Virus record (IMG/VR): IMGVR_UViG_3300021958_000035
Span: 31,217-95,216 of that record
DNA length: 64,000 nt
Direction: 5' to 3' (one strand)
Source: a virus
Lineage: Duplodnaviria; Caudoviricetes
Positions 1 through 64,000 of this stretch are shown in pieces; position 1 is the stretch's first letter, and every line of letters starts with the position of its first letter. The notes under the pieces are model-generated. The model searched no databases and was not told where the DNA came from. It saw nothing but the letters and a program-made list of their open reading frames with translations. Made by a program: the position numbers and the translations under genes.

Positions 1-2
1 CT

Positions 3-425
3 ACTTTATCTGCTATTATGCCTTGTGAGTCTAGCTCCGTTATTCAGAACTCTACCAATGGAATTGAACCCGTCAGATCGTTGCTGATTCACAAAAAGGC
101 AAAGAATGGCGTGCTAAAACAATTAGTGCCAAACTATCACATGAGAAAGAACTTCTACACACTCGCGTGGGACATGCCAAACAATAAAGCTATGCTCAAC
201 TTGGCTGCTGTGATCCAGAAGTTTGTGGATATGAGTATAAGTACAAACCTGTATTATAACTACTCTCACTATGAGGATGGAAATATCCCATTGAGTGTTC
301 TTATTAAAGATCAAATCTATGGCTATAAGTATGGACTGAAGAATTTTTATTATGCCAACACACCTGATGGTGATGGCGAAACTGAAAGAGAAATGAATTG
401 CGAATCTGGAGCTTGCTCGATTTGA
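3..425 (+). CDS. nrdA: Ribonucleotide reductase class Ia alpha subunit, C-terminal part (5' truncated by window edge)
   Basis: Frame is open from the window start (TLSAIMPCESSS..NSTNGIEP); has QKFVDMSISTN, GLKNFYY and the C-terminal CxxGxC redox pair; directly upstream of nrdB. Confidence 0.95.
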   Translation, partial: TLSAIMPCESSSVIQNSTNGIEPVRSLLIHKKAKNGVLKQLVPNYHMRKNFYTLAWDMPNNKAMLNLAAVIQKFVDMSISTNLYYNYSHYEDGNIPLSVLIKDQIYGYKYGLKNFYYANTPDGDGETEREMNCESGACSI

Positions 426-480
426 ATACTATTTTGTAGCCTCTTTGAGCATTAGATAATTTAAGCAGGGGAGATAAACA

Positions 481-1557
481 ATGAAGACGATTTTTAATAC
501 CAAGAATGTCGATCCAATGTCACAACCGCTTTTTCTCGGTAAAGACCTTGGTCTTCAGCGATATGACGTAGTTAAGTATCCTATCTTTAAAGAACTTGAC
601 AGCAAGCAGATGATGAACTTCTGGCGACCAGAAGAAATCGAACTCAAGAAAGATCGCGGCGACTTCAAAGAGATGTCGGACAATGAGAAGTTTATCTTTA
701 CGTCTAATCTTAAATACCAGACTATGCTCGATAGTGTAATCTGCCGTGGCGTTCCTACCCTACTGGAGTTCGTCACCAATACAGAACTAGAAGCCTGCCT
801 GATGACTTGGCAGTTCTTTGAGAAGATTCACTCACAAAGTTATAGCTATATCATTCAGAATGTCTTTGCTGACAGTTCCGAAATTTTTAGCGGAATTTAT
901 GAAGATAAAGAGATTATGAAGCGGGCAAATAGTGCTATCGAAGACTATAATAACTTGATGGGTATGAGTTGTGACTCTACCAAACCATCTAATCTGAAGA
1001 AGCAAATCTATATGACCATTGTTAGTATCAACATCCTTGAAGCCATCCGTTTCTATGTGAGTTTTGTTTGTAGCTTTGCGTTTGCAGAGAACAAGAAGAT
1101 GGTCGGCAATGCAGATATTATCAAGCTCATCAAACGTGATGAGTCATTACATCTAGCTAATACTCAACAAATTCTAAAGATTCTACACACAGAAGAGTCA
1201 GAAGGGTTTGTTAGTACAGCCGCTAAATGTCAAGACGACGCCATTGAAATGTTTGATAGAGCAGCGGCAGAAGAAAAAGAATGGGCATCGTACCTGTTCC
1301 AAAACGGATCAATCATTGGACTCAATGAGACTGTACTACATCAGTATATTGATTGGCTCTGTATGTCTCGAAGAAAAGCCATTGGGATTCCATACGAAAA
1401 CGTTGGAAAGAACCCAATCGCAGGTTGGACGCAGGCTTGGATGCATAGCGAAAGCGTTCAAGTTGCTCCACAGGAACATGAAATTACTAGCTACAAAATC
1501 GGTGCTAGTAAGAATGATTTAGACGATATGGATTTAGGAGGATTTACTTATGAATAA
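481..1557 (+). CDS. nrdB: Ribonucleotide reductase class Ia beta subunit
   Basis: FWRPEE, EKIHSQSY, LEAIRFYVSF, DESLH and QVAPQEHEITSY motifs. Confidence 0.97.
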   Translation: MKTIFNTKNVDPMSQPLFLGKDLGLQRYDVVKYPIFKELDSKQMMNFWRPEEIELKKDRGDFKEMSDNEKFIFTSNLKYQTMLDSVICRGVPTLLEFVTNTELEACLMTWQFFEKIHSQSYSYIIQNVFADSSEIFSGIYEDKEIMKRANSAIEDYNNLMGMSCDSTKPSNLKKQIYMTIVSINILEAIRFYVSFVCSFAFAENKKMVGNADIIKLIKRDESLHLANTQQILKILHTEESEGFVSTAAKCQDDAIEMFDRAAAEEKEWASYLFQNGSIIGLNETVLHQYIDWLCMSRRKAIGIPYENVGKNPIAGWTQAWMHSESVQVAPQEHEITSYKIGASKNDLDDMDLGGFTYE

Positions 1558-1882
1558 TGTATGTAAAGATTATTGTAATACTGGAACTGAATCTTATATT
1601 ACAAAGATTACACAGTGGCATCACGACCGTAATCTTATTGAAGGGTCTACAGACAAAGATCAATTTTGTAAGCTAATGCAGGAGGCCGGTGAGCTTTCGG
1701 ATAGTATTTGCAAAGGTAAAGATGTCTCTGACGATATTGGCGACATGATTGTTGTACTAATCAATATTGCAGAGAGGAACAAATTAAACATCTCTAAATG
1801 TCTTGCGAAGGCATGGGATGACATTGAAGATAGGAAAGGTAAGATGGTTGACGGTGTGTTCGTTAAGGAGGCCGATCTATAA
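1550..1882 (+). CDS. mazG: MazG-like nucleotide pyrophosphohydrolase
   Basis: KLMQEAGEL...DDIGDMIVVL; C-terminal RKGKMVDGVFVKE typical of phage MazG-like proteins. Confidence 0.85.
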   Translation: MNNVCKDYCNTGTESYITKITQWHHDRNLIEGSTDKDQFCKLMQEAGELSDSICKGKDVSDDIGDMIVVLINIAERNKLNISKCLAKAWDDIEDRKGKMVDGVFVKEADL

Positions 1883-1905
1883 ACTTTTCCAGATAAGGGT
1901 TTTAA

Positions 1906-2577
1906 ATGAGAACTAAACGACAAAGACGAGACGACAACAAGAAATCTAATCACAAAATTAAGCCTTTAGAAGCAAAAACAGATAATCAAAGAGATTATAT
2001 TAGGGCGATTGTAGAGAATGACATTATTTTTTGCTCTGGCCCTGCTGGTTCTGGCAAATCGTTCATAGCCGCAGGAATTGCAGCAGAGCACTTATATAAC
2101 GGAAAAAATGAGCAAATCATTGTAACTAGACCATTAGTTTGTACTGGTAAAGACATTGGGGCTTTGCCGGGAGAAATGGGTGAGAAAATCGCACCTTATC
2201 TTTTACCAATGGAAGAAAACCTAAAACACTTTCTTGGTCAAGCACACTACGGTCTTTATTCCAATGAGGGTAAGATCCAGTACAAACCTTTAGAAGTCAT
2301 GAGAGGGTCTACATTTCATAACTCTTACATGATTTTGGATGAGGCACAAAACTGTACTGAAGATCAGATTAAAATGTTTGTCTCTCGTATGGGCGAAAAC
2401 AGTAAAGTCATTATCAATGGAGATATTGAACAAGATGATCTGCGTGGTCGGAGTGGTCTTGAGTTTTGCATGAATAGACTAGACCGTATTGACGGTATTG
2501 GAATCTGCGAATTAGACTATGAGGACATTCAGAGGAATGGGATTATAGGAAGATTTTTAAGAGCATTGGAGAACTAA
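1906..2577 (+). CDS. phoH: PhoH-family ATPase
   Basis: GPAGSGKS Walker A, GALPG, MRGSTF, ILDEAQN, GDIEQDD. Confidence 0.95.
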   Translation: MRTKRQRRDDNKKSNHKIKPLEAKTDNQRDYIRAIVENDIIFCSGPAGSGKSFIAAGIAAEHLYNGKNEQIIVTRPLVCTGKDIGALPGEMGEKIAPYLLPMEENLKHFLGQAHYGLYSNEGKIQYKPLEVMRGSTFHNSYMILDEAQNCTEDQIKMFVSRMGENSKVIINGDIEQDDLRGRSGLEFCMNRLDRIDGIGICELDYEDIQRNGIIGRFLRALEN

Positions 2578-2931
2578 ATGCCAACATATGTTTATGAGTG
2601 TAGTGCATGTGAACACTCTTTTGAAAAGTTGCAAAAGATGACTGACGACCCACTCAAGAAATGCCCTGAGTGTGGTAAGAAGAAACTGTTTAAAGTTTTG
2701 ACTGGGGGTTTTTATGGATTTGTTTCTGGAAGCGAAACTATTGGAGGTCTTGCGGATAAAAACGCTAGAGAAAACAAAAACAAAATCGCAGAAGCAGAAG
2801 CAAAAAAACGTGAGTCAACACCAGAAGTACCAAAGGCTTGGTACGACAAGTATGGAAATGCTACACCAAAAGAAATTAATAAAATGACACAGCAACAAAA
2901 AACTAAATATATCATGGGAGGCCGTAAATGA
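2578..2931 (+). CDS. FmdB-family zinc-ribbon protein
   Basis: [32 protein letters not shown]. Confidence 0.85.
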
Positions 2932-3260
2932 GGTTTGTTGACGAAAAATTTTTACCACAAGAAGAAAAGACTGTACTTCTGTTTGGAAAAACTGGAGAAG
3001 TATTAAACAAAGATGAACAGCATAAATTGCCGCACTATGCTAAAATTGTGCAGAATTTAGAAGATAAAGAAACTTATTATATTAGAATCTATCAAAGTAC
3101 ACCATTCGACCCAACGGGTCCATACGGTAGAAGAGAGAGAAATCTAGATACGCAAATTAAAAGCGTTTCAAGAAGCACTTTTGATTTTTATGTTACATAT
3201 TTAAAAACTAATAATTCAATTTACTTAACCAAGGCTCAACGAGGATTTTTAAATGACTAA
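2928..3260 (+). CDS. Hypothetical protein
   Basis: ATGA-type overlap with the upstream gene, GGAGG RBS; no recognisable motif. Confidence 0.7.
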
Positions 3261-3558
3261 AAAGGGACCGCTCAGCAAGGCAGAGAAGTTTTACATTGAA
3301 GGCCATCTGGAAAAACCGATGGAAGATTTGTGCAAAGATTTAGATAGAGCTAAGTCTAGCATTGAGAAATACATTAAGACCATTCCAGTTGATGACAAGC
3401 AAAAGGCAGAAACCTTGCTGCTACAGCAGTTTGCCAGAAATGGAAAAGGGTCTACGGTTATGACTCAAAATGCAGCAGAATTGTCAGATGAAAAACGTTC
3501 TAAGTTTACAAATAATGGAACGATAAGAAGCTCCAAGTGTACCACGAATACTAGGTGA
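3253..3558 (+). CDS. Hypothetical protein (possible N-terminal HTH)
   Basis: Overlapping operon gene; N-terminus resembles a helix-turn-helix (LSKAEKFYI...DLCKDLDRAKSSIEKY). Confidence 0.6.
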   Translation: MTKKGPLSKAEKFYIEGHLEKPMEDLCKDLDRAKSSIEKYIKTIPVDDKQKAETLLLQQFARNGKGSTVMTQNAAELSDEKRSKFTNNGTIRSSKCTTNTR

Positions 3559-3561
3559 CAA

Positions 3562-3996
3562 ATGGATGATAAAAAGTGGGGCGAATTTTATTCGTCAGAC
3601 AGAAAAAATATAAGCAAAGTCTTCGTAAAGGTTATGACGACCGATAAAAATCATTGGTTCTTTTCCGATTATGATATATGGTACGAAGTAAAAGATTATT
3701 GTGAGAAAAATTCTGTGTTTATTCAGGATTTGCACTTGCAATTTCGGTCTAACAAATGTATAATAGATATAGGAGAGTGTAAAGCACTATATTTAGTGAG
3801 GTCCGCTCTCGGTGCTATAGGTCAACCGACAAAAAATTACTTCACCGTGGGAACATTAAACGATGGAGTGGTTCACAAGCAAATGTGGTTGACTCCAGAA
3901 TTAATTTTAGACAAGCAGTACGACGATGATTTGTCTGAATGTTTTAGCGAGGCTATAATCTACAATGAACAAAAGAAAAAGAAGCGAAAAGAGTAA
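3562..3996 (+). CDS. Hypothetical protein
   Basis: Tightly packed ORF with AGGTG RBS. Confidence 0.7.
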   Translation: MDDKKWGEFYSSDRKNISKVFVKVMTTDKNHWFFSDYDIWYEVKDYCEKNSVFIQDLHLQFRSNKCIIDIGECKALYLVRSALGAIGQPTKNYFTVGTLNDGVVHKQMWLTPELILDKQYDDDLSECFSEAIIYNEQKKKKRKE

Positions 3997-4408
3997 ATAC
4001 AAACACTTAACAACAGGAGACTATTGCACTTGTGCCCAATATGTTGCTGCAATTATGTGTCAACGTAATGCAGAAAACAAGAATGAGGGGTCTTTACCCT
4101 ACAAATTCTGGAACAAAAAACCTTGGGACTGGACTTACAAGAAACAGCTTTTTAAGGCCAATAGCATACTAAAGGACTACAGTGAAGAAGCACTTGTCAA
4201 AGTAATTGAATCACCAGAGTTCAAAGGTATCTTTTCACTAAACCATCCGAAAGCAATTGCAATTATTAAGAAGTATGAGCTACAGATTGAAGATCAGAAG
4301 TCAAAACCGAAGCAAGAAATTGAAGTTAAGAAAGACGCCAAGACTAGGAAAAAGAGTTATGGCGGGAAGAACCTTTTAAATAAACTTAGGAAATTAGAGA
4401 ATGGCTAA
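3965..4408 (+). CDS. Hypothetical basic protein
   Basis: Lys-rich ORF overlapping both neighbours, upstream of recA. Confidence 0.7.
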   Translation: MNKRKRSEKSKYKHLTTGDYCTCAQYVAAIMCQRNAENKNEGSLPYKFWNKKPWDWTYKKQLFKANSILKDYSEEALVKVIESPEFKGIFSLNHPKAIAIIKKYELQIEDQKSKPKQEIEVKKDAKTRKKSYGGKNLLNKLRKLENG

Positions 4409-5510
4409 GAAAAAGAGTAAACCTATTGAGTACGACGATCCTACTGTCGCAACATTATGTAAGAAGTATGGTAATGTTATTCAGTCTGGCACCAAGGTGT
4501 TAGAGTCTCTGGAGACGTATGATACCATCAGTCTTAGCCCAGTACTTGATATGGCACTCGGTGGTGGGTTGCGTGAGGGTCAGGTTGTTGTAATGACTGG
4601 CGACCCAAAGACTGGAAAGACAACGACCGCTCTGTATGCTGCTGCCAAGGCACAAGCTAAAGGTAAGAAAGTATACTACCTAAATACCGAAGGTCGTCTG
4701 ACCAAACAAAACTTTCGTGGCGTCAAAGGTTTAGATATTGATGCTATTCAAATCGTCCAAGCTACAGACGATACACCTGTCGTATCTGCTGAGACATATC
4801 TTAATATTATGGAGCGACTGATTAAAGAAGAAGAGAACCTTTTCTTGATCTGTGATTCTACATCTAACATGGTTCCGCAAGACGAGATTGATGGAGAGAT
4901 CCGTACAGGTGTTCGTAATGCTCTACCACGCTTGTTGTCTATGTTTTTCAAGCGTATCAGCGGCGACGTATCACGCATGAAAACTATTGCCGTGTTCATT
5001 ACTCACAATATCGCCAACACTGGTGGTTCACGATTTTCACCTAATAAGATGGCAGACTGCGGTAACATGATACAGTTCCAAGCTGGAACTAACATGGTCA
5101 TCACGCACCGTGGCAAATGGGAAGTACCCAAAGAGTCAGGAAATCACGTTGGTCAAGTTGCTAACTGGATAATCAAAACTTCTGCCGCTGGTGGCACGCC
5201 CATGAGTACGGCAGCAAGCTGGATTCGTTACGGCATCGGTATTGATGAGTCGCAAGAGATTGCAACTATTGCTACAGACTTCGCACTGATTCAAGCAAAA
5301 GGTGCTTGGTATACAATTTCTTGTTTAGTCGATAAGGCTACACACCCCATCGTACACCAATACCTTTCAAGCAACGAAGTTGATCCATCAAATGAAGAAG
5401 CTGTAGTCAAGGCGTTTAAGTTTCAGGGTATGGAGAAACTGGTAAACTTCTTAAATGAAAACGAAGAACTCAGAGATATTGTAATTGAAGAAGTTAGAGA
5501 ATTATTCTGA
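4401..5510 (+). CDS. recA: RecA/UvsX-like recombinase
   Basis: LDMALGGGL, GDPKTGKTT Walker A, YLNTEG, ICDS Walker B, YGIGID, GAWY. Confidence 0.9.
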   Translation: MAKKKSKPIEYDDPTVATLCKKYGNVIQSGTKVLESLETYDTISLSPVLDMALGGGLREGQVVVMTGDPKTGKTTTALYAAAKAQAKGKKVYYLNTEGRLTKQNFRGVKGLDIDAIQIVQATDDTPVVSAETYLNIMERLIKEEENLFLICDSTSNMVPQDEIDGEIRTGVRNALPRLLSMFFKRISGDVSRMKTIAVFITHNIANTGGSRFSPNKMADCGNMIQFQAGTNMVITHRGKWEVPKESGNHVGQVANWIIKTSAAGGTPMSTAASWIRYGIGIDESQEIATIATDFALIQAKGAWYTISCLVDKATHPIVHQYLSSNEVDPSNEEAVVKAFKFQGMEKLVNFLNENEELRDIVIEEVRELF

Positions 5511-5540
5511 TCGCGGTGAGATTTCCTTTTGGAGATTTTA

Positions 5541-5954
5541 GTGAAAGTCACAGGCTTAAATGGTAGAGAGTATAATCTCGACACCAAGAAATATTTGATT
5601 AACAATCGAAGTAAGCGTAGCTTCTATCACTTACAAGCTAGGAAACTTATAGTCGAGCTATTTCATCCCTATCAGGTACTTGAAGAAGTTACGCTTCCCG
5701 GTTCTTCTATAAAAAAATCCAAACTAGCCCTTGACTTTTTGATTCCATCGTGTGCAATAGGTATTGAAGTGCATGGCGAACAGCACTTTAAATATGTGCC
5801 GTACTTTCATAAATCTAAGATCGGGTTTGCACAAGCAAAGAAGCGAGACTTGGATAAGAAAGAGTGGTGCAGAATTAACGAAATCACAATTATAGAGCTA
5901 CGTTGGGACGAAGGTCTAGAATACTGGAGGGAGAAAATTGAACGCAGCAGATAG
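5541..5954 (+). CDS. PD-(D/E)XK (Vsr/DUF559-like) endonuclease
   Basis: LDFLIP..IEVHGEQHF...RD..KKEWC..N.I; GTG start at 5541 behind a GGAG RBS. Confidence 0.7.
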   Translation: MKVTGLNGREYNLDTKKYLINNRSKRSFYHLQARKLIVELFHPYQVLEEVTLPGSSIKKSKLALDFLIPSCAIGIEVHGEQHFKYVPYFHKSKIGFAQAKKRDLDKKEWCRINEITIIELRWDEGLEYWREKIERSR

Positions 5955-6399
5955 ATTAAAAGTATTTGTTGAAGGTATTGAAAGGTACGTTACGGCGGAG
6001 AATATTTCTCCAACCAAGTTTAATCCAGAGTTTGCTGTTGCAGAAACTCTAACAGTAGAGAAGATGGAAAAGTTGACTCAGGACGACTGCTTCAACCACG
6101 CTTATCAGTTATACCAATATGCAGACCATATAGCTTGGTGTCGATCAAAGTGTGAGAATGTTGTTGGATGGTGTAGAGAAAATCTTGGTAGCATTATAGC
6201 TAGTGAGGTGACACAAATCGAAGTACAGTTTATGAAATATGAAACTAAAGTTGATCTCATCAAAAGAGAAAACGACATAGCAAGAAGCATTAACGAGTGG
6301 TTGCTGACAGCACAAAGCCGACTAGAACTTTTAAAAAGTAGAGAATACAACGTTCGCCGCAAGGCTGATATCTTAATTGAAAAAGGGAAAAGAAGATGA
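5938..6399 (+). CDS. Hypothetical coiled-coil protein (possible UvsY-like recombination mediator)
   Basis: Helical 153-aa protein between recA and dnaB; function inferred from context only. Confidence 0.45.
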   Translation: MNAADRLKVFVEGIERYVTAENISPTKFNPEFAVAETLTVEKMEKLTQDDCFNHAYQLYQYADHIAWCRSKCENVVGWCRENLGSIIASEVTQIEVQFMKYETKVDLIKRENDIARSINEWLLTAQSRLELLKSREYNVRRKADILIEKGKRR

Positions 6400-6815
6400 G
6401 TGACGACATTGTAAAAACATTGTTAGAATCATTGACAGATGAGCAAAAGGCTCAGCTTGTGCAAGACTTGTTAAAGTCAAATCAAAATGGAGAAGCTCCA
6501 GTATTAAAAGAGGAAACGGTTTCCTCAAAACCTCAGCCAAATGTGACAAAGGACTTTAGAGTAGTTCAGAACGATAAATTAGATAAAAGGAAAACTCCGG
6601 TGACAGCTAGAAGAAATCAGTGGGTAGATAAAGGCGAGGATCGTGATCCAAACTTTGACCCCGCTAAGTTTGAGAGTATGGGTAAAGCAGCACGAGACCG
6701 CAGACAAGCAAGAAAGAAGACTATTGAGTGCCACGTTTGTGGTCGTAGTTTTACTGTAAATCCCGCCTACGTATACGGCGAAAACATTAGATGTAACCAA
6801 TGCGTAGGGAGGTAA
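6396..6815 (+). CDS. Hypothetical protein with C-terminal zinc ribbon
   Basis: CHVCG...CNQC. Confidence 0.7.
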   Translation: MSDDIVKTLLESLTDEQKAQLVQDLLKSNQNGEAPVLKEETVSSKPQPNVTKDFRVVQNDKLDKRKTPVTARRNQWVDKGEDRDPNFDPAKFESMGKAARDRRQARKKTIECHVCGRSFTVNPAYVYGENIRCNQCVGR

Positions 6816-6816
6816 A

Positions 6817-8271
6817 ATGGATCAGCTTGCTGATACCGGTGCAGAGAGAGCAGTTCTAGCTGGACTCTTTGCATACGGGCTTGAATCTTATGTTGAAATC
6901 AGTGACTTTCTTACGCATAACAGCTTCGCTAACCGTAACAATCAAGTCATTTACAAGTGTATCGAAAAGGTGTTGGAGAATGATGCTGTAGCTGACATTC
7001 CAGCAATTCTTTCTGCTGCTGAACAACTTAACCTCACAGAAGTAGTCAAGACTGAACATGAGTTAGACTACATTCGTGACCTTATGGACTATCCTGTTAA
7101 AAGGGGTAATACCCTGCATTTTGCTGCACAGGTTAAAAAGTTTGAGTTTGCACGCAACGCAAAACGTATCGCTAAAAAGATAGATAAAGATATTGACTCC
7201 ATTGTTGGCGATGAGAGCATTGATGATATTATCAATCTCGTAGAAACACCACTTATGGATTTCTTGCGTGACGATGAGTCAGGCCAAAACCCAGAGATGC
7301 TTGGCGATAATCTTGACGAATACATCGAATTTCTAATCGAAAACAAATGTGACCAAATAGGACTGACTAGTGGATTTCCCAGATTTGATTCCGTCATTGG
7401 TGGTGGCTTACGTCGCAAGTGTGTGGATCTCGTATCCGCAAGGCCCGGAGTAGGTAAGTCTGTGTTTGCAGATAATGTTGCTCTGCATAATGCTAGGAAT
7501 GGAATTCCCGTACTTATGCTCGATACTGAGATGAGCAAAGAGGACCACCTCAACAGAATCCTTGCTAATATCAGTGGTGTTCCTATTCAGGATATTACAA
7601 CCGGCAAGTTCTCAGAAGATGACGAGAAAGCTATTGCCGTTAAAAATGCGGCAGAAGAAATTAGAGATATCCCCTACACCTATGTTAGTGTAGCTGGTGC
7701 CCCCTTTGAAACCATTATGAATATCATCAAGCGATGGATTCTTCGTGAAGTGGGTCAGGACGAAAATGGCACAACCAACGACTGCCTTGTTGTGTACGAT
7801 TATCTCAAGCTCATGTCGTCATCCGGCATCAGTAACAATATCCAAGAGTATCAGGCTCTTGGTTTCCAAATCACAGAATTACATAACCTAACAGTTAAGT
7901 ATGACTTCCCATGTCTATCATTTGTTCAGTTGAACCGTGATGGTATCACAAAGGAATCTACGGATGCTGTTAGCGGTTCTGACCGCATCATTTGGTTGTG
8001 TACGTCTTTCTCTATATTTAAATTAAAGTCCGCAGAGGAACTGGCAGAGGGCGGTCCAAACGGTGGTAATCGAAAGATTGTCACTTTAAAAGCTCGTCAC
8101 GGTGCTGGATTACTTGACGGTAATTATATTAATATGAATATGGTTGGCGAACATGCACAGTTGACCGAGTTGCGAACTAGAGATGAAATAAGATCCTCAC
8201 CCGATGGTGATGTGATCGAAGGTTCTGATATACCATTCTGTATAGAGGGAGATGATGATGCCGGAATGTAA
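6817..8271 (+). CDS. dnaB: Replicative DNA helicase, DnaB family
   Basis: AERAVLA N-domain, ARPGVGKS Walker A, DTEMS, VYDYLKLM, QLNR, KARHG. Confidence 0.95.
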   Translation: MDQLADTGAERAVLAGLFAYGLESYVEISDFLTHNSFANRNNQVIYKCIEKVLENDAVADIPAILSAAEQLNLTEVVKTEHELDYIRDLMDYPVKRGNTLHFAAQVKKFEFARNAKRIAKKIDKDIDSIVGDESIDDIINLVETPLMDFLRDDESGQNPEMLGDNLDEYIEFLIENKCDQIGLTSGFPRFDSVIGGGLRRKCVDLVSARPGVGKSVFADNVALHNARNGIPVLMLDTEMSKEDHLNRILANISGVPIQDITTGKFSEDDEKAIAVKNAAEEIRDIPYTYVSVAGAPFETIMNIIKRWILREVGQDENGTTNDCLVVYDYLKLMSSSGISNNIQEYQALGFQITELHNLTVKYDFPCLSFVQLNRDGITKESTDAVSGSDRIIWLCTSFSIFKLKSAEELAEGGPNGGNRKIVTLKARHGAGLLDGNYINMNMVGEHAQLTELRTRDEIRSSPDGDVIEGSDIPFCIEGDDDAGM

Positions 8272-8674
8272 ACCACCAGCACAATGTTGTGTGACGAATA
8301 AACCTTGGGGTTCCTATACAGATTACTTTAGGGCTGACAATGTAGTATTTAAAACAATTGAAGTAAGTCCGAAGCAAAGACTATCTCTACAGACCCATGA
8401 AGAACGTGCCGAGATCTGGGTTGTTATGGAGGGCGAGTGTCTTTGTGAAATAAATGAAAACGTTCGCAGACTTGGAAGGGGAGAGACGTTGGACTCAAAT
8501 TGGATATTTATACAACAGGGAGATGTTCATAGACTTATTAACGACACAACGGAAAAGTGCGTGATCGCAGAGTTGCAATTTGGTAAGTGTTCTGAGCAAG
8601 ATATTGTCAGATTAGAAGATGACTATAACCGGACAAAACCATTATTCAGTTCTAGGCAAAGTGTTCGATGTTGA
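8252..8674 (+). CDS. Cupin, similar to the mannose-6-phosphate isomerase (type II) C-terminal domain
   Basis: KPWGSY, QRLSLQTHEERAEIWVV, HRLIN, ELQFG..SEQDIVRLEDDY. Confidence 0.85.
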   Translation: MMMPECKPPAQCCVTNKPWGSYTDYFRADNVVFKTIEVSPKQRLSLQTHEERAEIWVVMEGECLCEINENVRRLGRGETLDSNWIFIQQGDVHRLINDTTEKCVIAELQFGKCSEQDIVRLEDDYNRTKPLFSSRQSVRC

Positions 8675-8754
8675 AAATTGATCCAGAACCGAAACTAGAC
8701 TTTGATGATGTATTACTCGTACCACAAAGATCGAGATTACTACAAATATTATAA
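8668..8754 (+). pseudogene. guaC: N-terminal remnant of GMP reductase (GuaC/IMPDH family)
   Basis: Hand translation MLKIDPEPKLDFDDVLLVPQRSRLLQIL* matches the GuaC/IMPDH N-terminal motif (LxFxDVLxxPxRS) and then terminates. Confidence 0.7.
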
Positions 8755-8769
8755 CGATCAAAGTGTCTA

Positions 8770-9234
8770 ATGATTACATACGCAGCGATACCCAGTCCAC
8801 TGTTTGGTCACAAACAAATGGACGACGCAATTGAACTTGTAGATGAAGCGTTTGCCGCTGGGTACTTTAAGAACCATCTAGTAGAAATTAAATGTGCATG
8901 GATAGCACTTGATGGTGAGAAAGTAGTGGGATGGGCAGCGGTTGGAGACTGTATACTCCGATGCATTGTTGTGCATCCAGACTATCGAGGACAAGGCATT
9001 GGAAAGAGATTAACAGAAGAAAGATTAAAGCATTTAGGAGACTGCAAAGAAGTGATCTCTTATGCTTGGATTAGACCAGATGGTAGATGTATGTCGTGTA
9101 AAAACCTAGAAAATTTCGGCTTTGAACTTTCAAAAGAGCTTCCTGAATACTATAATAATACTAGAAGCGACTGTAAATACTGTGGGAGTAACTGTACATG
9201 TGTAGCAAGACTGTACGTCAAAACACAACGCTAG
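8770..9234 (+). CDS. GNAT-family N-acetyltransferase with Cys-rich C-terminus
   Basis: VVHPDYRGQGIGKRL acetyl-CoA motif A; NFGF; CKYCGSNCTC tail. Confidence 0.85.
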   Translation: MITYAAIPSPLFGHKQMDDAIELVDEAFAAGYFKNHLVEIKCAWIALDGEKVVGWAAVGDCILRCIVVHPDYRGQGIGKRLTEERLKHLGDCKEVISYAWIRPDGRCMSCKNLENFGFELSKELPEYYNNTRSDCKYCGSNCTCVARLYVKTQR

Positions 9235-10274
9235 ATCTGAACAAAGTGCGAGAGATCGTCTTCCAAGATATTTATAAATTGTTAGATAGTTTTAATCTAG
9301 AGTACACTCAGGACGCAGAAAACATTTTTATGAAGTGTCCTATTCATGAGGGCAGCGACAACCCATTCGGTGTGTCTATTGCACTTGATAAGCAGGTATG
9401 GCGTTGCTGGACTCGTGGGTGTCACGATCACTATAGTTGTAATATTTGGGGATTCATCAAAGGTTGTCTGCAAACAGACTCATTCTCTGATGCACTCAAG
9501 TATGTTTGTAAATTGTATGATGTAAATGGAGCATCCAAAAATGGAACCAGTAGTAGTAATAATGATGGTGATAAGCCTGATGCTGATTTTAGTCAGCTTA
9601 TACGTCAAATTAAAGGATATAGAAGAACAGAAAAAAGCTCATGTGAAATTGAGCATGTTGCAAGACCAAAAACTGAATCGTGTCCTTCGCCGTATTTCAT
9701 TGCTAGAGGATACGAACCGGAAACGTTGCGATTTTTTGGGGTTCGAGAAACAACAAGTGATACCAGAGGCATCCTTCGATATAGGGCAACTATCCCCATC
9801 TGGGGCGTTGACAGAAGCTACTGTGGTTGGATCGCGAGATCTACACGAGATTTCATACAACCCAAATACATTTTTTCTAAGGGAATCAGAAAAACAGATT
9901 ACCTCTACAACTACTACAACGCCACTGCGGGAGGTTCTAATTCCAGAGATTGGAAAAACGATACCCTCTTTCTGGTAGAGGGGCAGGGCGATGTTTGGAG
10001 ACTATGGGAGTGCGGAGTCAAAAATGCAGTTGGACTATTTGGTAAAGACGTATCATCACAACAACGCAAGTTATTGCTTAGTAGTGGTGCGACCAGACTT
10101 GTTGTCCTCACTGACAACGACCAAGCAGGGCGAGAGTCGAAGATTAAAATTAAGCGAGAACTAGGAAGATTATTTAAGTTGGTGTTTCCCAAGATGCACA
10201 CAAAAGATTTGGGAAGCATGACATGTGAACAAGTTGATAAGAATATTTTACAGGATTTAAAGGGGTACTATTAA
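9198..10274 (+). CDS. dnaG: DNA primase (CHC2 zinc finger + TOPRIM)
   Basis: CPIH...WRCWTRGC zinc finger; LVEGQGDV and TDNDQAG TOPRIM motifs; KD motif. Confidence 0.9.
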   Translation: MCSKTVRQNTTLDLNKVREIVFQDIYKLLDSFNLEYTQDAENIFMKCPIHEGSDNPFGVSIALDKQVWRCWTRGCHDHYSCNIWGFIKGCLQTDSFSDALKYVCKLYDVNGASKNGTSSSNNDGDKPDADFSQLIRQIKGYRRTEKSSCEIEHVARPKTESCPSPYFIARGYEPETLRFFGVRETTSDTRGILRYRATIPIWGVDRSYCGWIARSTRDFIQPKYIFSKGIRKTDYLYNYYNATAGGSNSRDWKNDTLFLVEGQGDVWRLWECGVKNAVGLFGKDVSSQQRKLLLSSGATRLVVLTDNDQAGRESKIKIKRELGRLFKLVFPKMHTKDLGSMTCEQVDKNILQDLKGYY

Positions 10275-11098
10275 TGATTTTAGGAATATCAGGACGCAAG
10301 CAGGCAGGCAAGAATACTACTGCAAACATCCTACATGGAATTGTATTAAAAGAACAGGGCTTCATCAAAGATTGGAACCTTGGTTCTAATGGTCAGTTAT
10401 TGATTCCATCCGATGGTGGTTCTGGATGGGGAGAGTTTTGGATAGAGCGTAAAGACGAAGAATTTGTAACTTGGGCAGATAATAATATGTGGCCCTTTGT
10501 TAAGCTCTACAGCTTTGCAGACTATTTAAAAACTATTTGTATGGAGTTATTCGATATCCCATTTAGGTGCTTGTACGGCACAGATGCGGAAAAGAACCAA
10601 ACCCAAGAACATCTACTATGGGAAAACATGCCGGGAGTAATTTCTGAGTCTGCTGCCTTTCATTTAGAGTCGGATGGTCATTTGTACAACGGAAACCATA
10701 GACGTAAGTCCTTACTTAATCTCACCGTGCATGACCCCGGCCCAATGACCGCCCGTGAATTTATGCAGTTCTTTGGCACAGACGTTATGCGTAAGATGTA
10801 CGAACCTATATGGGTAAAGTCTTGCATTGAGAAGATACAAAAAGAAAGGTCACAACTAGCAATAATTGCAGATATTCGCTTCCCCAACGAAGCGAAAGCT
10901 GTTGAACAAGCCGGTGGCAAGGTTGTTCGACTAACACGCGAGGTTTACGACGATAGCCATTCGAGTGAATCGGCTTTGGATGACTACCCCTTCACAGATT
11001 ATATTGACAATAAAATTGAAAGCATCGACGTTCTGATGGTGAAGGTCAAAGAATTTTACCGTAACCTAAAGGAGCGACATGTTAGTAACCTATGTTAG
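10274..11098 (+). CDS. Deoxynucleoside monophosphate kinase (T4 gp1-like)
   Basis: ISGRKQAGKNT, SFADYLK, REFMQFFGTDVMR, IADIRFPNE, HSSE. Confidence 0.9.
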   Translation: MILGISGRKQAGKNTTANILHGIVLKEQGFIKDWNLGSNGQLLIPSDGGSGWGEFWIERKDEEFVTWADNNMWPFVKLYSFADYLKTICMELFDIPFRCLYGTDAEKNQTQEHLLWENMPGVISESAAFHLESDGHLYNGNHRRKSLLNLTVHDPGPMTAREFMQFFGTDVMRKMYEPIWVKSCIEKIQKERSQLAIIADIRFPNEAKAVEQAGGKVVRLTREVYDDSHSSESALDDYPFTDYIDNKIESIDVLMVKVKEFYRNLKERHVSNLC

Positions 11099-12119
11099 AA
11101 GTTCATCATATAACAATTATGATTTTTGCCAAATGCAGTATTTCCTGACCTATAATCTAGGTTGGAGAGGTTCTAGCGGTAAACGAGCAGATATGGGAAC
11201 TATGGCCCACAAGGTCATGGAAATTCTCGCTGGACTTAAAAAGTTTCAGCAGGACAATCCTCGTAGAAAATGGCTAGAAATTGAAGATGATAAGTGTGGC
11301 AAAGTCAGAGTTAGCAAGGATGATCTCTACACTGACGCTTTTGTAGACGAATTGATCGCCAGATCCATCAAGGATTACGGCGAAACATCTACCCACAAAT
11401 TCTACCGTAAGGAACGTCAGGAGATTACTGATACTGTTTATACGTTCTTGACTTGGAATAATAGTCAATTCGACCCTAGACAAAGAAATATTTACTATCC
11501 AGAACCGCACTTCGACATGCCAATCGAGGAAGATTGGGCAAAGTTCGACTTCGTAGACGCTAGCGGAAACACCCAAAAAGGGCAGTTAGCTATCAAGGGC
11601 ACAATTGACCTCGTTACACTTCTTGACGAAGATACAATTGAGGTGGTTGACTGGAAAAGCGGTCGTCGTCTGAACTGGGCTAGTGGCGAAGAAAAAACCT
11701 ACGAAAAAATGATGAATGACCCACAGTTATTGCTGTATTTTTACGCTATGTCCAAGATGTTCCCTGATTTTCCCAATAGAATTATGAGTATTTTCTTTTA
11801 TAAAGACATTGAGGGGAAACCAGATCCTACACCGTATAGTTTCTCTTTTACCAAGGAAGATGAAGACAGATTTCTAGGAATGCTCAGAAAGCGGGTAGAA
11901 GAAATTAGACAAAATACCAATCCATCCGTACTAGATCCAACCAGAACTGACTTTAGATGTAAATATTTATGTCATTTTTGCAAAAATAACTTCGAGGGCG
12001 AAACTGATAATATGTGTATAACTATAGAGAAGGAATTAGTTCAGCTTGGGATGGACGAGGTGGTGAAGAAACGCACTGCACCCGACTTTAATATTGGATT
12101 CTACGAGGCACCCGGATAA
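11079..12119 (+). CDS. PD-(D/E)XK exonuclease (AddB/RecB/Cas4-like) with probable Fe-S cluster
   Basis: GTMAH, GTIDL..VVDWKSG, QLLLY; one N-terminal Cys plus C-terminal CKYLCHFC. Confidence 0.85.
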   Translation: MLVTYVRSSSYNNYDFCQMQYFLTYNLGWRGSSGKRADMGTMAHKVMEILAGLKKFQQDNPRRKWLEIEDDKCGKVRVSKDDLYTDAFVDELIARSIKDYGETSTHKFYRKERQEITDTVYTFLTWNNSQFDPRQRNIYYPEPHFDMPIEEDWAKFDFVDASGNTQKGQLAIKGTIDLVTLLDEDTIEVVDWKSGRRLNWASGEEKTYEKMMNDPQLLLYFYAMSKMFPDFPNRIMSIFFYKDIEGKPDPTPYSFSFTKEDEDRFLGMLRKRVEEIRQNTNPSVLDPTRTDFRCKYLCHFCKNNFEGETDNMCITIEKELVQLGMDEVVKKRTAPDFNIGFYEAPG

Positions 12120-12249
12120 TGAAAAGAGAGAATTCTTAAAGATTTCTGTCTCTGAGAGTCTAGCCGCAGTAGCGGGTTCGCAGCCTGAACGTGTCTCCAA
12201 TTACAAAAATCACATAATGATGACCATAACGGTCGTGGGAGGCGAATAA
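12119..12249 (+). pseudogene. Frameshifted remnant of a twin-arginine signal gene
   Basis: atgaaaaga-gagaattcttaaag: restoring one A gives MKRREFLKISVSESLAAVAGSQPERVSNYKNHIMMTITVVGGE*, which fills the gap between the exonuclease stop and the DUF1501 start. Confidence 0.5.
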
Positions 12250-12250
12250 G

Positions 12251-13513
12251 ATGAAAAGGCGAGATTTTTTAACTTACGGAACTAGTTTTCTTGGTGGAGC
12301 ATATCTAGCGAGCGACAATATCGCTGTTTCTTATGCTGATGAATATTCCCCCAAAATTACTAAAAACGACAAAAGCGTAATCTTTCTGTGGATGGGTGGA
12401 GGAGCGACTCACATCGAGACATTTAATCCCATCCCAAATTCCACAGTAGAAAGACGGTCTGCCACTGGTCATATAGAGACTAAAATTCCAACGGTAAAGA
12501 TAGGTGGACTCTTCAAGGAAGTAGCTAAAAGATCTGATAAAATTAACATTGTCAGAAGTTTCGCTCATAAAGATTCTAACCATCAAACTGCTACTCATTG
12601 GGTTGTTGGTGGCGAGAGAAACCAAGGCAGTACTGTTCAGAATTATCCTAGTTACGGAGCTATGATTGCTGGCTATTACGGGCCAGTATCTCAACCTCAT
12701 GGTCTACCCACCTATATTAAGATGAACAAAATTGATGGGGATGGAGCAGCTTTTCTTGGTCAGAAATATATGGGCTACGAAGCCAATAGAGAAGGCGTAG
12801 GCGATCTCCAGTTAAAGATGTCTAAGGAAAAATTCATGGAGAGAAAAGGTCTGCTAGACTTAGTAGAGAAACATTCTCCCTTCAAAGGACGAGGAGAAGA
12901 CTGGAGAGAGTTCCAAAATCAAGCTCTCACGGCTATAACCGGCAAAGCGGCTGAAACTTTTAGAATTGAAGAAGATTCTAAATACGGTACATTTAAGGAT
13001 GACCAGTTGGGCAAGGATGCCTTAGCCGCAGTCAGAGCTATACAGAACGGTGCCAAGTTTGTAAATATCCAGTATGGTGGCTGGGATATGCACAGTAATA
13101 TAGTAAATTCGTTAAATACTAGACAGGTAACTCTAGATAGATATGTTGGCCTACTTATGGACGAGTTAGAGGTCAGGGGTTTATTTGAGAACACTCTTCT
13201 GGTTGTAGCCACAGAGTTTGGTAGAACGCCAAAAATAAACGGTAACGCAGGGCGTGACCACTGGAGTGGTAGTGTCCCCTTAATGTTTGCTGGTGGAGGA
13301 TACGACTTGGGCCGTGTAATTGGAACCTCCAGTGCAAACGCCGAATTTCCAGAAAACGGTGAGTGCAGTCCTATAGATTTAAGATGGACTGTGTTAAACC
13401 ATGTGGGAATCCACAAAAACAACACTTGGATGGGCATTAATGGAAGACCAATGCCTATTACTGGTAGTGAAGAGAAGAATATATTAACAGATATCCACGT
13501 AGGGGTAGGATAA
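12251..13513 (+). CDS. DUF1501-family protein with Tat signal peptide
   Basis: MKRRDFL Tat motif; KSVIFLWMGGGATHIETFNP, GGWDMH, TEFGRTPKIN..GRDHW, AGGG - the DUF1501 signature set. Confidence 0.92.
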   Translation: MKRRDFLTYGTSFLGGAYLASDNIAVSYADEYSPKITKNDKSVIFLWMGGGATHIETFNPIPNSTVERRSATGHIETKIPTVKIGGLFKEVAKRSDKINIVRSFAHKDSNHQTATHWVVGGERNQGSTVQNYPSYGAMIAGYYGPVSQPHGLPTYIKMNKIDGDGAAFLGQKYMGYEANREGVGDLQLKMSKEKFMERKGLLDLVEKHSPFKGRGEDWREFQNQALTAITGKAAETFRIEEDSKYGTFKDDQLGKDALAAVRAIQNGAKFVNIQYGGWDMHSNIVNSLNTRQVTLDRYVGLLMDELEVRGLFENTLLVVATEFGRTPKINGNAGRDHWSGSVPLMFAGGGYDLGRVIGTSSANAEFPENGECSPIDLRWTVLNHVGIHKNNTWMGINGRPMPITGSEEKNILTDIHVGVG

Positions 13514-13610
13514 TAAAAAGAAGAAAATTTTATTATTATTAGTTAGAGTCGCAACACTTACCAATACGGTATAAATTATTTCCTCGATTACAACCTTATA
13601 GGAGTTAAAA

Positions 13611-14570
13611 ATGCCCCTACCAGAAAAGCGTGACGGTGAAAAGCCCGTAGAATTTATTGCTCGCTGTATGAGTGATCCAAAAATTAACAAAGAATATCCA
13701 GATCAGAAGCAGCGTACAGCGGTCTGTATGAGCAAAGCCTGTGATGGGATGTCTCATATCGAAGCTGCTGACTTCCAGATCAACTTTGAAGAGTATGGAT
13801 TTACAGAAGAGATTACAGAAGACAATTGGTACTGCCCTGCGGAAGCAGAATACGAGACGGATATTGATTGGGGTGAAGCGACAGAGGAATGGGACATTTC
13901 AGAAGCCAAACCCGGACTCTGGGAAAATATTCGTAAAAAGAAAGATCGTGAAGGTAAGAATTACAAACCAGCAAAGAAGGGCGACAAAGATCGACCTGAT
14001 CCAGAGGCTTGGAAGAAAGCCCAATCGTTATGGAATAAAACCGTTGCTGAGTACGAAGAAGGTCAGATGCAACGTGAACAACTGATGAAGATGCACCGTC
14101 AGCTTATGGAAATCGAAGAATACTTAGAAGGCGTAAAGTTTGAAGATTGGACTAAAGATATGATTTCTAAGTCTGAAGTCTATATCCAAAACATTTATGA
14201 CTTTATTAAGGCCAATAAAACAGAAGCCAGCTTCAAGTATGAAGATCCTAAGACTGGAGAAGTATACGAATATCAGCGTAAGGGCATCTATCGTAAAAAT
14301 GGTCGCACTCTTGTTCCTGCTCGTGCTGCGGAATACCAAGGTCGCAAGGTTCAGCTTGGTAAACCTTTCCGTACTCCAAAGGGGCCAAAGAAAAGTGCTG
14401 TTTATGTTAAGAATGGTTCTGGCAAGGTTGTAATTGTTCGTTTTGGTGATCCTAATATGAAGATCAAGAAGAATATTCCTGAACGACGAAAATCATTCCG
14501 AGCTAGACATAACTGTGACAATCCCGGTCCTCGTTGGAAAGCACGATATTGGAGTTGTCGGGCATGGTAG
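13611..14570 (+). CDS. Modular phage protein made of short conserved domains (possible internal head polyprotein)
   Basis: AGGAG RBS; modules MPLP..EFIARCM, KPGLWENIRKK, EEGQM..QL..DW...I, and EYQGRKV..RFGDPNM..RRKSFRARHNC..YWSCRAW. Confidence 0.6.
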   Translation: MPLPEKRDGEKPVEFIARCMSDPKINKEYPDQKQRTAVCMSKACDGMSHIEAADFQINFEEYGFTEEITEDNWYCPAEAEYETDIDWGEATEEWDISEAKPGLWENIRKKKDREGKNYKPAKKGDKDRPDPEAWKKAQSLWNKTVAEYEEGQMQREQLMKMHRQLMEIEEYLEGVKFEDWTKDMISKSEVYIQNIYDFIKANKTEASFKYEDPKTGEVYEYQRKGIYRKNGRTLVPARAAEYQGRKVQLGKPFRTPKGPKKSAVYVKNGSGKVVIVRFGDPNMKIKKNIPERRKSFRARHNCDNPGPRWKARYWSCRAW

Positions 14571-16540
14571 AGAAGGACTTTTCTAAATGTCAGTGTCCAA
14601 AGGCGGGGTGGTGCGATCTTCTTAAAAAGGAAATGACCGCCACCCCTCCTAATTGGCAGTGGTGTCAAGAGCTAACAGAAGAAGGAAGAAAACAATATCA
14701 CGACAGGGTTAACGGTGAAGTGAGAGTCGTCCGAAAAGCTACAGGTAAACACTTAGTAGGCACTGTAAACTTTGTTGATGATATTCCTGAACCAACAAGC
14801 GATTATGCAGTTTGCGTAATTCCAGCAAATGAAATGGCAATGAATCTTCTTGATGCTACCCGCGAAAACATCAAGAAGTACGCAGAAAAGTGTAATGCTG
14901 ATTATATAGAATTGACAGGAGATCAGGTCGAAGAATTCCCTATTTCTAATAAATTCAGACTAGAGAAAGTTGCACAAACCTACGAGAAAACACTCTTTGT
15001 AGATTGCGATATTGTGATAAAAGAATCTGCACCAAATATATTCGAGATAACACCCAATGATAAGATCTCTGCTTTCGATGAATATCGCGTATACCTAGAT
15101 CATCGGACCAACAACCATCTTTGGATAGATGATTCTATGCACAGAATCTCAAAGGCTCTTAATGTTGCTTATCGTGGAAAGACTATGCTAAATAGTGGAT
15201 TTATGGTAATCCCTAAATCCTGCTCTCAATATTATTCCCAGCCGAAAGTTCCTTACCCACGCCTATGGTGCTTTGACCAAATGTGGTTGACTCTAAACAC
15301 ACCAATAGAAAAAATTTACAAACTGGGAAGAGAATGGAATAATGTTTTTGACGCATCAGATTTTTGGGAACGTTTTGAAGAAAGTTATGTTTTTCACTTT
15401 AACAACATGAGGGATACAGAGAGTTTTCACGAAGACTCTAGAAGACACGCCCTAGCTACGCTGGCAGAGAATACAAATATCTCAGAATTTGATCTTAAAA
15501 CTTCTTCGATTTGGAGCGATGTTTTTCCAAAGGTAGAAGAATATGACTTACCCGAAAACATGGATGAAGTAGAGTTAGTAACGGTTCATTTTAATCCGAC
15601 AGGCTCAGAAACCTTGAGAAAAACTCATTCACTTTTCTTAGAAGGTTTGAGGAATGTTGCACCATTCGTAAAGTGCTACGAACTACTATTCGACGATCAA
15701 GAGCAACAAATAGAAGGCTCGATAATTATAAGAGGTTCTTTGCAAAAGAATTGCTTGTGGCAAAAAGAAGCACTTCTAAATGTTGCAGTCAAAAACATTG
15801 AAGATGAAAAGAAGTATATTGTCTGGCTAGATCATGATTTATTGTTTTTAAACAAAGAATGGTTAAAAGTATCCATAAGCAAGATGGAATCAGGTTTTGA
15901 TTTTGTTCAGTTGGTTACGGATCTTGGTTGGGCAGATAGGACAGGAAAAGTACACATATATAAACCATCGAGATTATCTGTACTCAGAGATCTCGAACCA
16001 TACTCAGGGTGGTCAGATGCCTTTCCGAAAAATCCTTATGGAAACCCCGGACTTGTTTGGGGTGGTAGGGTCGATGCTCTAAAAAGAATGGGAGAGAATC
16101 CGTTTCCAAATGCTGTCATCGGGAGCGGAGACGAATATTTTGCCCTCGGCGTAACCAGAACGACAAAGGGGGGTGTTTCACTTATTGTAAAGATGATTGA
16201 CGATCTTATAGCACAACCATATCTTCGGGCTACAGGGGTCAAATCAATAGAAGAGTGTCCACAAATAAAGAAATACGCACAATTTATGACAGAGAAAATA
16301 ATTGATATGTCTAAATATTTGTTTTCCGTAACCACTGTAGAAAACTGCCCAGTTTATCATTTCTGGCATGGGGATAGCAAGCACAGACAATATGCAGAAC
16401 GACATTCGATAATTCAAGAGTGTAATTTAGATTTGTATGAAGACGTATTCATAAATGATGAAGGCATATACGAGTTTGTTAAAGATAAATACGTTGCTTC
16501 CGAAAGGTTCTACAGATTTTTCTCAGAAAGAAAAGAATAA
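14564..16540 (+). CDS. Two-domain glycosyltransferase (GT8-like + GT2-like GT-A folds)
   Basis: LFVDCDIV, NSGFMV, FDQ in domain 1; WQKEALLN..IVWLDHDLLF..HFWHG in domain 2; ATG at 14564 preferred over the TTG at 14534. Confidence 0.75.
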   Translation: MVEKDFSKCQCPKAGWCDLLKKEMTATPPNWQWCQELTEEGRKQYHDRVNGEVRVVRKATGKHLVGTVNFVDDIPEPTSDYAVCVIPANEMAMNLLDATRENIKKYAEKCNADYIELTGDQVEEFPISNKFRLEKVAQTYEKTLFVDCDIVIKESAPNIFEITPNDKISAFDEYRVYLDHRTNNHLWIDDSMHRISKALNVAYRGKTMLNSGFMVIPKSCSQYYSQPKVPYPRLWCFDQMWLTLNTPIEKIYKLGREWNNVFDASDFWERFEESYVFHFNNMRDTESFHEDSRRHALATLAENTNISEFDLKTSSIWSDVFPKVEEYDLPENMDEVELVTVHFNPTGSETLRKTHSLFLEGLRNVAPFVKCYELLFDDQEQQIEGSIIIRGSLQKNCLWQKEALLNVAVKNIEDEKKYIVWLDHDLLFLNKEWLKVSISKMESGFDFVQLVTDLGWADRTGKVHIYKPSRLSVLRDLEPYSGWSDAFPKNPYGNPGLVWGGRVDALKRMGENPFPNAVIGSGDEYFALGVTRTTKGGVSLIVKMIDDLIAQPYLRATGVKSIEECPQIKKYAQFMTEKIIDMSKYLFSVTTVENCPVYHFWHGDSKHRQYAERHSIIQECNLDLYEDVFINDEGIYEFVKDKYVASERFYRFFSERKE

Positions 16541-16554
16541 TTTTAAGAAACCCC

Positions 16555-16583
16555 TTACAAAATAGCGACCCGTAGACTATAAT
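16555..16583 (+). promoter_or_regulatory. Sigma70-type promoter upstream of dnaE-N
   Basis: TTACAA-17 nt-TATAAT in an intergenic gap. Confidence 0.7.
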
Positions 16584-16629
16584 AGGGTAGTCGAGCAAAA
16601 CATTGAATTAAAAATTGAAAAGGATAACT

Positions 16630-18261
16630 ATGAAGTGGTTTCCGCTACTGAACTACACCCACTATTCGCTACAGTACGGCTTTTCCAAGCCAAATGAGCT
16701 TGCTAAGAAGTGCAAGCAGAATTCTTACCCCGCATGTGGCATCGCTGATTACAAAACAATCAGTGGTGCTGTATCTTTCTATAAAGCCTGCATCGACAAT
16801 GATATCAAACCTATTATTGGTTGTTCTTTCGATGGCTTTGCTCTTTTTGCCAAAAACCATGAGGGATGGCTGAACCTCATCGAGATTGTCTCTACAATTG
16901 ATACAGACGGTAATGAGGATCGAGGCACTATGGTTCGCCTAGCACGACAAGGCAACCTTATTTGCATTGCCAATTCAGAGGCTCTGTCTCCAATTACTGG
17001 CGATGACTTTTACCAATGGTCTGATGCTTTCTTAAAAACTTTTTACTCAGATAAAAGCCAAGCAGATTTGCACAGGATTGTGCTTTGTGGAAAACTAAAG
17101 ACCACTCTACATAAAGTAAAGAAGAATGGCGTGGAACAAGATGACCTTTCTGTATTCTTTGATTCTAGTGATTTTTACCTTAAAGACAAGTTAGAGTCTG
17201 CAAAGTTAGTTATCGACGACCCTCGTATGGATGAGTTTGATGAAATCTTAAACAAGGTAGAGAATTTTAATATTCTTAGCAAGCCCATCCTTCCCAAGTT
17301 TGATATACCGTCTGATTATAAAAGCGAGGGCGACTACCTACGTCACCTCGCAAGACAAGGTTGGATGACACTACTAAATGACAAGATCAAGAGTGAGCTA
17401 GATAGAAAAACCTATGGCGACAGATTTAACAAAGAGTTTGCCGTTATTGAAAAAGCAAATCTGTTTGGGTATTTTCTCATCGTTTGGGATATTTTAAATT
17501 GGTGTCGTGAGCAGGGCTGGATGGTAGGTCCGGGCCGTGGATCTGCTGCCGGTTGCCTTATTTCCTACCTAGTTGGTATTACAGAGATTGACCCCATCGA
17601 GTTTAATCTGCTGTTTGAACGATTCTACAATGAGGGTCGTAATACAGAAGATCACATCTCTTTACCTGATGTTGATATGGACGTTCCCGGAAATAAACGT
17701 GATGAGATCATCGCTAGACTCAAAGAGAAGTACGGATCTAACAATGTTAGTCAGATGCTCACGTTTGGTAGATTGCAAGGGCGAAGTGCGATGAAAGAAG
17801 TTCTTCGTGTAAATGATGCTTGTGGTTTTGCCGAAATGAACGAGATCACAAAGTACATTCCAGACGAAGCCGCCATTTCTGACCAACTTTCACAGATGGA
17901 CGAAGAAGATCGCTCTATCATTCGCTGGACATTACAGAATCGTGCAGACGACCTTATGGACTACTGCCATATCGACGATGAGGGTAGATTGCAGGGAGAC
18001 TTTGCAGAATACTTCCAGCAGGCCATTGATATTGAAGGTACATTTAAGACACAGGGAAAACACGCTGCTGGCGTTGTTATCTCTTCCGCACCACTATACA
18101 AAGTTTGCCCTATGGTGAACCAAAAGAGTGGCGGCGAAAAGATTGCGGGATTGGAAATGAACGATCTAGAAGCACTAGGTCACGTTAAGTTTGACCTTCT
18201 TGGGTTGAATCTCCTCGATAAATTGATGTATATTGAAGAATTGCTGGGAAAATCAGCATAA
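16630..18261 (+). CDS. dnaE: DNA polymerase III alpha, N-terminal half (PHP, palm, thumb)
   Basis: THYSL, GPGRGSAAG, LLFERFYN, PDVDMD, KHAAGVVI, VKFDLLGL; ends about 17 aa after KFDLLGL. Confidence 0.93.
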   Translation: MKWFPLLNYTHYSLQYGFSKPNELAKKCKQNSYPACGIADYKTISGAVSFYKACIDNDIKPIIGCSFDGFALFAKNHEGWLNLIEIVSTIDTDGNEDRGTMVRLARQGNLICIANSEALSPITGDDFYQWSDAFLKTFYSDKSQADLHRIVLCGKLKTTLHKVKKNGVEQDDLSVFFDSSDFYLKDKLESAKLVIDDPRMDEFDEILNKVENFNILSKPILPKFDIPSDYKSEGDYLRHLARQGWMTLLNDKIKSELDRKTYGDRFNKEFAVIEKANLFGYFLIVWDILNWCREQGWMVGPGRGSAAGCLISYLVGITEIDPIEFNLLFERFYNEGRNTEDHISLPDVDMDVPGNKRDEIIARLKEKYGSNNVSQMLTFGRLQGRSAMKEVLRVNDACGFAEMNEITKYIPDEAAISDQLSQMDEEDRSIIRWTLQNRADDLMDYCHIDDEGRLQGDFAEYFQQAIDIEGTFKTQGKHAAGVVISSAPLYKVCPMVNQKSGGEKIAGLEMNDLEALGHVKFDLLGLNLLDKLMYIEELLGKSA

Positions 18262-18275
18262 CTACGTGTCTTGAA

Positions 18276-18449
18276 ATTGATAGCTCGAAAGGGTATATCG
18301 AAGGAAACGTGCAGTGGTTGCACAAAAGGGTTAATATAATGAAAGGCAACATGGAAGAACAAGAGTTTTTAGACTTTTGTGAAGCTGTTACTTTTCAAAA
18401 TAAAAGCCAAGAGATACAAAAAACTTTTTCACATTCAGATAGGAAATAA
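18276..18449 (+). pseudogene. C-terminal remnant of an HNH homing endonuclease
   Basis: Startless frame IDSSKGYIEGNVQWLHKRVNIMKGNMEEQEFLDFCEAV...* matches the phage HNH pattern (D)RIDxxKGYxxGNVxWxxxxxNxMK. Confidence 0.7.
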
Positions 18450-18451
18450 CT

Positions 18452-19126
18452 ATGAATCGGGATATCGTCGTGTTCGACTTTGAAACAGGAGGGCGTAACC
18501 CGCTCCGTTGCCAACCTACACAGATTGCTGCTATCGCACTTGACGGTAGGAACTTTAAGCTAAAGGGTTCATTTAATAGTATGATGCGTCCCATTATAGA
18601 TGATGATGAAGCTATTGCCGCTGGTGTTGACCCTATTGAAGAAGGAGCGTTGAAAGTAACGGGGCAAACAAGAGAACAACTTGCCAAGGCACCACTACCA
18701 AAGGGCGTTTGGAAGAAGTTCTGTACGTTTGTCAATAAGTACAATTGGAAGGGCACGCCCTACTTCGCACCCATTCCCTGCGGATTCAACATTCTCGGAT
18801 ACGACATGAAGATCGTTGACAGGCTGTGCAAACAGTATGGACCGTATGATGACAAGCGATGCTGCCAGAAACTCTTTCATCAGATTTATAAAATTGACGT
18901 AATGGACGATGTGTGGATGTGGACAGAAGGAGATCCAAATGTTAAGTCTATTAGTATGGATAGCTTGCGAGAAAGAATGGGACTATCCAGTGAGAACGCT
19001 CACGATGCTCTCCAAGACGTTAAGGATACAGCAAATATCTGGATCAAACTGCAAAAGTCCAGACGAGCAGTCTACAGAAATATGAAATTTGAAAAAGCAT
19101 TTGCCGATGGGAAATTGTTCGTATGA
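18452..19126 (+). CDS. dnaQ: DEDDh 3'-5' exonuclease (Pol III epsilon-like)
   Basis: FDFETGG (ExoI), GFNILGYD (ExoII), AHDALQDV (ExoIII). Confidence 0.9.
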   Translation: MNRDIVVFDFETGGRNPLRCQPTQIAAIALDGRNFKLKGSFNSMMRPIIDDDEAIAAGVDPIEEGALKVTGQTREQLAKAPLPKGVWKKFCTFVNKYNWKGTPYFAPIPCGFNILGYDMKIVDRLCKQYGPYDDKRCCQKLFHQIYKIDVMDDVWMWTEGDPNVKSISMDSLRERMGLSSENAHDALQDVKDTANIWIKLQKSRRAVYRNMKFEKAFADGKLFV

Positions 19127-19212
19127 GCGACATTGAATTAGAGGAAATTAAAAGATATATTTTGTCTATACCAAAATTTAATCTAGAAGAAAGTATTTTA
19201 GGAGATTATTGA
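19123..19212 (+). CDS. 29-aa mini-ORF or gene scar coupling dnaQ to dnaE-C
   Basis: ATGA overlap with the dnaQ stop; MSDIELEEIKRYILSIPKFNLEESILGDY*. Confidence 0.35.
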   Translation: MSDIELEEIKRYILSIPKFNLEESILGDY

Positions 19213-19219
19213 GATTTAA

Positions 19220-20785
19220 ATGATTGACAAAAATGATCCAAAGGCTTGGGCCTTATACAAAGACGGATTGACTAAGGGGCTTTTTCAACTTGAGAGTAAC
19301 CTTGGTCGTGCATGGTCCAAAAGAGTTGCACCGGAAAACCTTGAAGAACTAGCGGCATTGATCGCTATCATCAGGCCCGGAACGTTGAAGGCGGTTAGCG
19401 AGGGCAAGTCTATGACTCAGCACTTCGTAGACCGTAAACATAAAAGAGAAGATGTCGTTTATCCTCATCCTAGTCTAGAAGAAATTCTAGAGACCACGTA
19501 TGGCGTACTTGTATACCAAGAACAGGCTATGCTTATCGCGGTTAAAGCTGCGGGATTCAATGAGATGGAGGCAGATAACCTTCGTAAAGCTATTGGTAAA
19601 AAGAAAGCGTCTCTCATGACTGAGATTCGTGGACAGTTTATTGAGGGGTGTGGGAAGGTCGGACTTGTAGATCAAGACGCTGCAAACCAGATTTTTGACT
19701 GGATTGAAAAGTCGTCTCGTTATTCTTTTAATAAGTCTCACGCCGTTGCCTATGCACTCGATTCATACTGGTCTGCGTACTATAAGGCGAACTACACAAA
19801 AGAGTTCTTCTTGTCCTATCTGTACTATGCGAATGAAAAGCAAGATACTCATCGGGAAATCTATGAGCTAGTAAACGAAGCTAAACTATTCAATATACTA
19901 GTAAAGACTCCTAAACTAAACAGGTTCTCTGAGAAGTTTGCCATCTTTGGCGATGACATTCAGTTTGGAGTTCGTGACGTTAAAGGTCTTACTGGTGTCA
20001 CTGGTGATAAAGTTATCAAAGCTATTCACGAAACGTCAGAAGAAATCAATAAGCCTCTAAAAGATTTTACTTGGATGGATGTTCTCGTTTACATCGCACC
20101 TAAGATCACATCTACGGCTCTCAAGGCACTTTCTGGTATTGGATTTTTCTCTACCAAGTCAACTGGAGTGACTAGGAATCAAGCTCTTTACGAATACCTA
20201 ATTTGGCGTGAGCTAACTAAGACAGAAGTAAAATGGGTAACAGAGAACTATCCTGAAAAGAAGTGGTCAAAACTACAGGATTGTTTCAAAGATCTGTCTC
20301 CTACCAAGAAGATGGGTGGTGGCTGTAGCAACGCCAATCGTAGTCAGATTGTGTACGGTGAGATTGAGATGCTAAAAAATCCACCATATGAAATGTCTGA
20401 TGAGCCGCAATGGGTTATTGCAGAAGAGGTCAAACTCTTGGGTTGTCCAATTTCGTATCAATACACAGATGCTATCGACGCATCAATCGCTAACACTACA
20501 TGTCAAGAAGTAGCCAACGGAAAGTTTGGCAAGGATATTTGCATTGTAGCGAATGTCCAACGTGTAGCTAATCATAAAATTAACAAGAAGAATAGCAAGC
20601 AAAAGGGCCGGATTATGTCGTTCCTGACAATCGAAGATGCCACTTGCTCTCTAGACAATGTTATCGTTTTCCCAGACGCAAGAGACAAATATCAGTTTGT
20701 TCTCTATGAAGGTGCCAATCTCATGCTCTGCGGTGAGATCGAGAAGGATAATTCGTTTATTGTTAATAAAATTCACGAAATGTAG
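19220..20785 (+). CDS. dnaE: DNA polymerase III alpha, C-terminal half (fingers, HhH, OB fold)
   Basis: GLFQLES, IRPG, ETTYGVLVYQEQ, ADNLRKAIGKKK, YSFNKSHAVAY, OB fold KGRIMSFLTIED..VIVFP. Confidence 0.93.
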   Translation: MIDKNDPKAWALYKDGLTKGLFQLESNLGRAWSKRVAPENLEELAALIAIIRPGTLKAVSEGKSMTQHFVDRKHKREDVVYPHPSLEEILETTYGVLVYQEQAMLIAVKAAGFNEMEADNLRKAIGKKKASLMTEIRGQFIEGCGKVGLVDQDAANQIFDWIEKSSRYSFNKSHAVAYALDSYWSAYYKANYTKEFFLSYLYYANEKQDTHREIYELVNEAKLFNILVKTPKLNRFSEKFAIFGDDIQFGVRDVKGLTGVTGDKVIKAIHETSEEINKPLKDFTWMDVLVYIAPKITSTALKALSGIGFFSTKSTGVTRNQALYEYLIWRELTKTEVKWVTENYPEKKWSKLQDCFKDLSPTKKMGGGCSNANRSQIVYGEIEMLKNPPYEMSDEPQWVIAEEVKLLGCPISYQYTDAIDASIANTTCQEVANGKFGKDICIVANVQRVANHKINKKNSKQKGRIMSFLTIEDATCSLDNVIVFPDARDKYQFVLYEGANLMLCGEIEKDNSFIVNKIHEM

Positions 20786-20814
20786 TTGTAAAAAACTGAT
20801 TAGTGAGCTATAAT
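20786..20814 (+). promoter_or_regulatory. Sigma70-type promoter upstream of ssb and the glycan island
   Basis: TTGTAA-17 nt-TATAAT followed by an AGGAG RBS. Confidence 0.7.
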
Positions 20815-20825
20815 AAGGAGTACAC

Positions 20826-21143
20826 ATGAACCATTGTATTTTTACAGGGTATCTATTATTTGACCCAAATGTGGGTTACGAACCGAATCCATCAGTTTGC
20901 ACTTTTAAACTGGTAACATACGAGTACACAAGAAACAGGCGTGGTGAAAAGAAGCGTTACCCAACAACCGTAACCTTCCAAGCCTTTGATAGTGGTGCAG
21001 ATGCCATCGCTAAACTAGGAAAGAGGGGGATGAAAATGACCGTACACGCTTCTGCCAGAAACGGTGTTCTTAAAACCGACTCTGTGGACGATATTATTTT
21101 TAGAGTTAATCAATTCGACTTTGGATGTTTGGACAAGGAATAA
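20826..21143 (+). CDS. ssb: Single-stranded DNA-binding protein (OB fold, no acidic tail)
   Basis: MNHCIFTGYL..DP..CTFKL...AFDSGAD.I....KRG SSB pattern. Confidence 0.75.
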   Translation: MNHCIFTGYLLFDPNVGYEPNPSVCTFKLVTYEYTRNRRGEKKRYPTTVTFQAFDSGADAIAKLGKRGMKMTVHASARNGVLKTDSVDDIIFRVNQFDFGCLDKE

Positions 21144-21144
21144 G

Positions 21145-22833
21145 ATGAGAAAAAAACGAATTCTGTTCTGTAGCGAAGCTACTTTCCTTAACACTGGATA
21201 CGCGACCTACACTCGTGAGATCTTGAATTACCTACACTCCACTGGAAAATATGAGCTTGCAGAATTGGCAGCTTACGGTCAACGAAATGACCCAAGGGCA
21301 GCAAATATTCCTTGGAAATTCTACGGCGTTCAGCCAAACACAGACTGCGAACCGAAGGCAAGTCAGGAAGAACTTCAGGCGTTTGGATCATCCGCTACAA
21401 ACCAATTTGGAGAATGGATTTTTGAGCATGTTTGCTTAGATTTCTTGCCTGATATCGTGTGCGATATTCGAGACTTTTGGATGCTCGACTTCGCAGAGAG
21501 AAGCCCTTTTCGACCCTATTTCGATTGGGTAATTATGCCAACGGTCGATGCTAGACCGCAAGCACGACAGTGGATTTCAACATATGCTGGTGCTGATGCT
21601 TGTCTGACATACTCTGATTGGGCAGGAACTGTACTTGCAGATCAGTCTGGTGGTAAGATTAAGTATCATGGATCTTCACCGCCTTCTGCTCATCCAGCAT
21701 ATCACCCCATTGAAGATAAGAAAGCACACAAGCTATCTATGGGGATTGACCCAGAATATAAAATCATTGGAACTGTTATGCGTAATCAACGACGTAAACT
21801 GTACCCAGATTTATTTGAAGCATTTAGGAAATTCTTAGATAAGTCGGAAAGCAAGAAGTATTATCTTTATTGTCATACTTCTTATCCTGATCTTGGTTGG
21901 GATATTCCAGAGTTAATCTTGCAAAACAACCTGTCTTCACATATTTTGTTCACCTATATCTGTCCTGAGACAAAAAAGCCATTCCCATCATTGTTTAAGG
22001 GTGCTGTAGCACAGTCTCCATACACTGGAAAATGGGGTTCTACTCTATCAAACGTAAAGAATGGTGCGTCTTACGAGGATCTGTCTCGAATCCAGAACCT
22101 CTTTGATCTTTACACTCAGTATGCTAACTGTGAAGGTTTTGGCTTGCCCTATGTAGAAGCTGCTGCTTGTGGCGTTCCAGTATGCGGCACTGACTACTCT
22201 GCTATGGAGAGTGAGATTCGTAAACTGCAAGGTCATCCCATCAAACCGGCTGCACTTTATAAAGAGTTAGAGACTGGTTGTCTTCGTGCTGTTCCAGATA
22301 ATGATGCGGCAGCGGAATATTTCCGTCACTTCTTTGAAGATAAAACTGACGAAGAACGTGCCGCAGAAGGTAAGCGAACAAGGAAGAACTTTGAAAAGCA
22401 CTTCCAGTGGCACCTTAGTGGAAACAAGTGGGAGCAAATCTTTGACAATGCTCCTATTAGACCTATTGAGCAAACTTGGGCTTCGCCTCCACGGGTTCTA
22501 GATCCCGCAGGTAAGATTCCAGATGACCAATTGGAGAATGTAAGTCCAACTATGCAGGCTCAGTACCTTATCAGAAATGTTCTGAGAGATCCATCAAGGG
22601 TAGGAACATTTTTTGAATCTAGAATGATCAGAGATTTAACTTATAAGTCGTCTACGGGATCAACTGGTGGTATGTACTTTAATGAATGTAGTCAGGCATT
22701 TGATGGTGCAAATCAGAGACAAGTTTTTGATTTTCATGTTGCTTACGATTCTATGGTGGCACAAAGGGGTAGAATCAATAGCTGGGAACAAAAACGAATC
22801 GAAGTACTAAAAAATAAGGGAGTTATTAAGTGA
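21145..22833 (+). CDS. GT4-family (GT-B) glycosyltransferase
   Basis: TGY N-motif, VMRNQRRK, EGFGLPYVEAAACGVPV (E-x7-E). Confidence 0.9.
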   Translation: MRKKRILFCSEATFLNTGYATYTREILNYLHSTGKYELAELAAYGQRNDPRAANIPWKFYGVQPNTDCEPKASQEELQAFGSSATNQFGEWIFEHVCLDFLPDIVCDIRDFWMLDFAERSPFRPYFDWVIMPTVDARPQARQWISTYAGADACLTYSDWAGTVLADQSGGKIKYHGSSPPSAHPAYHPIEDKKAHKLSMGIDPEYKIIGTVMRNQRRKLYPDLFEAFRKFLDKSESKKYYLYCHTSYPDLGWDIPELILQNNLSSHILFTYICPETKKPFPSLFKGAVAQSPYTGKWGSTLSNVKNGASYEDLSRIQNLFDLYTQYANCEGFGLPYVEAAACGVPVCGTDYSAMESEIRKLQGHPIKPAALYKELETGCLRAVPDNDAAAEYFRHFFEDKTDEERAAEGKRTRKNFEKHFQWHLSGNKWEQIFDNAPIRPIEQTWASPPRVLDPAGKIPDDQLENVSPTMQAQYLIRNVLRDPSRVGTFFESRMIRDLTYKSSTGSTGGMYFNECSQAFDGANQRQVFDFHVAYDSMVAQRGRINSWEQKRIEVLKNKGVIK

Positions 22834-23843
22834 AAACAATCGTAGTAACAGGATGTGCAGGACTACTTGGTTCTCATTTTAGTCGGCACCTTTTAAGCAA
22901 GGGGTATAGGGTCATTGGTATTGATGACCTTAGTGGTGGGTACGCTGATTATTTACCATCAGAACTTAAAGAGGGGTTTGAATTCTGGCCCTTGGATTTG
23001 ACAGATGGTTCATGGACTCCAAAATCACTTGAGCATATCTTTGATCCCCGTAGAGATGTCGTGGCTTGCTATCACTTCGCAGCGTATGCTGCGGAAGGAT
23101 TGTCGCCCTTTATCCGCACGTTCAACTACAAGAACAATGTTCTGGCCTCCGCTGCCGTTATCAACGCCTGTATCAACAACAACGTAAAGCTGATCTTCAC
23201 TAGCAGTATGGCTGTTTACGGAAACCATTCCGCACCATTTTTCGAGCAAATGACTCCAGAACCAATCGACCCTTATGGTATTGCAAAGTACACTGTTGAA
23301 CAAGATATCAAAGTTGCAAATCAGCAACACGGATTACGCTATAATATCATTCGTCCACATAATGTCGTTGGTATCTATCAAAATATCTGGGACAAATATC
23401 GTAACGTTGCAGGCATTTTTATTCGTCGCATCCTTGATGGTGAACCAATGCTCATCTACGGAGATGGCGAACAGACTCGTGCGTTTTCTGACATCAAGTA
23501 TTACATGAAACCTTTTGAGCAACTTATCGACGGTCACGATAATGAACTTTTCAATATTGGTGCAGACAGGGCGTACACAATTAATGAGCTTGCAAATACA
23601 GTTCAACGTGTAGCTTGGAAGAATGGTTTTGAAGCAGAGAAGAAGCACGTAGAGGGTCGTCACGAAGCTAAACACGCTTTTTGCGACCACTCCAAAGCGA
23701 AAGAGATGTTGAACTTTAGCGACGACACTAATCTAGAAGAAACGGTTGATGAAATGTTCAAATGGGCCATCGTTCAGCCAAAAAGAGAAACTAAGAAGAT
23801 GCAGTACGAAGTACACAAGGGGATTTATGACTACTGGAAATAA
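22830..23843 (+). CDS. NAD-dependent nucleotide-sugar epimerase/dehydratase (extended SDR)
   Basis: TGCAGLLG, TSSMAVYG, YGIAK (YxxxK), GDGEQTRAF. Confidence 0.92.
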   Translation: MKTIVVTGCAGLLGSHFSRHLLSKGYRVIGIDDLSGGYADYLPSELKEGFEFWPLDLTDGSWTPKSLEHIFDPRRDVVACYHFAAYAAEGLSPFIRTFNYKNNVLASAAVINACINNNVKLIFTSSMAVYGNHSAPFFEQMTPEPIDPYGIAKYTVEQDIKVANQQHGLRYNIIRPHNVVGIYQNIWDKYRNVAGIFIRRILDGEPMLIYGDGEQTRAFSDIKYYMKPFEQLIDGHDNELFNIGADRAYTINELANTVQRVAWKNGFEAEKKHVEGRHEAKHAFCDHSKAKEMLNFSDDTNLEETVDEMFKWAIVQPKRETKKMQYEVHKGIYDYWK

Positions 23844-23938
23844 AAAAGTAGACGAACATTATAATGTGGAATGTTCTAGGAGTAGCGATATTAATGAGCA
23901 TCTCCAATGGATTGGGAGTGTTAAAAAGAAATGACTAA
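23827..23938 (+). pseudogene. Internally deleted class I SAM methyltransferase (N- and C-termini only)
   Basis: MTTGNKKVDEHY..SDINEHL joined out of frame to NGLGVLKRND*; both motifs resemble the termini of Methyltransf_24-like proteins. Confidence 0.55.
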
Positions 23939-24692
23939 ATTGCAGTTGCTAGATGTAGCAGTATTTACTTTCTGTTGGGGTACAGAGCACGTAGAGAAAT
24001 CTCTCAGAGCCATGCTGATTGCGATGGATCAGGTAGACTTCAAACGTAGCGTCCTGATTACTGATAGTTCTAAAACTGATTTATCTTTATTCGGCCAAGT
24101 CATTGATAGACACAATATCGAAGTGTGTGATATGAGTGTCGATCTCAATGGCAACCTTCAGAATGATGACGCGAATCGAAGTGGATTCTGCGAAAGTTTC
24201 GTTCAGCAAACTAATAAGTATATTTTTGACGATTTCTGTTTGAATGTTCAGCATGACTCGACTATAATAGATATAGAGAAGTGGGATAATCGCTTCTTGC
24301 AGTATGATTATATTGGTGCCCCTTGGCCTATGCACATCATTCAAGCGAGCGATATGGTTGCTGGACGCATAGAAGAAATCCCGAACGTTGTTGGCAACGG
24401 AGGGTTTTCTTTGAGAACACGAGCATTTGTAGAGGAATCAGCAAAACTAGGATGGGAACACAAGAACGAAGACCTTAATATTTGTGTTTTCAATTATGAC
24501 ACTATGACCTCCGCAGGAATTAAGTTTGCACCACCAGAACTAGCAGCACAATTTTCTAAAGAACATCAAACACCTTTTGGTATTTTTAATAGAAATATGC
24601 TGTTTAGTTATAACTCTTTTGGTTTTCACGGCGAGTTTAATTCTGCGGGTATGGAGTTCATTCAAGACTACGATTTAAAAGGAATGGTATGA
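23931..24692 (+). CDS. DUF5672-like GT-A fold protein
   Basis: VQHDS, FLQYDYIGAPW, VGNGGFSLR, NED, FAP...A..FS, FGFH. Confidence 0.85.
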   Translation: MTKLQLLDVAVFTFCWGTEHVEKSLRAMLIAMDQVDFKRSVLITDSSKTDLSLFGQVIDRHNIEVCDMSVDLNGNLQNDDANRSGFCESFVQQTNKYIFDDFCLNVQHDSTIIDIEKWDNRFLQYDYIGAPWPMHIIQASDMVAGRIEEIPNVVGNGGFSLRTRAFVEESAKLGWEHKNEDLNICVFNYDTMTSAGIKFAPPELAAQFSKEHQTPFGIFNRNMLFSYNSFGFHGEFNSAGMEFIQDYDLKGMV

Positions 24693-25318
24693 AAGTTTTA
24701 GATACGAGAGATGACTATCTAGACTACATCAAAACACTGCTTCCAGAAAACCCGAAAGTTCTGGAGATTGGTGTAGAGCATGGGCATTTTTCAGAAAAGA
24801 TTATGAAAGTTCTGGAGCCATCAGAGCTTCACTTGTTAGACCCTTGGGACTGGAATCTCGACAATGGACTGGTCTATCAAGAAGGTCATATGAGAAATGT
24901 ACCCACTGCTCACAGCAATGTGAACATGCAGATTGTGCTGGAGAGAAAGTACGAAAAAGAAATTGCAGAAGGCAGAATTCATATCCACAGAGGGTACTCT
25001 CATGAACTAGTCGATGAATTTGAAACAGCATACTTTGACTTTATTTATTTAGATGGTTGTCATTTGTATGAGTCTGTAAAGAAAGACATCGAGTGCTATG
25101 TGCTTAAGGTGCAACCTGAAGGCGTTTTGGGTGGGCACGATTACATTAGTCAGGAAACGTTGTTTATTCAAGAGGGTGTTACCTATACCAATCAACTTGG
25201 ATACGGAATTAAACAGGCCGTAGACGAATATTTAGAATCCAATCCGGTAGTTGGGATGTGTGCCTTAGTTAGTAGCGATATGCCATTTCCTGATTGGGCA
25301 ATTAGGAGGAAAAAATAA
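24689..25318 (+). CDS. Class I SAM methyltransferase (Methyltransf_24-like)
   Basis: VLEIGVEHG, LDPW, FDFIYLDGCHLYE, GGHDY. Confidence 0.9.
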   Translation: MKVLDTRDDYLDYIKTLLPENPKVLEIGVEHGHFSEKIMKVLEPSELHLLDPWDWNLDNGLVYQEGHMRNVPTAHSNVNMQIVLERKYEKEIAEGRIHIHRGYSHELVDEFETAYFDFIYLDGCHLYESVKKDIECYVLKVQPEGVLGGHDYISQETLFIQEGVTYTNQLGYGIKQAVDEYLESNPVVGMCALVSSDMPFPDWAIRRKK

Positions 25319-26418
25319 TGAAAGTTTTATACATTGGATATTACAAAGAACATAGCGATTGGGGTAAGATTGCTAGGAACAACATTCTAGCCCTAGATTC
25401 TGCTGGCGTAGATGTTGCATGTCGGTCAATTGTATTTGGCATCGACCATACTCCAGAAGAAATGAGAAGGTTTGAAGAAAAAGACATTGAAGATTGCGAT
25501 GTTTGTATACAGCACTTATTCCCAGACCATATGCTTCCATCGTCTAAATTCAAGAAAAACATCGCTATTTTAGCAAATGAATTTGTTGAAGCTAAACACT
25601 CTACTATTATAGAAAAGCTAGATCGTTTCGATCAGATTTGGGTTCCAAGTGCGGGGGCTGAAATTGCTTTTAAGGATACGCCTATCGAAGATAAGATTAA
25701 ACGAGTCCCATATGCATTTAACAAAGATAACTACAAAGCCACTACTAGTGCAATAAATGGGGGGATTGAAACAAAAGATAAGTTCAGATTCTATACCATT
25801 ATCAATAATGAGGGTGATGGAGTAGAAAGAGTATTGAGATGTTTCCATTCCGAGTTTGATGACACAGATAATGTTGTACTCCTGTTAGGTGTAGACGAAT
25901 CATGTAACAAGCAACTTATCGACCAGAAGATTGAAAAGGTAAAAACAGACTTAGGACTCAAGCCGCAAGCATCCGATTACAGGAAAGACGTATTCGTTCC
26001 AAGACTAAGCGGGTCTCATGAGCCACTTCATATTTTTTCAGATTGTTATGTTAGTTGTGGAACTCAAAGAACTTTGAATCTAGAAGAGTTTGAAGCCTTC
26101 GCCTTTGGCAACACACCAATTGTACCAAATTCAACAGACGCAGAGGAATACTTTTATGATTATGAATGTGTTGTAGCATCTATCTATCAAACAAATACAA
26201 ACCGATCAAAAATGTGGCCGGATTTGAACAATGGCAAGGACTATGTTATCATACCTTGCGAAAAAGAAATGAAAGAGACGATGAGAAAATTGTACAGTGC
26301 TTGGTCAGAAAACCCAGTCATTTATAGTGTAAATAGAAAAAGAGAAGCATTTGAAATATTGGAAGTAATGTCGCTAGAAAATATAGGAAATTATATGAAG
26401 GAGAATCTAAATGCTTAA
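25318..26418 (+). CDS. GT4-like glycosyltransferase (degenerate catalytic motif)
   Basis: DQIWVPS, SDCYVS..LEEFEAFAFGNTPIV. Confidence 0.7.
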   Translation: MKVLYIGYYKEHSDWGKIARNNILALDSAGVDVACRSIVFGIDHTPEEMRRFEEKDIEDCDVCIQHLFPDHMLPSSKFKKNIAILANEFVEAKHSTIIEKLDRFDQIWVPSAGAEIAFKDTPIEDKIKRVPYAFNKDNYKATTSAINGGIETKDKFRFYTIINNEGDGVERVLRCFHSEFDDTDNVVLLLGVDESCNKQLIDQKIEKVKTDLGLKPQASDYRKDVFVPRLSGSHEPLHIFSDCYVSCGTQRTLNLEEFEAFAFGNTPIVPNSTDAEEYFYDYECVVASIYQTNTNRSKMWPDLNNGKDYVIIPCEKEMKETMRKLYSAWSENPVIYSVNRKREAFEILEVMSLENIGNYMKENLNA

Positions 26419-27391
26419 AATTCACTCTTTGATTCAAAAAGTGCAAAGGCCAAAAGACAAGGTTTATAACATCCTAACCTTCAATACTCATGAGCGTTAC
26501 CAGACTCAAGTTGCAAAGACTGGTCATAATTTTTACGCATTTAATTTTGATGGCGGGAAAGATTGGCTTACTGAACATGCACCCATGCCAAGTAATTACT
26601 ATCAACTTCCCAAAAATTCTGTTTTTCCGGGTGTAACCTTTGACTTTATTTTTGTCAATAGTAAATTTGGACAATATCAAATTGCTGAACAGATTAACTC
26701 TTCTTTGCAGTTGCCAGTATTGTGCTTAGAGCATACGTTGCCACATCTTAACTGGCCTGCGGAGCATCTTCTGCAATTCCAGAAAATGCGTGGTGATGTC
26801 AATGTATTTATTACGGAATATTCTAAAAGTAAATGGGGTATTCCCGGTGAAGTGATTTACCACTCTATTGATGCAGAGTTATTTAAACCGTCTGACGTTG
26901 AACGTAAACCTCAAGTCCTAACCGTTGCTCACGACTTTATTAATCGTGACTATGCTTTAAATTTCAATGGTTGGAATAGGATTACAGATGGGATGAATAG
27001 AGTTGTAGTTGGAGAGACAGAAGGGTTATCCAAAGCAGCAGCATCGGTGGATGAGTTGGTGAAGCAGTATCAAGAGTCTTTGGTTTATATTAATCCAAGC
27101 ACTCTCAGTCCTGTTCCTACATCCATGTTAGAAGCCATGTCGTGCGGCTGTGCGGTCGTTTCTACGAATACGTGTGATATTCCAAATATTATTAAACACG
27201 GCGAGAACGGCTTTCTGAGCAACGATGAGGGCGAATTGAGAGGTTATATCGAAAAACTATTAGCTGATCCAGAACTAGCAAAGAAAATAGGAGAATCTGC
27301 CAGACAAACTATTCTAGAAAGGTTCTCAGAAGATAGGTTTATTAATGAGTGGAACACTACTTTTGACAAAACATATGGAGTAATTAAATGA
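26411..27391 (+). CDS. GT4-family glycosyltransferase
   Basis: YINPS...MLEAMSCGCAVVST..IIKHGENGFL..ARQTILERFS. Confidence 0.88.
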   Translation: MLKIHSLIQKVQRPKDKVYNILTFNTHERYQTQVAKTGHNFYAFNFDGGKDWLTEHAPMPSNYYQLPKNSVFPGVTFDFIFVNSKFGQYQIAEQINSSLQLPVLCLEHTLPHLNWPAEHLLQFQKMRGDVNVFITEYSKSKWGIPGEVIYHSIDAELFKPSDVERKPQVLTVAHDFINRDYALNFNGWNRITDGMNRVVVGETEGLSKAAASVDELVKQYQESLVYINPSTLSPVPTSMLEAMSCGCAVVSTNTCDIPNIIKHGENGFLSNDEGELRGYIEKLLADPELAKKIGESARQTILERFSEDRFINEWNTTFDKTYGVIK

Positions 27392-27807
27392 AACTACAAA
27401 TTATCAGACCAGAGCAAGATACGATTGGCGGCTACGAGGTAGCACAAATTACACAGCCTAATTCGCTTGAGTTGTCCCATATTGTAGACAATTCTTGTGA
27501 ATCTATTCTAGCGGCAGATTTAATGGATTCTTTCAGTTCTAATACTGTGCGGCAGGTTTGTCAAGCATTAGTATCCAAACTTAGGCTCGGCGGTGAAGTT
27601 TCTATTGGTGGAACAGACGTTAGATTTTTCTATAAATTTCTGGCGAACGGTCTTCTTGATGTAGAGAGTGCGTGTCAAATTATTACCGCTACATATTCCA
27701 TGTCTACCTCTGATATGGCTGTAGAGGCATTGAAAAGTCTAGGGTTAGAAATCCTCACTGTGCATATGGATGGACTACACTACGAGGTTAAAGGAGTGAG
27801 GAAATAA
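27388..27807 (+). CDS. Methyltransferase-fold protein, probably degenerate
   Basis: DNSCESI...LVSKLRLGGEV matches the back half of a class I MTase; no GxG SAM loop seen. Confidence 0.5.
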   Translation: MKLQIIRPEQDTIGGYEVAQITQPNSLELSHIVDNSCESILAADLMDSFSSNTVRQVCQALVSKLRLGGEVSIGGTDVRFFYKFLANGLLDVESACQIITATYSMSTSDMAVEALKSLGLEILTVHMDGLHYEVKGVRK

Positions 27808-28526
27808 TGGATTGTAGCAAGTGTGTGTTTAAGATGGAAAATGAAGGCGTTCAAACAGGATGTAGTGTTGGTCGCCTTCAGAAATTGATTGATAAAGGCA
27901 AGGCTGATTTGAAGACATTAATGTTTGGTATGCCAGCAAGCGAGACTGTGTACGAATTGACCCAGTTTTGCAATATGTACAGGGAAGAAGAGTGTGACAT
28001 AGATAAGCAAAGATACAATGTAATGCCTCTATTCGGAATTATTGCATCTCTTAAGCCTGAAGATACTTTTGAAGAGGTTGACGCACTGTGTAAACATCTT
28101 GAGTCTCTGAAATATCCAAAGGAAAAGCTGAAGATCGTAATTTCAGCACCTAGCGGTCTAAAATATGCAGATAGTCTATTGCATAGATTTATGATGTTAA
28201 AAGAAAACTTTATCGCAGCAGAGTTGGTGCTACATCTGCACAACGAAGCAAATGCAAGAGACAATGAAACGTTTAAAAAAATGTTAGAAGCTACCTATTT
28301 TGTCAAGATGAACGTGAAAGACAGATTTAACCTAGACGTTTTTCAGGTAGTAGATAAAATGCTTAATGACGAACTGAAACAACTGTGTTTTATAGAAAAT
28401 AATTCAATACACATCGTGCTAAAGAGTGTCATTCAGCAAATATATTACAATTATGGAAGCTATGAAAAAGCCGTAAAAGGCTTGAAAACAATCTCTATGG
28501 AGCAGGGCAAATATGAAAAAATCTAA
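27807..28526 (+). CDS. Cys-rich N-terminus plus degenerate GT2-like domain
   Basis: CSKC..C..C; LESLKYPKEKLKIVI resembles a GT2 N-terminal motif; no DxD. Confidence 0.45.
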   Translation: MDCSKCVFKMENEGVQTGCSVGRLQKLIDKGKADLKTLMFGMPASETVYELTQFCNMYREEECDIDKQRYNVMPLFGIIASLKPEDTFEEVDALCKHLESLKYPKEKLKIVISAPSGLKYADSLLHRFMMLKENFIAAELVLHLHNEANARDNETFKKMLEATYFVKMNVKDRFNLDVFQVVDKMLNDELKQLCFIENNSIHIVLKSVIQQIYYNYGSYEKAVKGLKTISMEQGKYEKI

Positions 28527-29274
28527 TAGCTTCATTACAAACGCTAGATCTAATAATTCTGGGTTACTCAGAGATGGGAAGATAACTGTAATACTTCTGG
28601 CTGAAAATTATGGCTACAGGATGAAGTCTTACGGTTCCATCTCTTTGATAGAATTTGAAGGTCAAACGTTATTAGAAAGACAAGTAAGTGCGATTAAGTC
28701 TGTTTTTTTAGAGTCCGAAATAATCTTATGTTCAGGTTTTGAAACAAACAAAGTTTACCACTTTGTAAACTCTAAATTCCCAAGCAGTTATAACATTAGA
28801 ATAGTAGAAAATCAAGTTTATTATCATTCAAATTGTTGTGAGGGTCTGAGATTATGCATGAACAATACGACCAACAACAGGATATTAGTATGCGGTGGTG
28901 GTGTAGTGCTGACACCAAAATTCTTGAAAAGTCTTAATCTTAGAAAGTCATCAATATTAACTCAGGTGGGAAAGAAAGAAGACACATTTGAGATAGGGGT
29001 GATACCAAACGATTCAAGATTAGAAAATATGTCTCTAGCGATTAAAGACAATGTATGGACCGAGCTACTGTACTTGACAGGAGAGCCACTCGTAAAATCT
29101 TTCTACAACTTAATATCCAAGGCAGAACTTAAAAACAAATTTCTGTTTGAGGCTATAAACTTATGGAAAGGCAGAAAGCAACTAAGTATTTTTGAAAACG
29201 ATTCTGACCCAATATTTAAAATTGACAACATAAAAACCCTCAAAAGGATAACCAATGAAAATTTTGTTCCATAA
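28513..29274 (+). CDS. Nucleotidyltransferase-fold protein (LicC/MobA-like), degenerate
   Basis: ILLAENYGYRMKSYGSISLI aligns to ILAAGxGxRMxxxxPKxLI; LLERQV, SGFE, IDNIKTL. Confidence 0.7.
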   Translation: MKKSNSFITNARSNNSGLLRDGKITVILLAENYGYRMKSYGSISLIEFEGQTLLERQVSAIKSVFLESEIILCSGFETNKVYHFVNSKFPSSYNIRIVENQVYYHSNCCEGLRLCMNNTTNNRILVCGGGVVLTPKFLKSLNLRKSSILTQVGKKEDTFEIGVIPNDSRLENMSLAIKDNVWTELLYLTGEPLVKSFYNLISKAELKNKFLFEAINLWKGRKQLSIFENDSDPIFKIDNIKTLKRITNENFVP

Positions 29275-30148
29275 TTACGCAAGTTCAACCTCTACAGAAC
29301 CTCTGTACCTTCATAACGCATTGCAAAAGTGCGGAGTGGAGAGCTTTATTTGGGGCGATCCCAGTATGAGTGCTTACGATGTTTTTGACACTACAAAGCC
29401 AGATGTATTTGTAACGCACTTCAAGACATTTAGTCAAGACATTTTTCAATACATGGAACAGAATAATGGATGCTCTCTAGTATTGAATGTAACTGGTGCA
29501 TCTCAGTCACAAGTTGACTCTATCGAGAAAGAACTAGAGAAGTCGAGTATCAAGGTGTCTTTCTTGTTTACGAACAGTCTTGAAAATAAAATAAAAACAA
29601 AACTCAAGCTACACAACCTTCTACCTGCGGCAGACCTGTTTAATCTTCCACCTCAACAAAATGTTAAGTCTATTTTGCCAGAAGCTATAATCTCTGATAA
29701 ATTTGACGAAAATGTTGAGAATTATATTGGTGAAAAGGACGTTTTCAATCTATTATATATTACGGAGGGAGACAAAGACAGCAACTTTGACATAAGGGTA
29801 AATGTCAGAAACCTTTCCCAACTTTACAGAGTGTATGACAAGATGTCTTTAGTTGGAGACAATAACTTGTGTTGCTCTCAGTTGTTCTTTGACATGGCGA
29901 TGTATTCCGACAATCCAGTTATTATAAGTTCGGACCAAGAAGGTTTCAATAAGTTTTTGGAGAATGTCTTCCAAGAGGCAAACCCTGAAGACAATTTAAT
30001 GGGTGAAATTAGAAACCAAATCAAAAATAGGCATACACCATTTCATAGAGCTTGGAGATTAATGAAATTCTTGGGTGACAAAGATGCGATGTCTAAAATT
30101 GACAACGTAAAAAATCAACTACCAACATTGATTAAGGATATGAAATGA
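29255..30148 (+). CDS. Degenerate GT-B (CgeB-like) protein
   Basis: MKILF start, KPDVF, PAAD, C-terminal HTPFHRA resembling the CgeB HTYxxR motif. Confidence 0.5.
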   Translation: MKILFHNYASSTSTEPLYLHNALQKCGVESFIWGDPSMSAYDVFDTTKPDVFVTHFKTFSQDIFQYMEQNNGCSLVLNVTGASQSQVDSIEKELEKSSIKVSFLFTNSLENKIKTKLKLHNLLPAADLFNLPPQQNVKSILPEAIISDKFDENVENYIGEKDVFNLLYITEGDKDSNFDIRVNVRNLSQLYRVYDKMSLVGDNNLCCSQLFFDMAMYSDNPVIISSDQEGFNKFLENVFQEANPEDNLMGEIRNQIKNRHTPFHRAWRLMKFLGDKDAMSKIDNVKNQLPTLIKDMK

Positions 30149-30855
30149 AACTATTGGTACAATTCCCAACATACGGAAGATCGGAGAAGTTCCTCCGTGT
30201 GCTGGACCAATACGTTGAGACGGTGAGTCCTCACCATGACGTATTTTTTAACATTAATTGTGATCTGAATGATTTAACTATGACAAATGCTTATATCCAA
30301 GAAAGGATTAAGTTTATCTTGGGTAAGATGTCTAATGTAAGTGGAGTAGTTAATTATGATGAGAACACCAACAAGATCAGTGCAATCAACGATCACATCG
30401 ACGAGCATGAGTTTGACATCGTTATTTGTGCCAGCGACGATATGGTTCCCAAGGCTTTGGGTTGGGACAATGAGATTGCGATTGCCATGCAAGAACACTT
30501 TCCAGATCTAGATGGTTGTATTCATTTTAATGATGGGAACACAGATGGAGAACTTATTACCTTTTCTATTCTTGGAAAAGCATTGTATGACCATTTTGGT
30601 TACATCTATCACCCAGACTACAAAAGCCTTTATTGCGACGATGAGTTCACGCAAGAGGTAAAACGTATGGGTAAAGAGAAGTATATCAATAAAGTCATTA
30701 TCTCTCATGAGCATTGGAGTATTGAAGGTTCTGAGAATCATAATCAAGCAGATATCGCTGTTCAAAAAACCCTGCACTACTCTGGGCGAGATCAGCTTGT
30801 GTTTAACGAGCGTAAAAAGATGGGCTTCCCTAAGCAAAGGATAACAAATGACTAA
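30145..30855 (+). CDS. GT2-like (GT-A) glycosyltransferase
   Basis: FPTYGR, KISAIN, ASDDM, YIYHPDYKSLYCDDE, HEH. Confidence 0.8.
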   Translation: MKLLVQFPTYGRSEKFLRVLDQYVETVSPHHDVFFNINCDLNDLTMTNAYIQERIKFILGKMSNVSGVVNYDENTNKISAINDHIDEHEFDIVICASDDMVPKALGWDNEIAIAMQEHFPDLDGCIHFNDGNTDGELITFSILGKALYDHFGYIYHPDYKSLYCDDEFTQEVKRMGKEKYINKVIISHEHWSIEGSENHNQADIAVQKTLHYSGRDQLVFNERKKMGFPKQRITND

Positions 30856-31474
30856 AGTTATTGGTTTCTCTCTATGGGGAGACAATCCAAAATATACTGT
30901 CGGTGCAATAAGAAACGCACAACTCGCACCTGAGATTTATCCGGGTTGGGAGTGCCACTTTTATATTGGCGATGATGTGCCGCAAGATGTCATTGATACA
31001 CTATCCACTGATAACACTGTTATTCTAATGAATGGATCAGGCTGGAACGCTACCTTTTGGCGTTTCCTGTCTGCTGATAAGGCTGATGTTTTTATTTCAA
31101 GAGATACAGACTCTCGGCTAAGCCCAAGAGAAAAAGCCGCAGTAGACGAATGGCTTGCTAGTGATAAAGACTTTCACATCATGCGTGACCATCCATACCA
31201 CCAAACAGAGATTCTTGCGGGAATGTGGGGTTGTAGAAATGGCATCCTTAGTGGCATCAGAGATATGGTGTTTAACTATGATATGAGAGACTACGATCAG
31301 ACATATCAGAACGATCAGAACTTTTTAAGAGAGGTCGTTTGGCCTATAGTCCGAGATAAAACATTTGTTCATGACCCATATTTTAGCGTAGGGCATGAAT
31401 TTCCAACCGTGAGAGAGGATACTCAAGACTTCGTTGGGCAAGTATTTGATGAAAAAGAAAGGCCACAATTTTGA
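30848..31474 (+). CDS. Conserved GT-A-like protein
   Basis: FSLWG..KY..GA..NA, WRFL, SRDTDSR, FHIMRDHPYH, AGMWG, DQNFL. Confidence 0.7.
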   Translation: MTKVIGFSLWGDNPKYTVGAIRNAQLAPEIYPGWECHFYIGDDVPQDVIDTLSTDNTVILMNGSGWNATFWRFLSADKADVFISRDTDSRLSPREKAAVDEWLASDKDFHIMRDHPYHQTEILAGMWGCRNGILSGIRDMVFNYDMRDYDQTYQNDQNFLREVVWPIVRDKTFVHDPYFSVGHEFPTVREDTQDFVGQVFDEKERPQF

Positions 31475-32331
31475 AAATCTTAATTATACAAGAAAACGGT
31501 CATCATGACCTAAACAGAAACTTTAGAGAATGTTTTTGTCTAAAGCGTGGTTTTGAGCATCATGGTGCTACAGTAGAAATTTGGGGTAAGGGTCACGATG
31601 GTTTCGATCCAAATCCAGACCAGCGAATGTATGACCAATATTTCAGCCACTTCGATCTAGTGATTGCTATTGAAAACTGGGACTGGATGCCAGATATGAG
31701 TAGAATACACACCAAGAAATTTATCTGGGCGATTGACGCACACTGTAAAGGCTCGCGAGTATACGAGCAGTATGGATTTGACAAGGTTCTACATGCTTCC
31801 TCGATGTTTGCAGAGGATGGTTGTTGGCTTCCAAATTGCTACGACGACACTATTATTTATCCGTTAGAAAATTTACACTACTGGGAAGAAAATATCGACT
31901 ACAAAAGTCATGGCATTGGTTTCTGTGGCAATGTAGTAAATAGACAGCCATACATTGACATATTAAAGGCTAATTTCCCACAGTTTAGATTTGACGAATT
32001 TGTGATTGGGCCGGACATGGTTGAGGCAGTCAATTCATATCTTGTGCATTGGAACGCTAATATTGGAGTTGATGTAAATTACAGAAACTTCGAAACGATG
32101 GGTTGTCAAACAATGCTTTTAACCTCTGAACACTCCGCCTACGGCCCGCTTGGAATTAAAGACGGAGTAAACTGCCTTACTTATAGCAATACGATGGAAA
32201 TGATTAACAAAGCTAAATATGCAATTGACAATGATAATTATAGAGAAGACATTGCGAGGGAGGGCTATGAACTCGTTAAACAAAACCATACCTATAAAAA
32301 TAGGGCACAACAAATATTGGAGATGCTATGA
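31471..32331 (+). CDS. CgeB/Glyco_trans_1_2-family glycosyltransferase
   Basis: IGFCG, NYRNFETMGC, IAREGYELVKQNHTYKNR. Confidence 0.85.
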   Translation: MKILIIQENGHHDLNRNFRECFCLKRGFEHHGATVEIWGKGHDGFDPNPDQRMYDQYFSHFDLVIAIENWDWMPDMSRIHTKKFIWAIDAHCKGSRVYEQYGFDKVLHASSMFAEDGCWLPNCYDDTIIYPLENLHYWEENIDYKSHGIGFCGNVVNRQPYIDILKANFPQFRFDEFVIGPDMVEAVNSYLVHWNANIGVDVNYRNFETMGCQTMLLTSEHSAYGPLGIKDGVNCLTYSNTMEMINKAKYAIDNDNYREDIAREGYELVKQNHTYKNRAQQILEML

Positions 32332-33038
32332 GAATAGTCGGACTTATGCTCGCCTCGAACAATGAGGAAAATGGTCGTTCTTATATGGACATGGTAACTG
32401 CCTGTAAAGAAACATGGATCGCAAACAGGCACCCTAATGTAGAAGTTATCGCTACTTGGGGTAAAACATACCAACCTTACATTACAGAAAAAGTAAAAGA
32501 AGGAGAGTGGACACTCACTCAAGAAAATGATCTTCTGATAAATACAGAGGAACATAGAGCGAATCTACTTATCAAGACAATTAAGGGCATGGAATGTGCC
32601 TTATTGAAATACCCAGATTTGGACTATGTTTTTAGACCAAACTGCGGTAGCTACGTCAAAACAGACTTGTTGTATGAATTTTTGCAGGACAGGCCGAAAG
32701 AAAAGTATTTCGGAGGTATTCTTGGTAAGCACGAAGGTATTCCATTCATCTCTGGTGCATGTATGTTGTTCAGTAGAGATGTTGTAGAATTGATAGTAGA
32801 AAATCAAGATAAGATCAATTTAGATGGTTGGAAAATGATAGACGATGTAAGTCTCGCCCAGTATCTTTGTTCAGAAGGTATCGAGCCAACGGGGGATGGA
32901 CATAGAGTCCTAGCTGGTAATGAACAGGAACTAAGAGATTCTTGGGATAGGAAATGTTACCACTATTACTTCTGCCACACAATTAATCCAGAGTTAATTC
33001 GTAAGACACACTTATTGTTTAGGGGGTCTGCTAAATGA
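32328..33038 (+). CDS. GT31-like (galactosyltransferase-type) glycosyltransferase
   Basis: ETW, LIKT, DYVFRPN..SYV, FISGACMLFSRD, IDDV. Confidence 0.7.
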   Translation: MRIVGLMLASNNEENGRSYMDMVTACKETWIANRHPNVEVIATWGKTYQPYITEKVKEGEWTLTQENDLLINTEEHRANLLIKTIKGMECALLKYPDLDYVFRPNCGSYVKTDLLYEFLQDRPKEKYFGGILGKHEGIPFISGACMLFSRDVVELIVENQDKINLDGWKMIDDVSLAQYLCSEGIEPTGDGHRVLAGNEQELRDSWDRKCYHYYFCHTINPELIRKTHLLFRGSAK

Positions 33039-33823
33039 AGATTGATAGAATCATTACATCAATAAATGATAACCCGGATTATATCTCTTTTGCACAATTT
33101 ACGTGTTGGGCATGGCATAAGCTAGGTTATAAAGTAACGTTAAACATTGTTGGAAACCACACCGTTGACGTAGGGGAGACTGCTGACGTTGTGAACTGGG
33201 ACAATCTACCGCATGTAGAGAGTAAAAAGCAATCTCAGTTTATTAGGATGTATAACGCAAGCACATATGGCGACGAAGTGTGTATGATTGCAGACATTGA
33301 TATGGTCCCCTTGAGTGATGCACCTCTTATAGCTTATGGTAGGGTTCCAGAAGATCATATAGCTCAATTCGGCTATGAGCATCCGGCCTTCCAGAGACAT
33401 CCAGATATTGGAAAATGGCCCATGCATGGTACTGCTGGAAAGGGTGGTACGTTCAAGGAAATCATTAACCCGAACGATAAGAGTTTGACAGCTTGTGTTT
33501 CGGGTTGGGATATTTCCATGCCAGACTATCGAGCGAGACCTATGATGAATGGATATTTTTGTGACGAATCTCTAATCAAATGCCTTCTAGATAATTGGTC
33601 GGGAAAAGACAGTAGAGTGAGTAGAATACTGAGAAAAGAGTCTGGAGATTTTAAACAACACGCAGACGGAGGATATACTGTTTATGGAAGAATAGACAGA
33701 GAAAAATGGAAAACCTTAGAGGGTGAAAACTTACAAGATTACTTTGAAATTCATGGGCCAAGACCCTTTACGCAAGAATGGTACAGTCCGGTTACTAAGC
33801 ATTTACAGGAGATAACGAAATGA
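33035..33823 (+). CDS. GT-A-like protein
   Basis: QFIRMY, IADIDMVPL (DxD), DE motif. Confidence 0.6.
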   Translation: MKIDRIITSINDNPDYISFAQFTCWAWHKLGYKVTLNIVGNHTVDVGETADVVNWDNLPHVESKKQSQFIRMYNASTYGDEVCMIADIDMVPLSDAPLIAYGRVPEDHIAQFGYEHPAFQRHPDIGKWPMHGTAGKGGTFKEIINPNDKSLTACVSGWDISMPDYRARPMMNGYFCDESLIKCLLDNWSGKDSRVSRILRKESGDFKQHADGGYTVYGRIDREKWKTLEGENLQDYFEIHGPRPFTQEWYSPVTKHLQEITK

Positions 33824-34326
33824 GTTGGCAAGGTCATAGTCACAGAAAAGTCCTAGAAGCAATAATGAAATGCTTGGACATTAAAAGCGTATTTGAATTC
33901 GGTAGTGGGCTAGGTAGTACACCTATATTTCTTGAGGGGTCTAGTGAAGTTCATAGTGTAGAAATGCAAAGCGAAGAATGGTTTCAAGCAGTCCAAAAAG
34001 AACTAGGTCATAATAAGCATTTTAAATATGAAATCATGATGGGGCCAACTGATGCAATAACTTATTTTTCTAATCTAGGAAAGAGATACGATTTGGTTTT
34101 TGTTGATGGTCATGGATCAAGTAGGCCAGAATGTATAAATGAGGCGTTTAAATTTACGAATATTGTTGCAACCCACGACACAGAAACATCAAGCTATGGT
34201 TGGGATAGAATTCTAAAACCCGAAGGTTGGACTAGATTAGATTATACGCTTGAGTCCCCTTGGACAACAATATTTTTCAATGAATCATCAGACATGGATA
34301 AATTGACAAAGGAATTAAATATATGA
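33820..34326 (+). CDS. Class I SAM methyltransferase
   Basis: VFEFGSGLGST, SVE, YDLVFVDG, HDTE. Confidence 0.85.
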   Translation: MSWQGHSHRKVLEAIMKCLDIKSVFEFGSGLGSTPIFLEGSSEVHSVEMQSEEWFQAVQKELGHNKHFKYEIMMGPTDAITYFSNLGKRYDLVFVDGHGSSRPECINEAFKFTNIVATHDTETSSYGWDRILKPEGWTRLDYTLESPWTTIFFNESSDMDKLTKELNI

Positions 34327-35333
34327 AAATATTATTAACTGGTGGTTCGGGATTTCTAGGAAAGAATATCGTAGGTCATTTCAATGTAGTGAATATCTGT
34401 GACGGTTCTTCGTGGAACTCACTTAGTGATGGTCCGGGCGGCACTGTATTAGAAGACAAATCTGAACTAAGCTACAATGTAATACCTATGAGTAGCAAGA
34501 TCTACGACCTTAGAGACAGCTATGCTTGTAAGAAAGCATTAGAATATTATACCCCCGATGTTGTTGTTCATGCTGCTGGTAGTGTTGGTGGTATTCTAGC
34601 TAACCGTGAAAATCCCGGAAAGTTTATGTACGACAATCTTGCTATGGGTATGAACATGATGGAGCGTACTCGACAATACCGAGATAAAACTCAGAAAGAT
34701 GTAAAGTTTATCATGTTGGGTACAGTTTGTGCATATCCAAAGCACACACCGACACCATTCTTGGAAAGCTACCTATGGGAAGGTTATCCAGAGGAAACTA
34801 ACGCACCTTATGGTATCGCTAAGAAGACTTTGATGAAGATGGGCGAGACTTATTATGAACAATATGGGATGAATATTGTTAATCTCATTCCTGTAAACAT
34901 GTACGGCCCATACGATCATTTTAATCTCACAAGTAGCCATGTAATACCTGCCCTTATTTTGAAGTTTTATAACGCCATTAAAAACGGCGAGCAAGAAATC
35001 AACGTTTGGGGTACAGGTACAGCGTCTAGAGAGTTTTTGTATGCTGGCGATTGTGCCGAAGCGATTCGTTTGGCTATTCATAACGACGTTGGGCCAGAAC
35101 CAATCAATATTGGAACTGGCAAAGAGATCACAATTCATGACCTAGTGACTGAGATTGCAGAACAAATGGGATATGAAGGAACAATCAGGTGGGAAACAGA
35201 TAAACCTGATGGGCAACCTCGTCGTTGTCTAAACACCCATCAGGCTACTGAGAAGTTGAACTTTAGAGCTTCAACAGATTTACAAGCTGGACTTAAACAT
35301 ACAATAGAATGGTTTTTAAAGGAGAATAAATAA
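34323..35333 (+). CDS. fcl: GDP-L-fucose synthase
   Basis: TGGSGFLG, VGGILAN, GTVCAYPK, PEETNAPYGIAK, SHVIPAL, WGTGTASREFLY, KPDGQPRR. Confidence 0.95.
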   Translation: MKILLTGGSGFLGKNIVGHFNVVNICDGSSWNSLSDGPGGTVLEDKSELSYNVIPMSSKIYDLRDSYACKKALEYYTPDVVVHAAGSVGGILANRENPGKFMYDNLAMGMNMMERTRQYRDKTQKDVKFIMLGTVCAYPKHTPTPFLESYLWEGYPEETNAPYGIAKKTLMKMGETYYEQYGMNIVNLIPVNMYGPYDHFNLTSSHVIPALILKFYNAIKNGEQEINVWGTGTASREFLYAGDCAEAIRLAIHNDVGPEPINIGTGKEITIHDLVTEIAEQMGYEGTIRWETDKPDGQPRRCLNTHQATEKLNFRASTDLQAGLKHTIEWFLKENK

Positions 35334-35773
35334 TGAACTTAGGATTTTTCGTACCTACTAGTGCTGGCACTCCACAAAATACAAAGATTTACAATTTTCT
35401 AAACAATTCAGTTGAAGACCTCACCTCCGCTTCTGTATTTTTCAACGACATTGGGTTTAATCCTGTAGCTCCTAGATTTGGAATGTTTGACTCTGCTGAT
35501 ATGTGGAGCTTTAGTGGCAACCTAGTTTGTACCACAATAGATAATTTAAGAAGGGCGGTGTCAACTGTCAACAATATTAAACTTGTATATCTCTTTAGTT
35601 CCAGTGAAGATATAGAAAAAAACTTGTTTGACTTTGTTGGTATAGCACAGACATATAAGGTACTCGTAGATAATCTAGTAGACTATAACACGTTTTACAG
35701 ACTGACAGGGCACAAGCCGGTTCTCGTAGAGGATTGGTCGGTCGATAAATTAAAGGAGATTTTCAATGGCTAG
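35333..35773 (+). CDS. Hypothetical protein (last gene of glycan island)
   Basis: TAATG-coupled ORF with GGAG RBS. Confidence 0.65.
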   Translation: MNLGFFVPTSAGTPQNTKIYNFLNNSVEDLTSASVFFNDIGFNPVAPRFGMFDSADMWSFSGNLVCTTIDNLRRAVSTVNNIKLVYLFSSSEDIEKNLFDFVGIAQTYKVLVDNLVDYNTFYRLTGHKPVLVEDWSVDKLKEIFNG

Positions 35774-36530
35774 TTTTGACGATAAAGTTGTTAGCTTGTA
35801 TAATGAGCAAAATAAAAGTACGTATGAGATTGCGAAACAACTAAGCACTTACCCAAATAAGATTAGGCGAACACTAATTAAGCATGGGTATGAGTTGAAG
35901 GATAAAAGTGCGGCACAAAAAGCTGCACTAAAATCTGGTCGCAGTTCTCACCCCACTGCCGGTAAAAAAAGAACTGACGCTGAGAAGATCGCAATTAGTC
36001 AGAGTCTCGTGAACTACTGGGAGGAAATGAGCGACAAAGAGAAAGCTCGAAGAGTCAAGCAGGCAAAAAATAACTGGCAAAATATGTCTGCAAAACAGAA
36101 AGAAGAAATGCGATCTAAGGGTATTGCTGCAATTAGAACTGCCGCAAAAGAAGGCTCTAAAATGGAGCTATGGGTAAAAGGGAAACTAGAAGAAGCTGGT
36201 TTCTCGGTCAGGATGCATGTTTTAATAATTCCGGCAGAAAATCTGGAAATTGACTTGTACATTCCTGATTTGAAGACTATAATAGAGGTAGACGGGCCAA
36301 GTCATTTCTTACCTATTTGGGGAGAGAAAAAGCTCCAGAAACAGGTAAATGCAGACTTAAGAAAGTCAGGTGCCCTTTTGTCTAAAGGATACGCAGTGAT
36401 CCGTTTGAAGTCACTGGGACAGGAAAGTTTGGCAAAACGTGAAGAGATGTTGTCATCTGTAGTAGATGAAGTAACCAAGATCTCTAAAAAGTTTCCGCCA
36501 AAAGGTAAACGTTTTATTGAGGTTGAATAA
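35766..36530 (+). CDS. HTH + NUMOD3-like + Vsr/DUF559-type endonuclease
   Basis: STYEIAKQL HTH, GKKRTDAEKIAIS basic repeat, EIDLYIP..IEVDGPSHF..GYAVIR. Confidence 0.75.
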   Translation: MASFDDKVVSLYNEQNKSTYEIAKQLSTYPNKIRRTLIKHGYELKDKSAAQKAALKSGRSSHPTAGKKRTDAEKIAISQSLVNYWEEMSDKEKARRVKQAKNNWQNMSAKQKEEMRSKGIAAIRTAAKEGSKMELWVKGKLEEAGFSVRMHVLIIPAENLEIDLYIPDLKTIIEVDGPSHFLPIWGEKKLQKQVNADLRKSGALLSKGYAVIRLKSLGQESLAKREEMLSSVVDEVTKISKKFPPKGKRFIEVE

Positions 36531-37291
36531 TGGATAATGATGATTTGTTCGTGGGCGTAGCTCTTGATACTCCACAAAATGTTGACACTAGTGTAAAGGA
36601 CGAGATTGTGACAGAAGGACCAAGCCCCACTGATATAGAGTGGAATGACTATGTTTTAGGGCTGTTTGATGAGAATGAACTGTACGATGGGCGACCATTG
36701 TGTGCAGGGTTGAGGAGAGTAGCAGAACTTCTGCTAGGAAGGATCGTTAGTAGTAGACCAACTCAAGTGTTTCCCCCCACGGAGGGGGATTCTATTGGTA
36801 GAGCTACTGTTATCTGGGAAGTAGTGTTTGAAGATGGTAGTCTTTTCAGTGATGTTGCAGACTGCTGGGAAGGCAACACAGACGACACATTTTGCGTGTT
36901 TAACACCGCTACAGCAGCAACGAGGGCTGAAGGGCGTGCTTTAAGAAAAGCCCTTAGAATCAAGACTGTGGCCGCTGAAGAGATGACCAAGAAGAATACT
37001 GCTAGTATTGTACGCAGTATCAGCCAAGCTAAAGAGATGGCGAATACAGATGGTGAGTACAATGACTCATCAAGAATAACTGATCCGCAAGCTAGGTTTG
37101 TTGATGGCAAATGTAAACAGTTAAATATAGACGTAGAAGTATTTTTTAAGGAGATATTCAATGCGGATGTAAAGCGTAAAGTAACGAAGAGTCAGGCCAG
37201 CGATGCTATTCGCTTGTTGGGCGGTGATTATCAGAAAGACAAGAGTTTATATGCTAATTTCATGGGTTATAAACCTGATTGGAGAGACTAA
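36530..37291 (+). CDS. Putative Rad52/Sak-like single-strand annealing protein
   Basis: ATAATRAEGRALRKALRI resembles the AxTxAxGRAL motif; C-terminal ITDPQ..F / TKSQASDAI module. Confidence 0.5.
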   Translation: MDNDDLFVGVALDTPQNVDTSVKDEIVTEGPSPTDIEWNDYVLGLFDENELYDGRPLCAGLRRVAELLLGRIVSSRPTQVFPPTEGDSIGRATVIWEVVFEDGSLFSDVADCWEGNTDDTFCVFNTATAATRAEGRALRKALRIKTVAAEEMTKKNTASIVRSISQAKEMANTDGEYNDSSRITDPQARFVDGKCKQLNIDVEVFFKEIFNADVKRKVTKSQASDAIRLLGGDYQKDKSLYANFMGYKPDWRD

Positions 37292-37624
37292 ATGAAGGTA
37301 AACTACCAAACTAAGAATGGTCGTCTAAGCGTTGAGCTTGAGGGCGACTCTCAAAAAGAGATTTTCGAACAAATTTCGCGGTTCCAAGAAGTATTTGAGG
37401 AAACTGCGTGCGTTAAATGCGGCTCTGAAAATATCCGCTTCGTTGTTAGAAATGTAGATGATAATCTATATTATGAGCTTCGTTGTGGAGATTGTGGGGC
37501 GAGGTTATCCTTTGGTTCTCATAAGAAGGGTGGTGGATTGTTCCCGAAACGTAAAGATGGCGACAATTGGTTGCCCGACCGTGGTTGGGTAAAATGGAAC
37601 CCGGAGACTGAAAAGAACGAATAA
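37292..37624 (+). CDS. Zinc-ribbon hypothetical protein
   Basis: CVKCGS...CGDCGA; LFPKRKD..GW. Confidence 0.7.
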   Translation: MKVNYQTKNGRLSVELEGDSQKEIFEQISRFQEVFEETACVKCGSENIRFVVRNVDDNLYYELRCGDCGARLSFGSHKKGGGLFPKRKDGDNWLPDRGWVKWNPETEKNE

Positions 37625-37634
37625 AAGGGGATCT

Positions 37635-37674
37635 AAAAAAGAAGGGCGGGGCTTTCTGGCCCTGCCCTTTTTCT
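37635..37674. terminator. Bidirectional rho-independent terminator
   Basis: A6-g-aagggcggggc-tttctg-gccctgccctt-T run, between convergent gene blocks. Confidence 0.85.
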
Positions 37675-37679
37675 CTTAG

Positions 37680-37739
37680 GGTCTGCTGAAAAGGTCATAG
37701 ATTTCACATCTATTCACCCTTCACGCAGGCCTTTTTTTT
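37680..37739 (+). terminator. Second long imperfect hairpin with U8 tail
   Basis: ggtctgc/gcaggcc, tgaa/ttca and atagat/atctat stems followed by T8. Confidence 0.6.
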
Positions 37740-37775
37740 ACTTTACAAGGAATCCCAAGGAAATATATCTGCTCC

Positions 37776-38525
37776 TTATAGGTACTCTAGAGTAAAATAA
37801 AGTCCGAAATCTGTTTTACTCCCAATGCTGTTTGGCGATGCACTCAAAGCAACATACCAGTCGTGACGATTAGCACGACAAGATTCACCAGATTTAGAAA
37901 TGTAATTAAAGTGTGTGCCATCACCAGTTGCCATAGGGTCATCTGACGATGTATTTAAACCACTAGGTCCGGGTCCGGGAGTCATCACGTAATCCGCCAT
38001 AGCAAACCCGTCAGAAAACTGTCCCCACTCATTATCGCCTGTAACACCTCTAAATTTGAGTGGCCCTTTGTTTGCATCAAAGTCTACACCAACAACTGGA
38101 TGCGGATGTCTAATTTCGTAAACTTGAGTTACAACACCACTCGCATGGCTATCAATGCTCTGGCGGTCGAAAATTCTTAACTTGCAGTTCTGAACACGAA
38201 CTGCGTCCGCATTTTCAAACCTAATATTTAGCGGTGCGGCAATATTTGGAACACCAGAAATTACGCTAGCTGATACCTCACCCTGAATATAGGCAGTTGT
38301 GTCAGTCGAATACTTTAAATTAGAGCATTTGATTCCAGAAGTTGTGCCATTTGCATCAGTAACATACGTAGAATCCTGATACTGGCTAACTGGGACAGAA
38401 ATACCAAAGCCTCCACCAAAGAACCCTAGACCCGATCCAGCGTCACTATTGATAAGGTCTGGCTGATTTCCAGTGCCCTCTGTATAGATATTTTCGTTAT
38501 TTGCGTGAAATGTTATTGTCGCCAT
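37776..38525 (-). CDS. Putative virion structural protein
   Basis: Beta-rich, Gly/Ser-rich; own promoter-like motif and AAGGAG RBS; C-terminal HDWYVALSASP...FTLEYL. Confidence 0.6.
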   Translation of the reverse strand: MATITFHANNENIYTEGTGNQPDLINSDAGSGLGFFGGGFGISVPVSQYQDSTYVTDANGTTSGIKCSNLKYSTDTTAYIQGEVSASVISGVPNIAAPLNIRFENADAVRVQNCKLRIFDRQSIDSHASGVVTQVYEIRHPHPVVGVDFDANKGPLKFRGVTGDNEWGQFSDGFAMADYVMTPGPGPSGLNTSSDDPMATGDGTHFNYISKSGESCRANRHDWYVALSASPNSIGSKTDFGLYFTLEYL

Positions 38526-38555
38526 ATTTTTAATCTCCTTGTAAAGATTTACAGT

Positions 38556-38568
38556 GTATTATACACAT
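38556..38568 (-). promoter_or_regulatory. Candidate late promoter ATGTGTATAATAC
   Basis: Intergenic, about 30 nt upstream of the 38525 start; identical 13-mer at 50965-50977. Confidence 0.55.
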
Positions 38569-38577
38569 AAAATTAGT

Positions 38578-41500
38578 TTAGAGTAAGTTTATACCTTCAA
38601 TTGAAATAAATTGTTCGTTGGATTCTGCTATGTTTCTGAGATCGCCCCACGGAGTTGAATTTGAGTGGGAACCGCAAGCAAACCAAGTCATACTTATGTC
38701 ATTATGAAAATGGAAGAAAATGTCATATGAACCATCGTCAGACTTGAGCAAATCGTGAATGGTATATTCGACGGTCTCAGTATCTTCAATAAACGCCAGC
38801 GATTCTGCTTGAGCGTTTGCCCCAGTAGAAACATTTTTTGGTCCGGGTTCGTTGGCAGCGATCCTGTTTATTTCCTCACCATTTCTTTTTATAAGGAACG
38901 GTTTGTCATCATATTGAATACTATTTTGCAGTCCAGCAGCGACAAAGTATCCATTGAAGCCCTCACCGGCACCAACAATTGGAGATATTGTAAAATTGGA
39001 CGTAAAGCTACCAATTAGATCTCCAGTAGCTCTCGTTTGATTGACCGAAATACCAGATCCAAATCTTTCTACTGATAATCCAGTAACGGAACCCAACTCG
39101 CCCGTTCCTGTAACTCTTAAAACAATATCCTTTTCAAATATACCAACCGCATCGTCTATGGCGAACCCTGTGCCATAATTGGTCACAATTAATTTTGATG
39201 CGTGGCCCCAAACTTGCTCACCTTTAACGTCCTCCTCTTTAACCATTTCAACATGAGAAGAAGATGTAGGAATACCTAGTGTTTTTGCGTAGTATCTATA
39301 GGGCAATAATTTACCATTTCTTTTTGTGTCTACCAACCAATATTTATCATCCATCAATGGTGGCGAAGGAGTACTGGCACCCAAGTCTACCGTAGCATCT
39401 TTGAAAACAGTACTATCTGAGGGAAGTTTAATTGGATCATATGTTCTGTCATTTTGGTGAGCATCTCCAACTTCAGAGTCTATGTGCTTCTCCCACCTAC
39501 TTGGGATTCTAATATCGGCACCACTAGCCTCTGGGAACTCGTAAGTTACGGTATCTAAAAGATCGCCATCACTACCTCTCAGATTTTTAAACTCATAAGA
39601 CAGGTAATTTCTTGGAATAGGTTTACCTTGCCCCAATTCATTTGTTGGAATAGTCCCAGTTCCTCGATATTTGTCAAGCACAAAGTCTACACCCGGATTA
39701 AAGTGATGGACCGCAAAATACCTTGGGTCATAAAGAGTTTGATCCGCAGGGTGCCCCTGATAAATTCTAACACTGAGGTCTATAATGTTTTCTTGCTTAT
39801 AACTTTCTATAAAGTTGCTGACGCCCCAAGTCTTGTTCTGTTGTGCGTAACCACCTTGAATGGTAAAGCTACCAGCGGCTCCTGCACCCATACCATACAG
39901 ATTTCTTGTGGTGAATCCTATAGTTGTGTTTGCTTTAACCTTTAAGTTTGTTCCAATAATTCCAAAAGCTCCCGCACCCTTCCAATTCTCTTCTCCTGTT
40001 GCACCTTTCGCTGGATCTATTCTGTACGGATCACCGTTCAAGATAAATTCCTTAGTCCAAAACATTCCACCGTAGTCGATATTTTCTTCCCAATAGCTAT
40101 ACTCATGCAATTTGCTATAGTTTTTCTTGTGTAGTGTCCAAGCCCCCCATTTTAACGGACTATGAGCGGAGTTATTTCCGTTTTCATATCCAGCAAGATT
40201 ACCCTTAGTATTTGGAAATTCACGATCAGGTGCATATGCAGAAATTGGCAAGTTTCTACTTACCGTAGATGTTGCTATTTCAGTAAATATGGTATAGGGA
40301 AAGCTTCTTGCTTGGCTAAAATTTGGGATACTCTGTTTTTCTACCCAATCTTTCACATCTTCCACATTCATTGGATTACCAATTTCAGAAAATGGAGTAC
40401 TTAACCTTCCCATACCAAGATAAGCCTCTAGTTTCAGAGGTCTAAACATGATATTACCCGGACTTACAGGCTCAAAATCAAATGCACTCTGATCATTATT
40501 TCCATTTTCTAATTGTCTGGATAACCAAGCTCCTGCATTAACTTTACCCGGTATTGATGTTATAAAACTATTAAACATATCCCCAGTCCCAGTGGGATAA
40601 ATATCATTGAACACGCCTATTGGCTTGATTGGGCTTCCATTCTTTCCATCTGGAGAAGCATTAAGCATAACATCTGCTGGCATACTTTTACGTTTGTTGG
40701 CGGCACCCATATAGAATATATTGGGTTGATACCTTTCGCTTCCTCTAGACCAACCGTTTTCCGTTACATCGTAAGACTTAAGTGGGTCTTCGGTTTGACC
40801 AAGTGCCCCAACGCTGGCGTCATTTCTATCCTCTATACCGTTCCCCGGATCAAAGGGATTACTCCCATCATCATTTTTTTCTGTAAAGTACTTTGATGCA
40901 TCAATACTACCTGCCCCTGTTGCTACTATAGTAAAACTTCTAGAATCATCAGAGTCATATTCTTCTGTACCTTTATAACCATCGGGGAATACGCACCCAA
41001 AAAATGCACCGCAGTTTGCAGAGTTTCTGACTGTGTATTCAGAAGCCTCAAAAGGAATAACTTGACCCGCAGAATTAACGGTGGCAGAAGTAGAAGCAAT
41101 TGAGCACGTGTCTGGGTGCGTGCCGATGGACCCTTGTTTTCCTCGTATTCCAAAAACTTTACTGTCTAGGTAATCAAATGATGTTTGCTGAAAATATGCA
41201 GGCCGATCACTCCACCGTTTATAGTTTTCAGTGTTGAACGGTTGAGTAAAATTGTATCCACCGTTGGGTGTTCTGCCAGTTACTTCATCACCGGGGAGAT
41301 CGTATTTACGATACAAGTTTAAATATTTATCTTCTTCTCCAGCGGAAAGATAATAATTAACATGAAAGCCTAGCTCTGCATCTCTAGGGGTGACATCTAC
41401 GTACCCTCGTCCATCATCCTCATCCTGAGGACGGTTTCCGTCAAAAATGGGTATACCCTTAAAGAAAAACTGACTGGATGTCATAGTGTAAGTAAATGGT

Positions 41501-43032
41501 CCCCATTTTCCAATACCTGTAGCAACCGGCGGTGCTGCTTCTTCTTCTTCACCTTGACCCAAGTCACTAACATGCCAAACACCGTCAATCTGCGTAAGCA
41601 AAACTTCTTCGCCTGATGGATATGTTTTTCTTGGATTAAAGTTGTAAACAGGAACAATTTGCTTGTTTGTATTGCCATCTGGACCACATCTTGTATCTGC
41701 TGTTTGTGCGTAGTTGGGCGACCACTGAAGGGGCATACTGTTCTGTGTTCTAATGAGCATACCAGAGCCGCGAGAAGGAATATAGCAATTTGCATTATCT
41801 TCTTCTTCTAGTGTTTCTTTAATATCATTACTTAAGAGATAGTCTAGTGTGGGAGCTTTTCCGGGTTTCAGTTGCGTAACAAGTTTACAAAACATGTTTA
41901 CGTTTCCGCTTTGCCACTTCTTACTAACAGGATTCCATTGAAGATCTACCTCTCCAGCAGCCTGCCCAGTAACATCTTCTTGACTGTCAGATGTTCGCTC
42001 ACCATCTGCTCCACCATTTGCACCTACAGCATCTCGCCTTGGTCCAACAAACGTCATTTCCTTCATAGTGATTGCTTTGCCAGTCTTTGCAATCATTGAT
42101 TCGTCTTTGAGGTAAAGACTAAATGTAATATTCTCTGTTATCGGAGGACAGCCTTCTATAAGCCCATCATTCTGATTTATAAAGAATGTAGCGTCACCAG
42201 ACCATTGCACTTTAGGGCTACCTTTGGCTGATTTAATTTCATTTAAGAGTGCGTATGAGCCAAAAGCCTGTTTCTTTTCTAGTCCGGGATGTGTGTCGGC
42301 TTCATTCAATGTCCAAGTTTCTCTTGGATAGTAATCATCGAAATGATTCATAAACTTGTTAAGTTGAATCAAGCTATACAGAGGGGTTATATCTTTTAAT
42401 GGGGCATAATACTCATCAAGAGCAGCAGAGTCATCAGAGTCATCAGAGTCATCAGAGTCATCTGCATTAATGTCTTCGAGAAATTCAGCCGCTCGTTGGT
42501 CTGGGGTAGGAGGGTCGGGAGGGATGTACGGGTCTGCTGCACCGACATACAACGGCTTAACAGTAAACGGATCATCACCGTCAAGATAAACTCCAATAAC
42601 CGGATTTTTTGAGCTTAATTTTAGGGCATCAATGGTTGACCGAATATCACCTATTCCTGCGGTTGTTTTCCCAGCATATGACCATATTTGACTATCTTCT
42701 CCACCCTCGTTAGAACCTAAACCTTTGAGATTTTGCTTTATGAATCTTCCAGCATTTTCAAGATCCAAGTTTGGTTTCCATCCGTACCAAGAAAATTCTG
42801 TAGTATTAGTTATACCCAAGAGGTTTTGTAGAGTTTTCTCAGGATCATCAAGTTTATCAGTTGGGCCAGAAGGAGCATTGATGTGCCGCCTATTTAGATA
42901 TCTTCCTAAATTATCACGCTCATTCCACCACTCAAGTAAAGTTCCGGTAGTAAACGTGCCGAGTCCCAATTCAATAAAATATGGATGGTTAGTTTCAAAT
43001 ACATGAAAATCTGTTTCATCTTGGTTCTTCAT
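38578..43032 (-). CDS. Large tail/baseplate-associated protein (1484 aa)
   Basis: Acidic, Gly-rich protein in the tail module; GTGF/GSG fibre-like motifs near the C-terminus. Confidence 0.6.
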   Translation of the reverse strand: MKNQDETDFHVFETNHPYFIELGLGTFTTGTLLEWWNERDNLGRYLNRRHINAPSGPTDKLDDPEKTLQNLLGITNTTEFSWYGWKPNLDLENAGRFIKQNLKGLGSNEGGEDSQIWSYAGKTTAGIGDIRSTIDALKLSSKNPVIGVYLDGDDPFTVKPLYVGAADPYIPPDPPTPDQRAAEFLEDINADDSDDSDDSDDSAALDEYYAPLKDITPLYSLIQLNKFMNHFDDYYPRETWTLNEADTHPGLEKKQAFGSYALLNEIKSAKGSPKVQWSGDATFFINQNDGLIEGCPPITENITFSLYLKDESMIAKTGKAITMKEMTFVGPRRDAVGANGGADGERTSDSQEDVTGQAAGEVDLQWNPVSKKWQSGNVNMFCKLVTQLKPGKAPTLDYLLSNDIKETLEEEDNANCYIPSRGSGMLIRTQNSMPLQWSPNYAQTADTRCGPDGNTNKQIVPVYNFNPRKTYPSGEEVLLTQIDGVWHVSDLGQGEEEEAAPPVATGIGKWGPFTYTMTSSQFFFKGIPIFDGNRPQDEDDGRGYVDVTPRDAELGFHVNYYLSAGEEDKYLNLYRKYDLPGDEVTGRTPNGGYNFTQPFNTENYKRWSDRPAYFQQTSFDYLDSKVFGIRGKQGSIGTHPDTCSIASTSATVNSAGQVIPFEASEYTVRNSANCGAFFGCVFPDGYKGTEEYDSDDSRSFTIVATGAGSIDASKYFTEKNDDGSNPFDPGNGIEDRNDASVGALGQTEDPLKSYDVTENGWSRGSERYQPNIFYMGAANKRKSMPADVMLNASPDGKNGSPIKPIGVFNDIYPTGTGDMFNSFITSIPGKVNAGAWLSRQLENGNNDQSAFDFEPVSPGNIMFRPLKLEAYLGMGRLSTPFSEIGNPMNVEDVKDWVEKQSIPNFSQARSFPYTIFTEIATSTVSRNLPISAYAPDREFPNTKGNLAGYENGNNSAHSPLKWGAWTLHKKNYSKLHEYSYWEENIDYGGMFWTKEFILNGDPYRIDPAKGATGEENWKGAGAFGIIGTNLKVKANTTIGFTTRNLYGMGAGAAGSFTIQGGYAQQNKTWGVSNFIESYKQENIIDLSVRIYQGHPADQTLYDPRYFAVHHFNPGVDFVLDKYRGTGTIPTNELGQGKPIPRNYLSYEFKNLRGSDGDLLDTVTYEFPEASGADIRIPSRWEKHIDSEVGDAHQNDRTYDPIKLPSDSTVFKDATVDLGASTPSPPLMDDKYWLVDTKRNGKLLPYRYYAKTLGIPTSSSHVEMVKEEDVKGEQVWGHASKLIVTNYGTGFAIDDAVGIFEKDIVLRVTGTGELGSVTGLSVERFGSGISVNQTRATGDLIGSFTSNFTISPIVGAGEGFNGYFVAAGLQNSIQYDDKPFLIKRNGEEINRIAANEPGPKNVSTGANAQAESLAFIEDTETVEYTIHDLLKSDDGSYDIFFHFHNDISMTWFACGSHSNSTPWGDLRNIAESNEQFISIEGINLL
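42426..42461. repeat. 9-bp tandem repeat (cagagtcat)x4 encoding (DDS)4
   Basis: Directly visible; in-frame acidic linker. Confidence 0.9.
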
Positions 43033-43041
43033 TTCCTATTC

Positions 43042-46000
43042 CTATTCTTCTGGTGTGTGATTGTCTGAGTAGATCATGTAATTTGTAGATTTGGTTGTGT
43101 CCAACTCAGTACTTGGCAGCGATTTATGTGGTCCTCTAGAAAAAGCCCGAAAACTATCTACCATTCCAGCACGGTATTGTTCTGTCTCTTCTTTACGGAA
43201 CAAATTTGCATCCCTTGTACTCTGTGCTCTTTCCAAATCTTTAGCATCGTTATATGCAACGCCTCCATTTGCACCCACAACTATAACTCCTTCAGATACT
43301 TCTTTTCCAAGCTCTCTATTGGCTTCAGTTTGTTGAGTAACACCATTGACTATCTCCAATACCTGTTGACCGCCAGCATTCATTACGGAATTTACGAGAT
43401 CTGTACTGGTCGATCTTTTTCCTAATCCTCTTCTGATCGCACTGTTCTGCTCGTCTTTTAATTTTTGCCTTTCTCTTGCGATCTGACTAATTGCCATTTC
43501 TTTTTGTTTTGCAAGTTTACCCCATTTGGCAGTATAAAGATCCATCTTTACAGTTGTTTTGACTCCTCCTTGTGAGACATTAACACCTATAGAGGTAACT
43601 AGTGGACCTGCCTGCTTCAACGCTGAAGCCAAAGCAATTCCTGTTGGTGCATCTGGAATAGCAAATCCACCTCTCTCACTGAACAGCAAAAGACTATTTG
43701 AAAACTGTGCCTGTAAAGAGCCAGCCTCATTCATCAATTGATACCCTGCGAAATTCCAAGGGGCAAAATTCTCATCCTTGATAAATTCTACCTTACCTCC
43801 AATGTCTGCATACTTAACTCTTGGGTCGCCACTTGGGTTTAGTTTAGATGATGACAACCAAGGGCCATAACACCTTTCATGAGACATCATTGGTATAGCA
43901 ACAATATCTGGGAATACAGGAGAAGGCTGAGTGTAACTTATTCTCACATTTGGATTGTTAGTTATACTGCCTGCGATAATTTTCTTACTTAATGATCTAG
44001 CTGAACTAATTTCTTCTAGGGAAAGTCTAAGCCAATCTTCCATTTTGCCCGGAATCCAATGCTCAGTTGAAACGGCTCCGAAACGTTCCGACGGCGAGTC
44101 GAGACCAGAGCCATCAGGGCCATAGTCAATGTCATCAGGGGCATCAGAGTTATCAGAGTCATCAATACCAAACAATTCGGGAAACTTGGTTAAATCTATA
44201 TTTTCAGCACCTTGTAATCCATACTCTTTGCCTGCTTCTGTCGCTTCCTTCTTAGTAAGAAATACAGGTGGCGGTCCACAGGGAATCTTAGCTTCTCCGG
44301 GTTGTGGTATATTTGGCTTGCTAAACTGTGGAATTTGAACAGTGTCTTGAGTCATCAAATGCTTAAGTTGTAAAGCCTGATACTCTTGATTTTGCCCATC
44401 GTTCCATCTTGTATCAATGATACTCCTGACTCTTCCGGGAACTGTGACAAGTGCATAAACGTGTTTGTCGTCTAATTTCTCTATGTCACTATCGATGATC
44501 CAAGAGTCTGTGTTTTTTTCGTACACCCTTCTAAAGTCGTACCATTCCTCATTTTTTCCATCTACGCCTCCGTTTCTTGGTATAGAGAATAAAGGTAGGG
44601 CTTCTGGATAATCAAAAGTAATTTTAGGAGTACAATCTTCGTTTTTACCCTCAGTCTTTTTAGGTTCTGGAATACTAAGAGTAAAATCATACTCGTTAGC
44701 ATAAACGTCTAAGTTATACTTTTTCAGTTTGGGCGGCATGTATAATTTTTCATCAATACTACATTTTACGAACGCCATAGAATCTGGCTGTCGCTCTTTC
44801 TTTCCCTGCTCTTCTTTTGTTTGAGCGAGAGCTTCAAATTTTAGTTTGTTATCAATATTGTTATTTGGTAACTCTTCAACAACATCTGGAACAAATTGAC
44901 CGCCTTTGGTCATAACTTGCTGAACCATATCATTGGCACTAACGCCCGTAAAATCTAATACCTCACTATGATTATAGCGAGCATAGCACTGAACCCTTTT
45001 TGAATCACTCATCAGGTTGTTCATGTCAATTGGGCAAAGACCCTGCCGAATAGCTGGTGGCATACTCGACCAAGGAACACCCGCCCTCAAAGCCTGTAAA
45101 GCAGATACATTTACTCCAAATATGTTAAACCCAAAAAACCCACCTTGAGGTTCTGGTTTATAGTTCCATTCCCAACTTTCAGAGAATGGGTTGTAATTAC
45201 CTTTTAGGGCACCTGTACGAGCAAGACTTGGATCTGATATTTTTCTTTCTCTTGTTAATTCTTTGTCGCTTTCATAATCTTGCAAGTAGTCAAGCCAAAG
45301 ATTACTTGCGTTTCCAGCACTTAATCTGCTACCAATAGCTGAATTTAACCCTTCTACAAAACTAGGCATCCCCGTGCCGAAAGCAGGAAGTGTGTTGATG
45401 TCGTAAGAAAATTCTCCCAACGCTTTGGGATCTGATGATATTGGTCTTGGAGGAAATCCGAAAGGCCCGTTTTTAATGTTAGAGTTTGTAGTACCATCAA
45501 AAGTAGAAATCGTCTTAGAGTATCCTACGTTTGCGATCTTAGGAATTCTAACAAGAAACTTCTTACCTAAACATTCGTCGGCAATCTTTTTAACAAAGTT
45601 GTAAACCTTCTTTGCATTTTCTTCATGTTTTTTGGCTGTCTTCTCTATATTGAAAAGAAACTTACCCAATGGGCCATTCTCTAAGTTTTCAACGAAAGCG
45701 ACAGATTCGTTGGAGGATCTGAGTGCAGCAGCCATCTTATCATAATTATCCATGATCTGCGTGTGTTCTGATAGCTGATCTATTAAAGCTCTATATCTCT
45801 TATTTTGAGACTTAAAATTGGGATCGCTCTTATTTTCTTCTGCAAGTTTGTTTATTTCGTTTCTAATAGCTTTCATTCTGTTGAAAAGAGTGTTCTTGGG
45901 CAACTTCAACAAAGGACTGTTTTTATTTTCAAAAGATTTTTTCAGATTAGCGGCATCTTTAACAATCCTAGTTTTGGCATTCACAATCTTACCAACGCCA

Positions 46001-48270
46001 GCTTCTACAATACCTATAGCTGTAGCACGACGATAATATAGAGGATATCCAAATGGTGGAGAACATGGACTCTGTGGATATCCAAACTCATCTACCGCTG
46101 GCTTGTCAGAGTGCCACACACATCTCGGAACAGTAACAGCATACTGTCTATTTTCTAACTCTTTGAGCACTTCGTCAATTTTTGTTTTTGCTGGACCTTC
46201 TTCGATAGTGTTAAAACCGGACCTTCCTCTAAAATCTTGTAAGACCCTGTTGATTTGATTTTGCTCAGAAGACAATGCAGATAGAAATGCCCTATGTTCT
46301 GAGGTGTCCTCGACGTAAGTCTCATTATAGGACAACAAGAAATCTTTCCACCTCTGGTATGAAATAAGTGCAGAACGCAACTCTAATTCAGTAGCAACAT
46401 AATAATTGCCAACGCCATACGCATTTAGGTTTGTAGCATCCAAAAGAATCTGCTGATAAGAACCAAAACCTCTAGGAATTGAAACGGCATTATTTCCTAA
46501 TAACCCATAGTAAGGCAGTATTTGCTGCTGCTCTTGAGCTTTCAAGTCCCACTGAAATTGTTGTAGCCAATCTCTGTTTGGAACATTATTGGCCTGAGAT
46601 CCGGTCCATAATTCGTCCCTGTCTCTTTCGGAGTGGAAGAAATAAGTTTCTACTTCTTGGGCACCAACCACAAACTTATCAGTAGTAACATTAGACAATT
46701 CAAAACCAATATCTGAATTTTCTACATCGATTCCTCGATCCTGTAGTTCTTCTATGTACGATTTAATTGCACCGTATTGAGGTTGCTGAGTTTTATCTAT
46801 AGCATCTAATCTAATGATTCCAGCAATAATGTTTTCTTTAGTGTCATTACTTACTTGATAATTATTGTAGTTAAAAAGAAACTTCGATGCAGGGTGATCT
46901 ATAACAGGAAGTAAAGTAACGTATAATTCATGACTGATAATGTCACAGAGTTCTTGGGCCAAACTGAGAAGATCAATCTTGTCAAAGTCCATGTAGTATA
47001 ACAGGGGAATTTTTTCTGTTGGGATACCCCCAAAGTCTACAACGTAATTAAAGCCTCTGAAATTAATTGTACCGCCAAATCCTGCATCTTTGTATTCTTG
47101 GGGTAAAAACCCATAATACTGGAACATAGCAGAAAGACCTTGAGATATTCTATACCAAGGCATACCTTTATCGCTACGTCGTGAAAAACCCTGACCAGTA
47201 ATTGGAAAATACTCTGGCAAAGCATCTTGGTCAAACGGTATTTGACCGAAATAATATTGATCTTTAAGATTTACAAGAGGTCCGTCTTGTGGTTGAACCA
47301 TCGCTGGATTTTTTGGCTCTACTTTTACCAAACCGTCTTCAGCATCCCAAGCTGCGTTTACACCAACGTATAAAACCTCGCCAGTTGTATTGTTTGTAAA
47401 CTTGTCGATAACACCTATGCTTTGAGCTTGCGTGCTAAGTCGAGTAAAGAGAGATGTAGAAGGATCGTACTCTAAAAACCCATAGAGATTGATAAGATTT
47501 TTATAGTTGAAGGTAGTGTCTTGATAATTATTTAAAAGAACATCTACGTTTGACAGAATTTCTCTTGGGTCTGTGATAGAAACAGAGTATACTGGTTTCC
47601 CGCCCGGACCTTTGTTCTGAGTGTAACTCTGTAGGATGCCGCCAAAATTGAAATGGGCACGACCACGCCAAGACGTATCTATATCCCACAACAAACTTCT
47701 ATCTTGAACGACATTGTTTATTCTGTCAACCAAGTGGTAGGGTGGTAATTCATCAAAGTCTTCTGCATCCCAAGAGGTCTCTGGGAACGTGTAGCCCCAA
47801 GCGTTGGGGGCAACTTTTGCAGGAAGAGTCTGAATTCCATAGAGATCGTCATATGTTTGTCGAAAAGCCTGTTCTATAGTAGCCGGATTTTTACCGAATT
47901 TAAAATACACAGGTGTACCAACAACCGGTGGCAAGAATTGATCGCTGATACCACTATGGTATGGATCATCTCCTTTACCCAATGGTTGACCATCCGAAAT
48001 ATTGTATTCATCATTAACAAGATTGATCGTCATGGAAGATGCGGTGTCGCCAAACCCAGCACTTAGATCAAAATCTCTAATAGATGCACCTAGAAAGGTC
48101 TGCTGTATAAAACCTTCGTTACCATAGTTTCCTGATGCTTGTACGTCGGCAGTCCAGCCTCCGGTAGAAAGCTCACCGCTCGCACCTTGAGGTAGGTTAA
48201 AATGTACAGGCCAATCTTTGTCATACTCGCCAGATGGCGGTATTATTCCGTAAACATTATCTCCAATCAT
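43042..48270 (-). CDS. Large tail protein, putative baseplate hub (1742 aa)
   Basis: N-terminal FLGASIRDF..G.G...S.MTINLV and C-terminal VTSIGVNVSQGGVKTT resemble hub-type beta-barrel ends; position downstream of the tape measure gene. Confidence 0.5.
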   Translation of the reverse strand: MIGDNVYGIIPPSGEYDKDWPVHFNLPQGASGELSTGGWTADVQASGNYGNEGFIQQTFLGASIRDFDLSAGFGDTASSMTINLVNDEYNISDGQPLGKGDDPYHSGISDQFLPPVVGTPVYFKFGKNPATIEQAFRQTYDDLYGIQTLPAKVAPNAWGYTFPETSWDAEDFDELPPYHLVDRINNVVQDRSLLWDIDTSWRGRAHFNFGGILQSYTQNKGPGGKPVYSVSITDPREILSNVDVLLNNYQDTTFNYKNLINLYGFLEYDPSTSLFTRLSTQAQSIGVIDKFTNNTTGEVLYVGVNAAWDAEDGLVKVEPKNPAMVQPQDGPLVNLKDQYYFGQIPFDQDALPEYFPITGQGFSRRSDKGMPWYRISQGLSAMFQYYGFLPQEYKDAGFGGTINFRGFNYVVDFGGIPTEKIPLLYYMDFDKIDLLSLAQELCDIISHELYVTLLPVIDHPASKFLFNYNNYQVSNDTKENIIAGIIRLDAIDKTQQPQYGAIKSYIEELQDRGIDVENSDIGFELSNVTTDKFVVGAQEVETYFFHSERDRDELWTGSQANNVPNRDWLQQFQWDLKAQEQQQILPYYGLLGNNAVSIPRGFGSYQQILLDATNLNAYGVGNYYVATELELRSALISYQRWKDFLLSYNETYVEDTSEHRAFLSALSSEQNQINRVLQDFRGRSGFNTIEEGPAKTKIDEVLKELENRQYAVTVPRCVWHSDKPAVDEFGYPQSPCSPPFGYPLYYRRATAIGIVEAGVGKIVNAKTRIVKDAANLKKSFENKNSPLLKLPKNTLFNRMKAIRNEINKLAEENKSDPNFKSQNKRYRALIDQLSEHTQIMDNYDKMAAALRSSNESVAFVENLENGPLGKFLFNIEKTAKKHEENAKKVYNFVKKIADECLGKKFLVRIPKIANVGYSKTISTFDGTTNSNIKNGPFGFPPRPISSDPKALGEFSYDINTLPAFGTGMPSFVEGLNSAIGSRLSAGNASNLWLDYLQDYESDKELTRERKISDPSLARTGALKGNYNPFSESWEWNYKPEPQGGFFGFNIFGVNVSALQALRAGVPWSSMPPAIRQGLCPIDMNNLMSDSKRVQCYARYNHSEVLDFTGVSANDMVQQVMTKGGQFVPDVVEELPNNNIDNKLKFEALAQTKEEQGKKERQPDSMAFVKCSIDEKLYMPPKLKKYNLDVYANEYDFTLSIPEPKKTEGKNEDCTPKITFDYPEALPLFSIPRNGGVDGKNEEWYDFRRVYEKNTDSWIIDSDIEKLDDKHVYALVTVPGRVRSIIDTRWNDGQNQEYQALQLKHLMTQDTVQIPQFSKPNIPQPGEAKIPCGPPPVFLTKKEATEAGKEYGLQGAENIDLTKFPELFGIDDSDNSDAPDDIDYGPDGSGLDSPSERFGAVSTEHWIPGKMEDWLRLSLEEISSARSLSKKIIAGSITNNPNVRISYTQPSPVFPDIVAIPMMSHERCYGPWLSSSKLNPSGDPRVKYADIGGKVEFIKDENFAPWNFAGYQLMNEAGSLQAQFSNSLLLFSERGGFAIPDAPTGIALASALKQAGPLVTSIGVNVSQGGVKTTVKMDLYTAKWGKLAKQKEMAISQIARERQKLKDEQNSAIRRGLGKRSTSTDLVNSVMNAGGQQVLEIVNGVTQQTEANRELGKEVSEGVIVVGANGGVAYNDAKDLERAQSTRDANLFRKEETEQYRAGMVDSFRAFSRGPHKSLPSTELDTTKSTNYMIYSDNHTPEE

Positions 48271-48276
48271 AATTCC

Positions 48277-48981
48277 TTATCCTTGTTTGTAAACGTTTAA
48301 GTCTACTACTTTTCTATAAGACGACAAGAATGGTATGTTCAATGTTTCCCCCTGATCAGCTTCATCTGGCATGAGTTGGTGATGAATGTAATCATTAAAG
48401 ATATTGAAATCTTCTCTTGCCAACATCTTTACCTCTTCTCCGTTAGAAAACTTAGATCCTTTGAGTGCCTCGTCCTGAGTGTAAGATTTTGTCAGTCTAT
48501 CTTGACCCTCGGCTACCAACCAATGAATAACAGTTTTTTCTGGTGTTGGTCGGGCAATTTCGGGATTTACCTCGCTATTCCAGTGGAAGATGCCACTTTC
48601 CTGTGCGTTCATCGCCGGATTTTCAGGTGTATAACCAACAACGTCTGCTGGGTATGTCTTTATAATTCCAGAAGCCGCCCACCATTCATCGCTAAACTTA
48701 TCTGGAAGTAAAGTAGCATCTTCGCCAGCAACAAAAGCAAATTCTGCCCCTGTGTCTGAGTTGGGATAAGGAAACGGTGCATTAATCCCAGACCCTCTAA
48801 ATCCCGGAGCTTCGCTTCTTACTGAATGTAATTGCCTATTATCAAAAAACGCAGACTCTCCAGATGGTAAAACACCAGAGACCAACTGTACTTTTTGACC
48901 AGACGTAAGCGGCAACAATGGTCCCAATTTAGGATCATTATTGTAAAAGTCTGACCATTGAGGTTTTTCGGCATGTGTCAT
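48277..48981 (-). CDS. Hypothetical virion protein, Ser-Gly rich
   Basis: Tail module position; six SG dipeptides in 234 aa. Confidence 0.6.
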   Translation of the reverse strand: MTHAEKPQWSDFYNNDPKLGPLLPLTSGQKVQLVSGVLPSGESAFFDNRQLHSVRSEAPGFRGSGINAPFPYPNSDTGAEFAFVAGEDATLLPDKFSDEWWAASGIIKTYPADVVGYTPENPAMNAQESGIFHWNSEVNPEIARPTPEKTVIHWLVAEGQDRLTKSYTQDEALKGSKFSNGEEVKMLAREDFNIFNDYIHHQLMPDEADQGETLNIPFLSSYRKVVDLNVYKQG

Positions 48982-48983
48982 GG

Positions 48984-50789
48984 TTATCGGTCTAGCTCAT
49001 ACGTCCAAGAGATATTGAATGAATAAGTGCCCTCTTTAGGATTCCAGCTTTCAGAAGGTGGCGAAATGAAATACTTTCTAACTCCCGGCTCACCTTTGGG
49101 GCTAAGTTCCCCAAGAAGTTCTGCTATCTGACTAGCAGTGGGTTCTACCAAGCTAGGCTTTTTAAGTATTAAGGTTTTTCTATCTTTGCCATATGGAATT
49201 TTAGTGTAATCCAAAGTGAGGTTGATTGATACGTCTCTTTTGTACTCTGTTCGTCCTCCAATATATTGTAGAACAGGACCGGTTGGCCTACCAATAACTG
49301 GAATAATAGCAAATACGTCTCCCGGATATGTATCATTAACCTGAATACTCTCGGCAATCACACCAGAGATAATATTTGTTGGCCTATTGTTAAAGGCTAA
49401 ACTATAAGTAATTTCTCCGTTGTATTGATTGGTTCCAAGACTAATTGATACGGGCTGAGAATTTAATGCGACAGCAACAAGGTTATTAGCACGCCTGTAT
49501 ACGTCACTAGTCAGTCCAAATTGACCACTGTTAGATATTTGATTATATTTTCTAAGAGCATTAGCATAAGCACCGCTTGCTGCATTTAGGGATGGGTCTC
49601 CAAAACCAGAAGGAGAAATACCTCTTAAGCCCTTAATGTTTCCATCAATATTAACAGATACAAAAGGATCGGTGTTTGACGTAGCGGTGGTCATACTAAA
49701 CGTTTCATTAGCAGTACCGCTACTTAAAACCCAGCTTTCAGATACAGAATAAGTACCTTCAGTAACTCCGACTTGCTCAGTTCTTATGTGGTTATAGCCG
49801 CCGTAAGAATCTACTAAGTTTACAGTCCCAGAACCTATTTGTCCTGCAACATTTGGGTAAGGTATTCCACTTCCACTATAACCCAATCTCTTAGTGACAA
49901 AATTCTTTGCCTGCTCCCAAGCAGGACGATTAATCGTGTTAGAAGGATCTTGATTATAATTGTAATCTAAACCGTCTGGGCCGTAAACGGTTTTACCTGT
50001 GGCATTTAAATTATGCGTAATTCTGTACGTTATTGGATTATCGGGACTTTCTCCACCAGCCTCGTCTGCCTCTAAGCTCCAATCTTCACTATAGGTTTCA
50101 ATAAAAGCTGTGTCTTCATCGTCTAGCAACGTTTGAATTGTTGTTGCCGTACTTCTTACGTCGAGACTGCTATTGGCAAAAGTGCCCTCTAAATCTACGG
50201 GTAATTGATCGTCATCAAAATTACCTCTCAGGAGGTAGTCTGCCTCTAAGACGATAGTATATTCAGATTTTGTAATATACGGCCCCTCTGTGAAATCGAC
50301 ACTTACAGTTCTGGGGTAACAAACAACTGTAGCACCGGCATTGTCTAAAACATCAGAGAGTTCTACTCGTTGACCATCTTGAGCAAATAGTGCCCTAAGA
50401 GCACGTTGCTTGCTAATAATAGCAGAAGCAGGCTTGGTGTTTTGAGCGATTGTGGGATTGGAACCTTCTACGATCTGCTGTCTAGGCGGCTTGTCCCTAG
50501 CAGATAAAGCGACATCATCAAAAAGACCGTATGGGCCTATGAAACTGCCGCCTGCCTCTCCTATTGGGTCACCACCACCGAAAAACCCAAAAGGTTCATC
50601 TGTAGCAGAATTTAAAGCATAGGGTGTGCCATGCTCTGGAAGTAACGTACCCGTCAGCGTGATAGTATAAGTAGCACCAAAGGTGCCTTGCTTATTTTTT
50701 AATACAGCCTCAGAGATTTGTATAAACGGTGTTGGTCGTATGGAACAAATCTGCGTTGAGTCGTTTTTATAGTGTACTTTTATAGGCAT
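48984..50789 (-). CDS. Putative tail/baseplate protein (601 aa)
   Basis: Beta-strand-rich with repeated ExW..G.Y(S/T) motifs; tail module. Confidence 0.55.
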   Translation of the reverse strand: MPIKVHYKNDSTQICSIRPTPFIQISEAVLKNKQGTFGATYTITLTGTLLPEHGTPYALNSATDEPFGFFGGGDPIGEAGGSFIGPYGLFDDVALSARDKPPRQQIVEGSNPTIAQNTKPASAIISKQRALRALFAQDGQRVELSDVLDNAGATVVCYPRTVSVDFTEGPYITKSEYTIVLEADYLLRGNFDDDQLPVDLEGTFANSSLDVRSTATTIQTLLDDEDTAFIETYSEDWSLEADEAGGESPDNPITYRITHNLNATGKTVYGPDGLDYNYNQDPSNTINRPAWEQAKNFVTKRLGYSGSGIPYPNVAGQIGSGTVNLVDSYGGYNHIRTEQVGVTEGTYSVSESWVLSSGTANETFSMTTATSNTDPFVSVNIDGNIKGLRGISPSGFGDPSLNAASGAYANALRKYNQISNSGQFGLTSDVYRRANNLVAVALNSQPVSISLGTNQYNGEITYSLAFNNRPTNIISGVIAESIQVNDTYPGDVFAIIPVIGRPTGPVLQYIGGRTEYKRDVSINLTLDYTKIPYGKDRKTLILKKPSLVEPTASQIAELLGELSPKGEPGVRKYFISPPSESWNPKEGTYSFNISWTYELDR

Positions 50790-53700
50790 TTAGAAACCTC
50801 TTATCCTTAAATCAAGAGAGTCTGTAGTTGCAGTGCTCCCCATGACTAAATTTAATGAACTTGGGAGTGGACCACTCGGTGCTGATATATTCAAGAACAA
50901 TCCACTTTGATCTATCCCATCGGCAGAAGCAATCCCACTTACGCCAAAACTGTTCAGTCCTAAAGTATTATACACATTTGCACTGCTTGCCCCCAACATA
51001 GAAAGATTCATGTTTCCAGACTCTAATACTGGTCTGCCAGAAGCAACTAGATTCATAGAACCATCTTCTGGAGTTCCAAATAGTATCTTTAGATCAAGCT
51101 CTTTTACGTATGGTCTGTGTACCACAAAACCATTTCTGGAGGGGTCAAAACCAGAAACTTCCAAGAAAATGTCACCATTTTGATTGCTAAATATAATTCC
51201 TGAAACCTTGTATTCAATTGGGTCGCCAGAAACGTTTTGGTATACCCTAGTTTCCAATCTATCCATACTTTCTTTTGGTTTTTTATTGCCAAATACGTGA
51301 GAATCTATCCATCCGCCGCTGTTTGGAATGGCTGGAATTTGCTCTCTGAGCATAGCGTCAAAGGTATATGCAGATCCAGCATTTGCAAGCCCACTCGTTG
51401 GGTGATTGCCGCTTGTAGGCCAATCATGATGTGGAGATCCAATTGCCAGTGTGTAATCACTATCACCACGGAAAGAGCGATAAATGGCTACAGATTTTCC
51501 AAAGTTGTCGTTATCAGATCCACTAGCAGTTAGAATGAAGCCTCCAAGTCCATCATCATCAATATCTGTTTGAACTCTTTCTTGGTATCCTGCTGCGTAC
51601 AGTTTCTCAGCAAATTGCCACTCTTGTGTTCTAGCTCCAAAGTCTACTAATTCATTTCTGTAGTTGTAGACAGCACCACCATTTAGGATCATAAGACCGC
51701 TATTATTGTTGAACTGGTCTACACGGATACCAGAATCGGCTAAGTCATAGAAGGAATGAGACGGAATATCATATTCGCCGTTAAAGGACTTTCTTTGGAA
51801 AGCTGTACTTAAACCGCTTCCATTGTATGCGACCGCACCACTGTAGATATGATGATGTAAAGTGGCGAAATCATGATTGGGAGCACCGATTGCTGCCATG
51901 TCACAATCTATAGAAACAGAGAATCCAAATCTATCGCCTCTTCTTCCATATTCAAGAATAAAGCTAGGATCTACAATTTGGTGTGGACCACGTTCCGCTT
52001 CCAGAACCTCAATTGGGCTTGGGGAGAAATCATAAAGTCCGACATTTACATTCTCTGGCTTAATCTTGGCACCAAATTCCCAAGGTAAGCCTTCTGCAAT
52101 TACATTTCTGCCGTTGTCTGTATTGTTGTATACAAATACAGCACCAGCACCACCATCTGCACCAATCTTGGCTCCAGACCCAGCTTCTCCATTTTGAATC
52201 TCATGCCACTGGACAACTCCACTAATCCCGCTAACCGCTGTTTCAGCAGAAAATGCGTTATAAGGAGCACCAACAATTAACTTACCGTCATTGATCTGAA
52301 TAGAGTGACCGAACAAGTCGCCCGGACATCCAGAATTAAATATGTCATAATCTAGATAATCTGTGTTTTCTATCCTCATCAATTCTGTCATGCCGCCACC
52401 AATACCGGCATCAACAATAAAGTCTTTATCTGTATTTTCATTAAGATCTAAAAGCAGATCATAATCTTGATAGATACCACCTTGGTAGTTTACAATATCT
52501 AGGAAATCACCGCTAAATCTTGGATAAATACCATAAGTTCCAAGTACGTCGTTGTTAAAGAACTCTTCTTTTCTAGCCTGTACCTTTAATGGGACTTTAA
52601 TTTCTTCTGGTCTGGTTAATATGGTTGGATCATAAGAATCTTCATCATCTGAATAAAGACCCAAACTACCTGTCACACCATTTCCACCCCAAAGTCGGCT
52701 TGGACAAAGGGTGTCAGCACCAATAGGTGATCCACTTATGGCAACATATTTAGCTGTACTGCCACGCTCAGGAGCACGTATCTTCTGTGTAAATTCCCAA
52801 TTCTTTCCAGCGACAGTATTTCTAGGGATACCAAGATCAAGCCCTTCAGCCTGACCCTGCGGAGAACCGGCCCCACCGCCAAATCCTACGCTGCCATCTC
52901 TTGACTCTTCTGGACTAGGTGGATACAAGTTTCTAACAAAACTCTGATTACCCTGAGTAGCAGCCGCCCTATAGTGAGAGCATTGCCCCTGTAACAAAGT
53001 AGAGTCTGAAATCAGAATAATCTTTGATCTTCTAGATCCATTTGTGAACGAACTAAAGTTCTCAAACTCTTCTGCTACAATAACTGGACCATCTTCTATT
53101 TCTTTCTGTGCCCAATTCACAGAAGCGTCTAAACAATCAGGATCATCAAACTGAATGTCTCCACGGTATAGTTCGCTCTTATGTTTTACGGGTCTTGATT
53201 CGCCCGGAATGTATCCGCTCTGAGCGGGGTTAACAATGTACATACAATTAACTGGAACAGGAGGACCATCTGGTACAAGTCCACTACTCGTAGTTGTAGC
53301 AATTGTAGTTATTACTTCAAGTGGTGCCCCTGATACTGAGAGAATACGAGGTGTTGAAGGTGGCAGAGGAATACCAGATAATAACTGAGAATCTATAAAG
53401 TTAGACCATTTATTTGTATTAAATTGTAATTCTAGCTCAGTTATACTCTGTTCTTCATTGGTTCTAAAATCGAAGACAAACTGAGAGGGAGTAAAAGTAG
53501 CAGTCTTATTCAACTCTGCAAGAGTTCCACATGAATCAAAACTTGAGGGTATTGTGCCAAAATTGCCCTCTCTTTGTATATCAGTAGGTGTATCTAAGCA
53601 TATTCCAAATTCTTCAAACTTAGTTTCAGAAACCCAGTTGACCCAAACCCTGTATCCAGATCCCGGCTCGATTGGGAATTTAACAGAAGCGTTTCCATCA

Positions 53701-56700
53701 ATCGTCCAGTTGTTTCTGCTAGCGTACTCTTTGTATGTCTGAATGACAGGATCATTGAAAGATACTATTCTTTCAAAATCTGCTCCTCCAGAAAGCGGCA
53801 CAATAAACCTCTTATCCCCACCACCAAATTCAATACTTGTCTTTTCACTAAATTCAATTCCACTCAAGCTAGTAGCAAATTGATAGTTAGGGGATGTCCA
53901 TGTATATCCATCATCACAACCGCTAACGCTATCGGTTGCATAATTAACAATCTGACTGGAAGTTTCTCCACCGTAAGTTTTTATCACTGATTGTCTATGA
54001 TATTCATCTTGTTTTGGTAGGAACATTGGCCTACTGGTGACATTAAGTCCGCTACAGAGATAATCAATTCTATCAGCAGTTTCTTGTGTATATTCTTCAT
54101 TATCCGCATTATACGTAATAATAAGTTTCTTTTCACCAATATTTAACCAACTGTTCAAATTTGCGAAGTCACTGCTTGATGGTTTTCCAGACGGAAACGC
54201 AAGCCAAACAAAATCTAGCTGATCGTTCAACGCAGTTATTGGTTGATTTTCTCTAAAGAATCCGCCAGCAAGCAATAATTCAATATTTATTTTATTACCG
54301 AGACTATGATCTGTTGATGAACCATCATAGTTGTAAGCACTGTTTAAGGAAGATCTTCCTGTGAATCCATTAATTTGAATACCTTTAGCAACCTCATCAC
54401 AGTCCTTGCGAATCATATTGAGATAGAATTCTGTATTCTTATCATCATTATTGGTTGGGTGCGTGATACCTCTACTGGCATCATCTTCGGGCCATTGACT
54501 TGCTAAGATATAGACTCTGGAGTTATTGAGAGTTCCATCGGATTTTTTACCAGATTCAACAAGTGCAAAAATATGATCTGGATAGACGGTTTCTGTAACT
54601 GTTCTCTCAGATGTAGTTGTTGACCCCGCAGCTTGCAAGATTCCATCTCGACCATTAAGGGCGTCTGGATCAAACGTGTCTCCACCAAATGTGAACTCGT
54701 TGAATAATCCAGATATAGATGAATCGGTGTCCCCTTGAATAGAGAAAGCAATCTCGTCTTCATTAACTTCTGCCAAAGAAATATCTATTTCGTTTTTAGA
54801 TTTAACTCTGTACCTGTAACGCTGTTCGTAATCGCACTGAAGTCCAGAAGTCGCTGGTTCAAACCAGTGAGTATCAGGTAGATGTTCAGCAGTCGTCAAA
54901 ACTGGTGTTGGTGACTGATCTTCCTTGAGGAATAACGGTTGTGGTGTCTCATCACAGACAGGAGTAAGGTTATCGAACAAGAAGGGCCAGTTTCTCTGGT
55001 ATCGAACAACTTTACATGATTTAGGTGTGGTCAAAACACAAGAGTCATTCCATTCAGCACGTAAATCTCCACGATTACCATCTAGTGGGAACTCGTACTT
55101 TGTATTGATGATCTGCGATGGTCCATTGCAACTCGCCCCCTCTGGACAATCAATTGTAGAAAAGTAGTCTTCTAGACCGTCTCTGGATAAGTCTATTCGA
55201 ATGTCGCCAACACCCTTGACATAATATTTACCGTTAGACTCAATTGTTCTGGCAGTAGAGTATGCTGGCAAGAATGATGCGGTTGCATTGTACTTATTAT
55301 CATTTAAATCTTGCTGACTAACACATCCTTGCATCGAGTAGCTTTGATCTTTAGCGGCTTGAATCCGCATCCTAGAACCTAACTTTTCTAGGATTTTGTT
55401 GATGATATCATTGGACTCTTTGTATAGTCCATTTTCTTCCCATACTGGGTCGTTACCGACCAAGACAAGATTTCTATCGCCAAGCTCCAGCCAATCTTTT
55501 ATGTTGTCGATAATCTCATCGCTGACAGCATCAATTTCTGGCGTAATAATAAACGCAAGACCGGCCTCTTGAGGAATCTCAATTTCCGAGAAGCTCATTC
55601 TTCTCCAGTCTTTACCTTGGTAGTCTGAAAATCCGGTAGATCCAGAACCAAAGATTAAAGGCCAGTTGCTTTCATCATAGTATCCAGCGTCTCTTTCTTC
55701 ATTATGAGTTGATCTATCTAAGTTTCCGAAGCGGCCAAGTTCTACAACCTCGTTATGTGGGAAGTGTTTTCTATTGTGGAACATTCTTACCGCACCAGCG
55801 TTATGATAAGAAGCCCAAGACTTAACAGTATCGCCCCAAACATTAATGTCTTCAAATTCGTTGAAGGAGTCTGTAGGTGCCCCAAATGCTACAATCTCAC
55901 CATTTTCGTCTACAGAGCAACTCCAGCCCATTCTTGATGTTCCCGCAAACTCGTCGATGAGGAACTTTCTTGTTCCGACATATCTAACATCATTGTGGCC
56001 GTACTCAAACGTCAACTGATATGGTTCTGGGAGTGAAGAGCCCCAGAACATAACATCATTTCGATATTCAAATCTGTCTGGAGATTTAATATAATCATAA
56101 GTAGCTGTCTTAGCAATTACTGCACCAGAAGCACCCTCTACAGAATCATAGTATTCTACGGCGTAATTAAATGGACTTCCTTTGGAGACAAGCCATCTTC
56201 TAAGATTGTCGTATACCTTTTGAATCTCCGATTCGCTTCTTTCGTAAATCTTACATGGGTTGTTATTCCAAGGAGATCCAACTGCTAATACTTCTGAATT
56301 TTTACTTAGAGCAACTGAGTGACCAAAACGATCATTATAAGTTTTGGCATATCCAGCACCAAACATACTTTCTGGGTTATCAAAAAGTTCAGATTCGTCA
56401 TTAGGTGAAACAATAACTTGGATGCAGTTAAAATTATCACGCTCTTTTTCAAACAGGTAAACTCTACCTCCAGATGCAGGAGGAACTTGGAACTCAGTAA
56501 CAACTGATCCGTGAGTATTGCCCCATATTTGACCAACACCGCTAGTAATAAAGTTTCTATTTAAAGTAGTATTAGTAAATGTTGTTGATAAGCGACCACT
56601 ATCAAAAGTGTCCTGCATTAACTCGACAGATGTATCTGCCCAGTCTTCAGATCTACCTATGACTGTATGTAAGTGACCGCTTTGCTGAATGCCTTGAACA

Positions 56701-59700
56701 AGGTCAGTAACACCACTAGCAAATGAGTGCTTCTCATAAAAATCTTGGAATTCATCGTATATATTGTAAACTGTACCGTTTTCATCGGCATATTGTAAAG
56801 CTCCAGCAGTAGACCCTGTCTGCTCTTTGAACATACCAATAATAGCTGGAATACCGCTGTAAGCAGCAGCATTTGGATTACCACTTGGGAAGGCTGTAAA
56901 GAATCCATCTAGAACACCACTGAGCATCTGGTTGAATACAACGGGCTGACCAGAAGCAACAAAATCAGCGAGAGTTCCTGATCCACCAAGTACGTCAGAA
57001 CCAACCTCAGTTAGCAGATCAAGATCGTCTAGTCTAGGAATGTATCTATGTGTAAACCAATCAGACTCATCGGTAGGAATATTAGGATAGTCCCTATTGG
57101 AATAGGTTAATTGGAAGACAAGTAGATTTGGCTTAATTTCTGCATACCACTCGTCTGGTCCAGCGTTCCAAGGTGCTGAGAAGTATTTCCAAAGAATATT
57201 AAATTTACCAGCCGAAGCAGCAACATCTTGTAGCTTAGTCTTGTTGTATGCAAACAAGTCAGCAAAAATCATTCCCGCAGCAGGAACACCGGAAGTTACA
57301 AGATCGTCAAACTCTCTTGACCACTTAGCACGAGGTGCTCCAACGGCAACAACTTCTCTGTCACCACTGGCCGACAATGATAATGATTCACCGAACTGTC
57401 TACCTTCTTGACCAATCTGCCACTTGTTTCCAGAGATAGAAAAATCACCAAATGATAACAGACTATCTGTTGTTCTCTGGATATAATCTTTTCTAAAGCC
57501 AGATGGTAGCATCAATTGCTCTTCCAAGACCCAATCTGCTTTCTTGCCAGCCTCGTCTTGTCCTCTTCGATACAAGAATACAGCACCCGCACCGCTGACT
57601 TCTATGTTACCAAAGCCACCACCAGATGGATAAACGCCATAATCAGGAATTGTGATGTTAGGTGCGGCAACAGCCATAATGTCTTCACTGACAGCAACGT
57701 TTTGACCAAATTTGTCACCAATGTTTCTGCCAGACGCAACGATCAAGTCAGAGTCAGAGTAAAGGTTTGCAGAAGGTGGAACGCCACCAGCATCATCACC
57801 AATAAGTTTGACACCAGAGAATACAATATTTCCATCGCAGTCCTCTGTACAGCATCCGCTACCGTCTGCATACCAAGCTGGACCGCACATTCCATATCCC
57901 CATTCCTCAAACGTCCTTGGGACAGGAATAGCTGCGGTAGAGCCGGTAACAATACTCATGGTCGCGAAGTACGGAGTAGAAGGAAGAAGCTGAGTGTACT
58001 TCCTTATTCCATAGTAATTTCCGCTGTATCCTAAGCCGCCCTCAAAGTTGATCGCACCAGAATTTGTGTAGGTAGCTTTGGCTCGGAATATTCCACCTTC
58101 GTTGCATGTCTCTTCTCTCCAAACAATACAGTCTGTTTCGAGTGCGGCATCAACCGCTTTACTTGGGCTGTCCCCTGTGCAAGATCCATAACCTATTAAG
58201 TCTACGCCTCTAATCTCATTATCTGCGGACAGAACGGCATAAGAGTTATCTTCGAGTTCAATTCCGGTCCCATAGTTATTATTGTGCCACAATGCAAATG
58301 CAGATCCAGTGCCTTTAGATCCTACATTGTAACTCGCCGTAACGAGATTAACTGTGTTTGTCAGTAAAGATTCTACTAATGGGTTATGAAGATACAGATT
58401 CATGTCTGTATCAATTATGTTTGGAGCATTAATATACAACGGCATAGTAGACGTTGTTCGTGAATCCAGAATCTGGTTTCTTCCAAACATGCTCAGATTA
58501 ATAAATCCACTTGCAGCAGTCTCTTGTGTGTTCCCAATAGACTTATTATATAAGTACATTGGAATTGATCGGTATATACTACTTCTGTCACCAAGAGATG
58601 CGGACATGTTCAGATTGAGGAATGGACCCTCTGGGCTTTCACCGAAATCTACATTATAGACAGTAAGAGGAAGACCAAAGATATTCCCGCTGCCATAGTT
58701 TGGAGAGTTTGGATCTGAAGTATCTGGATTTGCATCTAAGGAATTATCTAGTGATCCGAGGGTAATTGGCAAAGCAAGTGGCATACTTCCAGAAGCTATA
58801 TCTGGAATTTGACCACTGACATATAGATTGAATGAGATGTCGCCAGACTGTGGCGGCATGAACAAGTTAAGTGCTTTACTACGAGGGAAAGCACCACTAA
58901 CATTGAGATGGAAACCAGAAGGAAGCCCTTCTGAAATAACATCATAATCAAAAGGAACCTGAATAGTAAGATCTAAACTATCGTTAGTTTCCCTTGGGAA
59001 TCCACCAATGTTCATATTCAGAGTATTGGACGCAGGATAAGCACCACTAGAGTACAAATTAAATGTACCACTATTAGCAGTCTTGCAAACGTTGACATCC
59101 TGCATCCTTACGTGTGAAGAGTGCATCTCAATTCTAGAATCAAACGCTGGCCCAGATGGGTAAACCAAGTCATACTGAACAAACATTTGATTTACATCGT
59201 CTTTGAAATATCTTTCTGAGAAGTCTTTTAATCTTGGTTCTTCGGGGAAGACAGTCCAAGCGTCAGTTTCTTCACAGATAGAATCGTAATCAAAAACGGA
59301 GTCAAGTTTGATTAGACAACTAGACGGTTCGATGTAGTGAGTTTTACGGTTTACAAGTCCCCAGTTTGGTTCGTCTGAAGTCCAGTATGGCTCCTGCTTC
59401 TTGGTGTAAAGACTGACGATCATCTGAGGTCCAGAAGGCATGATGTCAGTACATGCTTCCCACTCTATGTTCGCACCGGTCTTATGCTCAAGAACAGTCT
59501 CAACAACGAGGGCACGTTCAGAGAATTTGTATCCGACTGGTAGGCTTTTAGTTATTCTTCTATTTACAGCATAGAATGAATCTTCAACGTCTGACAAATG
59601 GAAACGTAGGAAATCGTTTTCCATCTGTGTATGATATGCAACACCACTGTCTACATTAGATAATAATGGTAAGTCATTATTTTGTGAGTAACCAGAACCA

Positions 59701-62700
59701 TGATGACTTAACTCAAAGATAATATGCTCTGCGTTTGGACGTTTTTGCCACTGGTCAAAACCAAATCCAAACTGACACCACTTAAAATCACCGATAGCCC
59801 AATCGTTGTAAGTATCTTCGTTTACTCTGTCCCAAAGTTTGTATCTATCATTAGTATAAGACTCATCGGGGTCAAAGAACTTAGCACGACTATTTTCTAA
59901 AAATACATCTGCGTTAACGCCCTTATAAGTTTTATCTGCACCAGACGCTACAATGTTCGTACCAAATCCGTACAGCGTATCAACGCCAGAGCTATAGGTG
60001 GAAACACCAAACTCACTGAGCAGAATATTCATACCCACGCCAGAGCCAGCAGAATATCCTAAGACAATATTTGCATCGTTTGCATTTTTATGGAACGGAG
60101 AAGATGTAGCTCTCAGTACATCAAAGTCAGATCCACCAAATTCATTATCAGTGTAAAGTCTAAGTCTATGGTTGCCATTATCATTATATGTAAGAATAGT
60201 ATTTAATGGGAATTGATAACCACTATACTTGATAGTATCTTTGACTTTTATAATATCACCGTTGACATCTTGGGCGTAACCACAAAGGAATCCATCCTCA
60301 TAACCGAGGGCAAAGTCCATGTCTTCAGCAGTGACCCACTTAGATACAATAACACCACTGTCAAACAGGTTGTAGCCTACTCCAGAAACGTTTGCGTCTG
60401 GTGTGAATCTAGTGAAGATAGCAAAACCGCCAGACACATCAACAGGGCCAAAGTTAATATTCTGACCACCAACCTCACCACTAATTCTAATGACTCTATC
60501 AAATGCGTCGGCAATCTTTCCATACAATGGGTTGCCAACAAAGGTTGTAGAACCATTGGATAGAGATGTCCAGTCAGTAGTGGTATAGTTACCACTGTAT
60601 CCCGGAAGTTGATCGTTAAATAGTGTACCGCTTGCAAATCTCCAACCAATATTATGGTAAATTTCTGGGTCGGTCAAGCACAGACCGCTGAGAGTGCCCA
60701 AACCACTAGGAGAGGATGACCCCATATCAACAGACAATACATATCTATTTTCTGGCCCAAAAGAATCAAACTTGTAGTAACCTGACAAGAATGGGTAGTC
60801 TATGGTTGGATTTTCAAAACCAAAACTGAAGGAATCTAAATCGTATGGTCCACGAACTGTACCCTCTGAACCTCGCCATCTTCTAGAGTAGTTTGTTTTG
60901 ATTGTATCAGGCGAACTATAGGCATGGGGAAGACCTGCGATGGCAGAAATTGGTTGATATCCAGAACCAGCGTTCAGTATGTCGTCATAAGATTCCATAC
61001 CCGATGGGAACAATGCACCTTCTGATCTACCAGCCTGAGCCTTACCTATCTTCTCACCGCCTTGAGTGTAGATGTTGAGACCGTCTGCTGGTGCATATCT
61101 GGCACAAAGTTCTATGTATGCAATAGAAGCACCACTAGGAAGTGGATAAATGTCTAAGTATAAATGTTCCAATAGTGAGCTTAGACTATAATCTCTAGAT
61201 ACTCCATGTCTTATATCATCATCAAGAATAATCAAGGGTACTTCATAAAGTTGGAAGTCAGTAGTATTAACCACTGGGTACTGGGCCAATTTATAATGAT
61301 CATTCCCGCTCGCCTCAAAGTAGGCACCTCTCTCAGATAACCCAGCACCACCCATTGTCCAGTCTGAGTTGTCGCCGTAGAATCCTGATATGATGGGATG
61401 TTGCCCAACATGAGGAACGAATGTATCGTTGAGGAATACACCTGATGGATCTTGAATAAATCCTCCAGACGAGCTTGTTACATTCAGCAACTTGTCGTCG
61501 CTGTAACCAACAACATCAAGTATATAGTCTCTGGTGCCCACTTCTTTTTTAGCCAGAACCTTGAGTGTTAAAGATTCTACATTAAAGTAAGGCGAGTCTT
61601 CTTGTATCTCTTCTGTGCGTTTTTCAACATTAAATGCACCGCTAGGCGAGAACCAGATGTCTTTAGTGCCTTGGTCAAATGCAAAGTCAAAATCACCCGG
61701 AGTAATTTCGTCTACTTTTGATCTTCCATGCTTAAACTTCAGTATGAGCTTACCAGAGTCAGAAACATCTCCACCCTCTGCGGTTTGCAGTTTGATGTAG
61801 TGATCACTATTTTGAACATGAAGGATGTTAATAAGCTCCTGTGCTCCGCACACATCTTCATTTGTTACACTAAGAGTGTCGTTTTCCCATATGTTATTAT
61901 TTACCGCTGGATATATTGTAGTGTCATATGTATTGAGGGGCATAAAGTTGGGCTTGATGCGTCTCTCAAGACGCCTACCCTTGTCCCTAACAGCCATTTG
62001 GAGTGGGAGATAGTCTTCTGGTCTTGGTCCGAATCCACCGCTATTACAAATCTCAACAGCAGAGATTCTAAAACCTCTTGTTGGATTGATAAATCGAACT
62101 TCTTGAGTTGATAAAGGTTGACCATCTAGGGCAAGGTAGTTATTTCCACTAGCATAGAACGTTTCGGGAATAATGTAGTTATCTTCAAAACCCTCATCAA
62201 AACCCTCTGTAAATGGATCATCTAAAGAAACGGCACGGACACTAAAAGACAGTTGATATCCAACATCTTCGTGCATATGGGGAAAGCCGCGTCTTTGCCA
62301 GTCGTACTTATCTGATATAGCATTTAATTCTGGCAAAGAAGAGTATGTTGAAAAGTTTTCATACTCGTCGTTAGAATCGCCCTTTATCTGTATGTCATTA
62401 TATTTTACAATTAAGTCCCCAGAAGGGTCGGAAAGTCGAATATTGTATAATGTATAAAGAGGAGCAGTCTTAGACTCTAGGTTTGATAATGGTGCGGATA
62501 CGCGAATTTTAAACGCAGAATGATCTGGCCTAACATTTAAACTTGTTAAGTTGCAGTTATATTGAAAGAGCCCTTCTGTATGTATTGTATTCGGCTCAAT
62601 ATATGAATTGAGATCATCTGATAGATTGTTAGAGTCGCCACCATCTTTTGCTAAACCTTCATAAACACCTTCATCAATGTAGGACCAAAGATTACCGGAT

Positions 62701-63443
62701 TGATTGTGTAGGGCAATAAACGACCCGAACCCGTCTGTAACGGGAAGGTCGCCAGAAGGATACAGCTTACTCTGACAGTAGAAGTCGCCAAAGTCTCCAG
62801 CTATCTTGTCTACTGTGTTATCAAAATCGCCCTCACCAACAACCTGATGCGAAATAGAATAGTCGGTAATGAGGTCTTCGTCAATCTCTCCATCGCCCTC
62901 GATGGACATTAAAGGAAATGGTATCTCGACTGATAATAATCTAGATAGCTCGCCCTCGCCCTCTAGCGAGATATTTCCATTACCAAATGACTTCGCTATA
63001 GTTGCATTTGGAAGAGTTGGATGACCTATACCACTGGCAACTACGCTATCAATTTGGGCGGTGGTAAGATCAATACCTCCATCATAGAAGATTAATGCGG
63101 AACCATCAGAATATGTATTTATGACACTTGTTGTCTCTGTAAACGATGTGTCACCCGCTAGGCCAGAGATTGTTACTTCCCATCCAGCCTCTACAAATTC
63201 ACAGTTTTCTGGATCAGAACATCCATCAATGGTAAAATACGGACCAGATCCACCCAATACCGTGTCAAAATTTACGGTAAGAGTTTCACCCGGAGAAGCA
63301 ATTTTAGAATCGTTCTCAAGAGTGGCAAAAAGTGCCCCCTCATTTAAACCAAGAAATGCATCGACTTCTCCACCACCGGGACAGGTAACAGATGTGCCTT
63401 TGATGCACGAACATTCAAGACCTTTTAAGAATGGTTCCGACAT
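50790..63443 (-). CDS. Giant adhesin-like tail protein (4217 aa): LamG-like domain, beta-strand repeats, seven FG-GAP blades with inserted domains
   Basis: Seven (D)xFGxSVx..xGAP motifs; LamG-like GGFAIFTRFTP..VIVSKW; directly downstream of the tape measure gene. Confidence 0.75.
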   Translation of the reverse strand: MSEPFLKGLECSCIKGTSVTCPGGGEVDAFLGLNEGALFATLENDSKIASPGETLTVNFDTVLGGSGPYFTIDGCSDPENCEFVEAGWEVTISGLAGDTSFTETTSVINTYSDGSALIFYDGGIDLTTAQIDSVVASGIGHPTLPNATIAKSFGNGNISLEGEGELSRLLSVEIPFPLMSIEGDGEIDEDLITDYSISHQVVGEGDFDNTVDKIAGDFGDFYCQSKLYPSGDLPVTDGFGSFIALHNQSGNLWSYIDEGVYEGLAKDGGDSNNLSDDLNSYIEPNTIHTEGLFQYNCNLTSLNVRPDHSAFKIRVSAPLSNLESKTAPLYTLYNIRLSDPSGDLIVKYNDIQIKGDSNDEYENFSTYSSLPELNAISDKYDWQRRGFPHMHEDVGYQLSFSVRAVSLDDPFTEGFDEGFEDNYIIPETFYASGNNYLALDGQPLSTQEVRFINPTRGFRISAVEICNSGGFGPRPEDYLPLQMAVRDKGRRLERRIKPNFMPLNTYDTTIYPAVNNNIWENDTLSVTNEDVCGAQELINILHVQNSDHYIKLQTAEGGDVSDSGKLILKFKHGRSKVDEITPGDFDFAFDQGTKDIWFSPSGAFNVEKRTEEIQEDSPYFNVESLTLKVLAKKEVGTRDYILDVVGYSDDKLLNVTSSSGGFIQDPSGVFLNDTFVPHVGQHPIISGFYGDNSDWTMGGAGLSERGAYFEASGNDHYKLAQYPVVNTTDFQLYEVPLIILDDDIRHGVSRDYSLSSLLEHLYLDIYPLPSGASIAYIELCARYAPADGLNIYTQGGEKIGKAQAGRSEGALFPSGMESYDDILNAGSGYQPISAIAGLPHAYSSPDTIKTNYSRRWRGSEGTVRGPYDLDSFSFGFENPTIDYPFLSGYYKFDSFGPENRYVLSVDMGSSSPSGLGTLSGLCLTDPEIYHNIGWRFASGTLFNDQLPGYSGNYTTTDWTSLSNGSTTFVGNPLYGKIADAFDRVIRISGEVGGQNINFGPVDVSGGFAIFTRFTPDANVSGVGYNLFDSGVIVSKWVTAEDMDFALGYEDGFLCGYAQDVNGDIIKVKDTIKYSGYQFPLNTILTYNDNGNHRLRLYTDNEFGGSDFDVLRATSSPFHKNANDANIVLGYSAGSGVGMNILLSEFGVSTYSSGVDTLYGFGTNIVASGADKTYKGVNADVFLENSRAKFFDPDESYTNDRYKLWDRVNEDTYNDWAIGDFKWCQFGFGFDQWQKRPNAEHIIFELSHHGSGYSQNNDLPLLSNVDSGVAYHTQMENDFLRFHLSDVEDSFYAVNRRITKSLPVGYKFSERALVVETVLEHKTGANIEWEACTDIMPSGPQMIVSLYTKKQEPYWTSDEPNWGLVNRKTHYIEPSSCLIKLDSVFDYDSICEETDAWTVFPEEPRLKDFSERYFKDDVNQMFVQYDLVYPSGPAFDSRIEMHSSHVRMQDVNVCKTANSGTFNLYSSGAYPASNTLNMNIGGFPRETNDSLDLTIQVPFDYDVISEGLPSGFHLNVSGAFPRSKALNLFMPPQSGDISFNLYVSGQIPDIASGSMPLALPITLGSLDNSLDANPDTSDPNSPNYGSGNIFGLPLTVYNVDFGESPEGPFLNLNMSASLGDRSSIYRSIPMYLYNKSIGNTQETAASGFINLSMFGRNQILDSRTTSTMPLYINAPNIIDTDMNLYLHNPLVESLLTNTVNLVTASYNVGSKGTGSAFALWHNNNYGTGIELEDNSYAVLSADNEIRGVDLIGYGSCTGDSPSKAVDAALETDCIVWREETCNEGGIFRAKATYTNSGAINFEGGLGYSGNYYGIRKYTQLLPSTPYFATMSIVTGSTAAIPVPRTFEEWGYGMCGPAWYADGSGCCTEDCDGNIVFSGVKLIGDDAGGVPPSANLYSDSDLIVASGRNIGDKFGQNVAVSEDIMAVAAPNITIPDYGVYPSGGGFGNIEVSGAGAVFLYRRGQDEAGKKADWVLEEQLMLPSGFRKDYIQRTTDSLLSFGDFSISGNKWQIGQEGRQFGESLSLSASGDREVVAVGAPRAKWSREFDDLVTSGVPAAGMIFADLFAYNKTKLQDVAASAGKFNILWKYFSAPWNAGPDEWYAEIKPNLLVFQLTYSNRDYPNIPTDESDWFTHRYIPRLDDLDLLTEVGSDVLGGSGTLADFVASGQPVVFNQMLSGVLDGFFTAFPSGNPNAAAYSGIPAIIGMFKEQTGSTAGALQYADENGTVYNIYDEFQDFYEKHSFASGVTDLVQGIQQSGHLHTVIGRSEDWADTSVELMQDTFDSGRLSTTFTNTTLNRNFITSGVGQIWGNTHGSVVTEFQVPPASGGRVYLFEKERDNFNCIQVIVSPNDESELFDNPESMFGAGYAKTYNDRFGHSVALSKNSEVLAVGSPWNNNPCKIYERSESEIQKVYDNLRRWLVSKGSPFNYAVEYYDSVEGASGAVIAKTATYDYIKSPDRFEYRNDVMFWGSSLPEPYQLTFEYGHNDVRYVGTRKFLIDEFAGTSRMGWSCSVDENGEIVAFGAPTDSFNEFEDINVWGDTVKSWASYHNAGAVRMFHNRKHFPHNEVVELGRFGNLDRSTHNEERDAGYYDESNWPLIFGSGSTGFSDYQGKDWRRMSFSEIEIPQEAGLAFIITPEIDAVSDEIIDNIKDWLELGDRNLVLVGNDPVWEENGLYKESNDIINKILEKLGSRMRIQAAKDQSYSMQGCVSQQDLNDNKYNATASFLPAYSTARTIESNGKYYVKGVGDIRIDLSRDGLEDYFSTIDCPEGASCNGPSQIINTKYEFPLDGNRGDLRAEWNDSCVLTTPKSCKVVRYQRNWPFLFDNLTPVCDETPQPLFLKEDQSPTPVLTTAEHLPDTHWFEPATSGLQCDYEQRYRYRVKSKNEIDISLAEVNEDEIAFSIQGDTDSSISGLFNEFTFGGDTFDPDALNGRDGILQAAGSTTTSERTVTETVYPDHIFALVESGKKSDGTLNNSRVYILASQWPEDDASRGITHPTNNDDKNTEFYLNMIRKDCDEVAKGIQINGFTGRSSLNSAYNYDGSSTDHSLGNKINIELLLAGGFFRENQPITALNDQLDFVWLAFPSGKPSSSDFANLNSWLNIGEKKLIITYNADNEEYTQETADRIDYLCSGLNVTSRPMFLPKQDEYHRQSVIKTYGGETSSQIVNYATDSVSGCDDGYTWTSPNYQFATSLSGIEFSEKTSIEFGGGDKRFIVPLSGGADFERIVSFNDPVIQTYKEYASRNNWTIDGNASVKFPIEPGSGYRVWVNWVSETKFEEFGICLDTPTDIQREGNFGTIPSSFDSCGTLAELNKTATFTPSQFVFDFRTNEEQSITELELQFNTNKWSNFIDSQLLSGIPLPPSTPRILSVSGAPLEVITTIATTTSSGLVPDGPPVPVNCMYIVNPAQSGYIPGESRPVKHKSELYRGDIQFDDPDCLDASVNWAQKEIEDGPVIVAEEFENFSSFTNGSRRSKIILISDSTLLQGQCSHYRAAATQGNQSFVRNLYPPSPEESRDGSVGFGGGAGSPQGQAEGLDLGIPRNTVAGKNWEFTQKIRAPERGSTAKYVAISGSPIGADTLCPSRLWGGNGVTGSLGLYSDDEDSYDPTILTRPEEIKVPLKVQARKEEFFNNDVLGTYGIYPRFSGDFLDIVNYQGGIYQDYDLLLDLNENTDKDFIVDAGIGGGMTELMRIENTDYLDYDIFNSGCPGDLFGHSIQINDGKLIVGAPYNAFSAETAVSGISGVVQWHEIQNGEAGSGAKIGADGGAGAVFVYNNTDNGRNVIAEGLPWEFGAKIKPENVNVGLYDFSPSPIEVLEAERGPHQIVDPSFILEYGRRGDRFGFSVSIDCDMAAIGAPNHDFATLHHHIYSGAVAYNGSGLSTAFQRKSFNGEYDIPSHSFYDLADSGIRVDQFNNNSGLMILNGGAVYNYRNELVDFGARTQEWQFAEKLYAAGYQERVQTDIDDDGLGGFILTASGSDNDNFGKSVAIYRSFRGDSDYTLAIGSPHHDWPTSGNHPTSGLANAGSAYTFDAMLREQIPAIPNSGGWIDSHVFGNKKPKESMDRLETRVYQNVSGDPIEYKVSGIIFSNQNGDIFLEVSGFDPSRNGFVVHRPYVKELDLKILFGTPEDGSMNLVASGRPVLESGNMNLSMLGASSANVYNTLGLNSFGVSGIASADGIDQSGLFLNISAPSGPLPSSLNLVMGSTATTDSLDLRIRGF
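50965..50977 (-). promoter_or_regulatory. Second copy of candidate late promoter ATGTGTATAATAC
   Basis: Identical 13-mer inside the 3' end of the giant gene, about 175 nt upstream of the 50789 start. Confidence 0.45.
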
Positions 63444-63452
63444 TTATTTATC

Positions 63453-63998
63453 CTAAAGTATAGAGTCATTCTTGACCAAATCACCAGAATTATTTGCTTT
63501 GTATTTTTGAATCTCATTTCCCACTTCGGTCAACAGTCCGTCCTTGATATCATCTTTCAAGGTTTCAAGGAATGATGCACCATTGAAGTTAACATTAATA
63601 TTTGTTGGATCTAAGGCCACATTAAATTTAGTGTTTACCAATTTTTGTACCGTTTCTGCAAATCCTGAGAAAATATTTGTTAAACCCGGAAGTGCGTTAG
63701 TAAACACTTCAGTAATTCCATCTACAAAACCGCCATCGTTATAGTATCTAACACTACCACCTCCACTCAAAGCACCCGGAGCACTTGCTCCACCACCAGT
63801 ATTCATTGACCTTAAAATTTGTAAGTTATTACCACGATTAACTGCCGCACGATTAACAACAAATTCTCCCGGCGTTAACATGGCTGGAACCGTATCTGTT
63901 CCACGAGGAACGAACATTCCCCTATTTGCATAAACAACTCCACCTCTCGCTAAACCCTGTGCTGACTGAGCACGTTGAGCATCTGCCAGCGTACTGTC
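63453..63998 (-). CDS. Tail tape-measure protein, C-terminal part (5' truncated by window edge)
   Basis: Frame is open to the window end; ARGGVV..GTDTVPAMLTPGEFVVNR is a motif typical of TMP C-termini. Confidence 0.8.
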   Translation of the reverse strand, partial: DSTLADAQRAQSAQGLARGGVVYANRGMFVPRGTDTVPAMLTPGEFVVNRAAVNRGNNLQILRSMNTGGGASAPGALSGGGSVRYYNDGGFVDGITEVFTNALPGLTNIFSGFAETVQKLVNTKFNVALDPTNINVNFNGASFLETLKDDIKDGLLTEVGNEIQKYKANNSGDLVKNDSIL

Positions 63999-64000
63999 AA

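What the first reader, a model, noticed from the sequence alone, without database searches (positions are those of the whole stretch)
21145..63443. Candidate phage-encoded virion O-glycosylation system: large glycan island plus Ser-Gly-enriched tail proteins
Seen: about 18 coupled glycan genes (GT4s, GT2-, CgeB-, GT31- and DUF5672-like GTs, methyltransferases, an SDR epimerase, GDP-fucose synthase) sit just across the terminator from the tail module. Seen: SG dipeptides are conspicuous in several tail proteins. A rough hand count gives about 100 in the 4217-aa protein, six each in the 234-aa and 249-aa proteins, and four in the first ~110 aa of the 1742-aa protein, often as PSG/ASG/VSG/ISG. 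The 1484-aa protein and the + strand enzymes do not show it. Known: Ser-Gly is the acceptor motif of animal proteoglycan xylosylation, and a GT31 enzyme helps build that linker. Inference: this phage builds a methylated, fucose-containing glycan on Ser-Gly sites of its own virion proteins, giving a glycan coat for shielding or host mimicry.
Basis: partly seen in the sequence, partly recalled or inferred. Interest (0 to 1): 0.85.

Follow-up and report, generated by a model that had tools for sequence, protein, structure and literature searches.

The report
Ser-Gly motif on phage tail proteins
The outer tail proteins of this uncultured aquatic phage and all its relatives carry a conserved, serine-specific Ser-Gly loop motif about 2.5 times too often, next to a conserved set of soluble sugar-transferase genes. 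This fits sugar attachment to the virus particle, but no chemistry shows it.

Summary
The 4217-aa protein has 101 SG against 38.9 expected (Poisson p 8e-17) but 44 GS. SG is its only strongly enriched dipeptide, and its codons vary. All 120 homologues (38-89% identity) show SG O/E 2.1-3.4 with GS near 1.0. The 234-aa family (4.3x) and the N-terminus of the 1742-aa family (2.7x) share the excess; the 1484-aa protein, the 1742-aa body and the enzymes do not.

The motif is hydrophobic-x-[P/A/V]-S-G-hydrophobic and sits in loops and at strand edges. It is serine-specific (PSG 521 against PDG 44, PNG 34, PTG 65; phage enzymes 17:18:12:12). That serine is as conserved as tryptophan and is replaced by Thr rather than Ala.

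The island is real: six core genes and variable cassettes, with no membrane proteins. It is present in every relative checked, so co-occurrence cannot test the link. T4 and cyanophage S-RIM8 lack GT4/GT2 genes and the strong excess.

The proteoglycan/GT31 analogy fails. Glycosylation at SG is my leading reading (about 0.4). An unmodified structural motif is nearly as likely.

This scan has already reported the same pattern on other DNA (33 findings, at least 33 genomes).

The parts
21145..22833 (+). 'GT589': 562-aa GT4 (GT-B) glycosyltransferase and first gene of the island. It is the most conserved gene of the region.
   Evidence: PF00534 38.1 bits against a 26.4 cut-off. The E-x7-E motif is intact. 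Identity is 74% and 67% to relatives whose giant protein is 58% and 30% identical. Present in 51 of 51 related loci. 685 cluster representatives at E<=1e-30, including 900-1330-aa tandem fusions. No hit in 50,697 GenBank phage records.
22830..25318 (+). Accessory cassette: GalE-like SDR epimerase (22830-23843), DUF5672 (23931-24692) and Methyltransf_24 (24689-25318).
   Evidence: Pfam; NCBIfam GalE 127 bits, below its cut-off. Present in 23, 17 and 7 of 51 related loci.
25318..30148 (+). Conserved island core: a 366-aa GT-B-like protein, a 326-aa GT4, 139-aa and 239-aa unknowns, an NTP-transferase-like protein with a degenerate G-loop, and a 297-aa unknown.
   Evidence: Present in 50, 51, 47, 34, 51 and 51 of 51 loci. 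PF00534 62 bits for the 326-aa protein. The best solved relative of the 366-aa protein is chlorovirus glycosyltransferase B736L, 3oy2, E 4.9e-5. The nucleotidyltransferase glycine loop is not conserved (the sequence there reads AENYGYRM).
30145..35333 (+). Variable cassette: phrog_14945 GT, a 208-aa unknown, a CgeB-like Glyco_trans_1_2, a weak GT31-like, a 262-aa DxD protein, a 168-aa protein with a SAM-type GxGxG motif, and an Fcl-like GDP-fucose-synthase relative.
   Evidence: Fcl scores 259 bits, below the equivalog cut-off of 500. The block 30848-34326 has no counterpart in G1 or G5. The GT31-like gene is in 3 of 51 loci.
35333..37624 (+). Four conserved genes at the end of the + strand block that are probably not glycan genes: a 146-aa unknown, an HNH-like endonuclease, a 253-aa unknown and a 110-aa zinc-ribbon protein.
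   Evidence: phrog_559 E 1.3e-13; weak zinc-ribbon Pfam hits. Conserved in G1 and G5 at 36-81% identity.
37639..37740 (.). Terminator region between the convergent blocks: a GC-rich hairpin flanked by A and U runs, then a second hairpin followed by U8.
   Evidence: RNA fold -58.4 kcal/mol, z -4.0. The simple terminator scan missed it.
37776..38525 (-). 249-aa protein with a modest SG excess.
   Evidence: 6 SG against 2.8; orthologues have 7 against 3.0 and 5 against 2.2.
38578..43032 (-). 1484-aa protein, fast-evolving and without SG excess.
   Evidence: 7 SG against 10.5 and 16 GS. 38% identity to G1 and only a 135-residue match to G5.
43042..48270 (-). 1742-aa protein. The N-terminal ~110 aa are SG-rich and the body is SG-poor.
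   Evidence: SG at 13, 31, 46 and 106. The same positions carry SG in the G1 orthologue. In 58 orthologues the N-terminal 120 aa have 82 against 30, while the whole protein is at 0.82.
48277..48981 (-). 234-aa protein with the strongest SG excess per length.
   Evidence: 6 against 1.3. Fourteen orthologues have 93 against 21.4 and 22 GS.
48984..50789 (-). 601-aa protein with a mild SG excess, confined to residues 305-475.
   Evidence: 8 against 4.9. 59 orthologues are at O/E 1.35.
50790..63443 (-). 4217-aa giant structural protein. It contains at least one ConA-like jelly-roll domain, an FG-GAP (integrin-like) propeller and N-L-x-x-S-G repeat stretches, and it carries 101 SG.
   Evidence: for the SG data. 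FG-GAP_2 77.6 bits. AF2 models with pLDDT 74.6 and 66.6. Foldseek hits to lectin-like jelly rolls and integrin alpha propellers.
63453..64000 (-). C-terminal end of a large upstream protein (2860 aa in G1, 2256 aa in G5), cut by the contig end. It may be a tape-measure-like protein.
   Evidence: Matches the C-termini of the G1 and G5 proteins. Weak PHROG hits to tape-measure proteins, E about 0.005.

Best explanation
Shown: a subset of outer tail and fibre proteins of this ~170-kb uncultured aquatic phage lineage carries a conserved, serine-specific motif, hydrophobic-x-[Pro/Ala/Val]-Ser-Gly-hydrophobic. The motif lies in loops and at beta-strand edges, at about 2.5 times the chance frequency. 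A conserved block of soluble glycosyltransferases and sugar-nucleotide enzymes lies next to the structural module in every relative checked.

Inferred: the island's cytoplasmic GT-B enzymes O-glycosylate these serines on newly made tail proteins before or during assembly. The invariant 562-aa GT4 is the best candidate for the initiating enzyme. The variable cassettes (epimerase, methyltransferases, Fcl-like, extra GTs) would then extend a strain-specific glycan. The result would be a heavily glycosylated tail surface, with up to ~100 sites on the giant protein, serving protection, solubility or surface masking.

The SG-poor 1484-aa protein and the body of the 1742-aa protein would stay bare.
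For: 1. Directional, protein-level excess: 101 SG against 44 GS, with varied codons.
2. The excess is kept in 120 homologues down to 38% identity.
3. In complete relatives it also occurs in other structural-module proteins, which show no sequence similarity to the giant and fall into several families, but not in terminase, in the head- and packaging-sized proteins next to it, or in enzymes.
4. Serine monopoly: PSG 521 against PDG 44, PNG 34 and PTG 65 in the giants. The same phages' non-structural proteins give 17:18:12:12. S-RIM8 giants give S 15, T 23, D 9, N 5.
5. Ser of SG is conserved at 0.70, the same as Trp, against 0.41 for other Ser. N of NG is 0.37 and D of DG 0.39. Substitutions favour Thr (24%) over Ala (6%), against 14% and 14.5% at other serines.
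6. The same flank pattern (P/A/V at -1, K/R excluded at -1, hydrophobic at -3 and +2) appears in the giants and in 12 other SG-rich proteins that show no sequence similarity to them. It is absent at SG sites of enzymes.
7. In the confident parts of the model, 0 of 16 SG serines lie inside strands, against 13 of 38 other serines.
8. No island protein has a TM-like segment, so there is no sign of a flippase, polymerase, ligase or polyprenyl-phosphate transferase. The island was found in all 5 complete relatives searched and, by the contig names listed, on about 22 IMG/VR contigs that carry both genes.
9. T4 and S-RIM8 have no PF00534 or PF00535 gene, and their tail proteins are at SG O/E 1.06 and 1.6.
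10. Precedents: TibC heptosylates Ser but not Thr in autotransporter loops, including an N-S-G-G site (PMC4358343). SdgB and SdgA are GT-B enzymes that O-GlcNAcylate Ser of Ser-Asp dipeptide repeats (PMC8561734). Mycobacteriophage virions are glycosylated (as cited in PMC12619734).
Against: - There is no chemical evidence of any modification.
- Island and SG excess co-occur in every relative, so there is no natural contrast. The outgroup contrast is n=2 and not phylogenetically controlled.
- The motif has the geometry of an ordinary beta-hairpin turn (Pro/Ala, polar residue, Gly), and 73 SG columns are kept in at least half of 29 diverged homologues. A purely structural role could therefore explain the conservation.
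- The flanks are hydrophobic, so some serines may be poorly accessible. I could not compute solvent exposure because model coordinates are not exposed.
- Asn and Asp are, after Thr, the next most common replacements, as expected for a turn position.
- Large proteins of the same module lack the excess.
- The island sits with the replication genes on the + strand and could act on another cytoplasmic target.
Confidence: 0.4

Rival explanations
1. Unmodified structural motif. Ser-Gly is this lineage's preferred way to build tight turns and bulges between strands in beta-rich tail proteins, with the Ser hydroxyl capping the backbone. The island acts on something else, such as host envelope precursors, a soluble metabolite or DNA.
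For: - SG sits at strand edges and in loops.
- P/A/V at -1 and hydrophobic residues at -3 and +2 fit a type I turn with a G1 bulge hairpin.
- Many SG columns are invariant across 29 homologues.
- Thr, Asn and Asp, the other side-chain-capping residues, are the commonest replacements.
- S-RIM8 giant proteins show a mild SG excess (1.6) without any GT4 or GT2 gene.
Against: - Turn propensity alone predicts Asp and Asn at least as often as Ser. Here PSG outnumbers PDG 12:1, while the same phages' enzymes give 1:1.
- NG and DG residues are not specially conserved (0.37 and 0.39), whereas SG serine is (0.70).
- The excess spans several protein families and folds: jelly roll, propeller, fibre repeats and other tail proteins.
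- Gly- and Ser-rich proteins of the same module (1484 aa, 1742-aa body) lack it.
- T4 tail proteins are at 1.06.
Confidence: 0.33
2. Two unrelated features, or a different modification. The virion may be glycosylated at sites other than SG. Alternatively, the SG serines may carry or serve another function, such as phosphorylation, acylation, or recognition by an assembly chaperone.
For: - The link between the island and SG is by proximity only.
- In mycobacteriophages the glycans sit on the C-termini of capsid and tail-tube subunits (PMC12619734), not on a dipeptide motif.
- The shared flank pattern would fit any trans-acting reader.
Against: No kinase, acyltransferase or chaperone candidate was identified in the window. 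The glycosyltransferases are the only conserved modifying enzymes found near the module.
Confidence: 0.15
3. Chemical-stability selection. Ser replaces Asn and Asp before Gly because Asn-Gly deamidates and Asp-Gly isomerises (established peptide chemistry). That would damage long-lived extracellular particles in slightly alkaline water.
For: It explains the direction (X-Gly, not Gly-X), the restriction to virion proteins and the choice of Ser. NG is 0.68 and DG 0.87 in the giants, against 1.18 and 1.07 in the same phages' enzymes.
Against: - The SG surplus (about 48 per giant) is about three times the combined NG, DG and TG deficit (about 15 per giant).
- The other SG-rich proteins of G5 have NG 1.04 and DG 1.52.
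- The marine cyanophage S-RIM8 shows no NG depletion (0.97).
- Head-sized proteins show no SG excess.
- It does not explain Trp-level conservation of the serine.
Confidence: 0.07
4. One reading: a proteoglycan-like linker, started by xylosylation of Ser-Gly and extended by a GT31 enzyme.
For: Ser-Gly is the animal xylosylation site (established). One ORF (32328-33038) gives a weak Galactosyl_T (GT31) hit, E 1.5e-4.
Against: - Acidic residues are depleted around SG.
- No xylosyltransferase-like family was hit.
- The GT31-like hit is below the Pfam cut-off, and the gene is in only 3 of 51 related islands and absent from G1 and G5.
Confidence: 0.03

Closest known systems
Bacterial autotransporter heptosyltransferases (TibC/AAH) acting on TibA and AIDA-I (PMC4358343)
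   Same: A cytoplasmic GT-B-type enzyme hyperglycosylates many serines, and not threonines, in loops of a beta-rich surface protein encoded nearby. One mapped site is N-S-G-G.
   Different: None of the 21 island proteins scanned hits the heptosyltransferase family. The candidate enzyme is GT4-like, and its nearest solved relatives are BshA-type GT4s. The acceptors are phage tail proteins with jelly-roll, propeller and fibre-repeat parts rather than a beta-helix. No modification has been shown.
SdgB/SdgA and GtfA/GtfB: GT-B enzymes that O-GlcNAcylate serine-rich repeat adhesins (PMC8561734)
   Same: GT-B enzymes act stepwise on serines defined by a dipeptide context (Ser-Asp). Several GT-B paralogues work together. 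The island core also holds three GT-B-type proteins.
   Different: Their acceptors are long, low-complexity, acidic repeats. Here the sites are scattered in folded, non-repetitive domains with hydrophobic flanks. No DUF1975 insertion domain was detected.
Mycobacteriophage virion glycosylation (Freeman et al. 2023, as summarised in PMC12619734)
   Same: Phage-encoded glycosyltransferases decorate the phage's own structural proteins in the cytoplasm.
   Different: There the glycans sit on the C-termini of capsid and tail-tube subunits and need only a couple of GT genes. Here the candidates are about 100 internal SG sites per giant tail protein, head-sized proteins show no excess, and the island has about 20 genes. 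The primary paper was not available to me.
Type I beta-turn with G1 bulge (3:5 hairpin loop)
   Same: Pro/Ala, then a small polar residue, then Gly, flanked by strand residues. SG sites lie at strand edges in the model.
   Different: In ordinary proteins, and in this phage's own enzymes, Asp, Asn, Ser and Thr share the polar position. Here Ser holds it about 12:1 and is conserved like Trp. That Asp and Asn are generally favoured in this turn is from my own knowledge.
Chlorovirus capsid glycosylation by virus-encoded cytoplasmic enzymes
   Same: It is a large virus-encoded, membrane-independent glycan pathway. The 366-aa core protein's best solved relative is chlorovirus glycosyltransferase B736L (3oy2, E 4.9e-5).
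   Different: Chlorovirus glycans are N-linked to the capsid protein (my own knowledge). The sequence link is weak and covers only the C-terminal GT-B domain.

Membership tests
GT4 glycosyltransferases (Pfam PF00534, GT-B fold): the 562-aa and 326-aa island proteins | Score above the Pfam gathering cut-off for Glycos_transf_1 | tested here: met
   38.1 and 62.4 bits against a cut-off of 26.4.
GT4 glycosyltransferases (Pfam PF00534, GT-B fold): the 562-aa and 326-aa island proteins | E-x7-E catalytic/donor motif in the C-terminal domain | tested here: met
   The 562-aa protein has an intact E-G-F-G-L-P-x-V-E motif, invariant in three orthologues. The 326-aa protein keeps only the second Glu in the aligned position.
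Bacterial autotransporter heptosyltransferases (BAHT: TibC/AAH) | Heptosyltransferase-type catalytic domain with the iron-finger insertion | tested here: not met
   None of the 21 island proteins scanned hits a heptosyltransferase family at E<=0.01. The nearest solved relatives of the 562-aa GT are GT4 enzymes such as BshA.
Bacterial autotransporter heptosyltransferases (BAHT: TibC/AAH) | Serine-only acceptors in loops of a beta-rich substrate encoded next to the enzyme | tested here: inconclusive
   Serine specificity and loop position of the motif are shown. Whether these serines are acceptors is unknown.
Proteoglycan-type Ser-Gly xylosylation linker | Acidic residues flanking the Ser-Gly acceptor | tested here: not met
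   D/E enrichment is 0.47-0.75 at -3 to -1 and 0.58-0.63 at +2 and +3.
Proteoglycan-type Ser-Gly xylosylation linker | Xylosyltransferase and a conserved GT31 galactosyltransferase | tested here: not met
   No xylosyltransferase-type family was hit. The GT31 hit is 22 bits against a cut-off of 23, and the gene is in 3 of 51 related islands.
Mycobacteriophage-type virion glycosylation | Phage-encoded glycosyltransferases | tested here: met
Mycobacteriophage-type virion glycosylation | Glycans demonstrated on virion subunits (capsid and tail-tube C-termini) | not testable with these tools
   No isolate and no proteomic data exist for this lineage. Head-sized proteins of relative G1 show no SG excess.
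Und-P-dependent surface polysaccharide loci (O-antigen/capsule type) | Initiating polyprenyl-phosphate transferase, flippase or ABC exporter, polymerase or ligase (all multi-pass membrane proteins) | tested here: not met
   No 19-residue window with mean hydropathy of 1.6 or more exists in any protein from 20826 to 63917.
Glucosyl-hydroxymethylpyrimidine DNA modification (T4 type) | A ThyA-family pyrimidine hydroxymethylase accompanies the glycosyltransferases | tested here: not met
   PF00303 matches only 2 of the 5 complete relatives, all of which have the island. Other routes to modified bases were not examined.
FG-GAP / integrin-alpha-like beta-propeller (part of the giant protein) | FG-GAP repeats above the Pfam cut-off and a propeller fold | tested here: met
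   FG-GAP_2 77.6 bits against a cut-off of 23. Foldseek hits to integrin alpha propellers, E 4e-5, on a model of modest confidence (pLDDT 66.6).
GDP-L-fucose synthase (Fcl): ORF 34323-35333 | Score above the NCBIfam equivalog cut-off | tested here: not met
   259 bits against a cut-off of 500, although Fcl is clearly the best hit, E 5.5e-77. 'Fcl-like SDR' is the safe name.

The most novel reading that the evidence does not exclude
Abundant uncultured aquatic phages hyperglycosylate their own tail and fibre proteins at a short serine-specific sequon (hydrophobic-x-P/A/V-S-G-hydrophobic). A dedicated, membrane-independent, phage-encoded pathway does this. An invariant GT4 starts the glycan and exchangeable cassettes diversify it, giving tens to about 100 glycans per giant protein.
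Probability: 0.4. Interest if true: 0.85.

Novelty: new variant of a known kind. Interest (0 to 1): 0.6.

Why it matters
If the SG serines are glycan sites, this would be the first sequon-defined protein glycosylation system of a phage. It would also extend virion glycosylation from a few mycobacteriophages to a large, widespread aquatic lineage: 179 giant-protein clusters and 685 GT clusters in public data.

A glycan-coated tail would change how we think about three things: phage decay and stickiness in water, recognition by hosts and grazers, and the many 'auxiliary' glycosyltransferase islands annotated in marine viromes as host-surface or DNA-modifying genes.

It would also supply a compact enzyme-plus-sequon pair for glyco-engineering.

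If instead the motif is structural, it is still an unusually clean example of a lineage-specific rule for building turns, and a useful marker for outer virion proteins in unannotated phage genomes.

Tried and rejected
- DNA-level cause of SG: rejected. Sixteen different codon pairs encode SG.
- Compositional clustering of Ser and Gly in loops: rejected as the main cause. GS would rise equally, yet it stays at 1.04-1.13.
- Internal tandem repeats: rejected. SG sites are spread over the whole 4217 aa in varied contexts. FG-GAP consensus and the N-L-x-x-S-G repeats account for only a minority.
- General property of tail proteins: rejected. Nineteen T4 structural proteins have 72 SG against 68 expected.
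- Generic X-Gly turn preference: rejected. NG, DG, TG and PG are at or below expectation.
- Co-occurrence test: uninformative, because all relatives have both features.
- Cultured relatives: none found. There were no matches in GenBank phages for the giant, for a 1503-aa SG-rich protein or for the 562-aa GT. The terminase is only 25% identical to Bacillus siphophage terminases.
- Freeman et al. 2023: not held in the library.
- The 297-aa core protein stayed unassigned.
- Solvent exposure of SG serines: not computable, because model coordinates are not exposed. Only DSSP positions were used.
- Literature search for a described Ser-Gly excess in phage tails: nothing relevant found.
Full report
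**Setting**

The window is the last 64 kb of a single 95,216-bp virus contig. It has three parts.
- The + strand from 1 to about 21 kb encodes replication functions: RNR small subunit, a UvsX-like recombinase, DnaB, primase and a split DnaE.
- From 21145 to 37624 the + strand carries 22 tightly packed, mostly overlapping ORFs.
- After a strong hairpin terminator a convergent block on the - strand encodes proteins of 249, 1484, 1742, 234, 601 and 4217 aa. It ends with the C-terminus of a still larger protein cut by the contig end.

None of the - strand proteins matches PHROGs, and only the giant matches Pfam (FG-GAP_2).

**Is it a tail module?**

Five complete relatives of 167-176 kb share the order DnaE, island, convergent block. 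Two of them have terminal repeats. In relative G1 the - strand block continues for 70 kb through proteins that match PHROG tail-fibre, tail-spike, baseplate, virion-structural and head families, up to the large terminase. One of these proteins has homologues annotated as virion structural proteins in cyanomyoviruses. The giant gene directly follows a 2860-aa protein whose C-terminus gives weak tape-measure hits. So 'tail module' is a reasonable inference from synteny, not a demonstrated fact.

**The Ser-Gly observation**

| Protein | SG observed | SG expected | Other |
|---|---|---|---|
| 4217 aa | 101 | 38.9 | shuffle z 11.3; Poisson p 8e-17; 44 GS, binomial p 2.5e-6 |
| 234 aa | 6 | 1.3 | |
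| 249 aa | 6 | 2.8 | |
| 601 aa | 8 | 4.9 | |
| 1484 aa | 7 | 10.5 | |
| 1742 aa | 7 | 9.7 | four of the seven lie in the first 106 residues |

- SG is the only strongly enriched dipeptide of the 400 in the giant. NG (0.75), DG (0.84), TG (0.38) and PG (0.34) are at or below expectation.
- Sixteen codon pairs encode SG. The signal is therefore at protein level and is not a general X-Gly effect.
- GS serves as an internal control for Ser and Gly merely clustering together in loops.
- Excluding the giant, the contig's proteins sum to 123 SG against 114 expected.

**Conservation**

A database search found 179 related giant proteins. The 120 listed (38-89% identity) all have SG O/E 2.07-3.37, with GS averaging 1.04.

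In an alignment of 29 of them:
- 73 SG columns are kept in at least half of the sequences and 25 in at least 90%.
- The serine of SG is conserved at 0.70, equal to tryptophan, against 0.41 for other serines.
- By contrast N of NG (0.37) and D of DG (0.39) are not specially conserved.
- When the SG serine is replaced, Thr accounts for 24% and Ala for 6%. At other serines the figures are 14% and 14.5%.

| Family | Orthologues | SG observed vs expected | Note |
|---|---|---|---|
| 234 aa | 14 | 93 vs 21.4 | GS 22 |
| 1742 aa, N-terminal 120 aa | 58 | 82 vs 30 | |
| 1742 aa, whole protein | 58 | O/E 0.82 | |
| 601 aa | 59 | O/E 1.35 | |

**Extent and specificity**

In complete relatives G1 and G5 a dozen further structural-module proteins have SG O/E 2.2-2.5 and TG about 0.6. 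None of them shows sequence similarity to the giant, and they fall into several families. The terminase, the head- and packaging-sized proteins next to it, and three other large tail proteins show no excess.

The position before Gly is almost monopolised by serine:

| Set | P-S-G | P-D-G | P-N-G | P-T-G |
|---|---|---|---|---|
| 55 giants | 521 | 44 | 34 | 65 |
| Non-structural proteins of the same phages | 17 | 18 | 12 | 12 |

In the giant structural proteins of cyanophage S-RIM8, [PAV]-X-G gives S 15, T 23, D 9 and N 5.

The flanks are shared between the giants and the other SG-rich proteins. P/A/V at -1 is enriched 1.97x and 1.91x. K/R at -1 falls to 0.22 and 0.23. Hydrophobic residues are enriched about 1.5-1.6x at -3 and +2. 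None of this appears at SG sites of the phages' enzymes.

Controls:
- Nineteen T4 structural proteins have 72 SG against 68 expected, and 74 GS.
- The S-RIM8 giants are at 1.6.

**Structure**

An AlphaFold model of residues 600-1450 (49-sequence alignment; pLDDT 74.6) is mostly beta. It contains a lectin-like jelly roll that matches a generic ConA-like fold in many solved proteins. In its confident parts none of the 16 SG serines lies within a strand, against 13 of 38 other serines (Fisher p 0.006). Several sit in hairpin turns such as Y-P-L-P-S-G and V-Y-P-S-G.

The C-terminal 658 residues model less well (pLDDT 66.6). They resemble integrin-alpha FG-GAP propellers. The last ~90 residues, made of N-L-x-x-S-G repeats, are unconfident and may need oligomerisation.

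**The island**

Profile evidence supports these assignments:
- two GT4 enzymes
- a CgeB-like Glyco_trans_1_2
- a PHROG glycosyltransferase
- DUF5672
- a Methyltransf_24
- two SDR enzymes, one GalE-like and one Fcl-like (both below the NCBIfam equivalog cut-offs)
- sub-threshold GT31-like and NTP-transferase-like proteins
- a 366-aa GT-B-like protein whose best solved relative is a chlorovirus glycosyltransferase

. One gene near the 3' end is an HNH-like endonuclease, and the 110-aa zinc-ribbon protein and two unknowns beside it have no glycan-related match. No protein of the region has a TM-like segment.

Across 51 related loci, six genes form a core present in 47-51 of them. These are the 562-aa GT4, the 366-aa protein, the 326-aa GT4, the 139-aa protein, the NTP-transferase-like protein and the 297-aa protein. 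The epimerase (23), DUF5672 (17), methyltransferase (7), CgeB-like (6) and GT31-like (3) genes are accessory.

The 562-aa GT4 is far more conserved than its neighbours or the structural proteins:
- It has 82% mean column identity among three genomes whose giants share 30-58%.
- Its family has 685 clusters at E<=1e-30, some fused in tandem.
- It has no hit among 50,697 deposited phage genomes.

A ThyA-family gene is present in only 2 of the 5 complete relatives. This argues against hydroxymethyl-pyrimidine glycosylation as the island's conserved role.

**Weighing the readings**

The proteoglycan analogy fails on every testable point: flanks, enzymes and conservation of the GT31-like gene.

The general idea, phage-encoded O-glycosylation of outer virion proteins at SG, is consistent with everything seen. 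It gains from three results that turn geometry alone does not predict:
- the serine monopoly
- the hydroxyl-preserving substitution bias
- the shared flank pattern across several protein families

It also has working precedents: TibC/AAH (serine only, loops, one N-S-G-G site; PMC4358343) and SdgB/SdgA (GT-B enzymes acting on a dipeptide context; PMC8561734).

Against it:
- There is no chemistry.
- The motif has ordinary hairpin geometry.
- Asn and Asp rank, after Thr, as the next most common replacements.
- The island and the excess never occur apart among relatives.

A chemical-stability explanation (avoiding Asn-Gly and Asp-Gly) accounts for too few sites and is inconsistent between genomes.

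I put glycosylation at SG at about 0.4, an unmodified structural motif at about 0.33, and other possibilities below that.

**Relation to earlier work in this scan**

The same pattern has been reported repeatedly on related DNA: 33 findings in at least 33 genomes. Follow-ups reached similar 'confirmed but unproven' verdicts. I did not count those as evidence. My own additions for this window are:
- the P-X-G serine monopoly measured against internal and outgroup controls
- the NG and DG conservation contrast
- the core and accessory map of the island over 51 loci
- the family-level checks of the 234-aa, 601-aa and 1742-aa proteins

Noticed in passing
window 28513-29274 (+): The NTP-transferase-like core gene is present in 51 of 51 related islands, yet its nucleotide-binding glycine loop is not conserved (the sequence there reads AENYGYRM). 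It may be a conserved pseudo-enzyme or a binding subunit.
   Followed up: partly
window 21145-22833 (+); proteins P0149-P0298: The 562-aa GT4 family is very large (685 clusters at E<=1e-30). It includes 900-950-aa and 1270-1330-aa forms with two or three tandem matches, which suggests fused multi-module transferases in other genomes.
   Followed up: no
window 35766-36530 and 37292-37624 (+): An HNH-like endonuclease and a 110-aa zinc-ribbon protein close the + strand block. They are conserved at 49-81% identity in relatives, which is unusually stable for a homing-type endonuclease.
   Followed up: no
window 50790-51060 and about 58460-59070 (-); giant residues 4135-4217 and 1458-1660: Periodic N-L-x-x-S-G repeats occur in two stretches of the giant. 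The C-terminal stretch is modelled with pLDDT below 40. It may be an oligomeric fibre-shaft element.
   Followed up: partly
55 giant-protein homologues (L001-L064): Cys-Cys is the only dipeptide more enriched than SG in the pooled giants (O/E 2.75). This hints at conserved vicinal cysteines.
   Followed up: no
window 63453-64000 (-): The contig ends inside a gene whose full-length orthologues are 2256-2860 aa and give weak tape-measure PHROG hits. The 4217-aa gene therefore directly follows a probable tape-measure gene.
   Followed up: partly
window 38578-43032 (-): The 1484-aa protein evolves much faster than its neighbours: 38% identity to G1 and only a 135-residue match to G5. It has GS (16) above SG (7). 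It may be a receptor-binding tip.
   Followed up: no
window 37639-37740: Two consecutive strong hairpins lie between the convergent blocks. The first is flanked by an A-run and a U-run, so it could terminate in both directions. The consensus terminator scan found neither.
   Followed up: yes
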